NCBI GenBank assembly: GCA_028281605.1
Contig: JANQJO010000100.1
Span: 1 to 58,027 of the forward strand
Length of the DNA stretch: 58,027 nucleotides
From: Pseudomonadales bacterium
GTDB taxonomy: Bacteria > Pseudomonadota > Gammaproteobacteria > Pseudomonadales > JANQJO01
Direction of reading: 5' to 3'
Under the pieces are notes generated by a model that saw only the letters and a list, made by a program, of their open reading frames with translations, was not told the origin of the DNA and did not search any database. The translations under genes were made by a program, and so were the position numbers. Within the stretch, counting starts at the first letter, position 1; every line of letters starts with the position of its first letter. Of the stretch, positions 1 through 58,027 are shown piece by piece.

Positions 1-208
1 CTATGGGTAATAAAAATAACAAGCCTAAATGATAAGTAATCGCAAATCCTAACAAAATAAATACAGCTACTATACCTGCAAAATGTAGGCGGCGATTGAG
101 CCGATCACTGTGCTCACACACATAAAACGACCAAAATTCTTCAAAATTACGAAACTCGTTCAAACGGCTATACCTTTGATCAATATTATGATTTTCCATA
201 ACGCTCAT
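1..208 (-). CDS. DUF962/Mpo1-like membrane protein, 5' part (runs off window start)
   Basis: Not in the ORF track. Manual translation from the ATG at 208 gives MSVMENHNIDQRYSRLNEFRNFEEFWSFYVCEHSDRLNRRLHFAGIVAVFILL. The F..FW.FY..EH....NRRLHF.G pattern is typical of DUF962. An AGGAG lies immediately upstream. Confidence 0.75.
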   Translation of the reverse strand, partial: MSVMENHNIDQRYSRLNEFRNFEEFWSFYVCEHSDRLNRRLHFAGIVAVFILLGFAITYHLGLLFLLPI

Positions 209-214
209 CTCCTA

Positions 215-1425
<1,211 letters not shown>

Positions 1426-1454
1426 TTATATCCTTACTTTGATTAAACAGCTTT

Positions 1455-1553
1455 GGAACGTGCGCGAAATAACTTTCACATTTATCACTTCTGAACTCGC
1501 TTTGCTCAAACACGCATCCGCTCTAAATGTTAAAGTTATTTCGTACACGTTCC
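1455..1553 (-). mobile_element. Family 1 palindromic MITE-like element, copy A (99 bp)
   Basis: Arms of about 29 bp (GGAACGTGCGCGAAATAACTTTCACATTT / AAATGTTAAAGTTATTTCGTACACGTTCC) around the conserved core TGAACTCGCTTTGCTCAAACACGCATCCGCTC. Abuts the yraN stop codon. Flanks TTT/CTA do not match. Confidence 0.85.
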
Positions 1554-1943
1554 CTACCAAACATTTGCTTCAAATGCATTCTGAACCCACTGGATTTGTG
1601 AACTTTGCATCACACGGCTTTGATTGGGTTCAACCGCAATCACATCAAAACGAATCAGCACGTTGTCATATAAAAAACCGTGCTTTTGTAAAAAAAACTG
1701 TGCCGTTTTTATAATTTTACGTTGTTTAGAACGGGTCACTGCTTCTAATGGACAACCATGCTGATTTTGCCGACGATATTTCACTTCCACAAAAGCTAAC
1801 TCTTTACCATCTTGAATAATCAGGTCTATTTCACCAAGACGACAACTAAAATTACGATGTAAGATTTTAACTTTGCGATCAAGCAGATATTTTTCAGCTA
1901 GTTGTTCATAGATATTTCCTATCTTCTTATTTGAAGTTAACAT
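1554..1943 (-). CDS. yraN: YraN family protein (UPF0102)
   Basis: GEIDLI, LAFVEVKYR and RFDVIAV motifs; position between lpoA and diaA. Confidence 0.92.
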   Translation of the reverse strand: MLTSNKKIGNIYEQLAEKYLLDRKVKILHRNFSCRLGEIDLIIQDGKELAFVEVKYRRQNQHGCPLEAVTRSKQRKIIKTAQFFLQKHGFLYDNVLIRFDVIAVEPNQSRVMQSSQIQWVQNAFEANVW

Positions 1944-1972
1944 GAGGACGCTCTATAATAAAGTGTTTTGCT

Positions 1973-4003
1973 TTATAATGGACTTGCACTGGTATTATTT
2001 CCATCCTCAAAAGCACCTAAACCTGGCTCAATCCTTACTGGTTCACCTGTATCAAAAGTTGCCCATAGGCTATAACGCTCAATACGCTGACCGGGCCCCA
2101 TGCTCAACTGACCCGTTAAACCCTCCACAATGACCTCAGGTGTCTGGATCAATAACTCCAAACGAGGAAACAATTGGTATGCATCTATACCCAACGCGAA
2201 CAGACGTGGTAATCTCACAGTATCACGTGAAACCACATCCGTAAAAGCATGGTTGGGATCTAAAAACCAGGGAATGTCAGTAAATTCTATACCATTTAAG
2301 TCCTTATCTAAACCAGGATTATTTTTACCTGAAAAAATATGTGAAACTGAGAAAACTGGTAAATCACCAGCAAAATAAAAATTTAATGCCGGTTTAAGTT
2401 GGCGTGCTTGCTTAGCATTACCAAATACTACGATAAAATCCAGATCTTGACGTCGTCTCGGAACAAATTCAACAGAACGACCTAAAGTCTGACGAATGCG
2501 CCTATGTCTGGCTTCACTTTCATGCACATTCAGTAAATACTTGATGGTCTTTGAATAATCTTTGTTACCACCATAGCTGCTGGTAGCTCCTAACATCCCT
2601 CCCAGGTCGGTCCACTTATCACCAAAAGCTTTTAACATTCTATAACCCCAATCTGTATCAGGATAAACCACAGCACCAACATGATACCCCTCCATCGCCG
2701 CACGCTCAGCAATTTGTCGAGCTTCATCTTCGGCTGCTAAACCAAACTGTATTAAATTTGGTAGTGGTTCTGCTGGTGTTAAATACTGTGCCTCTGCTTT
2801 TTGCGCTGAAGGCTCTAATTGCGCTGAAGGCTCTAATTGCGCTGAAGGCTCTAACTTTTTTATTTTCTGGCCTGTTTGCTGGCCTGTTTGCTGAATTGAA
2901 GGTTCTACCCAATAATTTAGCGCTAAAGTTGGTACAGACAGTGTTTCCAGTCGACTTAATTCTCTCACACGGTCTTTTTCTAAAGGACCAATCACTACAG
3001 CTGCGCCTGCATCAACGGCTTGTTGATACAATGCTACAGTTTTTACAGTTGTGTCAGTGTCAATAATGAGTAACTCTGGAACCGATTGATTGCTGGCTAA
3101 AGCCGCATAATAACCCGCCAAAAAACCTCGTAAAACGGTTTTACCCGCTTCACCATAGCGTCCTTCACTAGGCAATAGTAAAGCCACTTGCTTAGGCTGA
3201 TTAATAACAGCTTTTTTTAGTAACTCTAAAGATACAGGCAAGTGCAAATGTGCTGGATGCTGAGGCCAACGGCTTAACCAAGCATCTATGGCTCGCACTT
3301 GTGCTTGTAAGCTATTAGTTTCTTGTTTACCCACCAAAGCAAGGTTAATCCAACCTTTTAGGTCTTCATGAGGGACCACATCTTTAAGCGCCATTAGCGT
3401 TGTGGTTGTGAGCCGACCTAAACTACGCCAAATAGCCTCATTGTTCTCTGCAATTTCCCGTTCTGAGGGCAACTGAGGACCCAGCATAACTCGCTCACGT
3501 GCACTAGCTAAATATTGGCCCGCATTTTCGTGCGCCAGGGCTCTTAACCGCTTTATTTTAATTTGCTCAGCAACTCGAGCAGAACCAATAATATCAAATA
3601 AATCATAGCGGTTTGTAGTTAACACTGATACGGCTTCTTGTGCTTTATTATCTGCTAAGGCCAACTCTGCCATTGCTATGATATAAAGAGGCTTTATCGC
3701 AGCTGGCAATTGCTTAAAATTAACTTCAGCTAGCAAGCTAGCGGCTGTTTCTATATCAGGATCAGATTGCCTAACATAAGCAACTACAGCCTTTAATAAC
3801 CACTGACTTTGTTTTAACCCAGAGCTTTTCCTAGCTCTGGCCAACAACTGTCGAGCCGTTAAAGGCTCAGCACCAGCAGGCAAAATCGCTTGTGGCATAG
3901 GTCTAACATCAGCATTGCGTATATCTGCGCTAGGCTGACAACCACCTAGCATTAAAACAATAAGAAAAAATAAAAATGCTCTTAAACTACATATCATAAT
4001 CAA
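1973..4003 (-). CDS. lpoA: Penicillin-binding protein activator LpoA (LppC family lipoprotein)
   Basis: Lipobox LGGC; WPQHPA, VALLLP, IGPLEK, FGLAAEDEARQ and RLFALGIDAY motifs; divergent from rsmI. Confidence 0.9.
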   Translation of the reverse strand: MIMICSLRAFLFFLIVLMLGGCQPSADIRNADVRPMPQAILPAGAEPLTARQLLARARKSSGLKQSQWLLKAVVAYVRQSDPDIETAASLLAEVNFKQLPAAIKPLYIIAMAELALADNKAQEAVSVLTTNRYDLFDIIGSARVAEQIKIKRLRALAHENAGQYLASARERVMLGPQLPSEREIAENNEAIWRSLGRLTTTTLMALKDVVPHEDLKGWINLALVGKQETNSLQAQVRAIDAWLSRWPQHPAHLHLPVSLELLKKAVINQPKQVALLLPSEGRYGEAGKTVLRGFLAGYYAALASNQSVPELLIIDTDTTVKTVALYQQAVDAGAAVVIGPLEKDRVRELSRLETLSVPTLALNYWVEPSIQQTGQQTGQKIKKLEPSAQLEPSAQLEPSAQKAEAQYLTPAEPLPNLIQFGLAAEDEARQIAERAAMEGYHVGAVVYPDTDWGYRMLKAFGDKWTDLGGMLGATSSYGGNKDYSKTIKYLLNVHESEARHRRIRQTLGRSVEFVPRRRQDLDFIVVFGNAKQARQLKPALNFYFAGDLPVFSVSHIFSGKNNPGLDKDLNGIEFTDIPWFLDPNHAFTDVVSRDTVRLPRLFALGIDAYQLFPRLELLIQTPEVIVEGLTGQLSMGPGQRIERYSLWATFDTGEPVRIEPGLGAFEDGNNTSASPL
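2801..2893. repeat. In-frame tandem repeats inside lpoA
   Basis: 18-bp unit TTGCGCTGAAGGCTCTAA x3 (2801-2854, LEPSAQ x3) and 12-bp unit CTGGCCTGTTTG x2+ (2867-2893, QQTG x2). Confidence 0.9.
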
Positions 4004-4122
4004 CTTAACACCACCAATGATTGCTATTAAGTGTTCACTGCTAATACAATACTACCGAGTAATCGTGTTCATAAAAACCGTATTTTAAGAAATTAAGCCG
4101 CTATGGTATCATAAAAAAGCTA

Positions 4123-4965
4123 ATGGTAATGAATTCGGGAAAGTTGTATGTTATATCAACACCTATAGGTCATCTGGGTGACATCACCTTGCGCGCCATC
4201 GAAATCTTACAGGATGTCGACTTGATTTTAGCGGAAGACACGCGTCATAGTCACAAGCTCATGAAACACTACAATATAAGCACACACCTTCACTCTTTTC
4301 ACGAACACAACGAAAAAAAGCTGCTACCTCAATGCCTGGCGTGGCTTGAAGCAGGCAAAAATCTTGCGCTGATCTCAGATGCTGGCACCCCTTTAATCAG
4401 CGACCCTGGGTTCTCTTTGATACGTGCTGTCGCTGACGCTCAATATACAATTTTACCTATTCCTGGCCCATCTGCTTTTGTTGCAGCTCTCAGTGTCTCA
4501 GGTTTGCCTGTGCATGACATTAGATTTTTAGGTTTTCTGCCAGCAAAAGCAGTTGCACGCAATAAGTTGATTACCTCACTTAAAGACAGTAACAGCACCT
4601 TGATTTTCTACGAATCTCCACACCGACTGTTGGATACTTTAACCGATTTAGAACGCATCCTAGGAAAAGATAGACAAACTGTTCTAGCCCATGAAATGAC
4701 AAAAACCCATGAGTCTTTTCAGCGTGGCAGGCTTGAGCAGTGTCGAGCAGCTTTACAAAGCCAAGCACACAATCCTAAGGGTGAGTGGGTTATTTTAATC
4801 GCTGCTCAGTCTAAACCTTCCTCTAATCAAGTCAATATAAGCCTTGAAGCAGAAGCATTATTGGCATTACTTAAACCTCATGTCTCCACTAAAATTGCTG
4901 CGCAAATTGCATCAGATTACCTTGGGGGTAGCAAAAGAGTTTACTATAATTTTTTACTCAATTAA
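4123..4965 (+). CDS. rsmI: 16S rRNA (cytidine1402-2'-O)-methyltransferase
   Basis: LYVISTPIGHLGDIT, AEDTRHS, SDAGTPLISDPG and FYESPHR motifs. Confidence 0.95.
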   Translation: MVMNSGKLYVISTPIGHLGDITLRAIEILQDVDLILAEDTRHSHKLMKHYNISTHLHSFHEHNEKKLLPQCLAWLEAGKNLALISDAGTPLISDPGFSLIRAVADAQYTILPIPGPSAFVAALSVSGLPVHDIRFLGFLPAKAVARNKLITSLKDSNSTLIFYESPHRLLDTLTDLERILGKDRQTVLAHEMTKTHESFQRGRLEQCRAALQSQAHNPKGEWVILIAAQSKPSSNQVNISLEAEALLALLKPHVSTKIAAQIASDYLGGSKRVYYNFLLN

Positions 4966-4998
4966 AATAATTTTTGTTTGTATGAAGCGTCTCTCTAG

Positions 4999-5097
4999 GG
5001 AATGGTCACGAAATAACTTTAACATTTGGGGCGGATGTTTGTCTGAGCGAAGCGAGTTCAGCAGCGGAAAATGTTAAAGTTATTTCGTGACCATTCC
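4999..5097 (+). mobile_element. Family 1 MITE-like element, copy B (99 bp)
   Basis: Perfect 29-bp inverted arms GGAATGGTCACGAAATAACTTTAACATTT; core GCGGATGTTTGTCTGAGCGAAGCGAGTTCAGCAGCG; TAG direct repeat on both sides. Confidence 0.88.
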
Positions 5098-5232
5098 TAG
5101 TCGACTGTTTTATCTATTATTTTATTTTTCGAGCTGAACTGATGAAAAAAATGATGAGAACAAACACACAAGCCCAGAAAAAACATAAAAGTTAATAGCT
5201 GCTTTCTCAGAAATATAACCGCTGAAAGTTAA

Positions 5233-7614
5233 TTATTTTATATAAGTGATATAAATCGAATAGCGCACATCAGACACAGTACTACTGCCAAACTCACTAG
5301 GCATATTGTCGTCAGCCTGAGCATTCCACGTTACGTTCGCATCGGCTCGCCCTGGCGCACTCTCTGCAAAAGCAATACCTGGATTGATTTCATAAACCCA
5401 AGCTACCCATATAGGTGTCTCGGCAGCCACTTCCACCACATTTTCCAATTCAACCGTCTGCCATCCATCTTGATCACTAACAGCCGTCACAGCCGTTTTT
5501 GCCAACAACGCACCCGGCACACCACCATTGTCGGCGTACACTCCCAAAACAAAACTACCCGTACCAGCCTTATGGTACATAGTAATACTACTCACAGTCC
5601 CAGCCTCAGGCATGGTAAAAGGCATGGCACGCCTATCCGGTGCATTCGTAATACCTCCTAAAATGCTGGTTTCACCCAGATCAGCTGTATTGAGTTCATT
5701 CATCGCATTAACTTCAATGCTCATCGTTGCCATTGCATTGGCTTGTCCATCACTGACCTCCACTGTAAAAATATTCGTACCTAAATCTACTTCTAAGGGC
5801 GTGCCACTCAGTGCACCTTCAACCGCTACCGACAACCACTGCGGTCCAGCAACCTTGCTAAAGGTCAGAGGATCAGCATCAGCATCATTGGCATGAGCCG
5901 CTAAGCTAACACCACTGTAAGCTTCCCCAACAGTTGCAGCGTCCTGGACAATCGGGTCCATATCAAATACTGGAGGCATGTTATTATTGTTATCATTAAC
6001 ACCAGATCTATAACTGGCGTAAATTGAATAACGCAGATCTACTACTGTACTACCCCCAAAACTACTGGGCATATTATCACCTTGAGCATCCCAAACCACA
6101 TTCGCATCAGCTCGTCCTGGGCTGCCTTCAGCAAAAGCAATACCAGGATTAATCTCATAAATCCACGCCAACCATATCGGCATTTGCGCAACGACCTCCA
6201 CAGCACTTTCCAACTCAATGGTTTGCCAACCGGCAACATCACTAACTGCTGTCACAGGAGTTTTGCCTAACAAAGCACCTGGAAAACCTGCATCATCCGC
6301 ATATACAGCCAGCTGCATGTTACCATTGCCTGCCATATGATACATGGTCACACTTATTAATTGACCTGCTTTGGACGTCATAAACGGCATGGCTCGCCTG
6401 TCTGAAGCCACCGTCATATCTGGTAAGATATTAGTTTCACCCACTGCCTCTATATTATCAGGAACAGGATCAGGTACATTAACAGCAGGATTCACCAAAA
6501 TATTCAGCACAGCTGTTGCCATCGCCTGTCCATCACTGACCACAACCGTAAACGTATTAACACCGACATCAGCTACTAAGGGTGTGCCCGTTAAAGCTCC
6601 ATCATCTGCCACTGATAACCAGGCCGCCCCTGCCACTTTACTAAAAACCAAGGTATCTGCATCCGCATCACTGGCATCACCTTGCAAAGTCGCACTGTAA
6701 GGAAGGTCTTGGGTGGCAGCATCTTTGACAATCGGATCAACAACAAACACTGGTGCTGTATTATTATTTGCTTCATTGACTACAATAGTCAACATCGCTG
6801 TTGCTACAGCTTGACCATCACTAACCTCTATACTAAAAGTATTCAAGCCAAGATCTTCAACTGCAGGAATACCACTTAAAACACCATCAGATTCTATCAA
6901 TAACCAACTTGGACCAGCTACTTTGCTAAAAGTTAAATTATCATCATCTGCATCTATAACATCAGCTGCCAACGTAGCTGTATAAGCCAACCCCTGCGTC
7001 GCCTCAGGTTTAACAACAGGATTGGCTTTAAATTCGGGTGGATTGTTAATATCAACTGGAATATACTCTGCATAAATTGAGTAGCGCCATTTCGAAGTTG
7101 TACTATGACCAAAGTCATCGGGCATGTTATCAGCACCCTGCCGCCAAACTTCATTCACCGTAGCACGCCCAGGCAACCCTTCACCATAAACAATACCTGG
7201 ATTGTTATCATACACCCAAGCCAACCAGATTCGTGTTCCTGCAAAAACACTGGCTTTTGTTTGTAAGGCAGCTCTTTGCCAACCTGCAACACCACTGACG
7301 GCAATTGTATCGGTTTTCGCTAATAACTTACCCGGTAAGCCTTTTTTATCATTATAAACCGCCAAGATCATTCTACCGTTACCAGCAAGATGGTACATAC
7401 TAACATGTGTTATTTCACCATCTTCCGGCATAGAAAAAGGCATAGCACGACGACTGTCGCTAGCAATCGTATGCGGCATCACCTCAGTAACACCCACAGA
7501 TTTTGTCTCACTCGACACTTGTTCATGTTCAGCAATCGCAAAAGGTAAATAGAGACAGCAATATAATACAAATAAATTCAAGAGATAAAAGATATTTTTT
7601 ATGTAATAAGACAT
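5233..7614 (-). CDS. Secreted modular protein: three ~145-aa repeats interleaved with three cadherin/He_PIG-like Ig domains
   Basis: N-terminal signal-like segment. Repeated RRAMPF..MYH..G...GWQ..W.AW.Y..NPGI..RYSIY unit; repeated N..P.F....D.D.D.L.FSKVAG..WL.....G.L.G.P....G.N.F...VSDGQA unit. Confidence 0.75.
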   Translation of the reverse strand: MSYYIKNIFYLLNLFVLYCCLYLPFAIAEHEQVSSETKSVGVTEVMPHTIASDSRRAMPFSMPEDGEITHVSMYHLAGNGRMILAVYNDKKGLPGKLLAKTDTIAVSGVAGWQRAALQTKASVFAGTRIWLAWVYDNNPGIVYGEGLPGRATVNEVWRQGADNMPDDFGHSTTSKWRYSIYAEYIPVDINNPPEFKANPVVKPEATQGLAYTATLAADVIDADDDNLTFSKVAGPSWLLIESDGVLSGIPAVEDLGLNTFSIEVSDGQAVATAMLTIVVNEANNNTAPVFVVDPIVKDAATQDLPYSATLQGDASDADADTLVFSKVAGAAWLSVADDGALTGTPLVADVGVNTFTVVVSDGQAMATAVLNILVNPAVNVPDPVPDNIEAVGETNILPDMTVASDRRAMPFMTSKAGQLISVTMYHMAGNGNMQLAVYADDAGFPGALLGKTPVTAVSDVAGWQTIELESAVEVVAQMPIWLAWIYEINPGIAFAEGSPGRADANVVWDAQGDNMPSSFGGSTVVDLRYSIYASYRSGVNDNNNNMPPVFDMDPIVQDAATVGEAYSGVSLAAHANDADADPLTFSKVAGPQWLSVAVEGALSGTPLEVDLGTNIFTVEVSDGQANAMATMSIEVNAMNELNTADLGETSILGGITNAPDRRAMPFTMPEAGTVSSITMYHKAGTGSFVLGVYADNGGVPGALLAKTAVTAVSDQDGWQTVELENVVEVAAETPIWVAWVYEINPGIAFAESAPGRADANVTWNAQADDNMPSEFGSSTVSDVRYSIYITYIK

Positions 7615-7829
7615 ACGCTACTATCCAATTTTACCAATTTTAATTTTTATCATTACTTCAAGTAGATATTCCTTTAAACCAATCAAATTATTACGAAACT
7701 TCAGACAGGCACTCAAAATTCTGTAGACCAGTTTGGCACAGCAAATTTTGAGCATCAATTAGAAACAGCGGGGTTTTTACACAAGTACAACAAAAGCCCA
7801 CTTAGACCGAGACAGGTCAATATAAATTA

Positions 7830-9092
7830 CTAAAAACCCTTAATTGTCCCATCAGGCCAACGACGTACAGCCAAGCAAGCATTGGTTCCACCAAAGCCAA
7901 AAGAATTTGATAATGCTACCTGTATTGACATTGGTCGTGCTTGGTTAGGCACGAAGTCAAGGTCACAACCTTGACCACACTGCTGCAAATTCAAAGTTGG
8001 GGGGGCTACTTGATGTATCAAAGCCAAAACGGTAACCGCAGCTTCTACAGCACCAGCTGCCCCCAGCATATGACCTAACATGGATTTAGTCGAACTGATC
8101 GGAACAGCCGATGCCTTATCACCAAACAAGGCCTTTACGGCCAATACCTCGGCCAAATCCCCCAACACCGTCGAAGTACCGTGTGCATTAATGTAGTCAA
8201 CCTGCCCAGGGCCAATTCCTGCGTCACTCAAAGCATTGGCCATAGCCAAACAGGCACCTTCACCTGATTTCAGTGGAGCTGTAACATGGTGCGCATCACT
8301 GCTCATACCAAAACCTGCAATTTCAGCATAAATACGAGTGCCACGCGCTTGAGCATGCTCCAACGATTCTAACACCAGAATACCCGCACCGTCAGACAAT
8401 ACAAAACCATCACGATCTTGATCCCAAGGACGACTGGCTGCTTGTGGATCGTCATTGCGCGTAGACAATGCTCTGGCTGCAGCAAAGCCAGCCATCCCCA
8501 AACAGGCAGAACCTTTTTCAGCACCGCCGGCCAAAGCTATATCAATATCTCCAGATGCAATCAGCCGAGCCGCCATACCAATACTGTGTGTCCCAGAAGT
8601 GCACGCCGTAGACAAACAGAGACTAGGCCCCATAGCACCGAACAAAATCGACAGATGCCCAGCCGCAAGATTCGTGATACTACCAGGAACAAAAAAAGGA
8701 GATAGCCGTTTTGGCCCCTTTTCCAGCAACAGCTCATGTTGCTGTTCAATGGTGCCAATGCCACCAATGCCAGAACCAACGCAAACACCAAAGCGCGCTG
8801 GCTTGACTATATTTACATCAAGATTAGCATCAGAAACCGCTTGGTATGCTGAAGCAATAGCGTATTGAATAAAAGGGTCAACACGGCGGACTTCCTTTGC
8901 CGACATAAATTCAACAGGATCGAAATTACGCACAATCCCTGCAAAACGCACGGGAAGCTTGCTGGCATCATACTCCGTAATTGGCACAACACCACTGCGA
9001 CTGGCCATTAAGGCTTGCCAAAGCTCATCAAGACCGCATCCAAGTGGTGTAACCAAACCCATACCTGTAACAACAACTCTACGACCTCTCAT
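7830..9092 (-). CDS. fabF: 3-oxoacyl-ACP synthase II
   Basis: RRVVVTGMG, catalytic TACTSG, NAHGTST, GHMLGAAG and SNSFGFGG motifs; follows acpP. Confidence 0.95.
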   Translation of the reverse strand: MRGRRVVVTGMGLVTPLGCGLDELWQALMASRSGVVPITEYDASKLPVRFAGIVRNFDPVEFMSAKEVRRVDPFIQYAIASAYQAVSDANLDVNIVKPARFGVCVGSGIGGIGTIEQQHELLLEKGPKRLSPFFVPGSITNLAAGHLSILFGAMGPSLCLSTACTSGTHSIGMAARLIASGDIDIALAGGAEKGSACLGMAGFAAARALSTRNDDPQAASRPWDQDRDGFVLSDGAGILVLESLEHAQARGTRIYAEIAGFGMSSDAHHVTAPLKSGEGACLAMANALSDAGIGPGQVDYINAHGTSTVLGDLAEVLAVKALFGDKASAVPISSTKSMLGHMLGAAGAVEAAVTVLALIHQVAPPTLNLQQCGQGCDLDFVPNQARPMSIQVALSNSFGFGGTNACLAVRRWPDGTIKGF

Positions 9093-9193
9093 ACGCTATA
9101 CAAAATATGGCAACAATTAAAATTGATAAGATAAAGTAAAGATATAGGTTCAGATTCAAGCAATAACATCAGAACTCAACTATGTCTGCATGA

Positions 9194-9427
9194 CTACTGG
9201 TGGGCATATATATAATCTATTGCTTCTTGTACTTTTGTAATCTTTTCTGCATCCTCATCAGGAATTTCCGTCTCAAACTCTTCTTCAAGCGCCATTACCA
9301 GCTCAACTGTATCCAAAGAATCAGCACCCAGATCTTCTACAAAGGACGCTTCTGGTTTGACCTCTTCTAACTTTACCCCTAGCTGTTCAGCAACAATTTT
9401 TTTAACTCGCTCTTCAACTGTACTCAT
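9194..9427 (-). CDS. acpP: Acyl carrier protein
   Basis: [38 protein letters not shown]. Start moved to the ATG at 9427; the track uses an upstream GTG at 9439. Confidence 0.97.
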
Positions 9428-9641
9428 GTACCTAAGCACTCCATCGATAAAATATAAAACTAAACAGGCGCTAGTTTATAAATACAATTCCATAAAGGCA
9501 AGCACCAGTGTTGCTCCAATGTTAATATGAATAAACAAAGATTATAAATTGATATCAAAAAGATATCTTTTGATAAAATTCAGATACCTGAGGTTTTTCC
9601 CTCAACATAGCAAGAAAAAACGTTTTATTTTTGACCAGACT

Positions 9642-10328
9642 TCATGCAAAGTAGGATTCTATCGAATTCAAATCATCATCGATTTGCATAGAGAGAAACT
9701 CCCCCAAAGTGTGTAAACTAATTATCGCATTGCGCTCGGCATCATTATTATTAGTAACCGCACTGATTCGATCTGTAAAACTACTGTTAACTAGGCGCAC
9801 TTGCTTATAGATTTCATTCATGGAATCCAAACTAAAATCAGCTTTTTGTTGATTTTGTTGTTTAAAGTACTCTCTCATCAGATGAAAACTGACAACACGT
9901 AAAACCTGTTCTTCTATTGATTGACAGGGCAAATGAAAACGTGCCATAGGACGAAAATAATCCATTATTGGACAGCCACTAGCTGCCATAATGACTCCAA
10001 ATATAGACTGTAAGGTACTTTGTAAATCAGTTTTCTTGCAATACACTCGATCGGGCGTTGTCACTTCGATTTCAACTTGAGTATAGGAAATCATATCTTT
10101 AAAATCCTCCACCAAGTGCGCCAAATTAACGGCAATTGGACAATAAGGGCTTACTTCTTCCTTAAGACTGCAATTGTCACATTGGTGAAAACTCAACTTT
10201 GTCCAATCAGGAGGGGAATCTATGTCCTTCATTTCTATTCGCATAGATTCTTCATTGAGATCAATTTGATATAACTTAACCTCTTTGGTCTTACTGTCGG
10301 TAATTTTGTAAGAAATTTCAAAGCTCAT
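9642..10328 (-). CDS. Conserved hypothetical Cys-containing protein (DUF6901-like)
   Basis: WTKL.FHQC.NC.L.....YCP and SGCP.....RPMARFHLP motifs, recalled for this family. Confidence 0.6.
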   Translation of the reverse strand: MSFEISYKITDSKTKEVKLYQIDLNEESMRIEMKDIDSPPDWTKLSFHQCDNCSLKEEVSPYCPIAVNLAHLVEDFKDMISYTQVEIEVTTPDRVYCKKTDLQSTLQSIFGVIMAASGCPIMDYFRPMARFHLPCQSIEEQVLRVVSFHLMREYFKQQNQQKADFSLDSMNEIYKQVRLVNSSFTDRISAVTNNNDAERNAIISLHTLGEFLSMQIDDDLNSIESYFA

Positions 10329-10584
10329 ATCTTGTCATTATAGTGTGAGTTAGTGTTAAACCAAAATTTATATAAATATAATACGCCATTACTCAATTAG
10401 CCTAAATGAATCATAACCTTACCTCAATTGAAACATAAAAATCTGATTAAATCGAACTATGTCCGATTTAATCCAACTTCTTGTCCTGAAATATCCTCTG
10501 ATAAAAGCTGTAATAACCCTCAATGATCATTGCTAAACAGCCAAGCGCTCGGCTCTCATTAATTTTTTTAGAAGGATCAAAGTT

Positions 10585-10980
10585 ATGGTAGCAGGAATAG
10601 AAAATAATTTTCAAAATGGAGCAGTGGCACCAGGAGATATAATAGACGTAGAAGCACCCCCCCAACATGATGGCCTTGTACCTCGCGCTAATGGTATAAA
10701 CCAAAATATGCGAGAATGCTTCTCTGGTTTATATAGGGGGGCCTTAGGGCAAATCCGTACAACAATACAGGAACCTATCAACGATCTTATACAGACCGCT
10801 AGAAGGCTTTTAACTCCAAGTCAATTTCAAGGAATAATGGGAAGTATCAACTATGTAACCAGCATTGCCGCCATCATCATGATGCCAGAGGTCAGCTCAG
10901 GGCTTAAGGCAGTATGTATAACAGGAGTAACAGCCAATATGGCCAAGGATTTTTCAGCACTTTGTAATAACAATAGATAA
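10585..10980 (+). CDS. Hypothetical protein (orphan-like)
   Basis: 131-aa ORF with an AAGGA RBS-like sequence upstream and a hairpin downstream; no recognisable motif. Confidence 0.55.
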   Translation: MVAGIENNFQNGAVAPGDIIDVEAPPQHDGLVPRANGINQNMRECFSGLYRGALGQIRTTIQEPINDLIQTARRLLTPSQFQGIMGSINYVTSIAAIIMMPEVSSGLKAVCITGVTANMAKDFSALCNNNR

Positions 10981-10991
10981 TCAATAAAACA

Positions 10992-11025
10992 TGGCATGCC
11001 TAGGTATTATCTTCTAAGCATGCCA
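10992..11025. terminator. Hairpin between convergent genes (possible bidirectional terminator)
   Basis: TGGCATGCCTAG...CTAAGCATGCCA inverted repeat between the stops at 10980 and 11028. Confidence 0.5.
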
Positions 11026-11027
11026 AT

Positions 11028-11903
11028 CTATTGTACAGACTGACGCAACTTTCTAAGCTCTTTTTCTCGATAGGCAAAATCAGTCAAAGTTCTTTGAGTC
11101 AAGAACTCATCGATCACCGACACTCCCAAACTCAGCTCTAAAGTTTTCAGATTAGATAAGCGTTGCGATTTCTGATTAATGACAGTAATATTTTTTGCCA
11201 CCCAAAAATCATTTTTTTTAACAAAATTTTTTGCGGTAATAAGCTTAAATGGTTGGTCTTTTTTATCATATGACTGAGACTTTAAAAAAATCATACGTTC
11301 TCGATCAACCCATATCACTATACGATTGTATTTAGTCTTTTTAAGTTTTTTTTCTGTCGGTTTAGATTCTATCACCCATACCGGCCTACCCTTATATTGG
11401 CTCTCTTTTAACAGTTTATAAGAATAAAGATCTGTTTTACCATTCTCCATATCTTCTGTAGTAAATTCTGAACCAAAAAAACTCACAGGCTCTTGTTCAT
11501 CTTCAGAGCCTGAAACCAAACGCTTCACTTTACCTAAAGCCGATAAATACAACCAAGACTCGGTGTCTCGCTCAGGCGCATCGTATTGATAAGTTAACAT
11601 ACCAATCCCCCTTTCACTGGCCGGCTCTAACACAATAGAAATTGCTCTAGAGTCTTTCAGCTGCTCGCCGTATTGTTTTTGTACACTTTCCAACACTTTT
11701 CTTCTGGGCTTTTCAACACAGAGAATTTTGTTATTTTTCTTACCAAATTTACACGTTGATAATTGTGACTTTGAAAAACTGTTATGAAAAGACAAACGCG
11801 CAAGCTCGTCAACTCGCTCCATAATATTACGAACATCTGTACTGGCCTGCGTCACACTCAACAAGAATACATAACACAAACAACCCAGCCAAGCCTTAAT
11901 CAT
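11028..11903 (-). CDS. Outer membrane lipoprotein-sorting (LolA-like) protein
   Basis: Signal peptide; EPASERGIGML, WLYLSALGKVKR and FFGSEFTTED motifs; directly downstream of an MMPL transporter, as is usual for this family. Confidence 0.8.
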   Translation of the reverse strand: MIKAWLGCLCYVFLLSVTQASTDVRNIMERVDELARLSFHNSFSKSQLSTCKFGKKNNKILCVEKPRRKVLESVQKQYGEQLKDSRAISIVLEPASERGIGMLTYQYDAPERDTESWLYLSALGKVKRLVSGSEDEQEPVSFFGSEFTTEDMENGKTDLYSYKLLKESQYKGRPVWVIESKPTEKKLKKTKYNRIVIWVDRERMIFLKSQSYDKKDQPFKLITAKNFVKKNDFWVAKNITVINQKSQRLSNLKTLELSLGVSVIDEFLTQRTLTDFAYREKELRKLRQSVQ

Positions 11904-11919
11904 CTACATAAACTCCTAT

Positions 11920-14496
11920 TTAACTTGCCTGCTGCGCCAACATAACCGTATTAGCTCGGCGGCCTAAATTAGGCTTGAGCCATTTAATTAAAGCCGGTAA
12001 TAATAAAAGATCACTAGACAAAGCAACAAAAATCGCCAAACTCCCAAAAATACCTGTCTTAGCAATACCAAGATAATCAGAAAACGCTAATACAAAAAAT
12101 CCTGTGCCTAAAATTAATGTGGTAAAAGTAACAGCTTGGCCTACTTCACGAATCGTGTTAGATAAAGCAGCATCAACATCACCGGTTTCCATCCAGGCGG
12201 CTTTATAATGTGCCATAAAATGAATGGTATCATCCACCGCAATACCAATAATAAGAGGCGCAATAATTAAAGTATCTGTATCCAAAGGTATGCCCAACAG
12301 GCCCATTAAACCAAAGGTGAAAATAGCAGGAATCAAATTGGGAATCATAGCAATCAATCCTCCTTGAAAAGAGCCCAAACTTACGATCATCAATGCCGAT
12401 ATAATAAGCATAGCGATACTAAAGCTCTTAATTTGAGCCCAACTCATCTGATCAACCAACACCATCATCAATGCCATGGAACCTGTAATTTGGATTTCCA
12501 TAGCAGGATAATCCTGTTCTAAAGGGCCTAAAATCGTTTTTATATCCTGCTGTACTTGATCAAAAAACTCTCTATACTCATAAGAGCCTGCATTTTTAAT
12601 TTGCACCGATAAATGTGTTTGGGAAAAATCATCACTAACCAGTTGCCTGCGATCTTCAGCATTAGCACTGTTAAATAAATACAGTAACTGTGCCAGTAAC
12701 TGATCATCATTCGGTATTGTATAATACTCTTGCCGCCCTTCTTGAAAACTCCGATGTGTATCCTTGACTAAATCAGCCATCGAAAACGCCTTTATAACAA
12801 ACTGCGGGTAAGCTTGATACAAACGCTGTTGTAATTGATCTAAAGCTCGCATCGTTTTCGCTGACTTCAAAGCATCTACTTGGCCAAAATCCATCATAAT
12901 TTCCATATTGTTGACACCCATCATATGCTCATCAACCACTTCATAAGTCACCCGAATCTCACTGCCTTCACGCGTTAATTCAGCAAAATTGGAATCTACT
13001 TTGATAAAAAAAGTAGCCACAATCAACAAACAAAAAATAGCAGCATAGATTAAAATAATAGATCTTGTGTAACGTGCAACAAAACTTGGAATAGAGCCAA
13101 GAAAGGGTTGCAGCCAATGAATACGACGCTCTAACACCGATTCCTCATTTTCGGTGTGGCCCTGTTGCTTTTGAGAAGGATGCCAAAAATCCAGCAGTAC
13201 AGGTAATAAAAATAAAGTAAAAATAAAAGCCAACAGCACACCTAGCGCTGAACTGACTCCAAACACACCAATTTGTGGAATATCACTGAGTGATAGAGCA
13301 AACATCCCAGACATAGTAGTGATAGTTGTCAGCAAGATAGGCATGCCTGTTTTACGATAAGACTTGGTTAAGGCCTGCAAATGCTCTAAGCCCTGCCTTT
13401 GGTAATACAGGTAAGTACTCATCACGTGTACACAATCGGCAATACCCACAGCCAGTATCAACACAAAAGTAAAACCTACCATATTTGACAATTCAATACC
13501 CAACCACGCAGCTGTACCCAGCGTCCAGATATTACTAGCCAAAATCACTAACATAGGCCAAACAACAGCACTTAAAGAACGAAACAACAACCACAATAAA
13601 CCAATAACAATAATAACCATCAAGCCCAATAACCAGGTTACCTTGGTCATCGAATGCATAGCAAACTCCATCATTGGAGCATTACCTGCGTAATAAAACT
13701 CAAAATGCTGATATTCAGGGCGAGAAAGTAAAGCGCGTAAATCAGTCATAAATGTCAAATACTCGTCCATCTCAGTATCTTGATAATCAATTACCGAAAC
13801 TTCAGCACTTTCATCAACAGATAGGTCAACTTCATATTGCTCCGTTTCAAAGGCAGACGCTTTTGATATTTCATCGGTTAATGCACGCTCTTGGGATAAG
13901 TTTGCATCAACCGGAATCGTACCAAAATCAGTTTTAAGGCGAATGCCTCCCCATTGAAAATCTTTTGAAAAATAAGCCAAGGGGAATTGCTCTTTAGATA
14001 AAGCAATGGCTCTAATTTGGTTACTGGCTTCGACAGTAGTAGGGGGGATCAGACCAACCAATTTACGTGAAATCAGTTCATCACCCTGCGCGGTTTGATA
14101 ACGAATATTGATAAGGCTATCAATACGCTCAATGCGTGTTAATTCAGAAGAGCGTCTACTTTGGATACGCGCGTTATCTAAAGCTGCATGCAATTGATGT
14201 AAAGTCTGCAAAGATTGTGGTGAAAATACGTCATCATCTTTAGCTCGATAAACAATATAAACACCATCATCACTACCGAATTGTGTACGAAAGGCATCTA
14301 AAGCCAATTTGGCCGGATCATCATCTTGAAACCAGGATTCTAGTGCCATATCTAAGCTAAAGCGGGTCATTAAACCGTAAAACATAAAGGCTGTACTGAA
14401 AACAAACAAAAGTAAAACAACCCACTTCGCTGGTAAAAGTATTGCAGGCGCTTTTTCAAAACAAGAAATAATCCATTGATCTTTTGCTAACTTCAT
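11920..14496 (-). CDS. MMPL/RND family transporter
   Basis: Two halves with transmembrane clusters; AVGIADCVH and IGIAVDDTIH motifs. Confidence 0.88.
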   Translation of the reverse strand: MKLAKDQWIISCFEKAPAILLPAKWVVLLLFVFSTAFMFYGLMTRFSLDMALESWFQDDDPAKLALDAFRTQFGSDDGVYIVYRAKDDDVFSPQSLQTLHQLHAALDNARIQSRRSSELTRIERIDSLINIRYQTAQGDELISRKLVGLIPPTTVEASNQIRAIALSKEQFPLAYFSKDFQWGGIRLKTDFGTIPVDANLSQERALTDEISKASAFETEQYEVDLSVDESAEVSVIDYQDTEMDEYLTFMTDLRALLSRPEYQHFEFYYAGNAPMMEFAMHSMTKVTWLLGLMVIIVIGLLWLLFRSLSAVVWPMLVILASNIWTLGTAAWLGIELSNMVGFTFVLILAVGIADCVHVMSTYLYYQRQGLEHLQALTKSYRKTGMPILLTTITTMSGMFALSLSDIPQIGVFGVSSALGVLLAFIFTLFLLPVLLDFWHPSQKQQGHTENEESVLERRIHWLQPFLGSIPSFVARYTRSIILIYAAIFCLLIVATFFIKVDSNFAELTREGSEIRVTYEVVDEHMMGVNNMEIMMDFGQVDALKSAKTMRALDQLQQRLYQAYPQFVIKAFSMADLVKDTHRSFQEGRQEYYTIPNDDQLLAQLLYLFNSANAEDRRQLVSDDFSQTHLSVQIKNAGSYEYREFFDQVQQDIKTILGPLEQDYPAMEIQITGSMALMMVLVDQMSWAQIKSFSIAMLIISALMIVSLGSFQGGLIAMIPNLIPAIFTFGLMGLLGIPLDTDTLIIAPLIIGIAVDDTIHFMAHYKAAWMETGDVDAALSNTIREVGQAVTFTTLILGTGFFVLAFSDYLGIAKTGIFGSLAIFVALSSDLLLLPALIKWLKPNLGRRANTVMLAQQAS

Positions 14497-14532
14497 ACAA
14501 TATACTCTGTTGATTTCAGTAAGGACAAAACT

Positions 14533-14907
14533 TTATGCACCCTGAGTTTCTTTTGTACCATCCTCTGGGGTAGAGATAGAGCCCAACGTTTCAGGCAATT
14601 CTACACCAGATGATTCCTCATCCGATGAGTCATAAAAAATGTCATGATACAATGTTGACGGCAGGCGATAACATAAATGCAGTAAATAGAGCATACTAAC
14701 ACCAACACCAACAGTGAAAATCACATTCTTTAAACTGATTGCACCACTACCTGGCAGTTCCTTCATACCTGCTGTAGTATCTTCCCCCTTTTCTATTATG
14801 TCTCCTGCTTCCTGTGGATGTGCATCTGCAAGTCTCATTAGACCTGTAACAGCCTGCTGCAACACTATTGCTGCTGTATTAATTTTGGAAACGCCCATCA
14901 AATTCAT
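14533..14907 (-). CDS. Hypothetical protein with one TM segment and an acidic tail
   Basis: 124-aa ORF with GAGGA RBS upstream; hydrophobic VIFTVGVGVSMLYLL; no known motif. Confidence 0.55.
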   Translation of the reverse strand: MNLMGVSKINTAAIVLQQAVTGLMRLADAHPQEAGDIIEKGEDTTAGMKELPGSGAISLKNVIFTVGVGVSMLYLLHLCYRLPSTLYHDIFYDSSDEESSGVELPETLGSISTPEDGTKETQGA

Positions 14908-14931
14908 TTATTATGTCCTCTTCAGCTTGGC

Positions 14932-14949
14932 TTATTTCGTGCTCGTTCC
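14932..14949 (-). repeat. Solo 18-bp family 1 terminal arm
   Basis: TTATTTCGTGCTCGTTCC followed by TTA; exact reverse complement of TAA-GGAACGAGCACGAAATAA at 20601-20621 and 35351-35371. Confidence 0.75.
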
Positions 14950-15238
14950 TTAATAACATTGGATAAGTATTCTACCACTAAAAAGCTACAAAACAGCACA
15001 TTTTTACGCTTTATTTGAGCAAACATTTCACCTTGCGTCTATTTATCTAAAGGCTCGTTAAGAAATAAACTCAGGTAGTGCTCTAGCACTTTAACTTATG
15101 GCCAAATAACATACTGATTACTTTAACATACCATACTAACATTCTGTTACATATCTACTATAGCTCCTAAATCTTTAATCATTTAGCCTTCTTATAATCT
15201 CATTAAAATGGTTTCAATTAAAAAGTGAAGGATGCAAA

Positions 15239-16774
15239 ATGATTAAAAGCACTCATCACAGTAGGATATCCCTATTTATTTTAATCATTTCTCTTTGCGC
15301 GTGCGCCCCTATCCCAATCGAAAAAAAGTCTGAAGCTAAAATGGATGCTTACCAAAGGTTTTCTCACTATATTAGCCAAAACTCAAAACCAGATCAGAAA
15401 AAAACCAAATCAAACGACCAAGAAGAAAAAAAAGTTTTATCAAAAAAACAAAACACTAGTGATACACTTAACAAAACTATAGCAAAGCCCCTTCCTACTT
15501 CAAAAAAGACCATAGCCAATTTATTTAAAAAAGAAAAAAACCATCAACAACAATCTATTTCAAAACAATGGAACAAACCTAACTCTATCTCAAATCAAAA
15601 ATCGACACAAAACAAAAAAAACAGAGAGCCAGAAATAATTGAATCTAAAAAAACACTCAATCAAGTTAAAACCCAAGAACAACCAACAAAAAAACCCAAG
15701 AATTTTCTCGCCAAAGTTTTGACAAGAAAAAACCCACAAAACAAATCAAAAGCAAAAATAGACGAACCCTCCCATACTGACAAAATCATAATCTCAAATA
15801 TTGAACTATCAGTCATAGACTTTACAAAAAAGAAAAACCAAACTCAAACAGATTGGAATAAAAATACAATCAAACAAAACATCATAACAGCCATCAACAA
15901 CTCTAATACTTTCAAGTGGCTACCAATCACCAATAAAAACGAAAAAGAGAGCTCGGCACAAGCCTCTCTCACCACCTATTTTAAAAGAACAAAAAACCTT
16001 GCAAACAATTTAAAAGAAATCAAAGGCAACACCATTATCGCAAATCTAATCTTAATGAAAAACTTCGAAAGCAAAAAAGAAAAAAATACCAATGAAAAAA
16101 TATTAACAATCATGTTCAAAGCTAAAGAAAACAGCAATGACACATTAATTTCAGATTCCAGCAAAAAGATAAATCTTGGTGCAACAGACAAAATCAATGA
16201 AACAATCGATCAGCTTTTACCAGAAATTTTGAGTACATTGCTCGCAGACCTCGCCGACAATCGGTACGATTTAATCTACCAAAAGAACTATGCAAAAAAA
16301 CAAGCCCAAGCCTTTACTGCAACAACCAAAAAAACAGAAAAAGCAATACAAAAAACAACCCAAGACGTTACTGAAAAAAAGTCATTTTTTAGTTTAGATA
16401 ATACAAGCAAAACAATTCCAGAAAAAAAAGACAAAGATCCCTACATATCTCAATTAAAAAAATCAAAAAACCTAGATGCAACATCAAAGCACACCAAATT
16501 CTATGCAATACAACTTAAACGAAACATTGACTTAAATCAACTCAATATAGACTTGAAAAAAATAGTAAAAAACATAAAAGAATCAAATAAAGTTCAAGTA
16601 GTTAGGCAAAAACACAAAGATATTTATACTTATATAGCCTTATACGGAGAGTACAAAAGCGCTAATGAAGCACAAAAAGCTCTCTATAAATTACCTAAAA
16701 TAATTCTAGATGAAGGGGCTTTTGTTCGTACAATACACATCAAATCTAATCCAAATGAGTTTTCTATGAAATAG
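15239..16774 (+). CDS. Lys/Asn-rich putative lipoprotein with a C-terminal SPOR-like domain
   Basis: Lipobox-like SLCAC; long low-complexity region; C-terminal FYAIQL...YGEYKSANEAQKALYKLP...AFVR resembles a DamX-type SPOR domain. Confidence 0.6.
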   Translation: MIKSTHHSRISLFILIISLCACAPIPIEKKSEAKMDAYQRFSHYISQNSKPDQKKTKSNDQEEKKVLSKKQNTSDTLNKTIAKPLPTSKKTIANLFKKEKNHQQQSISKQWNKPNSISNQKSTQNKKNREPEIIESKKTLNQVKTQEQPTKKPKNFLAKVLTRKNPQNKSKAKIDEPSHTDKIIISNIELSVIDFTKKKNQTQTDWNKNTIKQNIITAINNSNTFKWLPITNKNEKESSAQASLTTYFKRTKNLANNLKEIKGNTIIANLILMKNFESKKEKNTNEKILTIMFKAKENSNDTLISDSSKKINLGATDKINETIDQLLPEILSTLLADLADNRYDLIYQKNYAKKQAQAFTATTKKTEKAIQKTTQDVTEKKSFFSLDNTSKTIPEKKDKDPYISQLKKSKNLDATSKHTKFYAIQLKRNIDLNQLNIDLKKIVKNIKESNKVQVVRQKHKDIYTYIALYGEYKSANEAQKALYKLPKIILDEGAFVRTIHIKSNPNEFSMK

Positions 16775-19550
16775 CTCTTTCTCTTATACGACACAAAGCC
16801 CCAAAATCACAATTACGACAAGTACTTTGCCCTGCAATAGGGTCTACAACGGCTAAGCCTGCTAGAAAATCAACCATAGCAGCCTCAATATCCGACTGCC
16901 ACTGTTGTACAATCACTTGCCAATCCTCTTGAGATTTTAAATGATTGTCAACACCAGGTTCAGGATTCTCATAAAACGATACGCCTGTATCTTCTAAACC
17001 TTTAAAAATTGGGTTCTTCTTCCGTACCAAAGCAAAATACACACCTTTAGCTGTTGGTGCAAAAGCAATACAGTATAAAGGCAGCTGCGGTGACTGAAGA
17101 CGTTCACCGAAACACTCATTTAAACTCACCAAACCAGTTTTATAATCAATCACCAATAAAGTACCGTCGGCTAGCTCATCCACTCGATCCATACGCAAAC
17201 GTAAAGGTACATTATGCACCTTAAGTAAAACTTCATGCTCAATGTACTTTACTTTAAAGTAACTTCTGGTTTTTTCCAGCTGCACCCAGACATTAAGTAA
17301 ATGCTCTAAACGTGCAGATTCAGCCTTTAAAATAAGAGGCTGTAAACACAGTTTTTGGTAGGCTTGATTGTTTTTTAAAGCTTCAGAAACACTTGCAGCA
17401 ATGGCTTGCTTAAGCTGAGCATCGCTCATATCTTTAAGTTGCTCTTGATTCTGACACTGTTGCCAAAAAAGCTGTAGACTCTTATGAACAGTGTCACCTC
17501 TATCTGCTGCATTTAAACCCAATAAGGGCCTGTTCGCAGCGCTTAAGCGCAGCCGATAACGACTAAAAGCCTTAAATGGACATTCTGCAAAAGCTTTGAT
17601 CAAACCAGCCCCTCCCAATAAAACACGTTCATTTTTTGTTTGTGCTTGAGCTTCAGTATGGATTTTATAAGCAGGCCCATAACTTTGATCAATCGTTTCT
17701 AGACGAGCTGCCTGGGTATGAAATAGCAAAGGAGAGTCGGCTAATAAAGTTGCTTGTTGTGATGTTGACATCCAAGCAACCCCTTCTAATAAGTTAGAAC
17801 CAGAAAATTCTTGGCGCTCATCACGTTTAGGCCAACTGAAAACCACTTCTGCAGCACTGTTACTGAAAATATTGAGAATTGACTGAGCTAATGCCAGTTC
17901 TTTTTGCGCTGTCGCTCTTTGTGTTTTATAGCGCTGCTGCAATACTATAGGTAACAATGGATTGAGCAACACAGGTTTTGGCCAATCATCACTGTGTACA
18001 CCCAATACCCAGATCGCATCGAAAGGTTGTCCTAACGCTTCCAATACACCCAATACTTGTACAGTCGACCCCTTCGACTGTGCTTGAAATAAGGTCTTAG
18101 AAAGGACATCTATCAACAAATCATACGCTCGTCCAAGTGACAAATCGTACAAACTCACACCCCTTAAAGTCAGCCATTGACCTAGAGACTCTTTAAATTT
18201 TTGCACCTGTTGAAACTCAATCGAAGACAGTGTCTGCTCACCTGGCCATTCCCATATTTGTAAAAGTGTTTCAACCCAATGTTGCCAGTCTTGATGCTTA
18301 TCATATTGCATTTTTATATGCCATTTTTGCGCACGCTTTAAACACATAAAAAATTGTGGACACAGCTTTTGCAAAGAAAAAGGCAGCACAGCTCGTAAAG
18401 AATTGCTCAAATCACTGGTAACAAAAGCATCTACTTGCACTTTAGTCAACGCTCGATACACTTGATAACGCTGCCAACGCTCCTGTCGATAGCCTATAAT
18501 AGATGAAGAAATCAACAATATTTTTAAATGCTCTCGTGTATAACGCGTTTGCATAAAACTCAAAATACATGCGGCAGACTGTATCAGAGGTGCTTGTATC
18601 AACCGATCTCCACCACTAAAACTGATCTCATGATCAATAGAGTCATCGTCAATATCAACCAAATTCTGACTGGCCCACTCCTCACGAAATATTCTACGAA
18701 CAAACGCTCGATTTTGATCTAATTGAGGCACCACTAAAGCATAAGAAGACTGGTATTGAGCAGAGCCTTCCACATTTTGCTTGTATTCTTTTTTTTGCTT
18801 CAACCAACACACAGCTGCCCTTAACTCTTGCTCATGATCAGCAAAAGAAGCCCGCAATACAGTATGATTTTTGGTTTCAAACTGATAATCTAAAGTCTTT
18901 ATACCCGTGACATTCGCAATATGCTCTTTCAGCATTACTTCTTGTGGGCTGAGTTCCATAAAACCAACCCACACCCATCGCTGCCACACAAAGCCAGAAA
19001 AATCAGACAGCGCCAGTAATCGCTGTGGCAAATCCGCAACACAAACATAGCCGTGTTGCTGGCAATAGCTCTGCAAAGCCTCAAGCCATTGTACAAAAAG
19101 TGCTTGCTCACCTACAGCCAAGGCTTTAATTTGCTTTATTGGAATACGAGCGTTGCGCAGAAGCTTATAAGCTTCTTGAGCTGAAGCAACAAGGCCTTTC
19201 ATATCTAACAAAGACAATTCAGAAGTTTTTTCAATCACTTGCTGCCAAAACAAACCTTCTTGCGCTTGGCTCAAGATTAACTCATTAGAACAGGCCGGAT
19301 TAGAATAAATTTGTTGCAGTTGCCACAATTGCAATAACCAGTTGCTGAGAGAAGAAAACTGAGGCAATAAAAATTCTTGCCGGCCTTGCTGACCACACCA
19401 TTGACCATAAGCTTCGGTTAATACTGTAGCCAATCTTTCATTGGGTGTTAGAATTAAAGTTGTCGTTACACTCTGCTCTACATCAGATACCCCAAGTGAT
19501 GCTAAAGAGCCAAAGAGTTGTTGATAAAATTGTGCAAACTCAAAACGCAT
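16764..19550 (-). CDS. AddB/RexB-like helicase-inactive PD-(D/E)XK nuclease
   Basis: N-terminal ILTPNERLA; ECPF and C-terminal CRNCDFGALC Fe-S cysteines; RMDRVD...VIDYKTG..QLPLY nuclease motifs. Confidence 0.85.
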   Translation of the reverse strand: MRFEFAQFYQQLFGSLASLGVSDVEQSVTTTLILTPNERLATVLTEAYGQWCGQQGRQEFLLPQFSSLSNWLLQLWQLQQIYSNPACSNELILSQAQEGLFWQQVIEKTSELSLLDMKGLVASAQEAYKLLRNARIPIKQIKALAVGEQALFVQWLEALQSYCQQHGYVCVADLPQRLLALSDFSGFVWQRWVWVGFMELSPQEVMLKEHIANVTGIKTLDYQFETKNHTVLRASFADHEQELRAAVCWLKQKKEYKQNVEGSAQYQSSYALVVPQLDQNRAFVRRIFREEWASQNLVDIDDDSIDHEISFSGGDRLIQAPLIQSAACILSFMQTRYTREHLKILLISSSIIGYRQERWQRYQVYRALTKVQVDAFVTSDLSNSLRAVLPFSLQKLCPQFFMCLKRAQKWHIKMQYDKHQDWQHWVETLLQIWEWPGEQTLSSIEFQQVQKFKESLGQWLTLRGVSLYDLSLGRAYDLLIDVLSKTLFQAQSKGSTVQVLGVLEALGQPFDAIWVLGVHSDDWPKPVLLNPLLPIVLQQRYKTQRATAQKELALAQSILNIFSNSAAEVVFSWPKRDERQEFSGSNLLEGVAWMSTSQQATLLADSPLLFHTQAARLETIDQSYGPAYKIHTEAQAQTKNERVLLGGAGLIKAFAECPFKAFSRYRLRLSAANRPLLGLNAADRGDTVHKSLQLFWQQCQNQEQLKDMSDAQLKQAIAASVSEALKNNQAYQKLCLQPLILKAESARLEHLLNVWVQLEKTRSYFKVKYIEHEVLLKVHNVPLRLRMDRVDELADGTLLVIDYKTGLVSLNECFGERLQSPQLPLYCIAFAPTAKGVYFALVRKKNPIFKGLEDTGVSFYENPEPGVDNHLKSQEDWQVIVQQWQSDIEAAMVDFLAGLAVVDPIAGQSTCRNCDFGALCRIRERAIS

Positions 19551-19563
19551 CGCTAAACTATAG

Positions 19564-20175
19564 CTACACTTTTGTAAGATTTTGGCCTTTCCGTCCTAAT
19601 ACCAACAATCCTACTATACCTGAAATCAGTAACCAAAAAGCAGCGGGAACTGGAACTGTGGAGACTTGAAAATCAAGCTCATAACGGGTACTACCTCCAG
19701 TCTCTTGCAACCAAAAAGTATAAGTATCTGCAGTCAAAGGCGCAGAAAAACCAACACCACCAAATAAAGGTGTTTGCAGATCATCCAAAATGTCGTCACT
19801 CGCCTGCAAACCAGGTTGTACACCAATCAAAGCATTTCCTAAATGTTCCAAAGGATTGTCTAAGCTAATACTGCTTCCAGCTTGTAATGCAAAAAAAGAA
19901 CCTTGGCCAAAAGGTCCATTATAGTCATTCAATACAATGCGATCGAGTTGCAGCATAGAATCTAAAGTAAAGGTAAAAATATCTCGATCAAAGGGGTTAA
20001 AAGAGGTAGTTTGCCCAGCAACCAAATTGCTGCCCGACTGTACATTAATCACAGTCGGAGCACTGCTATCATTAGATAAATCACCACTAACGCTTTCGAT
20101 ATAATCCGCTTGCGCCCAAAGGGAAACAGCACAAGTCATAATAAATAAATATAATTGACTGATTTTGTCTAACAT
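19564..20175 (-). CDS. PEP-CTERM/VPLPA-CTERM-type sorted surface protein
   Basis: Signal peptide; C-terminal VPVPAAFWLLISGIVGLLVLGRK. Start placed at the ATG at 20175 behind GGAGG (track: 20199). Confidence 0.85.
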   Translation of the reverse strand: MLDKISQLYLFIMTCAVSLWAQADYIESVSGDLSNDSSAPTVINVQSGSNLVAGQTTSFNPFDRDIFTFTLDSMLQLDRIVLNDYNGPFGQGSFFALQAGSSISLDNPLEHLGNALIGVQPGLQASDDILDDLQTPLFGGVGFSAPLTADTYTFWLQETGGSTRYELDFQVSTVPVPAAFWLLISGIVGLLVLGRKGQNLTKV

Positions 20176-20263
20176 TCGTGTTTTCCTCCATAATAACATT
20201 TAAGAAAGAACAAAAAAACGTTCAAAACAGAACGTTCCATCAGTTGAAACTATTAAAATCATA

Positions 20264-20362
20264 GGAATGGTCACGAAATAACTTTAATATTTGGAGCGGA
20301 TGTTTGTCTGAGCGAAGCGAGTTCAGCAGCGGAAAATGTTAAAGTTATTTCGTGACCATTCC
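20264..20362 (+). mobile_element. Family 1 MITE-like element, copy C (99 bp)
   Basis: Nearly identical to copy B (2 differences seen); ATA direct repeat on both sides. Confidence 0.88.
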
Positions 20363-20539
20363 ATATTTGCTTAAAGCCTAGTGTTACGTTAAATAATATC
20401 ACTTATTTTTTATATACTCCATGATATTTTCTTCTCATTTTTGGTTGTGTCTAACACTTAGAATAAATTATTGGGATCAAAATTAATCAATTGTTATCTT
20501 ACAGAATCAAGCTGAAGGAAGATATTATTTTAAAAGAAA

Positions 20540-20600
20540 CAGCCATGAGCGATGCAATAAGCGTCACCCTAGGTGATGAAAATTGCATTTACACGGTAAG
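20540..20600 (+). mobile_element. Family 2 61-bp hairpin element, copy 1
   Basis: CAGCCATGAGCGATGCAATAAGCGTCACCCTAGGTGATGAAAATTGCATTTACACGGTAAG, preceded by GAAA. Matches the reverse complements of 35503-35563 and 57731-57791. Confidence 0.8.
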
Positions 20601-20603
20601 TAA

Positions 20604-20621
20604 GGAACGAGCACGAAATAA
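20604..20621 (+). repeat. Solo 18-bp family 1 terminal arm
   Basis: TAA-GGAACGAGCACGAAATAA, then similarity stops; directly after family 2 copy 1. Confidence 0.75.
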
Positions 20622-20643
20622 ATTCCTCATTCATTAAAATTAG

Positions 20644-21522
20644 CTATTCACTAAATATCGCCGTAAATTGCTTCTTAAGATTACGAAATAATGCTTTAAC
20701 GAAACTACAATCATCATCTTGATCAAAAGCAGCAATCATTTCTGCAACAGTTTGCGAACGCATTTCGGGAGTCAACTGTAGACAGTGCTTTAAAGCAAGC
20801 CATTGCTCACAATTTAGTGTTTCCAAACGCCTCAATGGTATATCACGAGCTAATGCATGGTCGGCTCTAATTTTAGCATAAGGATGCATCCCACATATCA
20901 TTTCATAAGCAATACAGCCTAAGCCAAAAACATCATCTTTTTGCATAACATAACGCCCCTTTAGTCTTTCCGGCGTGGCATACGAAGGCGTAATTGCACG
21001 TAAAGGATCCTGCTGATGAGGATCTTGTCGAGAACTGAGAATACGACTAACCCCAAAATCGATCAGCTTGAAATCACAATAAGGCGTCACAATTAAATTG
21101 CTAGGTTTAATATCACCATGAACTAACTGATTTTGGTGTAAATGTGTCAATATATTGGCCAATTCAACAATCCATCTTTGAGCCATTTTAAGAGGCAAAC
21201 CAACATTATGATGCTTCCTTAAAAGATCATTGAGTCTTTCTCCTTCAACATACTCTAATATAATCGCTTCCATAGCTTCAGTACTTAAATAATCGTAAGC
21301 TTTGACGATATAAGGGTGCTGTAAAGCAACAATATGACGGTATTCACTACGAAAAGACTCTACAATTGTTTGATTTGAAAGCAATTCTGGTGCCAGTTGC
21401 TTGACACACACCCATTCATTGGACACCAAGTCCATAGCTCGATAAATAAGACTCATCCCACCACGGGCCTCAATACGAATAACCTCATACCGATCTTTTA
21501 GAATAGTGTTTTCTAATAACAT
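20644..21522 (-). CDS. Hanks-type Ser/Thr protein kinase
   Basis: RGGMSLIY, VCVK, HGDIKPSN, DFG, TPSYATPE and DVFGLG motifs. Confidence 0.88.
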   Translation of the reverse strand: MLLENTILKDRYEVIRIEARGGMSLIYRAMDLVSNEWVCVKQLAPELLSNQTIVESFRSEYRHIVALQHPYIVKAYDYLSTEAMEAIILEYVEGERLNDLLRKHHNVGLPLKMAQRWIVELANILTHLHQNQLVHGDIKPSNLIVTPYCDFKLIDFGVSRILSSRQDPHQQDPLRAITPSYATPERLKGRYVMQKDDVFGLGCIAYEMICGMHPYAKIRADHALARDIPLRRLETLNCEQWLALKHCLQLTPEMRSQTVAEMIAAFDQDDDCSFVKALFRNLKKQFTAIFSE

Positions 21523-21543
21523 GAAGTAACAATCTAAATTTAT

Positions 21544-21672
21544 TATACTCCCTCACAATTGAATTTTCGGGTTTGTTGCGACACTCACCACTACCCGACC
21601 ACGTATTATTTATACGCTCATGGGCTCACGTTCGTGCTGCGCCGCTCCGAAAATCCAATTGCTGTGGGTATA
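21544..21672 (-). mobile_element. Family 3 ERIC/Correia-like element, copy 1 (~129 bp)
   Basis: TATAC...GTATA ends with imperfect arms (CAATTGAATTTTCGG / CCGAAAATCCAATTG). Minus-strand core GAGCGTATAAATAATACGTG...GCAACAA is shared with 50846-50970. Confidence 0.72.
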
Positions 21673-21711
21673 TATGAATCTGTAATTTTTTTATACTTTT
21701 ACTTTATCTTA

Positions 21712-21812
21712 GGTAAGGCACAGGAAATAATCTACCCATTGTTCTCTTCTGAACTCGCTGTGCTCAAACATGCATCCGCTCAAAATGGGTAGATTATTTC
21801 CTGTGCCTTACC
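21712..21812 (-). mobile_element. Family 1 MITE-like element, copy E (101 bp, alternative arms)
   Basis: Perfect arms GGTAAGGCACAGGAAATAATCTACCCATT / AATGGGTAGATTATTTCCTGTGCCTTACC around the same core; TTA direct repeat on both sides. Confidence 0.88.
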
Positions 21813-21900
21813 TTATATTTAAAAAATAAAACCAACCTGTCAGTAAGCCCTCAAAACTTCAGGACCCTGATAAATTTACCAGAACTATTAAACATTGTCT

Positions 21901-22455
21901 CTAAAAAGACTGTTGTAAATTTGCAAATTTTTTAACCCTAGAATTTTGATCAGGAACTTGTTCTAACGCAGATTGCACACTGTAACGCAATTCACTAATA
22001 TCATAATAATTTTTCTTATAAAATCTAAGCAAGGGTAATTCAGCGATTTTAAATATTTTATCTAAAAACCCAAAACCAACAAAATCATTCTGTAAAGTTG
22101 TCGAAGGATTGATCAATTGAATAGCAGCTAAGATCCGTGTTGTTCTTCTATCACATAAAACAAAATCTACTTGCTGCCGTCTGAGTTGATTATAGGCTTG
22201 AACTTTTTTCTTAAAAGGTAAATCTTTTTGAAGATTGATCAAATCTGATACTTGAATTTTACCCATTATTAAGTATTGATCCCCCAATGCTCTGATCAAA
22301 GATGCTAAAAATTTCCGCTCACTGTTTGTATAAAAATAATGCTTAGGCGCGTAAATTACCTCAGCTTTACCAGGATACAACGCCTCAATACGCATCAAAA
22401 AAATTATACACATAACAAATAATATTGAGATACTTGCAAAAACATAAACAGTCAT
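21901..22455 (-). CDS. DUF2726 family protein
   Basis: N-terminal TM; SERKFL..L..ALG, GKIQVSDLI, VDFVLCD and LPLLRF motifs. Confidence 0.75.
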   Translation of the reverse strand: MTVYVFASISILFVMCIIFLMRIEALYPGKAEVIYAPKHYFYTNSERKFLASLIRALGDQYLIMGKIQVSDLINLQKDLPFKKKVQAYNQLRRQQVDFVLCDRRTTRILAAIQLINPSTTLQNDFVGFGFLDKIFKIAELPLLRFYKKNYYDISELRYSVQSALEQVPDQNSRVKKFANLQQSF

Positions 22456-22626
22456 ACATTCATACTCTCTTTACACGATTGATATTGTACTGGTTCTGCC
22501 AGTATCAGAGATTCACTGTATTTTATAAAGCAATTTATGTTCCCAAAAAATTCAAAAAAGACTTCTTCAGAACTGAAATAAAATCCAAATCAACACTATA
22601 ATCAAATTGTCCATACCCATACTGTT

Positions 22627-25095
22627 TTGTTGTTAAACAAGGATTTCTTAGTATTTATGTGGAAAAATATCAATAGAAAAAGGCATAACAGAAAAAAACT
22701 TCATTCTCTTAACGCATATAATCAAGAAAATCACCTCAATTTAATCTCATCATCAATAATATTAATGTTCGCATATATATTGCCATCAATTATTCACCCT
22801 AATATTAGTTTCGCCACAATGGATACAATTTTATCCAGCATTGAATCTACACAACACACCTCTATTTCATTTTACACGGGCTTATGGTATGGAGTTATAT
22901 TGTTATCTATATTATGTGGCAGCATAGTCACACTGGCTTTAAGAAAAATATATTATGTTTTTTTTATAATACATATTTCAACACTCTTATCAATCAAACT
23001 ATTACTTACAGAGCTACAAGATAATTTTCTGTGGCACTATATTTCTTATGTTAATTCTTATTTCTTAAGTTTTTTGTTGATCACTAGCATAATCAGTATA
23101 ATCTTTTTCTCTAAAGATTTTTTTAGAGAAAAAGATTATACGTTACCCTCTCCATTCAAGTTATCATTTATACGAATTTTCACAATTACTATAGACTCAT
23201 TTAAAAACAAAAATATTTTATATTTTGTTATTGCTTGGAATATACTTTTAAGTGCTCTATTCATTGAAGTATTAAGAGTATCAAACATAATATCTAATAC
23301 ATTTTTTGTGGAAAACTATTTATATGCAGCCTGCTTTTTTGAAAGCCTGTTTATCACTTTAGCCTGCTCTTTAAACGCATTAGAACAAGAAAAAAAAACT
23401 TCAGCACTTGAAACTTTAAGCAAATCTGCTTTAAAATGTAGCACTTTAGCTTACAAAGAAAGAGAGCAAGCCAAGTCTGAAACACGCCACAAAAGTGAAT
23501 TCATTGCGGCCATGAGCCATGAAATAAGAACCCCAATGAATGGTGTCTTAGGAATGACTGAACTACTAACTGATACTAGCTTGAATTTTCGTCAATCACA
23601 ATATGTTAAAACCATACAAAGCTCAGCTCAAATTTTATTAACTATTCTTGATGACATCTTAGATGAATCCAAACTAAAAGCAGGGAAAATGATGATTGAA
23701 ACCATTTCTTTTAACTTAGAAGAGACATTAGAAAAATCCGTTTCTCTGTTTTCAAGAAAGCTGATGTCTCAAGATCTAAAATTTTATGTGTTTCATGATT
23801 TTAATATACCCAGTAATTTAAAAGGCGATGCATCAAGGCTACAGCAGATTATAACAAATTTACTAAGTAATTCTTTTAAATTTACTAAATCTGGTTTCAT
23901 TAAGCTTTCCTCTTCACTGCAACAAACACAAAACAACAAAGCAGTAATTAAATTTTCAGTAGAAGATAGTGGTATTGGTTTAAGTGAAGCACAACAAGGT
24001 AAATTATTTCAATCTTTTAGCCAAGCAGATTCAAGTACTAGCAGGCAATACGGAGGAACCGGTTTAGGTTTATCCATATCGCAAAAACTTGTTCATTTAA
24101 TGGGAGGTGAAATAGGAGTCGAAAGTGCTCTCAACCAAGGATCAATATTTTGGTTCACCATAGAAGTAGAAATAGATGACAATACACAAAACAATTCCAA
24201 TTTTGCTAATCACTGTATTCATTTAATCAGTTGTGATGAGATCCTTAAGCATTGCCTTAAACAATATTTTGACTACTGGGGTATACAGTTCAGCACCACC
24301 GAAATAGAACCATGGCCAATATCAGAAAAAAAAGGGAAAGCTGATATACCTCAAACAGCAGAATTTATTTTGGTTGATGTTGATAGTTTTGGACATAAAT
24401 CTTTAGATTTAATTTATTCACATTATCAAAAATTAACAAATTTTATACCTTTTTATTTTCTCAGTCGTATTTCATCTCTATTAGAACAAGATTCAAATTC
24501 ACAACAAATTGAATATAACCTGTTGGAAGCCCCCCTTACACCCATTCGACTAAAAAGAGCTTTGAACAACTGTTTTTCAAACAATGTAAACAAACAAAAA
24601 CAAGTCAAAGAACTGAACATTAAAGAAGAATTTAAGCAGCTAAACATCCTTATCGCAGAAGATAACCCCGTCAACCAATATGTTATTAAAGGTTTATTGT
24701 CCAAATTTGGCATTATTCCTTCTATTGTTAACAATGGTGTAGAGGTTGTTAAAGCTTATTCACAAAAACCAGAGTATTATAATATTATCTTCATGGACTG
24801 TGAAATGCCAGAAATGGATGGATTCGAAGCCACCCAGAAAATTAGATGCTTTGAAAAAAATCAAGCTTTAAAACCCATTCCAATTATTGCAATCAGTGCA
24901 CATGTTATGCAAGAGCATAAAAATCATTGCTGGTCATCAGGTATGAATGCTCATATCAGCAAACCAATCAGCCGCGCCAAACTTCAAGAGTATTTAAGTT
25001 TATACGCCAATAAAATAAGACAATCCCAACAAAAGACAAAACAACAAAGCATTTCAAAAAAAATAAATTACAATGTTAATAGTAAAAAAATGTAA
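22627..25095 (+). CDS. Hybrid sensor histidine kinase/response regulator
   Basis: H-box [15 protein letters not shown]-box [11 protein letters not shown]-boxes DSGIG and GGTGLGL; C-terminal receiver (AEDN, FMDCEMP, SKP); hydrophobic N-terminus. True start uncertain. Confidence 0.92.
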
Positions 25096-25228
25096 ATCCT
25101 TAATAAACCAACAGCAGTTCAGTTTCTTTTAAATTACTCTTTACATTCGTCAGATTATTTAACATCTGAATCTTACAACAGCTTATATACACGTATTAAT
25201 TCATTGTAATTAAATCAATATCAGTTAA

Positions 25229-25244
25229 TGGCGTAATGATTGCT
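25229..25244 (+). promoter_or_regulatory. Sigma-54 (-24/-12) promoter candidate
   Basis: TGGCGT-AATGA-TTGCT matches TGGCAC-N5-TTGCW; lies upstream of a PEP-CTERM-like gene. Confidence 0.65.
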
Positions 25245-25340
25245 TACAAGTCATAAGAACTAATCTTTGTGATTATATCTCTTGGTCGCATAAAATTAAT
25301 TATGCTTTATGGCAACAAACCAATAGGAAGAGTTAACGTT

Positions 25341-26093
25341 ATGTCTATTTTTTTAAAAAAAATATTAAAGGTTATGCCTTTTTGTATCGCAGCTGTCATA
25401 TCTGGTCACACACTGGCTATACCCTACCAAGTACTGATGGATGACGTTGTATCAGCTAATTGGGCCGATATGCACGATGGAGTTGGGGATTTATATGATA
25501 CAGGAAGCGTCAAGCAGATAGATGTGAACTATCAAGAGCGAGTCACATGGGGTAATTCAGCCACGGGTGACCCTGACCCACAGTTTTGGGAAAGCCTGCA
25601 ATACGGAAACAATCATAAAGCCATTTTTGCCAATCAAGGTGGCACAGAAGTGTTGGAAGTCGAAATTAACGGTTTAAACGGTCATACCGTTGAATTAAAA
25701 CAAGTCATTCTAGGACGCTGGTATCCTGATGCGATTAATACTCTAGGAAGTGATTGGCGGCTGTACGATGGAGCTTGGAATCTCTTAGATTCAGGTAACA
25801 CAGTGATGACCGACTTCGTTGATTATTTCCTTAATTTCAACTTTGGTAGCTTTGATACATTACGTTTTCAATTAGGTCACGATAATTGGGATAACGGCAT
25901 AATTGGTTTTACTTTCGACACAGACGTTGCCAACGGCGTACTGGATCTTGTCCGTGATGATATAGAAGCCCCCACACCTAATGTACCCGTAACACCGCCA
26001 AACATCAATGTATCTGAGCCTAGTATAAGTGCTCTTTTTGCATTATGTATTGGGTTACTTATGTTAAGAGGTCGTGAGAGAGGCTTCCAGTAA
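25341..26093 (+). CDS. PEP-CTERM-like sorted surface protein (VSEP variant)
   Basis: Signal peptide from the ATG at 25341 (AGGAAG upstream; track starts at 25269); Pro/Thr linker; C-terminal VSEPSISALFALCIGLLMLRGRER. Confidence 0.78.
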   Translation: MSIFLKKILKVMPFCIAAVISGHTLAIPYQVLMDDVVSANWADMHDGVGDLYDTGSVKQIDVNYQERVTWGNSATGDPDPQFWESLQYGNNHKAIFANQGGTEVLEVEINGLNGHTVELKQVILGRWYPDAINTLGSDWRLYDGAWNLLDSGNTVMTDFVDYFLNFNFGSFDTLRFQLGHDNWDNGIIGFTFDTDVANGVLDLVRDDIEAPTPNVPVTPPNINVSEPSISALFALCIGLLMLRGRERGFQ

Positions 26094-26117
26094 ATATCAA
26101 AGCTCATCTTTACACAC

Positions 26118-26145
26118 ATCGCCGATGGTTAACAGCATCGGCGAT
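26118..26145. terminator. GC-rich hairpin after the PEP-CTERM-like gene
   Basis: ATCGCCGATG-N8-CATCGGCGAT perfect 10-bp stem; no clear U-tract. Confidence 0.5.
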
Positions 26146-26219
26146 ACTTAAAAGTTGAATCTAACCATACTTCTTAATCTACAATCTGAAAACTCCAATC
26201 TACCAAAAAAAAATAAACT

Positions 26220-27605
26220 ATGCTTCAACCAAATACAATAAAAAAGCCGAGTGATAAAGTAGATTCGTACGCAGAAACGGAAGCACAACCGCGTCTTAGC
26301 AAAAAAAGAAAGCGCACTGATCCAGATTCAAAAAAAAAGCATACAGCAAGATTATCAACAACTAATAAAATAGAAAAAATGAGGGGACCGAACACTAAAA
26401 AAATAATATTGTCCGGCATCTGTCAAAAGCATCATCAGAAAATTGATCGTGTTTCTACTCCAGACCTCTTGAATAGGCATCAAACAGAAGGTTGGGGTAA
26501 ACATGAAAATAAATTGATAGGCCAAGGAAGACTAAACAGGGTATATTGTGAATGGGGAGAGGTGTTAATAAAATGCTCAAGTGAAATAAAACCAGAAAAG
26601 ACAGAAAAAGAATATCAAACGCAGTTATTCGATAAGATTATAAATCAACTGGCTTTACAACACCTTCATAATTGCTCAGAAGAAATTGATAGTAAAATTC
26701 ACAGATCATTCAAAAATCACGAAAACTATGAATTAATTGAATTTGTCTTACCAACAATTAAATTTCCCAAACCCTATGGTATCTTCAATAGCAATGGTTA
26801 TGGAGAAATCATTGCATGTGAAAGCTTAGAGCCTTCAGGGTCAGAAAAAGCGATGAATTTGATTGAAATGATTCAACTTAGCCCTGGTGGGCATATCGAA
26901 AATGACAAACAAATAGTTATTGCGTTTCAACTTTTGTTGTGTCTCTTTAAAATGAAATCGGCTGGAATAGTACATGGGGATATTAAATTAGAAAACATTA
27001 CTCTAAATATGGAAGATAATCACATTTGGCCTCTTGCAATGATTGATTTAGGCTATTGTAAAGCTTTTCAAAACCAAGAAGGCAGCAACTTTAAAAAAGT
27101 AATGGAATCTTACTGTGAAAATAAAGATTTAACCGATCACATAATTGAATCTTCCGGACTATTAGATTTTTTTCACAGTATCAATGGGACATCAAGGTAT
27201 ATAGCCCCAGAAACTTTAAGAAAATGCCAGAAGAAGAAATATAACACTGAAATAGATTTAAATAAATCAGATATTTGGTGTGTTGGAATAGTCCTTTATA
27301 TCTTGCAATTTAAGACCTTCCCATTTGAGAAACAAGCACAGTACCATACAGTTGAAATGAAACCTCTTCATAAAGATATTCTTGAAGAGTCCGAATATGG
27401 CAAACTTATTTTAAAAATGTTAAACCAATCGGAAACAGAAAGACCAGATGTAGTTGAGTTGATTAATGATCTTTTGAAGATCCCTGCCTTAAAATCAGCT
27501 ATCCCGTTTAAAGACAAGATTGGCAATCTGCTCGGAAATCAAACCCATCAAAAAAATCAAAACAGCTGTCACCAACAACAAAGCGCTCATATTAGTAAAG
27601 CGTGA
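26220..27605 (+). CDS. Eukaryote-like Ser/Thr kinase, putative effector
   Basis: GQGRLNRV, VLIK, HGDIKLEN, IDLG, GTSRYIAPE and DIWCVG motifs; basic N-terminal extension. Confidence 0.8.
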   Translation: MLQPNTIKKPSDKVDSYAETEAQPRLSKKRKRTDPDSKKKHTARLSTTNKIEKMRGPNTKKIILSGICQKHHQKIDRVSTPDLLNRHQTEGWGKHENKLIGQGRLNRVYCEWGEVLIKCSSEIKPEKTEKEYQTQLFDKIINQLALQHLHNCSEEIDSKIHRSFKNHENYELIEFVLPTIKFPKPYGIFNSNGYGEIIACESLEPSGSEKAMNLIEMIQLSPGGHIENDKQIVIAFQLLLCLFKMKSAGIVHGDIKLENITLNMEDNHIWPLAMIDLGYCKAFQNQEGSNFKKVMESYCENKDLTDHIIESSGLLDFFHSINGTSRYIAPETLRKCQKKKYNTEIDLNKSDIWCVGIVLYILQFKTFPFEKQAQYHTVEMKPLHKDILEESEYGKLILKMLNQSETERPDVVELINDLLKIPALKSAIPFKDKIGNLLGNQTHQKNQNSCHQQQSAHISKA

Positions 27606-28370
27606 AAAATTGACAAAAGTATAACTGTAATACCCTACACCTAACATAAAAAAGAACAAACTGATAGGCGTAAAAATTTTCAAGGGAGAATACAAGGTCC
27701 CTATTTTAAAAATAATAAGTAAAAACTTAACGCCATCTTTCCAAACATTAATATGGCTTTTACCAATACGTTCAGGCGCTACAATAGGCACATAGCTGAT
27801 CGCATAGCCGGCTCTAAAAAAAGCCATGGTCACCGTCGTTGGATAAGAAAAGCCATTAGGCATCAAATACAAAAACTCAAGAATCTTTTCTCTACGGACA
27901 GCTCTAAATCCAGAAGTTAAATCTAAAACCGTATGACTCACCATCCAAGAAGCCAACTGATTATAAAAAGCATTACCTAACAAGCGTGCTAAGCTGGCCT
28001 GTGAAGCTTTATTTCGTGCCCCCACAACCATATCATACCCTTGCGATAAACGTTCTAATAAAGAGTCAATTGCTTCGGGTCGATGCTGACCATCTGCATC
28101 CATTAACACTAAAATATCTGAACAAGCATGACGAATCCCAGTTTTCACTGCCGCTCCATTGCCTTGACTGTAACGATGAGAAACCACCTCTACTTGCGAG
28201 GACTCACACACCGCTACCGTATCATCTGTTGAACCATCATCCACCACTAAAATTTGGGCTTCTGGAAATTTTGCTCTCAATTGTGGTAATAAAGAAACTA
28301 ACGATTGCGCTTCATTTTTTGCAGGTAATACAATCGAAAGGTTTTGAGTAAGCTTCGTGTTCATACGCAT
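27495..28370 (-). CDS. GT2 glycosyltransferase (Dpm1/GtrB-like) with C-terminal TM helices
   Basis: SIVLPAKNE, VVDDGSTD, MDADGQH and DLTSGFRA motifs; two C-terminal hydrophobic segments. Confidence 0.88.
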   Translation of the reverse strand: MRMNTKLTQNLSIVLPAKNEAQSLVSLLPQLRAKFPEAQILVVDDGSTDDTVAVCESSQVEVVSHRYSQGNGAAVKTGIRHACSDILVLMDADGQHRPEAIDSLLERLSQGYDMVVGARNKASQASLARLLGNAFYNQLASWMVSHTVLDLTSGFRAVRREKILEFLYLMPNGFSYPTTVTMAFFRAGYAISYVPIVAPERIGKSHINVWKDGVKFLLIIFKIGTLYSPLKIFTPISLFFFMLGVGYYSYTFVNFSRFTNMSALLLVTAVLIFLMGLISEQIANLVFKRDS

Positions 28371-28396
28371 ATTCCCTCATCAATCAGCTTCTAAAG

Positions 28397-30376
28397 TCAG
28401 TTTGGCCTACTTTGCGTTCTACCTTGCAAATTTTGTGATAAAGATTGCAACAATCCTTGATATTTGAGTTTCAATTGAGGCTCCAAAGTCTCAGCATCAA
28501 GACGATGTAATACCTGATGACTCTCCTCATAACGAGCCGCTGCAAACAGGGCCATTGCCAAATTAATCGTATATAAACTTTGCTCTGGTACCAACTGCTC
28601 AGCCTGAGCAAAATAATACACCGCAGGTTCAATTACACCTTGTGTTAAGGTATAAACACCAACCTCATGCCAAAAATGAGCTTTATACTTCCCAGCAAAG
28701 CTCTGATTAAGGTCCACAGCCTGCACCATTTGATTAATGAATCCGATATCGTTGCGACAGTGCTGGCTGGTTTGGCACTGCATAAAATCAAATAAATGGT
28801 GTCTGTTTTCATTATCCATCACCACAACAGGCAAACGCTCTAACAATACAGTTTGCCAACGCACCTCACTCGGCAAACCTACACGATCGTTTAATCTAAT
28901 CAGACCGAGCAAACCTGATAAGTTGTTATCATCGGCTTGATAAGCCAAAGTCAAATGCTCTTTGGCTTTCGTATAATAAGCTTCATTAACACCCTGAACA
29001 CCCTGCTCAGCTTGCGCAATCACTTGCGCGAAATACCATCTAGCTGCTGCGTATTGGCTACGCGCAGAATCAGCCTTACGCACCACCTCTGAAGCCACCA
29101 AGTGTGGCCAATCCTGCCAATGGGATGCCCGCAGAGTAGTCCCAGTAAACATCAACAACACAAAAGCCCAAGCCCATTTTGGCGTCATGAGCCTTTGCAA
29201 CTGAGGCACCTCAGCTACTTTTTGTACCAACGCGTACAGCGCTAATAACAAACCAATCATTGGAAAATAGTTACGATGCTCATGTACCAATTCTAAAGCA
29301 AAAATACTAGACTCCAAGCCATGCCCAATTAAAAACCAACTCATGCCCAATGCAAACAAAGGCCTCTTGTGACGCCAATACCACAGTAAAACCAAGACCA
29401 TAACCCAGGCCAATAAGGCAACAAAAGTACTCACAGGAACAAAAAGGCCTTTAGACAAAACAAAATCATCATGAAATAAAGACATCAAACCCACATCAGG
29501 CAAAACAATTAAACGGACATAAAACCATAAAGCTCTTGCTTGGGTCAGCAAACGTTCCATCAATGAAAAAGATCGTGTCTCATAGCCCTGGCTAACCCAT
29601 TCCCAATGTGCTAACAACACACTCCCTGCTAACACCATTAAGACGCCAAACAACCCCCAAAACACCTGCAATGCGAGACGAATTCGCCCAGACTGAGCAC
29701 GAAAACGTAAAATAAACACTTCCAAACTAGCAAAAACCACCCATAAGCACAGCGCATTTTCCTTACTCAACAGGCCTAACAACCAGGCACTCAAACATCC
29801 TATGAGATAAGGCCAAGCCCACTTCCCCTGCTCAATTTGCAAACGACGTGCTTGCAAATAAGCATATAAAGACAATAACATCCATAAAGTAGCTAAACTG
29901 GTCATACGTTGTACTACATATAACACAGAAGTTAAATTCAAAGGATGTAGTAGCCAAATAGAAGCTAGGCATAACGCGACACCCTGAATCTGCTGTTGCC
30001 CCGTTGCTAAACGCAACAAACGATGCAAAACCACAAGCAATAGACAACCTGCCAGCATATGTATCATAAGATTAGTTAATTTAAAGATAAACGGCTCTAA
30101 GCCTGCACCGTAATAATTGATCGCTAGCGTAAATAAAGCCACAGGCCGCCCTAAAGGCCCGGTTTGAGAAGAGGTCAACGCATGCTCGATAGCATCAAAA
30201 GTTAAGACTTTAAGGTGTAACGCACTGTTTTCAACGAAGGTACTAAAATCATCAAAGACAAAAGGGCCAGAAAGACCAGGACTGTAGGCAATGCAGGTAA
30301 GCAGTAAAACCGCACAAAAAGCCCTAACTATATGGTCTTGAAACAATTTGCCGAGCTTCCTACTCACCCCTGTCAT
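28397..30376 (-). CDS. Multi-TM GT-C-type glycosyltransferase with TPR tail (TMTC/TfpW-like)
   Basis: GPFVFDD, GRPV, LHPLN..SVLYVVQR, LLSKENA and EHRNYFP motifs; TPR-like C-terminus; immediately downstream of pilA. Confidence 0.75.
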   Translation of the reverse strand: MTGVSRKLGKLFQDHIVRAFCAVLLLTCIAYSPGLSGPFVFDDFSTFVENSALHLKVLTFDAIEHALTSSQTGPLGRPVALFTLAINYYGAGLEPFIFKLTNLMIHMLAGCLLLVVLHRLLRLATGQQQIQGVALCLASIWLLHPLNLTSVLYVVQRMTSLATLWMLLSLYAYLQARRLQIEQGKWAWPYLIGCLSAWLLGLLSKENALCLWVVFASLEVFILRFRAQSGRIRLALQVFWGLFGVLMVLAGSVLLAHWEWVSQGYETRSFSLMERLLTQARALWFYVRLIVLPDVGLMSLFHDDFVLSKGLFVPVSTFVALLAWVMVLVLLWYWRHKRPLFALGMSWFLIGHGLESSIFALELVHEHRNYFPMIGLLLALYALVQKVAEVPQLQRLMTPKWAWAFVLLMFTGTTLRASHWQDWPHLVASEVVRKADSARSQYAAARWYFAQVIAQAEQGVQGVNEAYYTKAKEHLTLAYQADDNNLSGLLGLIRLNDRVGLPSEVRWQTVLLERLPVVVMDNENRHHLFDFMQCQTSQHCRNDIGFINQMVQAVDLNQSFAGKYKAHFWHEVGVYTLTQGVIEPAVYYFAQAEQLVPEQSLYTINLAMALFAAARYEESHQVLHRLDAETLEPQLKLKYQGLLQSLSQNLQGRTQSRPN

Positions 30377-30382
30377 CAGCTT

Positions 30383-30425
30383 CTATCCATAATCCATCCA
30401 TAATCCATCCATAATCTATCCATAA
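30383..30425. repeat. 11-bp tandem repeat (~4 units) just upstream of the GT-C gene
   Basis: C(T/C)ATCCATAAT at 30383, 30394, 30405 and 30416 (last unit imperfect). Confidence 0.85.
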
Positions 30426-30443
30426 AACAAGCTTACCTAACAT

Positions 30444-30472
30444 AAAAAAAGCCACACTAAGAACGTGTGGCT
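30444..30472 (-). terminator. Rho-independent terminator downstream of pilA
   Basis: On the minus strand, AGCCACAC-N7-GTGTGGCT followed by a T run. Confidence 0.75.
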
Positions 30473-30535
30473 GAGGATGGTTGATTGTTTTATAATCTTT
30501 TCTACTAAACAGTATCGATATGGGGTCGCATCGCG

Positions 30536-31009
30536 TTACTGCCTACAATCTGTTGGTAAGTAACGAGAAGCCAAGTTAGTAGTACCTGAAGTCGCAACTG
30601 ACACACCCGATGGAGCACTGGCTCGACCACAAACCCAAACAATCTGGTTAGCAGGGTTGGTTCCAGGTGATAGCGCTAAAGTTTGACCAGAGATATTTGC
30701 ATTCACCCTATTACCAAAAGTCACCGTAATTGCACCTGAGCTCACATTAATACCAGAGACATAGTTACCAGTATAACTGGAGTTAGCCGCCAACCCAGCC
30801 GAAGCATTATTAGAAGGCATAGAGCCACGAGTTGAATAATAGTCAGATACCGCTGCTTTCAACTCACTGGTCATGTTCAAACCTTCTGAAACCTGCGAAC
30901 GAATAGTGTAATCTTGATACTGTGGTACAGCGACTGCGGCTAAGATGCCAATAATAGCCACCACAATCATCAATTCGATCAGAGTAAAACCTTGCTGACG
31001 TGCTTTCAT
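30536..31009 (-). CDS. pilA: Type IVa major pilin
   Basis: Class III leader QQG|[18 protein letters not shown]; C-terminal Cys pair; divergent from pilBCD. Confidence 0.95.
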
Positions 31010-31099
31010 GTTACTTCTCCAAAAAGTTTGGGGTTGGGGTGTTGGTTGTTTAAGTTCAAAACGCTTTTCACGCTTAATTCAAGTCTCAAATAATTAGAA

Positions 31100-31115
31100 T
31101 GCAGCGCTTGTGCCA
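31100..31115 (-). promoter_or_regulatory. Sigma-54 promoter of pilA
   Basis: Minus strand TGGCAC-AAGCG-CTGCA about 90 bp upstream of pilA; pilA is RpoN/PilR-dependent in Pseudomonas. Confidence 0.72.
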
Positions 31116-31246
31116 AATCTGATCAATACACCTACTGACAGACTAGTGGGCAGATTTTGCGGTGCTTTTTTGCTTAGGTCAATAAAAAATATGAACACAC
31201 CCTCTCTTTTTTCTTGCCGGATACTGTCCTTTTTAGGAGGATTTAC

Positions 31247-31259
31247 GACAAATTTTGTC
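31247..31259. promoter_or_regulatory. Candidate upstream activator (PilR-type) palindrome
   Basis: GACA-AATTT-TGTC about 130 bp upstream of the sigma-54 site. Confidence 0.4.
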
Positions 31260-31408
31260 AGCCGCAAACACGCTATAATGAAAGCATACTACATAATTGA
31301 TCAATGGAAAAAAGACACAACAAACTTACAATGCTTTAAAAAACGTAAACTTGATACAATGCCTAACGTTTATCTTAATCAATTGTTATATCCAACAGAG
31401 CTAATATC

Positions 31409-33124
31409 ATGGCACCAGCACCGAATGGAAATATATTAAGCGGACTGGCCAGACGGCTGGTAGAAGATGGCATTTTAGCTGAAGAAGACGCCCTGAAAAC
31501 ACAGGAAGAAGCCTCAAGCCAAAACCTACACTTTGTTTCACATCTTATTGAAAGCCAATTAGCCGACTCCAAAACCGTGGCTGTGGCCGCCAGTCATGAA
31601 TTTGGAATTCCAGTGATCTTAGTCGATGCCATAGATATTGAGGCGTTACCCAGAGATATTGTCTCTGAAAAACTGATCTTACAACACCGCGCTCTACCGT
31701 TATATAAGCGCGGTAATCGTTTATTTGTCGCTGTTTCTGACCCTTCCAATGTACTTGGTATTGATGAGATCAAGTTCAACACAGGTTTATCTACAGAGCC
31801 GGTTTTAGCAGAAGACGACAAGCTTACCAAATTAATTGAGAAATACCTTGAAGACGCCGATAAGTCATTGGATCTAGACGACTCCGAATTCGATGAACTG
31901 GATATTGACACTGAAGACCCCAATGCTCGCCAAGAAGATGACTCGGATGTCGCAGATGACGCCCCTATCGTTCGTTTTGTAAACAAAGTCTTATTGGATG
32001 CTATCAAGTTAGGGGCCTCAGACATTCATTTTGAGCCTTACGAAAAAGCCTATCGTGTACGCTTTCGCTACGATGGTATTCTCAAAGAAATCACACGTCC
32101 ACCGATTGCGATTTCTGGCAAAATTGCTGCTCGCCTAAAAGTGATGTCAAGCATGGATATATCCGAAAGACGTGTTCCACAAGACGGTAGAATTAAGCTT
32201 AAGCTATCAAAAAACCGCGCCATTGATTTTCGTGTTAACACCTTGCCAACATTATGGGGTGAAAAAATTTGTCTGCGAATTTTAGATCCCGACAGCGCCA
32301 AGCTAGGTATTGACTTACTAGGATATGAAGAGCATCAAAAAGCACTGTTTCTAGAGGCCCTAGCCCAACCTCAAGGCATGATCTTAGTCACAGGCCCTAC
32401 CGGTAGCGGCAAAACAGTATCACTTTACACGGGGTTAAACATTCTTAACACTCAGGAACGAAATATCTCAACCGCAGAAGACCCAGTAGAAATCAATTTA
32501 GAAGGAATCAATCAAGTCAATGTAAACAATAAGGTAGGGCTCAACTTCAGCTCAGCGCTACGAGCTTTTTTACGCCAAGACCCCGATGTGGTCATGGTTG
32601 GGGAAATTCGAGACCTGGAAACAGCTGAAATTGCCATCAAAGCTGCTCAGACAGGTCACTTAGTATTGTCTACACTTCATACTAATAGTGCACCGGAGAC
32701 ATTAACCCGACTGCGCAATATGGGCGTACCATCTTTTAACATTGCCACTTCGGTGTCTTTGATTATTGCCCAGCGTTTAGCAAGAAGGCTTTGCAGTCAT
32801 TGCAAAGCCCCAGCCAACATCCCCAAACAATCACTGCTTGAATTTGGGTTTGAACAAGAGGAACTGGATGACATTACCATTTATGAGCCTGTTGGCTGTG
32901 AAAAATGCAACAATGAAGGCTACAAGGGACGTGTTGGCATTTACGAAGTGGTTAAAGTGACTGAAGCCATTGCACGCATTATCATGGAAGACGGCAATTC
33001 AATCCAAATTGCAGACACATGTCGCAAAGAAGGATTCGAAGATTTAAGAGCGGCCGGTCTACAAAAAGCCCGCAGCGGAGTGACCAGCCTAGCAGAAGTA
33101 AACCGTGTTACCACAGGACATTAA
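31409..33124 (+). CDS. pilB: Type IV pilus assembly ATPase
   Basis: ASDIHFEP, GPTGSGKT, LRQDPDVVMVGEIRD and tetracysteine motifs. Confidence 0.96.
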   Translation: MAPAPNGNILSGLARRLVEDGILAEEDALKTQEEASSQNLHFVSHLIESQLADSKTVAVAASHEFGIPVILVDAIDIEALPRDIVSEKLILQHRALPLYKRGNRLFVAVSDPSNVLGIDEIKFNTGLSTEPVLAEDDKLTKLIEKYLEDADKSLDLDDSEFDELDIDTEDPNARQEDDSDVADDAPIVRFVNKVLLDAIKLGASDIHFEPYEKAYRVRFRYDGILKEITRPPIAISGKIAARLKVMSSMDISERRVPQDGRIKLKLSKNRAIDFRVNTLPTLWGEKICLRILDPDSAKLGIDLLGYEEHQKALFLEALAQPQGMILVTGPTGSGKTVSLYTGLNILNTQERNISTAEDPVEINLEGINQVNVNNKVGLNFSSALRAFLRQDPDVVMVGEIRDLETAEIAIKAAQTGHLVLSTLHTNSAPETLTRLRNMGVPSFNIATSVSLIIAQRLARRLCSHCKAPANIPKQSLLEFGFEQEELDDITIYEPVGCEKCNNEGYKGRVGIYEVVKVTEAIARIIMEDGNSIQIADTCRKEGFEDLRAAGLQKARSGVTSLAEVNRVTTGH

Positions 33125-33127
33125 TAC

Positions 33128-34393
33128 ATGACAGCTCAAGCACAAGCCAAAATGAAAAAAGGGATTAAAACCAGCCAAGTCTCTTCTAACAAACAACAAA
33201 TCTTTAGTTGGGAAGGCACTGACAAACGTGGCAACCGTACCTCAGGAGAAATTTCTGGAGTCAGTATTGCCCTAGCTAAAGCTGAACTCAGACGCCAGGG
33301 TGTGATCACTTCCAAAATCAAAAGAAAGCCCAAACCTTTATTTGGCACGGCCAACAAAAGAATTAACCCACTTGATATTGCCGTTTTCACCAGGCAACTA
33401 GCCACAATGATGAAAGCTGGTGTTCCCTTAGTGCAATCTTTTGATATCGTTGCTGATGGTTTAGAAAACCCTTCGATGAGCAAGTTGGTTCGAGACATCA
33501 AAACAGGCGTAGAATCTGGTAACAGTTTGGCTGCCTCATTGCGTAAATACCCTCAGCACTTTGACGATCTCTTTTGTTCTCTCGTGGCCTCTGGCGAACA
33601 ATCAGGTGCTTTGGAAAATATGCTCGATAGGGTTGCAACCTATAAAGAAAAAACTGAAGCGCTAAAGTCAAAAATCAAAAAAGCCATGAAGTATCCAGCC
33701 GCTGTTGTTGCAGTAGCCATCATCGTGACCGGTATCTTATTGGTCAAGGTGGTTCCTACTTTCCAAGAACTATTTCAAGGTTTTGGCGCCGATCTACCTG
33801 CCTTTACTCAATTTGTGATTGGTATTTCAGAATGGATGCAAAGCAGTTGGTTCATCATGGTTCTCGGTATTATAGGAGGTATGTTTGTCTTTAAAGAAGC
33901 TAAAAGGCGCTCGCAAACTTTCTCTGATGCACTCGATAAACTCTACTTAAAGTTGCCTGTTGTTGGTAATATCTTATACCAAGCCACAGTCGCACGTTTT
34001 GCCAGAACTTTATCAACTACCTTTGCTGCTGGTGTTCCCTTAGTGGATGCTTTAGACTCAGTGGCCAGCGCCACAGGTAACGTCGTTTACAAGAGAGCTG
34101 TCCATAAAATAAAAGATGACGTTTCTTCAGGCCAACAGTTGCAATTTAGTATGAAATCTACCAACGTTTTCCCCCCTATGGCTGTACAAATGGTTTCCAT
34201 TGGTGAAGAATCAGGTGCTTTAGATGCTATGTTAGATAAAGTAGCGTGTTACTATGAAGAAGAAGTGGACAACGCTGTTGATGGTTTAACCAGTTTAATG
34301 GAGCCTCTGATTATGGCCATTCTCGGTATTTTAGTCGGTGGTTTAATTACCGCAATGTATCTACCGATCTTCCAATTAGGTTCAGTGGTTTAA
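33128..34393 (+). CDS. pilC: Type IV pilus platform protein
   Basis: FTRQLATMMKAGVPL, GEQSGALE and GEESGALD repeats (T2SSF domains). Confidence 0.95.
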   Translation: MTAQAQAKMKKGIKTSQVSSNKQQIFSWEGTDKRGNRTSGEISGVSIALAKAELRRQGVITSKIKRKPKPLFGTANKRINPLDIAVFTRQLATMMKAGVPLVQSFDIVADGLENPSMSKLVRDIKTGVESGNSLAASLRKYPQHFDDLFCSLVASGEQSGALENMLDRVATYKEKTEALKSKIKKAMKYPAAVVAVAIIVTGILLVKVVPTFQELFQGFGADLPAFTQFVIGISEWMQSSWFIMVLGIIGGMFVFKEAKRRSQTFSDALDKLYLKLPVVGNILYQATVARFARTLSTTFAAGVPLVDALDSVASATGNVVYKRAVHKIKDDVSSGQQLQFSMKSTNVFPPMAVQMVSIGEESGALDAMLDKVACYYEEEVDNAVDGLTSLMEPLIMAILGILVGGLITAMYLPIFQLGSVV

Positions 34394-34447
34394 CCAGCTT
34401 TATATATATACCCAAGGAATGCACAAACACAATAGTGATCATCATCT

Positions 34448-35353
34448 ATGCTGGCTGACATGCTGCTGTTTTTATCAAACAATGCAGCAGCTTTTTACAC
34501 AGTAACCTTTATTTTTGGGCTGGTGGTAGGCAGTTTTCTCAATGTCGTCATTCACCGTATTCCTATCATGTTAGAACGTTCTTGGTATGAAAGCGCCAAA
34601 GCCTTTTTACTAGAAGAGAATGCCAACAACCAAATACAAGCAAGCAAATACGACAAACGAATCTTTAACTTACTTTATCCCAATTCATATTGCCCTCACT
34701 GCAAACAACCAGTCAAGGCTTGGCAAAACATTCCATTGATCAGCTACGGCCTATTACTAGGTAAATGCCAGCATTGCAAAACACCTATTTCTCTACGCTA
34801 CCCTCTAATTGAACTTATAGCTGCTCTACTCTGCCTGGCTATTACTTTACGCTTTGGTTTAACCCTCGAGTCTGCTTTAAGCTTAATGTTCACCTGGACT
34901 TTGTTATGTTTATCTGTGATTGATTACGATCACCATCTATTACCAGATCAATTGACCTTACCTTTACTCTGGGTGGGCTTATTGGCCAGTACACAATCTT
35001 TATTTACTACTCCCACAGATGCTATCTTAGGTGCCAGTTTGGGTTATCTAAGTTTATGGTCAGTCTATTGGATTTTCAAATTAATCACAGGAAAAGAAGG
35101 TATGGGATACGGAGATTTCAAATTACTTGCGGCACTAGGCGCATGGTGTGGCTGGCAAGCACTGCCCAGTATTATTGTCTGGTCTTCTTTAGTTGGCGCC
35201 ATCATTGGCATTGGCTTAGTTGTGTTATACAAACGTGACCGTAACAAACCTATTCCTTTTGGACCATATTTGGCTATAGCCGGTTGGCTATATTTTTATT
35301 TCGGGGACAATATCGATATTCAGCAGTGGATGCTGCTACCGGGCACATATTAA
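34448..35353 (+). CDS. pilD: Prepilin peptidase/N-methyltransferase
   Basis: GSFLNVVIHR, two CxxC pairs, GMGYGDFKL and PFGPYLA motifs. Confidence 0.96.
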   Translation: MLADMLLFLSNNAAAFYTVTFIFGLVVGSFLNVVIHRIPIMLERSWYESAKAFLLEENANNQIQASKYDKRIFNLLYPNSYCPHCKQPVKAWQNIPLISYGLLLGKCQHCKTPISLRYPLIELIAALLCLAITLRFGLTLESALSLMFTWTLLCLSVIDYDHHLLPDQLTLPLLWVGLLASTQSLFTTPTDAILGASLGYLSLWSVYWIFKLITGKEGMGYGDFKLLAALGAWCGWQALPSIIVWSSLVGAIIGIGLVVLYKRDRNKPIPFGPYLAIAGWLYFYFGDNIDIQQWMLLPGTY

Positions 35354-35452
35354 GGAACGAGCACGAAATAACTTTAGCATTTGTCGCTCCTGAACTCGCT
35401 TTGCTCAAACATGCATCTGCTCTAAATGTTAAAGTTATTTCGTACATGTTCC
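35354..35452 (-). mobile_element. Family 1 MITE-like element, copy F (99 bp)
   Basis: Same arm type and core as copy A; TAA direct repeat on both sides, the left one being the pilD stop codon. Confidence 0.88.
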
Positions 35453-35502
35453 TAAAATGTATATTCTTAATATGCATTGCCATCGGTGCTCACTAGCAGT
35501 AA

Positions 35503-35563
35503 TTTACCGTGCAAATGCAATTTTCATCACCTGGGGTGACGAAAATTACATCGCTCATGGCTG
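35503..35563 (-). mobile_element. Family 2 61-bp hairpin element, copy 2
   Basis: TTTACCGTGCAAATGCAATTTTCATCACCTGGGGTGACGAAAATTACATCGCTCATGGCTG followed by TTTC. Confidence 0.8.
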
Positions 35564-35935
35564 TTTCGATAGATAAGCGCATACCTAGCCTCTCTAAATA
35601 CATATTCTAAATGATACTTTGACGCCCAATGGAACGGAAAGTACCGGTAAGTGTATTATTTGACCACATAATAACAACAAATGTTCAATTGCTGTTATAG
35701 TATACTAAACCCTAAATAAACAAAAGTTAATATGTAATCTATTGATATTTAATAAGAGTTCCGAAAAATGACGATTAAAAGGAACAACCACCCTACCCTC
35801 TTTGAATGGCCGAAAACACGGTTATTATGTGCTGAATCGCCATTTTGTGAATCAAAGTGCTGCCAACTCATTAAGTGGCGTTGTTGATGGTGCGTAGATT
35901 AAATTCAAACCTGTTTAATTTATAACCTTTACATG

Positions 35936-35962
35936 GGTGCAATTCCGGTGCATAATTGAACC
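35936..35962. promoter_or_regulatory. Imperfect palindrome upstream of the TA pair (candidate antitoxin operator)
   Basis: GGTGCAATT-N9-AATTGAACC about 27 bp before the antitoxin ATG. Confidence 0.4.
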
Positions 35963-35988
35963 ATAATTAATGATGGGAGAATTGAGCC

Positions 35989-36240
35989 ATGTCTAGACCT
36001 AGACAAAGTATTACTTTTACTGAACCTAATGACGAATGGCTTGCAGCACAAGTGGACAGCTTGGAGTACAGTAGTAAAAGTGATGTCGTCAATGATTTGA
36101 TACGACGTGCACGCCAACAAGAAGAAGAAAAGGAAATGATTCGAGCTAAACTTGTCCGCGCAGAACAAAGTGGTTTAAGCAGTAGAACACCAGAACAAAT
36201 CCGTCAAGAGGCAAAGTTACGGTTAAAACCGAATGCCTAA
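35989..36240 (+). CDS. ParD-like ribbon-helix-helix antitoxin
   Basis: MSRPRQSITFTEPNDEWL...EYSSKSDVVNDLIRRAR; overlaps the toxin start. Confidence 0.85.
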   Translation: MSRPRQSITFTEPNDEWLAAQVDSLEYSSKSDVVNDLIRRARQQEEEKEMIRAKLVRAEQSGLSSRTPEQIRQEAKLRLKPNA

Positions 36241-36526
36241 ATATAAACTGCACATCACTAAAGAAGCTGATCAAGACCTCGATCGTATCTACGAAGAAGG
36301 ATTCACAACATGGGGAGAGCAGCAGGCAGATAACTATTACGATGATCTCCTAGCCCACTTTGATATCCTGTGTGAAAATCCTTATCTATTTCGCGCAGTA
36401 GACGAGATCAGAAAAGGCTACCGGCGTAGTGTTTGTGGCAAACATTCGGTCTATTACCGTATCGTCAGTGATACTCTTGAAGTTATGGGACTCATTAAAT
36501 ATGAGAATCGGTACGGTAATGGTTAA
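36233..36526 (+). CDS. RelE/ParE family toxin
   Basis: EADQDLDRIY..G..TWGEQQAD.Y and IRKGYRRSVCGKHSVYYR motifs. Confidence 0.88.
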   Translation: MPKYKLHITKEADQDLDRIYEEGFTTWGEQQADNYYDDLLAHFDILCENPYLFRAVDEIRKGYRRSVCGKHSVYYRIVSDTLEVMGLIKYENRYGNG

Positions 36527-36679
36527 GTAACCGGACATCATGGGTAATAATAATCTCTTTATTATAACTTCAAGCCTTCTATTCATTACATACCACTCAC
36601 CTATAGTTTCGCGCCAGCGACTACATAAGTAACAGTGATACAGCAGGCGACAGCGCATCAAGCATACGAGAGAGACAAA

Positions 36680-37864
36680 TCACGGGAACATTAACTCTGC
36701 AGCGAACTGCTCAAACGGTATGACTCGTACATGACGATTCGCATCACCATAGTTTTTTGACCCAAGATGAACCTGATAAAATTTCACAATAGGTGTTCTC
36801 TCACGAAAATATCGACAATGGGGAGAAATATCGCTGTCGGAAACTTTACACTCCACAGCAAACTCAGGGACATCATCTCTGAGCACCACAAAGTCCACCT
36901 CTCGACCATCACGATCTCTAATAAACTGAAGCTGCATAGAAAAACCTTCTGTATCCTCCAAAAAATGACAATATTTCAAAAGTTGCGCTGCAACTAAATT
37001 TTCAAACTTAGCACCTGGATCTTTAATAGCAGTCCAATCCCACAAATACAGTTTTTGTTCCTTCTTTACAGCTCTAATATTCTTACTGCCAAAGGGGGAG
37101 ATTCTAAAGGTAAGGTATAAATTATCAAAAATAGCCAGCCACCTTCTGATTGAATCATGAGAAACTTGCAAATCTTCCCGCAAAGATTGCAATGACAAAG
37201 GCGATCCTACACGCTCAGGCAAAGCAGCCAGCAAAATTTTCAACAAACTGACCTCTTGGACTCTCTCAAGGTCTCGCAAGTCCTCATCTAAAATACGGGT
37301 GATTCGATCATTACGCCAACGCCTTAACCCGCGAGCCGTGCCCACATACAGCGGCTCTGGAAAACCACCAAACTCAAGCAAATCATTTAATTGTTCTCGG
37401 CTAGGCGACTGATTCAACTCCATGATTGAATAAGGATGAAGGCGATAATAGTGATATCTCCCCAAAAGAGAGTCACCGCCTTTTCGATAGTAATCTAATC
37501 GTGCAGATCCTGTTATGAGTAGCTGCTTCTCAGGGTAATATTGATCATAAAAGCCTTTAGCTAACCCACGCCATTTAGCATATTTATGCACCTCATCCAA
37601 CACGATTCGAGGAAATTGAGTGGGAAGTTCATTTTTTATAATTTGCATTTGGTGATCTGCAATGTCCCAATTCAGATAACTCTTTGGCTTACTGCCTTTT
37701 TCGTAACCCAAAAGAGTGAGTGCTAATGTGGTTTTTCCAACTTGCCTTGGCCCACCCACAAATACCATTTTTCTTTCCAGATCTTTTGCAATAAAAGGAG
37801 ATAGATATCTGTTTTTATTAATATTCATAAGCATTTCAGCCGTGTCAAAATTCACCCATACCAA
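36680..37864 (-). CDS. AAA+ ATPase with DUF4143 domain
   Basis: GPRQVGKTT, LDEVHK, ITGSA, SLLGR, KLYLWD, FENLV and EVDFV..AVECK motifs. True start probably at 37834 or 37828. Confidence 0.88.
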   Translation of the reverse strand: MVWVNFDTAEMLMNINKNRYLSPFIAKDLERKMVFVGGPRQVGKTTLALTLLGYEKGSKPKSYLNWDIADHQMQIIKNELPTQFPRIVLDEVHKYAKWRGLAKGFYDQYYPEKQLLITGSARLDYYRKGGDSLLGRYHYYRLHPYSIMELNQSPSREQLNDLLEFGGFPEPLYVGTARGLRRWRNDRITRILDEDLRDLERVQEVSLLKILLAALPERVGSPLSLQSLREDLQVSHDSIRRWLAIFDNLYLTFRISPFGSKNIRAVKKEQKLYLWDWTAIKDPGAKFENLVAAQLLKYCHFLEDTEGFSMQLQFIRDRDGREVDFVVLRDDVPEFAVECKVSDSDISPHCRYFRERTPIVKFYQVHLGSKNYGDANRHVRVIPFEQFAAELMFP

Positions 37865-37948
37865 AAAATAGTCATGACTAAACTAGATTATGACTAAAAT
37901 TAGCCAATCTATCAAGAACTGAGCAAATCATAAACTATGACAAAGCCT

Positions 37949-40900
37949 TCACAACTGTTCAGGACAATTAAACCCAGCCAGCTTATTCGTTTTAAACATT
38001 TCAAATGGATTGTGAACACTCAAAGCTGTTAAATACAGCTTAACGACACGTGCTTCAACCTGCAAATCCACACTAAACTGTTCGGCACTTTCACCTGGTC
38101 TGAAAGCTGCTTTCTGAAAAAAATGAAACAAAGCCCATGGCCCCTCTTTTACCTGCAAAGTAACAGACTTGTTATCAAGTAAATTCAACTTCAACACAAT
38201 ACCCAGCTCTGGCTTTTGTCCAGGCCAAGTCAATGAATACATTCTCGGCGCGCTGTGATCGTATTGAATCACTTGCCCCTCTATATTCATCCAAAGACTG
38301 CCTATATCTTTATCCATTTTTAAAGGCGTCAACCTAAAGCTCACACTGGCTTGCCCTTCATTAAAAGGAAAAAAAGCACGTCTAATCTCTTGCGCTTGTT
38401 GAAAAAATGCCAGGGCATTCTCAGATAAGTTAAGCCCATCTTTAGCAGCAGAGGCTTTATTACTCCAAGGATCAAAAGCTGTCTCCACATAGGAAATCAA
38501 ATATTCATTAAAAAAACTGTTAAGCATTCCTGAATAAGAAAAAAATTGATTAAAATCGTTAAGCTGCACATAGTTTTTACTGTTCTTTACAAAAGGATAG
38601 CGGCCCATTACTGTACCTTTACAAAACCGTAACGACTCTGCTTGCCACTGTGTATTAATCTGCGCAAGCCTGCCACTGTTAGCAATCGCTACTGTTCGTT
38701 CAGACAAGGAGTCTAATAACCCTTTGACAAAAGCCGGTGCCTCATCGCTTCCCAACTTTAATTGAGTCGCTAAATGCTCACCTTCTCTTACAATGGGTTC
38801 TGGAATGCTCGTACCCGCTCCCTTTTCAAGTAAAACTCTATCAAAATACTTTTGTAATTCTCCAAACGACCCTAACAACGTATCCAACTGTGCTGGCTGA
38901 TCTTGATCATTTTGAACAAAACTATCTAAGTCCATAAAGTTACGACTAACACCTTCATGAAATCTTTGTACAGGCTGAGTTGGATAATACTCATCAATTG
39001 TATCGTAACTTAATACACCTTCTGCCCACTTATCAAAACTGGTCAGTTGAGTTTCATTTCGTACAGCCTTTAAGAGTTTAAGCAAAGGAGAATTTTCTGT
39101 ATCAGAAACCAATGCCAACATCTCTTTAGCTTGCTGTGGATTAGTCACAGGTGCTAACACCGTATCTTCTAGTAAGCTTCTATAATTATTTACATACTCT
39201 TTGAAATAAAGCTTCTCAAGCTCAACAAAAGCTTGCTGATAAACAGATTCTTTTGAAAAAAGACTTGTATCATATAAAACCCACTGTCTCTCTTTCAATA
39301 GCTCACGCACCTGACCCGGAGCTTCTGAGAAAAAAAGACGATAGCCTTTCTTTTGTGAAAATAATGCGGAAATACCTTGTCTTAAACTCGCACCACTTTG
39401 TCTCACAAACACTTTGGTCGCATCCAACTCTCCTGCCACTGAATAAACTGAAAACTCAGGTACACTCATATGCTTTAACTGGTGTTCTAAGTTTTTCTTA
39501 ACATGCCCATAAAGCCATTGTTCATCAGTCTCATCATTCAGCAAACCCGTACGTATTTGTTCAATTAAAGTATCGTTTATATGTACAATAGGCCGACGAG
39601 CACTATAAGCAACACTCAAACGTTTTAAATCTTGTTCAGACATAAGCTGGCTTACACGGCTAGAGTTCTGAAAAAAATTCAATATGAAATTTGCATCGTA
39701 ATACTGATTTAAACCAAGCATTAAATAAGCCTTTAAAGCTTCATAACGTGCCTGTACGGTTATTTGTTCATCTTGTAAATGATCTTCTAAATACCGCTTT
39801 ACCTGGGGAAGTTTAAAATAAAACAACAAGTTTTCATAAAAATACTGTACTGCATCAGCAAGCTTATTGTATTGAGCAGGGTGCCAAGCACGAGCAAGAC
39901 CGTTACCTGCTTGCGTTGCTTCAAGGTCAGTCAACTGAAGGTTTACTGATCGCAGCCAAGCAACAACATCCTGCTCTGAACTGTTTGATTTTTCTGAAAA
40001 ATGCAACCATTCAGATTTAGAACTTTCGACCCATCGATCAAATTGCTCAATACGCTCTACCTGAGAAAGATAATGCCATATCCACACACACACACTCAAA
40101 CAAGAGATACTCAAAAATACAGCACAAGCACCATAACGCAACCGATGCCTATGGCGCTCGAGCCTAGGGTTTACTCCCACTAACCCCGCTTCTTTAAAAA
40201 TGACTTTTTTATATAAGTCATGTATAAAATAGCTTTTGTTAAATGCCTCCAGTGAAGTACATTTCGTTTGAGCAAACTCAGAACGTACAGGGGCCTGTTC
40301 GATGAACCGATCAAAAGATGTAGCTTCTTGAGTCGAGCTAATAAAATAAACACCTCTTAAAGATAATTCAGTCGCATCTTTCACACCCTTCTCATTAACC
40401 TCATTAACAAAAATATCTCGTAAAAAGCGATTCAGCTTGACTTTATGCACAGCCAATTGCTGTGGAAAACCGAAAATCTTACTTCGTTTTTTTTCATCAG
40501 GCTCATCATGTAAACGTGTACAAGTGCATTGATTTAAACGCTCAATGAGTAAATCAAACTCTCTGCTAAAAGCCTGTACGGCTAACTCTGTCTCTTGCTC
40601 TTTACCAGCCTGATTAAACGTTACACCCCACACCTGTTGTCTTTGCTCAGCACTTAAATTCTCAAAAAATTCGACGAAACCAAACAGCAAATCCAATTTA
40701 GTGACTAATACATACACGGGCAAATGCGTACCAAAGGAGTATCTAAGTTCTTGCATACGCTGCTTAATTTCATAGGCCTGCTTTAAACGTTCAGCCTGCG
40801 ACACATTGACTATATCCATAATATTAACAGTCAGCACCACACCATTAATGGGACGTCGACGCCTATGTTTACGTAACAACTTTATCAAATACAACCATTC

Positions 40901-41485
40901 TTTTTTATCTGTTTGTTGATCACGATCTTGTAAAACATAACGCCCAGCCGTATCAATCAAAACCCCACCTTGAGCAAACCACCAATCGCAGTAAAGCGTG
41001 CTGTCCACGGCTTCCGATACCGCCGTGCTGCAACGTCTCTCAAGTGGAAACTCAAGACCACTATTCATTAAAGCCGTAGTTTTACCAGAGCCAGTTCGAC
41101 CAATCACAAGGTACCAGGGTACATCATAAAGGCTTTTGTTTTTAAACAGGCTAGGTTTCAAAGCACGAATACCTGCTTCAAAGTGAGAGGTCATGGTTTT
41201 AATCCCTGGACTGTGTGCATCCCCTCTCAAAAACGCTTGCAACCATTGTAATAGATGACGCCCACCAGCAAGCTCACTAAGCCTACGCCAAAAATTTGGT
41301 AAAAATAATGAAAGACCAACAATCAAAACCAGCACCGCTCGTGCGACGAAAGATTTTAGCGGTTCATACTCACCAAAAGAAAAGTAAGGGCCTGCCAGCA
41401 AAATAAATAACGCTAACAACAAAAAGCCCAGTGTTTTAAAAAACCAGGGATTAATAAAAATAGCCAGTGTTTTTTTTAACATCAC
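37949..41485 (-). CDS. tssM: Type VI secretion membrane subunit TssM/IcmF
   Basis: N-terminal TMs; PWYLVIG.TGSGKTT, CDWWF, DTAGRY, PINGV, TKLDLL.GF, RGVYF and GPWALF motifs. Confidence 0.9.
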   Translation of the reverse strand: MMLKKTLAIFINPWFFKTLGFLLLALFILLAGPYFSFGEYEPLKSFVARAVLVLIVGLSLFLPNFWRRLSELAGGRHLLQWLQAFLRGDAHSPGIKTMTSHFEAGIRALKPSLFKNKSLYDVPWYLVIGRTGSGKTTALMNSGLEFPLERRCSTAVSEAVDSTLYCDWWFAQGGVLIDTAGRYVLQDRDQQTDKKEWLYLIKLLRKHRRRRPINGVVLTVNIMDIVNVSQAERLKQAYEIKQRMQELRYSFGTHLPVYVLVTKLDLLFGFVEFFENLSAEQRQQVWGVTFNQAGKEQETELAVQAFSREFDLLIERLNQCTCTRLHDEPDEKKRSKIFGFPQQLAVHKVKLNRFLRDIFVNEVNEKGVKDATELSLRGVYFISSTQEATSFDRFIEQAPVRSEFAQTKCTSLEAFNKSYFIHDLYKKVIFKEAGLVGVNPRLERHRHRLRYGACAVFLSISCLSVCVWIWHYLSQVERIEQFDRWVESSKSEWLHFSEKSNSSEQDVVAWLRSVNLQLTDLEATQAGNGLARAWHPAQYNKLADAVQYFYENLLFYFKLPQVKRYLEDHLQDEQITVQARYEALKAYLMLGLNQYYDANFILNFFQNSSRVSQLMSEQDLKRLSVAYSARRPIVHINDTLIEQIRTGLLNDETDEQWLYGHVKKNLEHQLKHMSVPEFSVYSVAGELDATKVFVRQSGASLRQGISALFSQKKGYRLFFSEAPGQVRELLKERQWVLYDTSLFSKESVYQQAFVELEKLYFKEYVNNYRSLLEDTVLAPVTNPQQAKEMLALVSDTENSPLLKLLKAVRNETQLTSFDKWAEGVLSYDTIDEYYPTQPVQRFHEGVSRNFMDLDSFVQNDQDQPAQLDTLLGSFGELQKYFDRVLLEKGAGTSIPEPIVREGEHLATQLKLGSDEAPAFVKGLLDSLSERTVAIANSGRLAQINTQWQAESLRFCKGTVMGRYPFVKNSKNYVQLNDFNQFFSYSGMLNSFFNEYLISYVETAFDPWSNKASAAKDGLNLSENALAFFQQAQEIRRAFFPFNEGQASVSFRLTPLKMDKDIGSLWMNIEGQVIQYDHSAPRMYSLTWPGQKPELGIVLKLNLLDNKSVTLQVKEGPWALFHFFQKAAFRPGESAEQFSVDLQVEARVVKLYLTALSVHNPFEMFKTNKLAGFNCPEQL

Positions 41486-41554
41486 GTTTTAATATCACGT
41501 TCCAAGAGCGTGCATAGCAGTATACGTCGACGCACAGAAGTGTGTAATATCATT

Positions 41555-41977
41555 TCAGATATCAAAGCCCGCTTCCGACAGAATGTTTGATATCATATAA
41601 ACTATCATCTCAGCATCAGCGTTTATACTTTCATCAACACCGTCAATATCCGGATAATCTTTAATTACAAGCTCACAAATTTTTGATGCGAATCCATTCA
41701 GTAAGATAGCTTCTTCCTCAGACGACACCATAACTTCAGTGGCACTACCTTTTGATACGATTTCGTACACTTTTAGATCATATTCTTCGGACAAGGACAA
41801 AAATGCGCTCTTTTGTTCTTTTGTCATAGGATCATATGTAATCTCTTTTCCTGGTCTAAGAGGATTTTGCGGGTTTTTTCTGGAGTTCGCCGTGCGAATA
41901 ACACTACCCTTTAGCTCCTTCTCTATGAGTTCAAGTTCTTGCTCAAATATGAGCAATGACTCATTACTATGATACAT
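41555..41977 (-). CDS. Hypothetical acidic protein
   Basis: 140-aa ORF between cpoB and tssM; no recognisable motif. Confidence 0.55.
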   Translation of the reverse strand: MYHSNESLLIFEQELELIEKELKGSVIRTANSRKNPQNPLRPGKEITYDPMTKEQKSAFLSLSEEYDLKVYEIVSKGSATEVMVSSEEEAILLNGFASKICELVIKDYPDIDGVDESINADAEMIVYMISNILSEAGFDI

Positions 41978-42038
41978 ATTTTCTTAATTTCCCCGACAGT
42001 AATTTTCACATAACAATTGTATTGTTTTACAAACGTTT

Positions 42039-43070
42039 TTAATGAACGGCCTTTTGCAAACGCTTTAATTGATGCTCAGCCAATCTAGCAGCTGTGGTAT
42101 CTGGGTAAGATGATTGCAAAGATTCAAAAATTGCTACCGCTTCTGTCGTTTTATCCTGCCGATACAATAAAATTGCTTTTTTATACAAAACATCAGGCAC
42201 TTTCCCGTGATCCGGAAACTCTGTCAGTACACGTTCTAAATACGTCAAAGCTAAAGGTTCTTTTGAAGGCTTGCTTCTTAAAGCCAGCTCAGCCAACCAA
42301 TACAGCGCATTTGCAGTCAATGAAGCAGCTGGAAAGTCTTTTATAAATTGCTCAAAACCTTGCTCTGCTTGGACAAAATCCTTATTTTCTAAGGCTTTAT
42401 ACAAAATTTCATAACGTTGCTTTTGCGTAATCGCAGACCCCGCCGCTGTATTAACACTTGGCTTTTGTACTCTGGATACAGCCTTGGTTGTATGCGAGCC
42501 TTTTTGTAAAGTAGGCGATACACGTTGCACTACAGTCCCATCACTTAGGCCTGCTAAACGATTGATGCGCTCATCCAAATCTAAATATCGTCGAGTCTGC
42601 TGTTTTTTTAACAATTCCAACTCATGATAGGCCTTCTCCAGCTGACCTCTCAATTGCCGAACTTCGTCATCTAAAAGCTCTAACTGATGGTACAATTCCC
42701 ACAAGTCGACATCTTCGGTTTTAGTGGCACTTTGACGAGCAATGCCACGATCACCTGCACTAGGCACCTGAACCAATAAATCACTCTCAGCAATATCCAT
42801 GCTCCCAATTGGAGAAGCCTCAGAAGAATCTGACTTAACCGGCCATTGCGCTGGCTTTCGATGAGGGACCGCAGCAGTAGGCACAACAACCTTTTCCCCC
42901 ATTTTCAAAACGGGAATAGGCTGTGATTTGACTCCAAACTTTGCTTCTACTTCTACTTCTTCTATTTCTACCCCAGTCTCTTCAGCCATGATTGAAGCAG
43001 ATAGGCAGAAGTAAAAGCTAAGCAAAACAGTTATACGCAGCGAATATATATGCAAATAAGTAAGCGCCAT
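42039..43070 (-). CDS. cpoB: Tol-Pal system protein CpoB/YbgF
   Basis: Coiled coil (EVRQLRGQLE..RYLDLDER) and TPR (ANALYWL, KVPDVLYK, YPDTTAARLA); follows pal. Confidence 0.88.
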   Translation of the reverse strand: MALTYLHIYSLRITVLLSFYFCLSASIMAEETGVEIEEVEVEAKFGVKSQPIPVLKMGEKVVVPTAAVPHRKPAQWPVKSDSSEASPIGSMDIAESDLLVQVPSAGDRGIARQSATKTEDVDLWELYHQLELLDDEVRQLRGQLEKAYHELELLKKQQTRRYLDLDERINRLAGLSDGTVVQRVSPTLQKGSHTTKAVSRVQKPSVNTAAGSAITQKQRYEILYKALENKDFVQAEQGFEQFIKDFPAASLTANALYWLAELALRSKPSKEPLALTYLERVLTEFPDHGKVPDVLYKKAILLYRQDKTTEAVAIFESLQSSYPDTTAARLAEHQLKRLQKAVH

Positions 43071-43104
43071 CTTTACTATGACTCTTAGTTCAGCATTCTA
43101 ACAA

Positions 43105-43671
43105 TCAACGGTAGACCAATTCTACACGACGATTTCGTGTCCAAGAAGTTTCATTATGGCCATAATCTGCCGGTTTTTCTTCACCATAGCTGACCACTTC
43201 CATTTGACTATTGGAAACACCATTGATGCGTAAAAATCTAGCAACCGAATGGCCTCTTCTCTCACCCAAAGCAATATTGTACTCTCGTGTACCACGTTCA
43301 TCCGCATGACCTTCTAAACGCACTTTTAAACGGCTGTTGTTCGCAAGCTTACGAGCATGGGCTTTCAAAGCTGAATACGCCTCAGGTTGCACAATGGATT
43401 TGTCAAAATCAAAGAAAAAAACCGTCGTTCCCAGTAATGATGTATCTTCAGTCTTTCCAACATCAGATTGAGATTGCACTGAGCTGCCCGCTTGCGCCTG
43501 GTAAGCTTGGTAATTACTGTCATCAGAAGGCTCTTGAACGCTCGAGTTTGACGAATTTTCAATCGTGTCATCCGTTACCATAACATCCTCTGTTTTCGGT
43601 GTACTTGAACATCCTACAAACACCAACAAAACCATCAGCCCCAAACCTTGTACTGTTTTTATCAATCGCAT
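43105..43671 (-). CDS. pal: Peptidoglycan-associated lipoprotein
   Basis: Lipobox FVGC; FFDFDKS, EGHADERGTREYNIALGERR and NRRVEL motifs. Confidence 0.96.
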   Translation of the reverse strand: MRLIKTVQGLGLMVLLVFVGCSSTPKTEDVMVTDDTIENSSNSSVQEPSDDSNYQAYQAQAGSSVQSQSDVGKTEDTSLLGTTVFFFDFDKSIVQPEAYSALKAHARKLANNSRLKVRLEGHADERGTREYNIALGERRGHSVARFLRINGVSNSQMEVVSYGEEKPADYGHNETSWTRNRRVELVYR

Positions 43672-43781
43672 ATCAAACTCCTTTAAACGTTCTATCTACT
43701 TTGTACACCTAAATTTATACTGAATTTAAAACACAGCACTTGCCCCAACAAAAGTGAAACGCTAGATTAAAATACAAACAA

Positions 43782-45137
43782 TCAAGGCTGTTTCAAATAA
43801 GGGGACCAGGCTGGTTCACGCACCTCCCCAATCCTAGCGGGTAATCTTACCTTAACTTGGCCATCTAAAGATACTGCACTTAAGATACCCTTACCACGAT
43901 ATCGAGTCGCATAGATCACCATACTTGCATTAGGCGCCAGACTAGGCGTTTCATCCAAAGATGTCTCTGTCAAAACGTGAAACGTACCCCGCAACAAATC
44001 TTTCACAGCAATATGAAAACGCCCCTGTGAGCGATGCACCATGCCTAAAAATCGACCATCAGCAGACAACACACCCTTAGCATTATAGGACCCTTGAAAC
44101 GTCAAGCGCCGCAAAGAACCGTCTTGTAAGCCCAACTCATACAGCTGTGGCCCTCCACCACGATCCGAGGTAAAGATTAAACTCTTACCATGAGGCATCC
44201 AAGTAGGTTCTGTATCAATAGCATGATGATCAGTCAAGCGAACCAGATTCTTGTTGGCTATTTCTAGCAGATAAATCTCCGGATTACCATCTTTAGACAA
44301 CACCAGGGCCATATAACGACCGTCTGGAGACCAAGCAGGTGCCCCATTAATGCCCTTGAAGTAAGTCAATTGCTGTTGTTGGCCTGTTGTAATATCATGC
44401 AAGTAAATTCCTGGCTTACGGCCTTTATGATAAGAAACATAAGCAATCTGTTTAGCATCAGGAGACCAAGTAGGAGACAAAATAGGTTCATCAGACTGAA
44501 ATAAAGTCACCATACGATGACCATCACTGTCGGCTCGCTTCAATTTGTAAATTTGATCCAAACCTTTACGCTCAACTGAAACATATAATATTTGAGTCGA
44601 GAAGGCGCCACGAACACCGGTGATTTTTTCATAAACTTGATCGCTGACATGATGACTGATGTCTCTAATATTACCTCCAACCCCTTTTTCTGTGAACAAA
44701 AGTCTTTCACGCACCACATCGTAGAGTGCAAACTGATAGCTCAAGGCTTGATCGTTACTCGGTGCAAGTGACCCTATGACCAAGTAATCTACCTCTAAAG
44801 CACGCCATTCTCGAAATAAAATCTCCGTCTCCACAGACGGTCGGCTCAACATCGCTGCCGCATCCAAAGGTTTAAACAAGCCACTACGATACAAATCAGC
44901 ATTGACAATGGTATTGACATTTACTGGCAGCAGGCCAGATCCCTGCCACTGAAAAGGCACTATGGCTATCGAAGTTTGCTGATCAATACCTGAAGTAATC
45001 TCAATCACCAACTCGGTTGCTTCTTGCGTTGCCGCCTGAGCACCAACCACGAACATCAAGAACAAAATGTACCAAGGCACATAAGCTCGATTCTGTTGAT
45101 CACTCATACGATTTTTTAATTGACAAGTTACACTCAA
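43782..45137 (-). CDS. tolB: Tol-Pal beta-propeller protein
   Basis: IAIVPF, DLYRSGLF and PD40 repeats (SPTWSPD, APAWSPDG, EPAWSP). Start uncertain. Confidence 0.95.
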   Translation of the reverse strand: MSVTCQLKNRMSDQQNRAYVPWYILFLMFVVGAQAATQEATELVIEITSGIDQQTSIAIVPFQWQGSGLLPVNVNTIVNADLYRSGLFKPLDAAAMLSRPSVETEILFREWRALEVDYLVIGSLAPSNDQALSYQFALYDVVRERLLFTEKGVGGNIRDISHHVSDQVYEKITGVRGAFSTQILYVSVERKGLDQIYKLKRADSDGHRMVTLFQSDEPILSPTWSPDAKQIAYVSYHKGRKPGIYLHDITTGQQQQLTYFKGINGAPAWSPDGRYMALVLSKDGNPEIYLLEIANKNLVRLTDHHAIDTEPTWMPHGKSLIFTSDRGGGPQLYELGLQDGSLRRLTFQGSYNAKGVLSADGRFLGMVHRSQGRFHIAVKDLLRGTFHVLTETSLDETPSLAPNASMVIYATRYRGKGILSAVSLDGQVKVRLPARIGEVREPAWSPYLKQP

Positions 45138-45922
45138 AGAGGCAAATCCTCTGGTCTAAATGGAAATTGTATACTACGGAAATACTGATCGAAAATCTTA
45201 GGATCATCAGGCACAGGTAAAGTTCCTACTCTTTGCATCGCCTTTAAGGCAGCACGATCTAAGGCCGCATCTCCACTCGATTTGATGAGAGTCACTTGGT
45301 TCACTAGCCCATCAGGCAGTAATTTTACCAACAATACAGTTTCCATGCCATTACGAGCACTGGCCGGTCGCGACCACTGCTGTTCGATAGAGCGCCTAAT
45401 AAGCCCCATATACTCTTCCACAACAGCCACTTCTTCTGCCAAAGCAGCTTGTTCTGCTTGAATTTGGGCTTCCAATGCCTGCATGGTTTGTGCCTCTTGC
45501 TCTAGAAGCACATTCAAATCAGGCTCTATAGGCAAAGCCAAAGTCGGCTTTTTCGGCCGAGGCGGTGCTTCTTTCTTTTTTTTGGGCTGAGCCTGAGTCT
45601 TAGGTTGAGCAGACTTGTTCTGCTTTTGTTCTACACTGGCTTTAGGTTTACGCACTGTTTTTGCAGCAGGCTTAACCTTATCTTTAGGTTGGGGTTGTTT
45701 TGATTTTTTATCAGTTTTTATTGCTGGCTGCTGTGACTTTTCAGCCTTTATTGCGGGCATTAAACTCACCTGCATAAACAAAGGTCGTGGATGCGGCTTC
45801 ACTTCAGAATTGAGCCAACCCGCACTCACAGCAATAAGCAAAATGATTACAATGTGAAACGTCAAACTCCACAAAGTAGCAAGCCAATAACTACTAGGTT
45901 TAAATACTTTTGTTGTCATCAA
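45134..45922 (-). CDS. tolA: Cell envelope integrity protein TolA
   Basis: TM with S..FH motif, K/P/Q-rich linker, C-terminal WSRP..SSGDAALDRAA; between tolR and tolB. Confidence 0.85.
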   Translation of the reverse strand: MMTTKVFKPSSYWLATLWSLTFHIVIILLIAVSAGWLNSEVKPHPRPLFMQVSLMPAIKAEKSQQPAIKTDKKSKQPQPKDKVKPAAKTVRKPKASVEQKQNKSAQPKTQAQPKKKKEAPPRPKKPTLALPIEPDLNVLLEQEAQTMQALEAQIQAEQAALAEEVAVVEEYMGLIRRSIEQQWSRPASARNGMETVLLVKLLPDGLVNQVTLIKSSGDAALDRAALKAMQRVGTLPVPDDPKIFDQYFRSIQFPFRPEDLPL

Positions 45923-45979
45923 CGCTTTGTTCTCAAAACCGTTCCTAGGCTTACAGCAACTTACTTTTTTATACTAAAA

Positions 45980-46399
45980 TTATTCGGTTGTTTTTAAATC
46001 AGAAGTAATCAACCCTACCCCTTTGACTCCAGTTTTCTGCAATTCACTCATCAAAAATATCACTTTTGCATAAGGCACTCGACCATCCCCTTCAATCAAA
46101 ACTTGTGCATTAGGCTTCTGCTGAAGAATTTTTCGAATTTGGTCTTGTATCTCTAGCAAATCAGTGGGCTGATCAGGGGTTTTGACCAAATTAAAATAAT
46201 ATTGGCCTTGCTGATCAATAGAAACAATTAAGGGTTCTTCTTTTTGCGGTAAAGATGGAGCATCCGCTGCTGGCAACTGCAGCACAATGCCTTGTGTAAT
46301 TAATGGGGCTGTTACCATAAAGACGACCAACAGCACCAACATTACATCAATGTAAGGTACTACGTTAATATCAGAGATGGGTCTTTTACGCACTGGCAT
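45980..46399 (-). CDS. tolR: Tol-Pal motor protein TolR
   Basis: INVVPYIDVMLVLLVVFMVTAP signature. Confidence 0.93.
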   Translation of the reverse strand: MPVRKRPISDINVVPYIDVMLVLLVVFMVTAPLITQGIVLQLPAADAPSLPQKEEPLIVSIDQQGQYYFNLVKTPDQPTDLLEIQDQIRKILQQKPNAQVLIEGDGRVPYAKVIFLMSELQKTGVKGVGLITSDLKTTE

Positions 46400-46566
46400 G
46401 GCTCATATCAACTAATGCCCTAGTTTAACCGGAATCATTATATAAGCACACAGCCCAACATTCAAGATTAAAAAGCAACCAAGAATAACCTTTGTTAGAC
46501 ATTTCCATATTCAAGTTCTATGATTTTTATAATCAACGCAAAAAAAAGCATCAAGGATCTAAAAAA

Positions 46567-47142
46567 ATGACAAACGAAAGCTGGATTTCGGCAAATGACC
46601 CTGAACTGTTAGCATCCATCACCAAACACGAAGGTGACAAAGAGACCATTTACAAATGCATCGAGAGCGGCTCTCTACAAACAGCCAACGGTTGTGATTT
46701 TCAGGCGTGCAAAGCTAAAAATCTTTGGCCTTCTTATTTGGATTCTGAAGGTTTACCTACCGTAGGCATAGGCCACTTAATTACTAACAAAGAAAAATAT
46801 GACTGTCATGCAGGCTTAACCGATGAACTTGTGATGCAGCAACTGGCAGAAGATGTCCAAACTCATTTAAATGGCGCAAAAAAATTGGCAGAACAACTGA
46901 ATATGCAAATAGAGAGTAATCTTATTGTTCAGCGCTTTATGACAGAAATGTGTTTTAACATTGGGGCGAACGCTTATGCTAATTTCAAAAATGGGCTCAA
47001 AAAACTAAGATCCGCTGTCAATGGAGATGGCGAGTTTACTTATAATAATGCGGCCGATGAACATCTAAATTCAAAGTGGGCCAGGCAAGTAAAAAGTCGC
47101 GCCACTGACATGGTCGATACGCTCAGAAAGCTTGATTCATAA
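46567..47142 (+). CDS. T4-like lysozyme (GH24-type)
   Basis: The plus strand directly reads TTG TTA GAC ATT..ATG ACA AAC GAA..GAT TCA TAA, so the track's minus label is wrong. Start set to the ATG at 46567 after AAGGA. KHEG, YLDSEGLPTVGIGHL, MCFNIG and SKWARQVKSRA match T4 lysozyme motifs. Confidence 0.85.
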   Translation: MTNESWISANDPELLASITKHEGDKETIYKCIESGSLQTANGCDFQACKAKNLWPSYLDSEGLPTVGIGHLITNKEKYDCHAGLTDELVMQQLAEDVQTHLNGAKKLAEQLNMQIESNLIVQRFMTEMCFNIGANAYANFKNGLKKLRSAVNGDGEFTYNNAADEHLNSKWARQVKSRATDMVDTLRKLDS

Positions 47143-47187
47143 CTTTTACGTAAGTACTAAAACAACCCTCATAACCCAATAAACCTA

Positions 47188-47286
47188 GGAACGTACACGA
47201 AATAACTTTAACATTTGTCACTCCTGAACTCGCTTTGCTCAAACACGCATCCGCTCTAAGCGTTAAAGTTATTTCATGCACGCTCC
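47188..47286 (-). mobile_element. Family 1 MITE-like element, copy G (99 bp)
   Basis: Copy A-type arms and core; CTA direct repeat on both sides. Confidence 0.87.
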
Positions 47287-47499
47287 CTACCCTAAACTTT
47301 CACTATATTTCTATAATGCTGAAAAACCGACCTATACATCAAAATATAACTTTACAAAAAATAATCAAGAACTGTAAAATAAACTTAATAAACCATTATC
47401 AAGCAGTAACAGTGTCTCATGAGTTAAATATATTGTTCTAATATGCCTATACAAAGGGTATAACAGTATCCATAAAACAAAATCAAAGAAAAAATAAAC

Positions 47500-50400
47500 A
47501 TGGATAACCCCAGACTTATTATCAATCAGACTCGAACAAACCCACGACAGGGTTCAGATGAAGCCTTACCCCCCAGCACGACTGTTCTCGCAAAAGTAAG
47601 CTCCGACCCTATAAAACCAATAAAAAGAGCATACCATACATTTTGCTCACATATGAGAGGACCAAAATCATGGATCAAAACCTTCAAAAATGCTCACCAA
47701 CGCCTACGATACACAACTGAAACGCGCGTTCTCAGAGCCGTATTAAAAAACAAAAAAAATCACCAAAATTTTGCTATCTCCAACTTCTTAACCAACAAAC
47801 CAGAACTAACAAATATACACCCAAAATATCTATCAAAACTACTTACATACGCCATAAAAAACAATGATGCAAACATTGCTTCTCTTATAATAACCAAGAC
47901 TGAACTGAAATTGCCACAAACTGCTAATGACCTCATCAGTTTATTAAACTTACTGGCCACGCACAAAAAAATACAAGCCATACAAGCTACTTTGAATAAA
48001 AGTGATTTGTCACATTTATTAGAACTAAATCTCCTAGACAGCATCACTCGTGATACAATATACGAATTAAAACTAGAAAAGTCATCAACAACAGCCTTAG
48101 AAGAAATTGTAAAAACAAGTTCAAATGATCACGAAAAAAAAATCGCAAGTAAAATTCTTGCATTCAGAGGCATAGCATCAAAACAAAGTTTTAGCTCAGT
48201 TAAGGATCATATAGAAGCTTTCCTTAACACTGAAGACACCACATTCAACACTAAAGACATACAAACTAAAAAGACCCTATTAATCTCTGCAATAGAAGAA
48301 ACAAATCCAGAAGCACTAAAGTATTTATTAAATAGGGGAGCAGACTTATTTACTCAAGATTTCGAAAATAAAAACGCTTTATTTTACATTGAGAAAAAAA
48401 AACAGCTACTCGCATCAAAAGAAATTAGAGAAACTTTAACAGCAATATTAGAAGAAAAAATAAAAACAATATATGAAACACCAAACCAACGAATAGGCTG
48501 CCTAATAGACCACCTAAAAAACCTAAATAAATTATGTGAAATTTGCTTTGTATCTGCTTTAAAGCATCAAGATACTAGAAATCTACAATATTTATTAAAC
48601 ATTATTACTTCAAAACAAGAAATTTTCAGCAAAGAAACTGGTTTAAAAATTTTAACCCACACCTACCGAACCCAAAATATCAATATTATCAACCTGGTAC
48701 AGGAAAAAAGGCTTAATTTTATACTTAACTTAGAAAACATAAAAGGGACTTCCCTCAAAATTAAAAGTTTACCCGACCTCGACATATTAGATCTTTTAAA
48801 AATAACTGGATTAATAGAAGCTAGCCGAATACCCGACACAGATCAAATGGAATTCTTTTTAGCAGAACCATATAATAATCAAAACCACACAGCTATCATA
48901 CAAGTTAAAATAGCGCTATTAACCGATGTGTGCACACGTGGCGATAACAGACTATTAAGAATATTTATCAAACAATCCAATTTTATTTTTAACTCAGATA
49001 CAGTAAAAGCAGCTTACAAAGAAATTAAAAGGCACATATCATCCAACCCCGACTTCACCAACCTTACTAGCATAACACAATGCTGTGATCAACTTATCCA
49101 AGCTGGATTAAAGCAATCGATTATGGAAGGCAATATAGAAAACACAAGATTTTTTATAGAAAAAAAAACCGATCATAAAGTCAGTCTATCTAGAAAATTT
49201 CAATACCAACTTTTAATACTAGCAATCAACAGTAAAAACAATGCTACAGTAGAAACTTTACTAGCAAGCCCTCTTCGCCACATCAGAGATAAAGAAATAT
49301 TACAGAAAGCTAGCCAAAAAAACACCACTAAAGAGATAAAAGAGACAATCGGTGTGTTTAGTACGGACTCTTTCAACGACTTGCGAACAGCAATTAAAGA
49401 GAATAACACAATTAAATTTCATAATCTTTATACTCTATTCATCAATAACACACCAAAAAGGACTGCAATAGCTACAGCACTACTACACACAGCCTTAGCC
49501 TACAAAGTTGATGACGATATCATCATGGAACTTATCAAATATGGTGTCAATGCAAATTGGTATTGTTATAACAAAACACCTTTGATAATGGCCATTGAAC
49601 AGGGGAAATGGAAAGTCATGAATCAATTACTTGCCAAAGGAGCTGATGCCTCTCTTCGCGACAAAAAATATGATTATACTCCTTTATATTACATTTTAGA
49701 CTTAGATGAAATCGACACTACAAAGGCTTTCACCTCTTTTCTAAAACACAGCCCAACAACATTACACGACAATTTGACACTAGAGGTAGAAATTACACTC
49801 TACAATTACCTTCTGGGCAATAAAAACATAACTCAACGAGAAGAAAAAATAGCGGCTTTACTAAAAATTCCGCACGTTCAATTGAGTTCTACACAAAATG
49901 CTCATGACCCTATCACTGCCATATCGTACTCTAAAATCAAAACAAAATTAGATCAATACACTCAATCTAACACCCCAACAAACACCAGTAACATCCTTAA
50001 AGAAACGTGGAATCTTATATTTGAAGAAAAAATACCTGAAAGTATAATGGAATCAAATTCTTTTGAAACAAGCGTTGTTGAACTTGAACAAGCTCTTAAT
50101 AAAAAAACGCCAAAGACGGGAAATATAGAACAACTGAAAAGTTTTTTCACTGTCATGTTCTACTATCACACAAGCCCACACGCATCGAAAAAGGCCATAC
50201 AATTCATTGAGCAAACATGGCGAATGATTCAATGCATTGAAACAGACCCAGAAATTCTACAGCACTTATTTTTACATGAAAATAATCATTCAATGAATAA
50301 AGAATTACTAAAAGAAACATGTATTGAAAGTTTTATCAAATCCATAAGCAGCATACATATACATTATGATGCATATAACAAAAAAACATTCCAAATTTAT

Positions 50401-50850
50401 TGCATAGACGGCCAAATAGGCAGAATTTGTTCAACCTTTACAGGCATTTTCAAGGGCTTTGAGCTAAACAGCCTAGAGCTGTTAAATAACAGCATTCTAA
50501 ACCTCATCCATCAAAAAGCAGAAGAATATTTTCAAAATCATAAAGATCAGAAACAACTCTTAGAGCATTTAGAAAAACAGAAAAATCAGGCAACAACACA
50601 AACTGATAAAGATAAGTTAGAAAATATCAATAAACAGCTACAAGGCTTAAATCAAAAGCTTTTTAAATACATTGAAGCTGCCATTATAGAACAATACTCA
50701 AACGATCAAACTCAATCTGAAAGCCCTGACAATAAATTGATAAGGCTCTGCGTTAATGCACTCATCGGCAAACATCTTTCTGAAAATGGCTACTTTATAT
50801 ATAACGAAGAAGAAACAGACATATTATTGACAGATAATATATCCCTATAG
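47500..50850 (+). CDS. Large ankyrin-repeat protein, putative effector
   Basis: Ankyrin motifs (KTLLISAIEE..LLNRGAD; KTPLIMAIEQG..LLAKGAD; YTPLYY); very A-rich; no signal peptide. Confidence 0.8.
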   Translation: MDNPRLIINQTRTNPRQGSDEALPPSTTVLAKVSSDPIKPIKRAYHTFCSHMRGPKSWIKTFKNAHQRLRYTTETRVLRAVLKNKKNHQNFAISNFLTNKPELTNIHPKYLSKLLTYAIKNNDANIASLIITKTELKLPQTANDLISLLNLLATHKKIQAIQATLNKSDLSHLLELNLLDSITRDTIYELKLEKSSTTALEEIVKTSSNDHEKKIASKILAFRGIASKQSFSSVKDHIEAFLNTEDTTFNTKDIQTKKTLLISAIEETNPEALKYLLNRGADLFTQDFENKNALFYIEKKKQLLASKEIRETLTAILEEKIKTIYETPNQRIGCLIDHLKNLNKLCEICFVSALKHQDTRNLQYLLNIITSKQEIFSKETGLKILTHTYRTQNINIINLVQEKRLNFILNLENIKGTSLKIKSLPDLDILDLLKITGLIEASRIPDTDQMEFFLAEPYNNQNHTAIIQVKIALLTDVCTRGDNRLLRIFIKQSNFIFNSDTVKAAYKEIKRHISSNPDFTNLTSITQCCDQLIQAGLKQSIMEGNIENTRFFIEKKTDHKVSLSRKFQYQLLILAINSKNNATVETLLASPLRHIRDKEILQKASQKNTTKEIKETIGVFSTDSFNDLRTAIKENNTIKFHNLYTLFINNTPKRTAIATALLHTALAYKVDDDIIMELIKYGVNANWYCYNKTPLIMAIEQGKWKVMNQLLAKGADASLRDKKYDYTPLYYILDLDEIDTTKAFTSFLKHSPTTLHDNLTLEVEITLYNYLLGNKNITQREEKIAALLKIPHVQLSSTQNAHDPITAISYSKIKTKLDQYTQSNTPTNTSNILKETWNLIFEEKIPESIMESNSFETSVVELEQALNKKTPKTGNIEQLKSFFTVMFYYHTSPHASKKAIQFIEQTWRMIQCIETDPEILQHLFLHENNHSMNKELLKETCIESFIKSISSIHIHYDAYNKKTFQIYCIDGQIGRICSTFTGIFKGFELNSLELLNNSILNLIHQKAEEYFQNHKDQKQLLEHLEKQKNQATTQTDKDKLENINKQLQGLNQKLFKYIEAAIIEQYSNDQTQSESPDNKLIRLCVNALIGKHLSENGYFIYNEEETDILLTDNISL

Positions 50851-50970
50851 CGGTTTTCAGAATGGTTAGATGTAGGCGCCGACAAGTGAGAGCCGCTGAG
50901 TGTATAAATAATACATGATGCGGTCGATCGAGGAAGGCAACAACCATTAACCTTTCTGAAAGCCGCTATA
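50846..50970 (+). mobile_element. Family 3 ERIC/Correia-like element, copy 2 (~125 bp)
   Basis: Arms TATAGCGGTTTTCAGAATGGTTA / TAACCTTTCTGAAAGCCGCTATA; core GAGTGTATAAATAATACATGA...GGCAACAA. Its first bases provide the TAG stop of the ankyrin gene. Confidence 0.78.
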
Positions 50971-51069
50971 TAACTCAATGGCGGCATCCAAAATAAATAT
51001 CGAATTATTCTGTATTTCTCTATAATCGAGTCAAAGGGGCATCGCCCATCATATTTACTTTACTTCCTC

Positions 51070-51900
51070 CTAAAAAGAAATCGTCAACCGACAATGTTGC
51101 AAAACTGGGAAATCAGATCGTAAACGCTCTACTTTTTTTACATCAAAATCTGCAACAATCACTGCAGACCCATAGCGTGCTTCTCCCAAAAACGTACCCC
51201 ATGGATCTACGATACAACTGTGCCCGTAAGTCTTTCTTTTCCTGTCATGCTGCCCACCTTGATTACAGGCCACTACATAGGCTAAATTTTCAATAGCTCT
51301 TGTTCGAACCAGGCTATGCCAGTGTGCCTGCCCCGTTTTTTCTGTAAAAGCACTGGGTACTAAAAAAATTTGCGCACCTTTTTGTGCCATGTAACGAAAT
51401 AATTCTGGAAACCTTAAATCGTAACATACCGCTAACCCCACTTTCCCGAAAGGTGTCTCAACAACTTCTATACTATCTCCACCAGTAAATGTATCAGATT
51501 CACAATACGCACCTACTTTATCACCAACAATGGCATCAAATAAATGCATTTTATGGTATTCAGCAACGCTACAACCCATCTCATCAATCAAAACAGCACT
51601 TGAAAATAACTTATCTCGTTTTTCTGTCACATCAATCGATAACTGTGGTTGAGTACCACAGCATATCCAAACTTGATGCTTACGAGCAAAAGCAGCCAAT
51701 TCGTCCCGAACTTGAGTATGCTTTACCGTATCTTCAGCATAATCCCGATAATGATTGTGCGAAAATACAATAAAATGCTCTGGCAATACCAACAACTTGG
51801 CTTCTTCAGTCACAGCTTGTATCATCAAACGCAAAGCCGTCTCAAGATTAACCTGCCAATCAGAACCACTGACCATTTGTATAGATGCCACTCTTACCAC
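51070..51900 (-). CDS. Carbon-nitrogen hydrolase (Nit1-like)
   Basis: Glu-Lys-Cys triad: VLPE, YHKMHLFD, VCYDLRFPE; follows yhdP as in many Gammaproteobacteria. Confidence 0.92.
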   Translation of the reverse strand: MVRVASIQMVSGSDWQVNLETALRLMIQAVTEEAKLLVLPEHFIVFSHNHYRDYAEDTVKHTQVRDELAAFARKHQVWICCGTQPQLSIDVTEKRDKLFSSAVLIDEMGCSVAEYHKMHLFDAIVGDKVGAYCESDTFTGGDSIEVVETPFGKVGLAVCYDLRFPELFRYMAQKGAQIFLVPSAFTEKTGQAHWHSLVRTRAIENLAYVVACNQGGQHDRKRKTYGHSCIVDPWGTFLGEARYGSAVIVADFDVKKVERLRSDFPVLQHCRLTISF

Positions 51901-51904
51901 TAAT

Positions 51905-54900
51905 CTAAAACCTTCTTTTACGTGTTATTTTAGGATCCAACCAATCCCCTTTGACTTCAAATTTTAGTGTAGTCAGTTTATTTAACTGCTTTCCAATCGC
52001 CTTATCGATCACATAAGCTGCTGTCGCAGCTGGCAGCCCGCCAGTCGCAGCGGCTGGTAACACTAAATTTCGGGTAATCGGTATCGTCACAACCATTTCT
52101 TGATCGATGCTCTGAGTATCTAAAAATACTTTCCCTTTCACTTCAAAATGAGCCGATGGTCCTTTTAATTTAAAGCTATTTGTACTCAATATCGTCTCTC
52201 GTATCTCAAAAGCTCCACTTAATACATCAAACGCTAAGCCTTTAGAAAGCACATCAGAAAAATCCAGCTGCATACGACGACTTAAGGTTTCAAAATTTAA
52301 TAAACCGACTACTCGCACCGAAGATGTTCTAGGATCTAATTTCAATAAAGTACCATCATCCACATGGACAGCCAGCTTGCCATTTAAACGGTCAAATGCA
52401 AAATCTAAAGGAGCACCTGGCCACTTTACATTGGCCACCAAAGAAGCCTTTTCACTACTCACCGTAGGTGCAAAGCCCCACCTGACCATCGTCTTTTCAA
52501 CATCTTTAGAGCTGATATCCCCCATAAAATAAGTCACAGGACCCGCTTTTTGTAGACGCCAAAACCCCTTACCTTTCACATGTAAATCTTTAAAATGCGC
52601 ATTGATTTTTTTAATCTCTACACCATCCTCGACAACATGAGTTGCTAATAACCAAGCTCCCCAATCATTTTCAGCCAATTGTATATTTCGTATGTTGATG
52701 GTCATAGGTGGCACCCACTTAGGAGACAACTGACTCCAAGGTAAAATAGATGATTGTTGCTCTGATATCTCCTGTGGTTTTTTTTGATTGGGCATTAACA
52801 AATTCTTCGCAAAGTCTTTTTTCAATTGAGCCAATTGAGGCAAAGTCAAAGACCATAACTCCAAATCAATAGGAGATTGATTAAAATACTTATCAAACAA
52901 AGTTTGCTCTGGCATTAATGGCCAATCTAATCGATCCAACACACCCAAATAAACCAGAGGAATACGCATACTCCCCACTATCTCTTCACTTTGTAAAGTA
53001 AGGTGCCATTTCTCATCAAAAGACATAAGTTGTAGATCAACCTGATTTAAAGACAAGGTTGGAAAATTAAGTCTTTCTATATCAAGCACGACCCCTGTTA
53101 AATCTCTTATAAATCTATATTTTTTGTCACCTGAAACCTCAATGCCTTCAAAATCAGCACTCTGCGTAACTTTCTCAAATCTCTCAAACATTTTTTTAGA
53201 AACTTGCTGATACTGTATGTAAAAATTCTTCCATTGATCATAATCCACTTGCTCTAATTGCCCTGTGACAGTAACACCTGGGTGAATTTTAGATTTAACT
53301 TTCTTATCCCCAAAATGCAAGTAAATGCTTTCCAATCTTTCAGGTTTGAATTTCAATGATGCCGCAAAAGTATTTTCAGCTTGAATGTCCAACTCACGTG
53401 TTTCAGCCAGAGTTAGTTGAACCGAGGTTTGCAACGGCTTCTGAGGCGGCTTAGTTAAAGGCTTAGGTAAGGATAAAGTGGTCCCTTTAAGACTGGAATA
53501 TACTCGAACATAATTGGGTATACTCCGCTCACTGTTCGAGCCTTGAATTGCATATAAACCCAATTCTGCCTGGTAATCAATGGCACCGGAAACAAAAGAA
53601 AAAATTGGCTGCTTAAGCCAATTCTCTAATACAGTAGGTTCTACTTGCCCAAAGAATTGCACCTGTGTTTTTGTTACGCCTTTAACCGTAGCATCAGTGC
53701 TTACTTTACCTACAATATTATGCCCTAATACTTTTGCACGCCAGCCTTTACTACTCAATCCTTGCTGAGTTTTATAAGCAAACTCACCTTCAAGCGCACT
53801 TAAATCTAATTGCCAAGATTTAAAGCTGGCCGCACTATCTTCTAAGGTAACCAAAACATCTGCTTTAACAGCCAATTTTTCTTTCGGTTTTTTTCGCAAA
53901 GGTATCACCAATTTTAAATCAATATTCATAGGGCCTTGCACTGCAACATTATCAATAAAACCAGCCACATGCTTACGTAAGGGGGTTCTCCGTAAAAAGT
54001 CGATACCATTGCTTGCATCACTGAAAAAAGTTGCATCCAAATGTAAGTAAGGAATTTTTCCACGCTCATAAAATGGAATTTTTATAAATCCCTTACTGAC
54101 TTGTGCATTATTAATATCGGCTTTTTGTATTTCAACAAAGGTTTGTCTCCCCTCTTGCAACACAGTCATCTTTGCATTTTTGACTCTAGGCCATTCAGGC
54201 AAAAATTCAAACTCGCCTTTTTCAATTTCATACTCCATCAGAAAGGTTTTTTCCAAATATCGCTCAGGTTTAATCGGACCACGAAACAAAATATTAGCAT
54301 TCTCTAAAAAACCACCCTGTACAGACTGATCAAACCAAGCAACAAAATCTTTAGAAACAGGCTTAATCGGTAAGTACAATGAGGCCTTCTCACCCTGGCC
54401 GTCATATAAAGAAACCAGAGTTTCAAGCTGAGGATTAAGCATTTTTTTTGCCTCTGTTACTTGAGGATACCACAATTGCAACAACGCCTGAGCATGCACA
54501 TCCTGTGTCTGCATATGGATAATTCCAGAACGTATAGACAAGCCACTCTTTTCAAAACTCCAAGCAACTGTACCATAAAGCTTATCTGCCAACCAAGACT
54601 CTCTGAAAAAAGGAGATAAAGTAAGTTCAGAAGCTTTTGTTGCCAACTGCAACAAGCCACCAGATGGGGAAATACTGAGAAAACCACTCACATTTTTCAC
54701 ACCTGGCCACGGTTCAATCGCTTGAGCATTCAAAGATTTAAAATGTGTACTGACCTTAAAATCCTGCCAATGATTATTTCGGACACTAGCATTTAGCTGC
54801 AAACTTTCTGCTATACCTGTCACAGCCAACTCTTTAACTAGCTCACGCACACTCAAATCTAGAAAGTGACTTTGCTGCATAAAATTCGTTACTTGCTTTA

Positions 54901-56059
54901 AATCTATCTGCTCTACTTGTAAGGTAACCTCTGCAGTATCTGTCAAAAAAGGCAAGCCTTCTCCCTTTAAAAAAAGAGTATCAATAGCAATCGTAGAATC
55001 ACTCAAATCAAGCGCTTGAATATTGTTAAACCCAAGTTCCCAATCATCCTCTAAATTCATTTCCCATACAAAATCTGTACTCAACCGATTAATGTGCTCT
55101 ATCAGCGCAGAAGATACCGAATGCTTTACAATAAAATCAAATAAAGTAGCCTTGCCACTCATCCTACGCAACCTAGATTTTTCAAACTCTCCCCAAGCCG
55201 TTAAATTCATATCAAAATTTGTTATTTCCATCTCACCAAATTGGCTATTTTGAAATAAAAAGCCTAAATCAGTTCGATCAAAATTCACATAAAAAAGCCC
55301 TTCCCAAGAACCTGGAGATAACAAACGACCTCTAAATACCGACTGCAATGAAAAACTAACGGGTCTATCTTTTAACAATTGAACATTACTGTGAACATAA
55401 TACTTTTCCGCCACCTGAGAAAGTGCAATTTGCTTGACTTGCACATGTTGATTGTAATGCTCTAGCTCCATCTGCAAATCTATATTTTGTAAAATCAAGC
55501 CTCGCTTTTCAATCAAGTGATCAATCATAGACACCAAGTAAGTAAGTGCCTTCTCTTGCTCCGAATGCTCTGAAGCTTTTTTTGATTGTCCCACAGACAA
55601 TTGATCCAACCCTGGTATCAGGGTCGTTTTTCCCTGCTGACTGACCCAATGTAAATTTAAACCACTCAAATGTAAAAAACTCAAACGCGGCTCAAGGTCA
55701 AGCAAAGTTTCAAACACATCCAACCCGATGTGACAAAACTGCACAACAAATTCAGGTTCATGATCAACATCAACGCCACTGACTGCACTGGGCTTTGAAT
55801 ATATTTCAATCTGCTGCAGCGACAAAGATGGCCATAAAAAATGCCAATGACCTTCAATTAATCCAATCGAAACAGGTTGGCCTATAGAATCGGAAAGCCA
55901 TGCCTCAATTTTGTTTTTATTTTGCCCTACCAAATCAACCAAATGTCTCCCCAAAGAAACATATATAGCCATAAATATCAAACAAACAATCAAAACAACC
56001 CAAACCGTATTAACTACGCCATATAGGGCCTTACTGGAAAGTCCTGTGCTGTTTTTCAT
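51905..56059 (-). CDS. yhdP: YhdP family AsmA-like phospholipid transporter
   Basis: 1384 aa with an N-terminal TM anchor and C-terminal RRMQLDFSDV..GLAFD..V.GDWLDP; rng-yhdP-nit synteny. Confidence 0.88.
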   Translation of the reverse strand: MKNSTGLSSKALYGVVNTVWVVLIVCLIFMAIYVSLGRHLVDLVGQNKNKIEAWLSDSIGQPVSIGLIEGHWHFLWPSLSLQQIEIYSKPSAVSGVDVDHEPEFVVQFCHIGLDVFETLLDLEPRLSFLHLSGLNLHWVSQQGKTTLIPGLDQLSVGQSKKASEHSEQEKALTYLVSMIDHLIEKRGLILQNIDLQMELEHYNQHVQVKQIALSQVAEKYYVHSNVQLLKDRPVSFSLQSVFRGRLLSPGSWEGLFYVNFDRTDLGFLFQNSQFGEMEITNFDMNLTAWGEFEKSRLRRMSGKATLFDFIVKHSVSSALIEHINRLSTDFVWEMNLEDDWELGFNNIQALDLSDSTIAIDTLFLKGEGLPFLTDTAEVTLQVEQIDLKQVTNFMQQSHFLDLSVRELVKELAVTGIAESLQLNASVRNNHWQDFKVSTHFKSLNAQAIEPWPGVKNVSGFLSISPSGGLLQLATKASELTLSPFFRESWLADKLYGTVAWSFEKSGLSIRSGIIHMQTQDVHAQALLQLWYPQVTEAKKMLNPQLETLVSLYDGQGEKASLYLPIKPVSKDFVAWFDQSVQGGFLENANILFRGPIKPERYLEKTFLMEYEIEKGEFEFLPEWPRVKNAKMTVLQEGRQTFVEIQKADINNAQVSKGFIKIPFYERGKIPYLHLDATFFSDASNGIDFLRRTPLRKHVAGFIDNVAVQGPMNIDLKLVIPLRKKPKEKLAVKADVLVTLEDSAASFKSWQLDLSALEGEFAYKTQQGLSSKGWRAKVLGHNIVGKVSTDATVKGVTKTQVQFFGQVEPTVLENWLKQPIFSFVSGAIDYQAELGLYAIQGSNSERSIPNYVRVYSSLKGTTLSLPKPLTKPPQKPLQTSVQLTLAETRELDIQAENTFAASLKFKPERLESIYLHFGDKKVKSKIHPGVTVTGQLEQVDYDQWKNFYIQYQQVSKKMFERFEKVTQSADFEGIEVSGDKKYRFIRDLTGVVLDIERLNFPTLSLNQVDLQLMSFDEKWHLTLQSEEIVGSMRIPLVYLGVLDRLDWPLMPEQTLFDKYFNQSPIDLELWSLTLPQLAQLKKDFAKNLLMPNQKKPQEISEQQSSILPWSQLSPKWVPPMTINIRNIQLAENDWGAWLLATHVVEDGVEIKKINAHFKDLHVKGKGFWRLQKAGPVTYFMGDISSKDVEKTMVRWGFAPTVSSEKASLVANVKWPGAPLDFAFDRLNGKLAVHVDDGTLLKLDPRTSSVRVVGLLNFETLSRRMQLDFSDVLSKGLAFDVLSGAFEIRETILSTNSFKLKGPSAHFEVKGKVFLDTQSIDQEMVVTIPITRNLVLPAAATGGLPAATAAYVIDKAIGKQLNKLTTLKFEVKGDWLDPKITRKRRF

Positions 56060-56094
56060 CTTACTCTTTTTTGTCCCTTTCTTTAATCAATGCG

Positions 56095-57606
56095 TTACAT
56101 TAACACAACATCATAATGTTCTGGGTGATAAAGCATTTCCGCCTGAAAATTAATTGTTTTACCAATACATTTTGCCAAATCAGCCACATTAGATGACTCT
56201 TTGTCCAGTAATTGACCAATCACGTCCTCAGAGGCTATAACCAAATAACCTTGCGCATTGTATTGCGTTGAAACTCTTAAAATTTCACGATAAATTTCAA
56301 AACAAATACTCTCACAGGTTTTAATAAAACTTCTACCGTCACACATCGGACAAGGGTGACACAAAATTTTTTCTAAACTTTCTCTCGTACGTTTACGAGT
56401 CATTTCAACTAAACCAAATTCTGACATATTGGTAATTTTAGTTTTAGCATGATCCTTTTCTAAATATTTTTCAAAATGACACAATACTTGATGAATATGC
56501 TCAGCATCTTGCATATCAATAAAATCAATAATAATAATGCCCCCTAAATTACGTAACCGCAACTGACGAGCGATGACTGCTGAAGCCTCCAAGTTTGTTT
56601 TAAAAATCGTTTCCTCTAAACTCTTACTGCCAACAAAAGCACCTGTATTGATATCTACTGTAGTCATCGCTTCAGTTTGATCAATAACCAAATAACCACC
56701 TGATTTTAATTGCACTTCCCGATGCAATGCTTTATTGACTTCCTCTTCAATACTGTAAAGATCAAAAATGGGGCAAGATTCACTATAATATTCTATTTTA
56801 TCCGTCACCTTTGGCATAAAGTCTTTAACAAAATTTTTCACATTCTCATAAACTTCGTAATCATCAATACGCACACGTTCAATTTCAAATTTGGCCATGT
56901 CACGAATAACGCGTAAGAATAAAGGTAAGTCTGCATAAATGACATAACCTGGCTCAACCACATTCATTTTATTTTTTATTGAAACCCAACGCTTAAGTAA
57001 AAAATTTAAATCTCCCTCCAGAGCCTCTGCACTAACCCCCTCTGCTACAGTTCTAACAATAGCTCCCCTCAGTGGTGACACCCCTGTGTGCTCTTTTTGG
57101 ATGGCAAACATAGCGTTTTGTACGAGTGTTTTTAAACGTTCTCTTTCCTGTTCACATTCAATTTTTTGTGAAACACCGATATGATTGATACAAGGCATTA
57201 ACACTAAATATCGAGAGGGAATAGATAAATTGGTCGTTAAGCGTGCTCCTTTAGTACCCATCTGATCTTTGACAACTTGCACAACGATAGTTTGCCCTTC
57301 AGTCAATAATGATCGGATATCAGGAACAGCATTAGATTGATCTAACTCACTCGATTCTTCTCCCAAAAGACAGTTTGAAATATCACCAGCATGGATAAAC
57401 GCAGCCCGCTCCAAACCAATGTCCACAAACGCAGCTTGCATCCCCGGCAGCACTCTTAGCACCTTTCCTTTAAAGATAGCCCCAACTCGACTGCAATGCT
57501 GTTCACGTTCAATGAATATTTCTTGTACTATGCCATTCTCTAAAATTGCCACACGATTTTCAGCAAACGCACAGTTGATCAATATCTCTTCACTTGCTAC
57601 AAGCAT
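56095..57606 (-). CDS. rng: Ribonuclease G
   Basis: RVLPGMQAAFVDIG, KGARLTT, DQTEAMTTVDINTG and RLRNLGGIIIIDFIDM motifs; about 500 aa. Confidence 0.95.
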   Translation of the reverse strand: MLVASEEILINCAFAENRVAILENGIVQEIFIEREQHCSRVGAIFKGKVLRVLPGMQAAFVDIGLERAAFIHAGDISNCLLGEESSELDQSNAVPDIRSLLTEGQTIVVQVVKDQMGTKGARLTTNLSIPSRYLVLMPCINHIGVSQKIECEQERERLKTLVQNAMFAIQKEHTGVSPLRGAIVRTVAEGVSAEALEGDLNFLLKRWVSIKNKMNVVEPGYVIYADLPLFLRVIRDMAKFEIERVRIDDYEVYENVKNFVKDFMPKVTDKIEYYSESCPIFDLYSIEEEVNKALHREVQLKSGGYLVIDQTEAMTTVDINTGAFVGSKSLEETIFKTNLEASAVIARQLRLRNLGGIIIIDFIDMQDAEHIHQVLCHFEKYLEKDHAKTKITNMSEFGLVEMTRKRTRESLEKILCHPCPMCDGRSFIKTCESICFEIYREILRVSTQYNAQGYLVIASEDVIGQLLDKESSNVADLAKCIGKTINFQAEMLYHPEHYDVVLM

Positions 57607-57645
57607 ATGCCCTAACTGCTCTCTTATTTGTGTACTTTAAAATAA

Positions 57646-57807
57646 GGTAAGGCACAGGAAGTAATCTACCCATTGTTCGCTTCTAAACTCGCTGTGCCCA
57701 AACATGCATCCGCTCAAAATGGGTAGATTATTTACCGTGCAAATGCAATTTTCATCACCTGGGGTGACGCTTATTACATCGCTCATGGCTGTTTCCTGTG
57801 CCTTACC
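57646..57807 (-). mobile_element. Family 1 MITE-like element, copy H (E-type arms), interrupted by a family 2 element
   Basis: 162 bp = 101 bp (as copy E) + 61-bp insertion in the right arm; TAA direct repeat on both sides. Confidence 0.88.
57731..57791 (-). mobile_element. Family 2 61-bp hairpin element, copy 3 (nested)
   Basis: Inserted between GGGTAGATTA and TTTCCTGTGCC of copy H; the empty site is visible in copy E. Confidence 0.85.
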
Positions 57808-57932
57808 TAAAATGGAGTCTCTATACCCAACCTTTCATTTTACAATATAATCATAATCAAGCACGGCACTGATACAGTTTTTGGTGAAGCATTTCATTTT
57901 CACCCAATACACCGATATTGCTCAGTCCCTTA

Positions 57933-58027
57933 GGAGGTGTCCCAGAATAAAGTTTACAATGTGAGCGGATGCATGTCTGAGCGCAGCGAGTTCAGGAGCG
58001 AAGCTTGTAAACTTTATTCTGGGACAC
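57933..58027 (+). mobile_element. Family 1 MITE-like element, copy I (fourth arm type; cut by window end)
   Basis: Arms GTGTCCCAGAATAAAGTTTACAA / TTGTAAACTTTATTCTGGGACAC around core GAGCGGATGCATGTCTGAGCGCAGCGAGTTCAGGAGCGA; TTA on the left. Confidence 0.85.

Follow-up and report, generated by a model that had tools for sequence, protein, structure and literature searches.

A probable hairpin MITE family with a constant centre and varying paired arms in a Pseudomonadales genome

The dispersed palindromes described here are probably non-autonomous DNA transposons, that is, hairpin MITEs, with a core that acts in cis and a transposase of the IS5/Harbinger type that moves them in trans. They are small and non-coding, carry terminal inverted repeats, are bordered by target-site duplications and occur in many dispersed copies, as MITEs do. 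Their arms covary, and the same loop motif is found in other hairpin repeats. The constant part of the element is its middle, which is found again between unrelated arms in hosts whose GC content ranges from 37% to 69%. The first-pass annotation of this DNA had proposed an undescribed system; what we find instead is a recognisable MITE with target duplications.

Copies in the window

The window is the whole stretch of DNA that was analysed, 58,027 nt of contig JANQJO010000100.1 (C146 in our numbering). A core pattern derived from the eight copies of the first-pass annotation matched the window at 1493, 5031, 20296, 21751, 35392, 47226, 57685 and 57965, each time within one of those copies, and matched none of 100 dinucleotide-preserving shuffles of the window. 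The four arm sequences also read as they had been described: an A-like arm (copies at 1455, 35354 and 47188, all three decayed, by reading, with several arm mismatches each), GGAATGGTCACG... (4999 and 20264), GGTAAGGCACAGG... (21712 and 57646) and GGAGGTGTCCCAG... (57933). The strand given for each copy is the strand of the core GAACTCGCT....

1455..1553, + strand: A-type copy, 99 bp, decayed arms; flanks TTT / CTA, no clear duplication
4999..5097, - strand: B-type copy, 99 bp, near-perfect arms; TAG / TAG target duplication
20264..20362, - strand: B-type copy, 99 bp; flanks ATA / ATA
21712..21812, + strand: C-type copy, 101 bp; TTA / TTA target duplication
35354..35452, + strand: A-type copy, 99 bp; TAA / TAA target duplication
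47188..47286, + strand: A-type copy, 99 bp, decayed arms; flanks CTA / CTA
57646..57807, + strand: C-type copy; TAA / TAA duplication; right arm split by a foreign hairpin element
57734..57794, + strand: small inserted hairpin that belongs to an unrelated second repeat family and not to the MITE
57933..58027, - strand: D-type copy; left flank TTA; the contig end removes the last 4 nt

The copy at 57646 falls outside 99-101 bp: its right arm contains an unrelated 61-nt hairpin, so that the copy extends to 57807. Most complete D-type copies listed from the genome end in ...GGGACACCTCC, followed by TTA or TAA, so the family agrees with the first-pass prediction of CTCC and then TTA for the truncated copy at 57933. 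The copy at 4999..5097 folds as DNA with -30.7 kcal/mol (z -10.76). The left TAA of the copy at 35354..35452 is at the same time the stop codon of the ORF at 34448-35353. A tRNA scan of the window found none, and Pfam returned no transposase for the 10 of 34 window ORFs of at least 150 aa to which it was applied. The window had been described as free of transposases, and indeed six transposase Pfam families searched genome-wide gave no hit on this contig.

Copy number and target sites in the genome

Overall, the core matched the 3.65-Mb draft genome 151 times with at most two mismatches, and the reversed control did not match at all. With at most three mismatches there were 160 matches, 112 of them with full flanks. 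The elements have the tips GG...CC, and 57 of the 76 anchored copies measure 99-101 bp. The fixed length noted in the window holds within this clade but not among relatives, which range from ~109 to ~155 bp. Identical 3-bp flanks border 39 of the 76 anchored copies, when ~14 would be expected from the marginals. The flank pairs in these 76 copies are TTA/TTA in 19, TAA/TAA in 17 and mixed TTA/TAA in 4, that is, 36 concordant against 4 discordant pairs. The wider target context, C-TWA-G, is weak (C in 16/36, G in 15/36). The copies are intergenic: 4 of 112 overlap an ORF of at least 200 aa by more than 30 nt.

Left/right chimeras account for 6 of the 112 copies. The outer end of the A type is found as the border of other sequences as well, namely mini-palindromes, a MITE of ~150 bp (65 ends) and a 1128-bp element whose ORFs are ordinary. 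The D-type copies form a burst of near-identical elements. Many of the contig breaks in the assembly are due to these repeats and to a second MITE with which they have one end in common. A nested insertion at C36:22775 was considered as proof of mobility and rejected, as it is not clean. Contigs from the DNA sequencing runs, which break at the repeats, showed no empty site or polymorphic insertion.

Arms and centre

At least six arm types surround one common centre of ~41 nt. The arms are 27-29 bp long and were aligned as a helix of 28 arm pairs. For 12 copies from three genomes, 95.2% of the arm cells were paired, compared with 33-43% in slid controls. Two-sided compensatory changes appeared in 21 of the 28 arm pairs, a level reached by none of 500 shuffles, which bears out the earlier statement that each arm stays complementary to its partner. 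Within the genome, we counted 27 compensated cells (14 distinct variants by tally) against 35 one-sided ones. Private, mirror-image arm changes are many.

The centre is far better conserved than the arms across arm types, as had been claimed: discrete types differ from one another at 9-17 of 26 arm positions (35-65%) and at a median of 3-5 of 29 core positions. The types themselves are discrete for C, D, E and F, whereas A and B are a mutational continuum with a minimum distance of 1/26. In classical MITE families the ends are conserved and the interior drifts, and it is by the ends that such families are normally recognised. The first-pass annotation saw the reverse here, a fixed core with changing arms. 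The core is indeed constant across types, but the termini are not free: most arm types have in common the GG tip and a GAAATAA-like block at a fixed distance.

A different picture emerges inside the subfamilies, where the centre diverges at 75 of 1775 positions (4.2%) and the arms at 61 of 2106 (2.9%). Inserted copies decay neutrally, and the selection on the core that had been proposed does not act on them. Because decay within subfamilies is no slower in the centre than in the arms, the conservation of the centre between subfamilies suggests a need during propagation rather than a function at each site.

Relatives and the loop motif in other genomes

Carriers of the core are found in none of three genomes of the same family and in 1 of 37 of the same order. 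Exact core matches came from 4 other assemblies and 14 metagenome contigs, the latter including contigs of 61-69% GC with entirely different arms. Globally, the hosts of the motif span 37% to 69% GC, with the arms recoded to host composition; the conservation of the core across genomes is partly by construction, because the core was the query. One carrier genome, G019, was searched with its own arm pattern and gave mostly ~99-bp pairs. We read the patchy distribution among genomes as horizontal spread.

A sub-core of 19-20 nt, (G)AACTCGCTNNGCTCARACA, recurs in other Gammaproteobacteria, where it makes up the apical loop of larger hairpin repeats, with 9-34 copies in each of four other genomes and one in a fifth. 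Of 36 rows, 25 show it closed by a perfect 7-10-bp stem, and by tally the stems have 14 different sequences. These larger relatives occur as inverted pairs, often between convergent genes. ORFs over them matched no Pfam family, and the translation of a 315-aa ORF between two copies in G084 had, by inspection, no signs of a transposase. BLAST found no match to a D element among plasmids, nor to its core among E. coli genomes, and the core pattern had 0 matches in viral contigs.

We tentatively suggest, as a possibility that we hold to be rather less probable than its opposite, that the sub-core is the recognition loop of an undescribed Gammaproteobacteria hairpin-repeat system, here caught between IS5-like ends, and that the spread of the resulting MITE depends on the loop. 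If so, a conserved factor would read an unpaired loop atop a stem of free sequence, and mobilisation would be at least partly structure-guided: the loop would be recognised and the stem, of set length, cut at its foot. The larger relatives with several hairpins (in G195, G137, G084 and G418) would then be ancestral, either as a mobile element or as a non-coding RNA.

Search for a transposase partner

Arm pairs lying 300-4000 bp apart in the draft genome enclosed no transposase. Genes hit by DDE_Tnp_1, DDE_Tnp_1_2, DUF4096 and DUF772 have ends unlike the arms, and DDE_Tnp_4 had no hit. IS5-type genes are present (C17, C118, a fragment on C60, and others) and carry other ends. At contig ends we saw other IS ends, none of them arm-like, and further copies of the same arms at other loci led to no autonomous element. 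The check for a transposase with arm-matching ends, which the first-pass annotation had recommended, therefore came back empty in a draft assembly that contains no contigs under 3.5 kb. As the draft lacks contigs below 3582 bp and its contigs break ~95-99 nt into the repeats, a multi-copy IS would be missing from it.

GG and a GAA(A)TAA block are found both in the arms and in the IS5A ends of E. coli K-12; aligned to the IS5 ends of that strain, the arms score no better than shuffles (best fraction 0.04, most > 0.2). Since no autonomous partner was found, the assignment to IS5/Harbinger rests on the TWA duplication and the GG tips. Two other origins of the core were tried and rejected. As for a junction left by a deleted IS, solitary half-cores turned out to be truncated MITEs or chance matches, none of them flanking a gene. 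As for a piece of a host gene, short-word BLAST returned MITE remnants only.

Alternative explanations

A long hairpin with a conserved loop might also be the gene or cis-element of a structured RNA that works as a terminator, as a small RNA or in stabilising a 3' UTR. The compensatory arm changes would then follow from selection on RNA pairing, the arms covary strongly around a conserved unpaired loop, and elsewhere the loop motif tops multi-hairpin elements of which 19 of 31 instances lie between convergent genes, at their 3' ends. Against this, the orientation of the core is independent of the neighbouring genes (21 same and 23 opposite with co-directional neighbours, and no consistent trend in the other carrier genomes), the mismatches have no strand asymmetry (16 G.T versus 12 A.C), and the loop of inserted copies decays at least as quickly as the arms. 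The 3-bp target duplications and the burst of D copies are features of transposons. Rfam 15 at gathering score had 0 matches in the window and in 12 loci, so that the suggested comparison with Rfam produced no family for the core; a permissive search (E up to 10; one element and one G195 element) gave weak microRNA-like and JUMPstart chance hits only. We regard an RNA-level role as unlikely. The core might also have no function. The arm types could be recent derivatives of one MITE, with the centre shared by ancestry and horizontal transfer. Core variants do track arm types, as descent predicts, inserted copies decay neutrally, and the cross-genome set was ascertained by the core. Yet the arms of types C and D are close to random similarity with those of A/B (mean identity 0.60, shuffle baseline 0.52) while the centre stands at 0.85, the motif survives across the full GC range of its hosts with the arms recoded, conservation extends to linker bases that the query pattern did not include (TCGCTNCT ahead of the core and TC behind it), and the loop persists under the 14 different closing stems. 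A functionless core is thus quite improbable.

The remaining candidate is movement as REP/BIME-like or PATE-like units by a single-strand HUH (Y1) transposase, which would read the hairpin and loop and cut at the foot of the stem. Enzymes of this kind that read structure include the IS200/IS605 and REP-associated transposases, and a conserved loop on freely varying, compensated stems is what they use. The inverted pairs of the larger relatives resemble BIMEs, and the genome has a single Y1 transposase gene, at a contig end (C130:14-370). However, HUH transposition makes no target duplication, and the concordant TTA/TTA and TAA/TAA flanks represent a true one. Y1 had no hit in G019 and G137, two of the four other carrier genomes searched. 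The second repeat family, the 58-61-nt hairpin element, has 103 matches in the genome, is inserted after TTTA and extends into a longer unit at two contig ends; it looks a likelier candidate partner of the Y1 gene on C130 than the MITE. We give the HUH explanation very little weight.

A model for the spread of the elements

For the hairpin MITEs that we favour, we infer the transposase family, the correction of arm against arm and the cis-acting role of the core. The two 27-29-bp arms would serve as terminal inverted repeats around a ~41-nt unpaired centre. A DDE transposase of the IS5/PIF-Harbinger kind, supplied in trans, would most likely cut at the GG...CC tips, and insertion would take place at a TWA trinucleotide within a weak C-TWA-G context, with duplication of the trinucleotide. 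Folding of the palindrome into a hairpin or cruciform may allow one arm to be corrected against its partner. Copies may also recombine at two shared blocks, the GAAATAA-like arm motif and the core. Single inserted copies do not maintain the core; multiplication would be confined to copies whose core is intact, so the core would act in cis in mobilisation. It is most likely exposed as an apical loop, a putative binding site for the transposase or a host factor. The earlier suggestion that one cargo was captured between several IS-like end pairs is still a live reading: the outer end that bounds other inner sequences supports it, as does the core motif in hairpins of other genomes with unrelated arms.

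If the centre is cis-acting, a step in MITE mobilisation reads something besides the terminal repeats, and the protein responsible could be sought by way of the centre. How the two halves of a DNA palindrome are kept alike can be studied in the mirror-image arm changes, which form a natural data set.

Comparison with known systems

Literature searches by word and by sequence string (13-17-nt pieces of the core) returned no description of the core; supplementary catalogues (e.g. of PMC11602168) could contain it. MITE families seldom extend beyond one genus: the survey PMC11602168 gives 97.4% of 1.4 million bacterial MITEs as genus-specific.

In transposon features the elements resemble the IS5/PIF-Harbinger MITEs, Tourist-like in plants and IS5-derived in bacteria, which are likewise short, non-coding, dispersed and intergenic, with inverted repeats starting with GG and a 3-bp TWA duplication. 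A passage of PMC2213677 describes a 3-bp target duplication for PIF/Harbinger elements, and one in PMC12730594 groups IS5 with Harbinger and ISL2EU. The present family differs from these MITEs in that its interior is constant across arm types and genomes while the arms change in pairs, that no autonomous partner was found here, and that its arms do not resemble IS5 ends to a significant degree.

The Correia (NEMIS) elements of Neisseria, of ~100-150 bp, are similar, as generally described, in size, in their long inverted repeats, in their arm-variant subtypes and in having a functional middle site; they differ in their TA duplication, their sequence and their restriction to a single genus. REP/BIME units with their RAYT are short GC-rich palindromes with a GTAG tag and no target duplication, and the RAYT gene is flanked by repeats. 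Our elements are, like them, multi-copy extragenic palindromes, and the larger relatives form inverted pairs often between convergent genes, but there is no GTAG tag, the AT-rich ~28-bp arms start with GG, target duplications are present, and a Y1 gene does not consistently accompany them. Finally, attC sites and IS200/IS605 ends also conserve pairing and leave the paired sequence free. Unlike both, the elements here carry target duplications, and unlike attC sites, whose conserved boxes lie at the foot of the stem and whose tip varies, they conserve the tip and vary the stem.

Copies and target duplication of the hairpin MITE

A 29-nt core pattern derived from the copies listed in the first-pass annotation matched the window eight times, once for each of the eight copies reported there, and 0 times in 100 shuffles. 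The four arm sequences described for the window were likewise borne out on reading the copies. The window corresponds to contig C146 in the draft genome G000 (3.65 Mb, 40% GC, 162 contigs). In this whole draft, the core was found 151 times with at most two mismatches (77 forward, 74 reverse), and the reversed control gave 0 matches. With at most three mismatches there were 160 matches, of which 112 were flanked by 60 nt to either side and the remaining 48 lay near contig ends. Only 4 of these 112 main-family copies overlapped an ORF of at least 200 aa by more than 30 nt.

Arms could be aligned over at least 22 nt in 91 of the 112 copies, and anchoring on the GG...CC tips was possible in 76 of the 91. 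The length was 99-101 bp in 57 of the 76 anchored copies. The same three bases stood outside both tips in 39 of the 76, compared with about 14 expected from the marginals; flank pairs included TTA/TTA (19), TAA/TAA (17) and mixed TTA/TAA (4). This concordance reflects a genuine duplication of three target bases, TWA (TTA or TAA). The context of the duplicated TWA was weak, with C before it in 16 of 36 copies and G after it in 15 of 36. Folded as single-stranded DNA, one copy formed a stem of 29 bp closing a loop of about 41 nt (-30.7 kcal/mol, z -10.76). At window 35351-35353, TAA serves both as the stop codon of ORF 34448-35353 and as the left copy of the target duplication, so that the insertion fell exactly on the stop codon.

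Among the genes of the window are those for a TssM/IcmF-like protein of type VI secretion (37949-41485) and an ankyrin-repeat protein of 1116 aa (47500-50850). Taken with the coral-metagenome label of the best public DNA run, they suggest that the organism lives in association with a host.

Arm types share blocks and probably recombine

At least six arm types surround one centre in G000.

Arm types of the hairpin MITE in G000
Type A or B on both sides: 50 copies
Type D: 22 copies
Type C: 19 copies
Type E: 2 copies
Type F: 1-4 copies, depending on the criterion
Left/right arm chimeras: 6 copies (C86:40793, C108, C113, C115, C129:9240 and C157:14632; 0-based, core strand)
One arm missing or unrecognisable: 12 copies

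Arm types A and B intergrade, with a minimum distance of 1/26, and types C and D are discrete, differing at 9-17 of 26 positions from A/B and from each other. Across the 47 of 76 anchored copies that passed the filters for this comparison, the cores of differing arm types showed a median of 3-5 differences in 29. Most arm types have in common a GG tip followed at a fixed distance by a GAAATAA-like block. Type E carries the outer 19 nt of A with a different inner segment, and type F carries the inner segment of A/B with a different outer one; this mixing of segments indicates that the arms are built of blocks.

Five of the six chimeras were clear cases, with a core variant of the left arm's type, so the joint falls at the core's right-hand end, where the longest shared run is found. 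The chimeras suggest recombination between dispersed copies, possibly with genome rearrangements too, and copies of the hairpin MITE thus probably recombine at the blocks they share. Since such recombination could put a centre between new end pairs, the reading in the first-pass annotation, that one cargo was captured by several end pairs, may hold.

Paired change of the arms

Covariation was assessed on 12 copies: six from the window, one from elsewhere in G000, four from G019 (a carrier genome of the same order) and one from a metagenome contig. The arms keep their complementarity across types, as had been noted from the window: 95.2% of the arm cells were paired, and 21 of 28 arm pairs showed two-sided changes. 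None of 500 shuffles reached any of the five covariation measures, and pairing fell to 33-43% when the partner was slid by 1-3 columns. Compared with the subfamily consensus, 27 cells of the copies in G000 were compensated (by manual tally, 14 distinct variants) and 35 were one-sided. The youngest arm type, D, had six one-sided changes and no compensated ones, which fits mismatches arising first and being symmetrised later.

Other elements with A-type ends and the search for an autonomous partner

A separate MITE of G000, about 150 bp long, has the A-type outer end GGAACGAGCACGAAATAA joined to another inner segment. This MITE has 65 ends genome-wide; its complete pairs measure 150-159 bp in seven cases, 140-149 bp in one and 50-59 bp in one. 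The same outer end also bounds a 60-bp mini-palindrome and occurs in 16-bp mini-palindromes or remnants GGAACGTGCACGTTCC flanked by TWA. All separate elements with this end were flanked by TTA or TAA.

Further repeat sites in G000
C128:9846-10974: element with A-type ends, 1128 bp, TTA duplication, ordinary ORFs, one of which looks like an L,D-transpeptidase
C12:8641 and C143:23150: other A-type-end sites
Window 20604: solo A-type outer end
Window 57734-57794: second small repeat, also on C133, C67, C18, C118 and others

The second small repeat (about 58-61 nt, 103 genome matches) contains the hairpin CAATTTTCATCACCTGGGGTGACGAAAATTG. It is inserted directly after TTTA without obvious duplication, lies within main-family arms in several copies, and runs on into a longer unit at two contig ends. 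The sole Y1 (IS200-like) transposase gene of G000 is also at a contig end (C130:14-370). This repeat resembles a palindrome-associated IS200/IS605 derivative.

Arm pairs 300-4000 bp apart in G000 enclosed ordinary or unknown ORFs. The IS5-type transposase genes in the draft (C17, C89, C85, C118 and a fragment on C60) had other ends, and DDE_Tnp_4 had 0 matches. Repeats at contig ends included several other IS ends, none starting like an arm and then departing from the MITE. No partner was found in this draft, from which any collapsed multi-copy IS of 1-1.5 kb would be missing, given its smallest contig of 3582 bp. Contigs typically break off after 95-99 nt of a repeat. At least eight repeat ends other than those of the two MITE families recur at contig ends (for example TATAGCGGTTTTCAGAATGG..., CAGCGATTCAGAGTTC... 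and GTAAGCGTAAATAAATCC...), which implies that the draft lacks the bodies of many IS families present in G000.

Distribution of the core in other genomes

The core was absent from the three other genomes of the same family and present in one of 37 genomes of the order (G019, 18 matches). Scanned for the exact pattern, 185,579 species genomes gave 10 stretches in four assemblies (a Thiohalobacter MAG, two Gammaproteobacteria MAGs and a Francisellaceae MAG), and a metagenome scan gave 14 further ones. The arms around the exact core elsewhere were different every time and again self-complementary; on contigs of 61-69% GC the arms were GC-rich and the core was unchanged.

Of 400 sampled genomes of the class, seven more carried the core with at most three mismatches, keeping only its first 19-20 nt (the sub-core), with counts of 20, 34, 10, 9 and 1 in five of them. 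There the sub-core forms the apical loop of a hairpin, closed by a perfect 7-10-bp stem in 25 of 36 rows. These stems had 14 different sequences by manual tally; with the 24 offsets tried, random flanks are calculated to give such a stem in about 0.15% of rows. Larger multi-hairpin repeats of up to about 270 nt, with the sub-core in the apical loop, numbered 9-34 per genome in four of these five genomes.

Larger multi-hairpin repeats
Loci L040-L050 and L059-L098, in the carrier genomes G084, G137, G195, G418 and G203

These larger elements often form inverted (tail-to-tail) pairs, and convergent genes flank 19 of 31. Conserved internal segments on their two arms are mutually non-complementary. 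They matched no Rfam family, and their ORF-like frames matched no Pfam family. These elements show the loop motif to be older and more widespread than the MITE of the window. All relatives were retrieved with the core as query, which by itself accounts for part of the core conservation among them. That conservation is independently supported by conserved linker bases outside the pattern, by the consistent behaviour of free positions inside it, and by unrelated arm sets in one genome that have the centre in common. Literature searches of the main articles found nothing relevant with 13-17-nt pieces of the core and only general MITE papers by words.

Proposed selection on spread rather than on inserted copies

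Transition mismatches on the core strand were G.T in 16 cases and A.C in 12, and of the 44 cores situated between co-directional genes, 21 ran with the genes and 23 against them. Neither the mismatch balance nor the orientation fits a strand-specific RNA.

The first-pass annotation had proposed selection on the core. Between subfamilies and between genomes, the centre is indeed the best-kept part. Within subfamilies (39 copies, types A-D), however, divergence from the consensus was 75/1775 positions (4.2%) for the centre vs 61/2106 (2.9%) for the arms. Core-based collection of copies should mask core decay, and the centre still shows decay no slower than that of the arms, so inserted copies are without protection by selection. 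Overall, the earlier observation was confirmed, while its interpretation of the hairpin MITE was only partly supported. The simplest reading is that multiplication is limited to copies with an intact centre, in which case the centre would be a cis-acting requirement for the spread of the hairpin MITE.

Comparison with IS5 and PIF/Harbinger elements

IS5-family and PIF/Harbinger transposases yield a TWA duplication with GG tips. By eye, the IS5A ends of E. coli K-12 have the GG plus GAA(T/C)AAG block common to the hairpin-MITE arms; alignment of the arms to these ends gave scores not above shuffles. A 3-bp target duplication is described for PIF/Harbinger elements (PMC2213677), and a figure legend presents IS5 and Harbinger as kin (PMC12730594). 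Size, tips, duplication, intergenic placement and fold are the defining features of a MITE, and we file the element as a TWA-duplicating MITE. What is unusual for a MITE is the combination of a conserved centre, probably linked to propagation, with covarying arms.

Follow-up and report, generated by a model that had tools for sequence, protein, structure and literature searches.

The window analysed here is a single contig of 58,027 nt with a G+C content of 39%, and its gene content is gammaproteobacterial, including LpoA/YraN/SIS/BON, Tol-Pal, PilBCD, YhdP and RNase G. No other protein in the collection searched exceeds 63% identity to this RNase G, the best named matches being from Marinobacter at ~61%, and the host appears to have no close sequenced relative. 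An ankyrin-repeat protein of 1116 aa (47500-50850) and two eukaryote-like Ser/Thr kinases (20644-21522 and 26220-27605) are also encoded, and an orphan IcmF/TssM-like gene (37949-41485) adjoins Tol-Pal. This gene content suggests that the organism may be a host-associated, deeply branching gammaproteobacterium. A cyanobacterial origin, an early idea prompted by the appearance of the repeats, was rejected on the gammaproteobacterial genes, and a Legionella-like host, to which the G+C content, ankyrin protein, kinases and IcmF-like gene might point, is not supported by the RNase G identities. The + strand is strongly skewed in composition (A 33.1%, T 27.9%, C 22.6%, G 16.4%), and by our own count the long ORFs lie mostly on the - strand. 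Intergenic DNA amounts to 5,942 nt, or 10.2% of the contig.

Eight full copies of a hairpin repeat, here called family 1, occur in these 58 kb (1455-1556, 4996-5099, 20262-20365, 21708-21818, 35351-35454, 47185-47289, 57638-57808 and 57929-58027). The centre of ~41 nt is conserved, and the arms of ~30 nt fall into three sequence types (copies A/B/C/F/G, copies E/H and copy I); both arms of each copy have changed together, with the hairpin kept. Most copies have TA, TTA, TAA or ATA on both sides, and at their starts (GGAAxG...GAAATAA) the arms are similar to the GGAAGGTGCGAATAAG ends of IS5 in E. coli K-12. Together, these flanks and IS5-like arm starts suggest that family 1 is a putative IS5-family MITE. 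The contig stops inside the copy at 57929-58027, as if assembly had broken off at a high-copy repeat. An arm-like fragment at 14931-14957 is very weak and not significant (nhmmer E = 0.46-0.58), and a search of family 1 against plasmids gave no match.

A first-pass annotation of this DNA had placed a 61-mer at three sites, each followed by TTTC, and both points were borne out: the contig holds exactly three copies, and TTTC comes directly after every one of them (3/3) in the flank alignment. Copy 1 (57731-57791, + strand) lies in the right arm of family-1 copy H (57638-57808), copy 2 (35503-35563, + strand) lies 49 nt past the right arm of copy F (35351-35454), and copy 3 (20540-20600, - strand), in reverse orientation, adjoins a solo family-1 arm, with full copy C 175 nt away. 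The solo arm (20601-20631; repeat family D6) is 27/31 identical to the left arm of F and scores E = 0.004-0.014 with nhmmer. All copies of the 61-mer are intergenic, and they are single and isolated, spaced 14.9 and 22.2 kb apart with no inverted doublets. When up to three mismatches were allowed, a 38-nt core matched three times in the contig (57732-57769 +, 35504-35541 +, 20562-20599 -) and in none of 100 dinucleotide-preserving shuffles. Blastn on the contig at word size 7 recovered the same three full-length copies. The other matches were at most 21 nt long, bar one of 37 nt in copy 2 that is the hairpin matching its own opposite arm; the query had family-1 flanks, and the 13-21-nt matches in family-1 arms stem from those flanks.

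Pairwise comparison of the copies gives 3, 4 and 7 differences over 61 positions (88.5-95.1% identity). When the three are aligned with 30-nt flanks, likeness breaks off abruptly on both sides and the flanks are unrelated, and thus the copies are not pieces of a longer common repeat. Ragged boundaries, which the same annotation had named as a sign of such a repeat, were looked for in this alignment, and the ends are sharp instead. The 61-mer is well supported as a discrete, recently spread mobile mini-insertion with a fixed flanking word.

The clearest view of an insertion comes from family-1 copies H and E (21708-21818), the latter being the uninterrupted sister of the former. Their alignment contains one gap of 61 columns, with 4 mismatches in the ~103-nt hairpin body by hand count, which confirms the earlier statement that H equals E plus exactly 61 bp. 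The insert splits the right arm of H inside the conserved TTATTTC (GAAATAA) box, and the target before insertion, as preserved in E, reads GATTATTT|CCTG. All seven full family-1 copies other than H are free of the insert, and E folds into a perfect long hairpin (z = -12.8). Thus, the empty state is the normal one and H gained 61 bp. Describing the two as filled and empty alleles, as was done at first, is incorrect, since E and H are paralogous repeat copies and not alleles of one site.

Relative to E, TTT stands at both junctions of the insert in H, and the junction of copy 1 is therefore ambiguous over these bases, with the unit perhaps being 57734-57791 plus a TTT repeat. Three readings of unit length result. 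A unit of 58 bp with a TTT repeat fits two of the three copies (copy 3 has CTT on the left), one of 59 bp with a TT repeat fits all three, and the last is 61 bp with no repeat. The initial description had offered the first and the last; its TTT form does fit 2/3 copies, but the 59-bp form, which fits 3/3, was missed. Across the copies, TT lies on both sides of the unit in 3/3 and TTT in 2/3, and these bases may be either a duplication or part of the unit.

With the unit written as ACCG...GTTT, the insertion sites read TTATTT|C, TAATTT|C and TTACTT|C, which share the word T-W-A-Y-T-T | C. On one strand GAAA precedes the unit, and on the other TWAYTT precedes it, in all three cases; the C on the far (3') side of the insertion is likewise conserved at 3/3 sites. 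Five of the nearest ten flank columns are identical across the sites, and only 166 of 200,000 random intergenic triplets were as alike (p ~8e-4, a value that comes from three sites only). Both TTATTT and C are already present in the empty copy E and belong to the target, not to the element. Thus, the element selects where it inserts by sequence. On the two strands of the contig, TWAYTTC is found 77 times, compared with ~58 expected from base composition, and 14 of the 77 occurrences lie inside family-1 sequence, where the word corresponds to the GAAATAA/TTATTTC box conserved in the arms.

The unit is an imperfect palindrome almost from end to end, with 20 predicted pairs that reach to within 3 nt of each end. 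Its extreme ends differ (ACCGTG versus CAGCCATG, the latter as reverse complement), and pairing starts offset by 1 and 3 nt. The first-pass wording that the hairpin lacks matching termini is accurate for the very ends, but is too strong given how far the pairing extends. The unit contains a single central hairpin, not one per end, which lies 9-15 nt from each end and leaves short, non-palindromic tails.

One strand of the 61-mer, which reads GAAACAGCC, folds better than the other and is clearly more stable. With RNA parameters, z for copies 1, 2 and 3 is -3.4, -6.0 and -4.6 on this strand and -0.06, -3.0 and -3.1 on the other; with DNA parameters, the values are -0.5, -3.9 and -2.7 compared with +0.2, -2.2 and -2.4. 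The difference between strands arises because four G.T/G.U pairs form on the GAAACAGCC strand. Copy 1 has the weakest fold, and as DNA it folds no better than shuffled sequence (z = +0.2 and -0.5). Across the three-copy alignment, compensatory changes were found at 0 of the 20 pairs, and there is one one-sided change.

Copy 2 differs from copy 1 solely in a three-base block, AAA (35542-35544) in place of CTT (57770-57772). The AAA complements the opposite arm exactly and turns an internal loop into a continuous 17-pair stem. Templated correction is a mechanism by which quasi-palindromes get corrected, and judging by its sequence the AAA block looks like the product of such an event.

The 61-mer is free of stop codons in three of six frames in all copies (20536-20604, 35499-35567 and 57727-57795). 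An ATG-led frame (MSD...) on the GAAACAGCC strand is present in all three copies and was considered as a micro-protein; it was rejected, as every in-frame difference changes a residue and two word searches found nothing similar. Two ORFs that run through copy 1 (65 aa on the - strand and 61 aa on the + strand) have no words in common with predicted proteins of 33-114 aa.

Searches for an enzyme that could move the unit returned no transposase of any kind among the 42 ORFs of the contig (E <=1e-5) or among 76 further intergenic frames and unassigned ORFs (E <=0.1), and in the same sets no Y1, RAYT, IS91, DEDD or serine recombinase (0/42 and 0/76). The contig is only 58 kb long, and so this absence says little either way. 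A scan of GTDB species-representative genomes with one exact 21-base stretch of the hairpin core gave a single match, whose flanks share nothing with those of the 61-mer, and we read it as a probable chance match. Among plasmids there was none at E <=0.01, with one 24-nt partial match at E = 0.5, and among phages there was one 32-nt partial match at E = 0.05, both partial matches being at chance level. That the 61-mer was not found elsewhere can be attributed to a host that is without a close sequenced relative.

We tentatively favour the reading that the 61-mer is a very small non-autonomous element that may be moved in trans, as a single strand, by an HUH/Y1 enzyme, and that is linked to family 1 mainly through its target word. 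The element would consist of 58-61 bp with one imperfect hairpin and short non-palindromic tails, and would have inserted recently at three sites with the common word T-W-A-Y-T-T | C. An IS200/IS605-type transposase encoded elsewhere in the genome would mobilise it as one DNA strand, with GAAA|CAGCC...GGTAAA, the better folder, as the putative active strand. It could represent a bacterial equivalent of the 52-bp 'terminal-only' PATEs (palindrome-associated transposable elements, derived from IS200/IS605-type elements) of Haloquadratum, whose two ends, left and right, are joined around one palindrome, or alternatively the scar of such an IS, left behind after deletion of its core. The link to family 1 would then come mainly from the target word in the GAAATAA/TTATTTC box of the arms and not from dependence on family 1.

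Mobility in trans, a single-strand intermediate and the enzyme family are all things we infer, and we regard the HUH single-strand mechanism as a reasonable preference that follows from weighing several features. Duplex DNA has a persistence length of ~150 bp, and 58-61 bp lies far below it. Thus, a duplex circle or the synapsis of duplex ends is disfavoured at this size and a single-strand circle is not. Additionally, the 61-mer is without a true terminal inverted repeat and has a short word fixed by one end and a hairpin near its ends, and these are features of the IS200/IS605 family (PMC7290912, PMC3119063). Its better fold on one strand is a further point in favour, and its flanks are compatible with the IS200/IS605 or IS91 behaviour named in the first-pass annotation. 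However, IS200/IS605 elements are described as needing a hairpin at each end and as making no target duplication (PMC7290912). The 61-mer has one central hairpin where two subterminal ones would each bind a TnpA monomer, and its junction TT/TTT might be a target duplication. The conserved C 3' of the insertion is also not predicted by a rule of insertion 3' of a tetranucleotide. The DNA fold of copy 1, no better than that of shuffled sequence, and the lack of compensatory changes in the stem count against this reading as well.

The closest resemblance is to elements of Haloquadratum, whose IS605-type elements and PATEs are reported to shrink by deletion between two near-terminal palindromes into 52-bp terminal-only forms that retain a single palindrome, one such form accounting for six strain-specific insertions (PMC3119063). 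Like the 52-bp terminal-only forms of HqIRS46 and ISHwa23 in Haloquadratum walsbyi, the 61-mer is ~50-60 bp long and far too short to code, has no terminal inverted repeats, one palindrome with short tails and a fixed word by one end, and exists in copies of similar identity (>90% in the PATEs) with filled and empty sites (PMC3119063). Unlike the 61-mer, terminal-only PATEs come from archaea whose genomes also contain the full-length IS605-type elements from which they derive (PMC3119063). The junction TT/TTT of the 61-mer might also be a duplication, and the likeness drawn here is one of features. SMR-A, also from Haloquadratum, is similarly a transposase-free small repeat that inserts into other non-autonomous elements, within palindromes, but it is ~110 bp long with prominent inverted terminal repeats (PMC3119063).

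Other known small repeats share less with the 61-mer. REPs and REPINs, which are associated with RAYT, are likewise short extragenic hairpins (21-65 bp) thought to be moved by HUH/Y1 enzymes on single strands (PMC3116915; size from PMC3184786). According to the account in PMC3116915, REPs are typically G+C-rich, number in the hundreds of copies, have an inverted doublet as the replicative unit and flank a RAYT gene. The 61-mer, in contrast, occurs as three single copies without inverted hairpin doublets, has an A+T-rich stem and has no RAYT in the contig. The small dispersed repeats (SDRs) of Nostoc punctiforme, which Elhai et al. reportedly described in 2008, are said to be 21-27 nt long, nested in mini-transposons and in their own copies, with a conserved hairpin and a proposed RNA intermediate. 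Unlike these cyanobacterial SDRs, the 61-mer is 58-61 nt long and gammaproteobacterial, a comparison made by description only.

We class the 61-mer with the sub-100-bp, transposase-free nested repeats, an already known kind. On present evidence, which amounts to three copies in a single contig that yielded no enzyme, the 61-mer is a modest curiosity restricted to its lineage. Confirmation genome-wide would make it a bacterial addition to the few sub-100-bp transposase-free repeats that nest in non-autonomous elements, a group so far made up of the small dispersed repeats of Nostoc and, in haloarchaea, the SMRs and terminal-only PATEs. A clean filled/empty pair would then also be at hand for studying the minimum length of mobile DNA and the enzyme responsible for moving it.

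The same features could instead belong to an ordinary DDE-type MITE, namely a 58-bp (or 59-bp) imperfect palindrome that moves by cut-and-paste, prefers T-rich sites and duplicates TTT (or TT) of the target. The near-complete self-complementarity of the unit, with its 20 predicted pairs extending to within 3 nt of the ends, is consistent with such an element, as are the TT on both sides of 3/3 copies and the TTT of 2/3. That both flanks of the insertion point are conserved (TWAY-TT-C) also suits a duplex target. However, the terminal bases disagree and the first pairs are offset by 1 and 3 nt, and the contig is without a transposase (0/42 and 0/76). An invariant duplicated sequence is atypical of most DDE families, and a duplex of 58 bp is very short for the synapsis of two ends. 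We consider this explanation unlikely, though worth keeping in mind.

The first-pass annotation had called the 61-mer a very small hyperparasite of family 1, and a true hyperparasite, or a host 'weapon' against family 1, would be expected to recognize and disable family-1 arms, an effect already proposed for SMR-A repeats, which strike PATE palindromes in Haloquadratum. Copy 1 does interrupt an arm, splitting its most conserved box, and by our own reading the orientation relative to the nearest arm is identical in all three copies. There is also precedent, in that 104 of 192 nested insertions in Haloquadratum are of SMR-A in a PATE or IS605-type element (PMC3119063). The proximity comparison with random intergenic placement that was proposed at the outset has been run on the contig: 3/3 copies lie within 50 nt of family-1 sequence, as do 25% of intergenic positions, giving p ~0.016 with a distance threshold set after seeing the data.

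Against this, only one of the three copies lies inside a family-1 element, another being beside a solo arm and the third 49 nt off, so that two are outside any family-1 hairpin. Only 1/8 full family-1 copies, or 1/16 arms, carries the insert, compared with 9/19 and 12/23 copies of one PATE struck by SMR-A (PMC3119063). Family-1 sequence makes up 15% of intergenic DNA, and thus family-1 neighbours are easily come by. Family-1 arms carry the target word TWAYTTC, and this by itself could account for the association. Specificity of the 61-mer for family 1 is weakly supported, and we think it distinctly unlikely that the element is a hyperparasite or a weapon.

A bolder form of the single-strand HUH/Y1 reading joins it to such an effect on family 1. 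The unit of ~60 nt with its single hairpin might be a complete single-strand transposition substrate, one hairpin serving both ends, that preferentially knocks out the terminal repeat of an IS5-like MITE. We give this combination little credence. If it were true, the 61-mer would be among the smallest mobile DNAs in bacteria, and it would act on an IS5-like MITE either as a parasite's own parasite or as a brake favoured by the host.

Improbable as well is a miniature or scar of a site-specific IS, either IS110/IS1111 or a serine-recombinase IS607, which would use TT as a crossover core and choose its target by bridge RNA pairing or core match, often in repeats. TT is found at both junctions in 3/3 copies, which fits an IS110-type core and does not tell a core from a duplication. 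The 61-mer has no terminal inverted repeats, and the likeness among targets is asymmetric, amounting to 4/7 positions left of the core and to TC on its right. The known IS110-type intermediate is a circle of double-stranded DNA, and 61 bp is too short for one to be physically plausible; the elements themselves are 1.2-1.5 kb in size. For an RNA-guided choice the three target sites also share little identity, the contig has no DEDD or serine recombinase, and only 1/3 copies is inside a repeat.

Published accounts of these elements cut both ways. IS110 is described as having no inverted repeats and a short recombination core, as often targeting repeats such as REPs, and as needing only a 22-bp donor when the bridge RNA is supplied in trans (PMC11208160); IS elements that target REPs are reviewed in PMC3184786. 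Like IS110/IS1111, the 61-mer thus combines an absence of inverted terminal repeats with a short core at both junctions and insertion into a repeat (PMC11208160, PMC3184786). However, IS110/IS1111 elements encode a DEDD recombinase and a bridge RNA within the element and move via a double-stranded circle (PMC11208160, PMC3184786), and a 61-bp unit cannot encode either and would hardly circularize as a duplex.

Several more specific identities for the 61-mer were tried and set aside. It is not a known RNA family, as Rfam gave 0 matches at gathering score over the window, and not tRNA-derived, as the window is without a tRNA. A terminator module was ruled out, none of the copies having a terminator-like site. 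Copies 1 and 2, which form direct repeats with a spacing of 22,228 nt, were considered as attL/attR of an island, and this was rejected, the interval holding Tol-Pal, YhdP and RNase G and no integrase.

A non-mobile functional module, such as an RNA hairpin, a protein-binding site or a regulatory signal, or alternatively a unit spread via an RNA intermediate like the Nostoc small dispersed repeats, would suit the strongly strand-asymmetric RNA fold (z = -3.4 to -6.0), the intergenic position of every copy and a weak promoter-like site (9/12; 57727-57755, - strand) that covers the left junction of copy 1 and faces the RNase G gene, but we hold it very unlikely, given that one such promoter-like match is what chance would give (1 found versus 0.8 expected), that Rfam models around copy 1 at E <=10 were only chance-level miRNA models (E = 0.15-6) with none at gathering score, that no copy has a terminator-like site, that the well-folding strand runs along the downstream gene in 1/3 copies and antisense to both neighbours in 2/3, and that a place inside the arm of another repeat still requires an insertion event.

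Two further features of the contig lie apart from these questions. Approximately 425 nt downstream of copy 2 of the 61-mer is a pair of genes for a ParD-like antitoxin (E = 1e-4) and a ParE toxin (35989-36526). Additionally, a 235-nt direct repeat with 72% identity (5312-5546 and 6077-6311) and a weaker third unit (7163-7243) lies inside the gene of a 793-aa Ig-domain (He_PIG/Big_9) protein and represents ordinary domain repetition.

Follow-up and report, generated by a model that had tools for sequence, protein, structure and literature searches.

Introduction

Correia/NEMIS elements in Neisseria, RUP in Streptococcus pneumoniae and ERIC are, in the excerpt of the review cited here, shorter than 200 bp, non-coding and A+T-rich, with terminal inverted repeats, target duplications, many mostly intergenic copies and a long hairpin (PMC2229807). 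The standard traits of bacterial MITEs are taken from the same excerpt, which adds that some known MITEs carry an internal functional motif, such as the IHF site in Correia elements (PMC2229807). In the portions of two papers drawn on here, REP/REPIN sequences (RAYT, HUH) are described as short palindromic intergenic repeats with more than 100 copies, hairpins and subfamilies, one end of the REPs being marked by a conserved tag, GTAG or CGTC (PMC2817692, PMC3733652).

The repeat family reported here resembles the Correia/NEMIS, RUP and ERIC elements in all of the respects listed above. The object is very probably a bacterial MITE, which we call Tourist-like, and what is noteworthy about it is a near-invariant central module that is common to unrelated arms. 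In the literature outside subscription journals, topic searches gave no earlier account of the family, and searches with its sequence gave, among the papers listed, only chance matches to primers. Unlike in known bacterial MITEs, it is the internal 39 nt and not the ends that are best conserved. The target duplication is 3 bp (TWA), compared with the TA that the excerpt gives as usual in bacterial MITEs (PMC2229807), and, unlike in Correia elements, no IHF-like consensus was recognized in the core by eye. The general features of REP/REPIN sequences are also found in this family; unlike the REPs, it has GG..CC ends, 3-bp duplications and a conserved loop instead of a tag at the foot of the stem. 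A further comparison is with the IS5 family and its eukaryotic relatives, PIF/Harbinger with the Tourist MITEs. The ends of the present family have a GG start and a GAATAA-like box, in partial likeness to those of IS5A of E. coli K-12; no intact IS5-family transposase with these ends was found in the assembly. An integron attC site was considered and rejected, since the pattern is the reverse of the one seen here: attC sites have conserved end boxes and a variable centre, whereas this element has a conserved centre and variable arms.

Structure of the element and its copies in the window

The 48-base purine-rich stretch at 57958-58005 of the window (the whole 58,027-nt stretch of DNA that was analysed) reads as given in the initial annotation, and the consensus derived there from eight copies is real. 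Its 3' half, GAGCRNAGCGAGTTCAGNAGCGA, matches eight sites in the window with at most three mismatches, compared with 0.01 expected by chance, and none of 100 shuffles reached eight. The consensus also holds over 118 ungapped copies in the genome. It is very probable that the palindromic element of about 100 bases to which this stretch belongs is a MITE, and that the 48 bases are its unpaired middle. The copies in the window and the parts of the copy at its end, here called copy I, are as follows.

57933..58027, forward strand: copy I, subfamily D; right arm incomplete at the window end, which is the contig end (C146)
57930-57932: TTA preceding copy I, whose left arm GGAGGTGTCCCAGAATAAAGTTTACAA starts at 57933
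57937-57959 and 58005-58027: arms of copy I, 23 nt, 100% complementary (inverted-repeat scan)
57963..58001, forward strand: conserved core of copy I, GAGCGG...AGCGA, 39 nt, the unpaired centre of the palindrome; spacers TGT to its left and AGC to its right, with the right arm from 58005
57646..57807, reverse strand: subfamily C copy; TAA on both sides (57643-57645 and 57808-57810)
57734-57794: 61-nt copy of a second repeat family, interrupting one arm of the 57646..57807 copy
47188..47286, reverse strand: subfamily A copy, 99 bp; CTA at each end, or TAG when read along the element
35354..35452, reverse strand: subfamily A copy, 99 bp; TAA on both sides
21712..21812, reverse strand: subfamily C copy, 101 bp; TTA at each end, or TAA when read along the element
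20264..20362, forward strand: subfamily B copy, 99 bp; ATA on both sides
4999..5097, forward strand: subfamily B copy, 99 bp; perfect 29-nt arms and TAG on both sides
1455..1553, reverse strand: subfamily A copy, 99 bp; complementarity of the arms 90%, flanks without a clear duplication

All eight window copies have inverted arms of 23-35 nt that are 85-100% complementary (inverted-repeat scan). The element, 99-101 bp long, has GG..CC ends and terminal arms of 27-30 nt that start with GG. Between the arms lies a centre of 39-45 nt, of which the 39-nt core is separated from the arms by spacers of 2-4 nt. Among the 53 copies in the genome with both arm ends typed, element length ranges from 98 to 103 bp and is mostly 99 or 101. 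No ORF of 80 aa or more lies inside the element copies in the ORF list of the window. As DNA, the whole element folds alike on both strands (-32.0 and -30.7 kcal/mol, z about -11). The suggestion that the stretch is a cruciform tip comes close to the truth in so far as it is the tip of a long palindrome.

The 3-mers on the left and right flanks are identical in 41 of the 53 typed copies: TAA in 15, TTA in 15, CTA and TAG in three each, TTG in two, and CAG, CAA and ATA in one each, so that TAA/TAA or TTA/TTA flanks account for 30 of the 53. The occurrence of the non-palindromic 3-mers CAG, TTG, CAA, CTA and TAG amongst them indicates that the flanks are directly duplicated and do not continue the palindrome. 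For the target, a T-W-A consensus was obtained, with TTA in 19 and TAA in 17 of 47 copies, a set that had been pre-selected for identical flanks and thus shows preference only. Taken together, the small size, the lack of coding capacity, the terminal inverted repeats, the duplication of fixed length and the many intergenic copies identify the family as a MITE. The left TAA of the 35354..35452 copy (35351-35353) is the stop codon of the ORF 34448..35353; the insertion duplicated this TAA and so left the gene intact. Genome-wide, the duplicated TAA doubles as a stop codon in only three of 51 copies.

The only run listed as containing the window sequence is a DNA run labelled coral metagenome; no RNA run is listed. 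Amongst contigs of three DNA runs over 19500-36500, no joint that skips an element, that is, no empty site, was seen; these contigs simply end at element copies. No tRNA or tmRNA genes were found in the window.

Several other features were noted beside these copies. The second repeat family, about 61-68 nt long, reads GAAACAGCCATGAGCGATG...GTCACCCCAGGTGAT...GAAAATTGCATTTGCACGGTAA; it contains an internal hairpin, lacks terminal inverted repeats and gave 129 blastn-short matches in the genome. In the window it occurs at 57734-57794, 20536-20590 and 35513-35567; the first of these, inside the MITE arm, has TTT on both sides, and the other two lie 60-170 nt from MITE copies. In all subfamily D copies the arm together with the duplication reads TAAGGAGGTGT (57930-57943 in copy I), a strongly Shine-Dalgarno-like string found 51 times in the genome. 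The complementary string, at the opposite end of the element, presumably resembles the 3' end of 16S rRNA, no such 3' end being assembled in this genome. The ORF 22627..25095 contains, at 23096-23141, a further inverted repeat that pairs perfectly over 20 bp around a loop of 6 nt (GTATAATCTTTTTCTCTAAA / TTTAGAGAAAAAGATTATAC).

Copies across the genome

The genome assembly (3.65 Mb, 40% G+C, 162 contigs, 96% complete) contains 168 copies of the core, of which 138 are full-length (nhmmer core profile, E of 0.01 or less, over all 162 contigs). Forty-nine of the 168, copy I included, lie within 90 nt of a contig end, and the presence of one MITE family at 49 of 324 contig ends indicates that the family breaks the assembly. 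Stems of 20 bp or longer with three or fewer mismatches are present in 85 of the 119 internal copies, and 49 of the stems are perfect. Away from contig edges, 103 of 104 copies are intergenic and one lies inside an ORF, as judged from crude ORF calls. No piece of the core longer than 14 nt was found outside element copies in this genome. The family thus accounts for the repeat called Family 1 in the initial annotation and for many of the contig breaks, which is of value for annotation and assembly.

The copies split into subfamilies by arm sequence, and five arm types, A to E, were named. Their arms start with GGAACGTG in A, GGAATGG in B, GGTAAGGC in C, GGAGGTGT in D and GGGCCTGT in E. Five chimeric copies were examined, each with the left arm of one subfamily and the core and right arm of another (C113:2560-2720, C86:40740-40900, C129:43100-43260, C157:14560-14720 and C108:39130-39300), the crossovers falling towards the 5' end within the core. 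At least two of these chimeras (on C113 and C86) keep identical TTA flanks, which suggests that pairing between the arms may not be needed for insertion, given that the arms of these chimeras do not match.

Comparison between lineages

Outside this genome the core is sparsely distributed. It was found in two of 41 relatives and in two of 401 genomes sampled from the order, this genome being counted each time. An exact scan of species genomes gave, among the matches listed (at least 22), nine true elements, four of them from one Gammaproteobacteria MAG of the same order and the other five from two further Gammaproteobacteria MAGs and one labelled Francisellaceae; the remaining 13 listed matches are chance matches in high-G+C sequence that lack the 5' half. 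All of the 12 metagenome loci bearing the core are true elements. The core was absent from the plasmid collection, the phage collection and the viral contigs searched.

The copies in the small MAGs (1.4-1.6 Mb, with one to three copies each), one of which is labelled Francisellaceae, are here termed F-type. Their arms (TAGCTTTTCAGATAATTATTTTGG, with TAGC ends) are unrelated in sequence to those of this genome and are flanked by TA and not by 3-bp duplications, and the copies sit in unrelated intergenic contexts. The F-type copies share 88% identity with those of this genome in the core and 35% in the arms. The two arms change together. Alignment A1 comprises 33 distinct copies, drawn from five genomes and from metagenome loci; both partners have changed in 31 of its 38 arm pairs, and 87% of arm cells are paired, compared with 37-45% after displacement of the partners by one to three columns. 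Whereas it is the ends that usually define a MITE, in this family they drift, both arms in step, and the middle is nearly fixed from host to host.

Within the five subfamilies no such difference was observed, the deviation from the subfamily consensus being 0.029 (110/3800) for the arms and 0.030 (90/2964) for the core. Mutated cores also occur in decayed copies of the small genomes. A core that is held between lineages, in copies whose arms and core decay equally, implies that the constraint acts on the spreading lineages. A few relatives lack the core. In one (L092, G402:C96:422-480) it is replaced by the short mirrored loop TGAGC-AGTT-GCTCA, and in another (G019:C28:2884-2934) the arms are only 13 nt apart; these short-loop relatives look like palindromised derivatives.

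Transposition

The 3-bp target duplications in 41 of 53 copies argue for cut-and-paste transposition by a DDE-type enzyme and not by a HUH enzyme. HUH elements of the IS200/IS605, IS91 and REP/RAYT kinds are not known to leave such duplications. The proposal in the initial annotation that the stretch is a HUH or transposase substrate can be retained to the extent that it belongs to an element moved by a transposase, the HUH type being unsupported. A 3-bp TWA target duplication is typical of the IS1031 and ISL2 groups and of Tourist elements, whereas IS5 duplicates 4 bp. The ends of IS5A from E. coli K-12 (GGAAGGTGCGAATAAG / GGAAGGTGCGAACAAG) resemble the arms GGAACGTGCACGAAATAAC and GGAGGTGTCCCAGAATAAAG in the GG start and the GAATAA-like box, a likeness that is short and that needs indels of 2-3 nt in the alignment.

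A search with five profiles (PF01609, PF13340, PF13586, PF13359 and PF13358) found no autonomous insertion sequence whose ends match those of the element; the assembly is 96% complete and is broken at repeats, so that absence from the genome does not follow. Arm matches in G019 likewise gave nothing with such ends. The PF01609 matches have other ends, PF13359 gave no match in the assembly, and the sole match to PF13358 (IS630-type) is a fragment at a contig start. A degenerate IS5-like gene with one in-frame TGA lies at C118:26642-27385, its DUF4096 and DDE_Tnp_1_2 matches being below the Pfam cut-offs, and a 1.1-kb insertion sequence at C17:33180-34301 has 23-nt ends, CCTTCGTACACGACAATTTTTAG, and two TAG stops in its transposase frame. 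No pairs of arms 0.5-3 kb apart were found in the genome, and about 20 solo arms are truncated copies and not the ends of longer elements.

It is proposed that a DDE transposase of the IS5 or PIF/Harbinger kind acts in trans and mobilizes the element as double-stranded DNA, in which case "Tourist-like" would be the appropriate description. The arms may be kept complementary by occasional fold-back during replication, in which mismatches would be copied across (quasipalindrome template switching), or else by selection on pairing itself. Quasipalindrome template switching is an established mutational route in E. coli, and the short-loop relatives look as if they had arisen by it.

Possible functions of the conserved core

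Mini-hairpins of the d(GCGAAGC) type and tandem sheared G.A motifs are known in DNA, and the main inference of the initial annotation was that the purine-rich strand alone folds in this way. In its full form this would be a rod of G.A tandems with a GGA/GNA zipper and a GC-RNA-GC mini-hairpin, read by a HUH enzyme, a primase or similar. The nested symmetry on which it was based is at chance level. When Watson-Crick and G.A pairs are allowed in helices of two or more, four core variants give 13-14 nested pairs and shuffles average 13.1-14.3, with 79-93% of 500 dinucleotide shuffles pairing as well as or better than the core; the composition of a purine-rich 39-mer alone yields the claimed symmetry. 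None of the six proposed Watson-Crick pairs changes on both sides, although the core hardly varies and the covariation test consequently has little power either way. Greater conservation at the GA and GNA positions had been expected of such a fold, yet other positions are better conserved: the column entropy averages 0.37 over the 13 GA/GGA/GNA positions (N42 left out), 0.27 for the 12 proposed Watson-Crick positions and 0.14 for eight supposedly unpaired positions (TGT 20-22, T24, A31 and GTT 36-38). In the proposed triloop of the 118 copies, R is G in 67 and A in 51, N is A in 67, C in 47 and T in four, and the final A is kept in 117. The sequence GC-GNA-GC of the d(GCGAAGC) type is therefore present in the 67 copies with G at position 29, and the A in the other 51 removes the G.A pair that would close a GNA loop. 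The N of the apposed GNA is free (A in 39, C in 37, G in 41 and T in one). As DNA, the core by itself folds less well than its shuffles, whichever strand is taken (z +1.1 to +1.9), which is weak evidence given that nearest-neighbour models score sheared G.A stacks poorly.

The orientation of the copies was also considered. No bias relative to transcription was observed, with 30 sense and 26 antisense copies in tandem gene settings; with the purine strand as the forward strand, a further 30 lie between convergent and 17 between divergent genes. For replication, a weak bias is present, the purine strand being the same as the local G-rich strand in 52 copies and opposite to it in 75 (p 0.05). It is not robust, as the split with copies masked ranges over eight window and threshold settings from 53-68 against 78-89 (p 0.03-0.15), and since the copies are not independent it is not counted as a finding.

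Some observations do agree with a fold of the purine strand. The positions that vary between lineages (18, 19, 23, 29, 30, 42 and 47) all fall at the loops or the free N of the model, the arm covariation shows that the element can form a hairpin displaying the core as its loop, and an A26 to C change in one decayed copy (L096) would turn the proposed A.G apposition into a C-G pair beside the mini-hairpin. The excess of the purine strand on the C-rich strand points the same way, as does the presence in the genome of one Y1 (HUH) transposase gene, IS200-like and matching PF01797 (E 6e-36) at C130:14-370. That gene occurs only once, is truncated by the start of its contig, has DHVRML at the position of the HUH motif and lies on a contig without element copies, and the 3-bp duplications are unlike what HUH elements leave. 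With pairing no better than in shuffles and GA positions less conserved than the supposedly unpaired TGT and GTT, the strand-specific fold of GA tandems found no support as the main inference; it is needed to explain nothing that was seen, and we consider it highly unlikely. The core might instead act as RNA, transcribed alone or together with neighbouring genes, a long double-stranded stem displaying it as a loop, perhaps with a YUGAGC / GUUCAG hairpin, for the binding of a protein or another RNA. The minimum-energy fold of the core does use a hairpin of 23-28 with 36-41, which is kept in 98% of cells and whose closing pair is U.G in 19 and C-G in 13, both tolerated in RNA. Against this, no pair of the hairpin changes on both sides, the core folds no better than shuffles (z +0.15 to +1.8), and the orientation of copies to the flanking genes is random. 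The window gave no Rfam 15 match at the gathering threshold, 57600-58027 gave only chance matches to miRNA hairpins (E 0.15-6.2, with E up to 10 allowed), and scans of three copies predicted neither a promoter nor a terminator within them. Decay of the core in single copies at the rate of the arms further argues against a function for the host in each copy, and a role as RNA appears improbable.

A third possibility is that the core has no function and is a passive spacer, inherited from a recent common ancestor through horizontal transfer, with arms that were swapped through the core or that simply change faster. The five chimeras examined demonstrate arm exchange through crossing-over inside the core, short-loop relatives without it exist, and it folds poorly as DNA. 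A long unfolded loop would in itself lower the risk that a bacterial palindrome is cleaved or lost. Such a history would, however, need a more than tenfold difference in divergence between adjoining segments (88% against 35% identity), whereas core and arms decay equally within subfamilies, and for arms to be swapped through the core, unrelated arm families must already have had it. A functionless core is considered unlikely.

The preferred explanation is that the core is a cis-acting sequence which active ("master") copies would need in order to spread. Its conservation between lineages, together with its free decay in single copies, points to a cis part of the element and not to a host function exercised copy by copy. 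The chances that it is cis-acting for the spread of master copies, most likely as the binding site of a transposition factor or of a host factor common to Gammaproteobacteria, are judged to be about evenly balanced. A transposase normally needs only the ends of an element, and an internal required site is unusual for an element moved by a transposase. The occurrence of the same core within what seem to be two types of ends, one with GG and 3-bp duplications and the other with TAGC and TA, fits a shared host factor or cargo better than a single transposase. The consensuses of known motifs were compared with the core by eye: neither the IHF, sigma-54, sigma-E, LexA, DUS and dif sites nor the hammerhead, K-turn, T-loop and CsrA GGA motifs fit it.

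A more far-reaching form of this explanation is conceivable but doubtful. The 39-nt module could be a portable cis-element that is passed between MITEs with unrelated ends (GG with TWA, and TAGC with TA) in distantly related Gammaproteobacteria, shown as a single-stranded loop when the element folds back, and recognized there, as DNA or as RNA, by a conserved factor through which the element spreads more readily.

Implications

If the core is indeed a required cis-site, the spread of these MITEs would be limited by a factor besides the transposase that binds their ends, and the 39-mer could be used as bait for that factor. Should the module also prove portable, it would represent MITE cargo of a new kind as well as a new motif for loop recognition, in which case the idea of a strand-specific single-stranded signal would have been right in spirit and wrong in the detail of its GA zipper.
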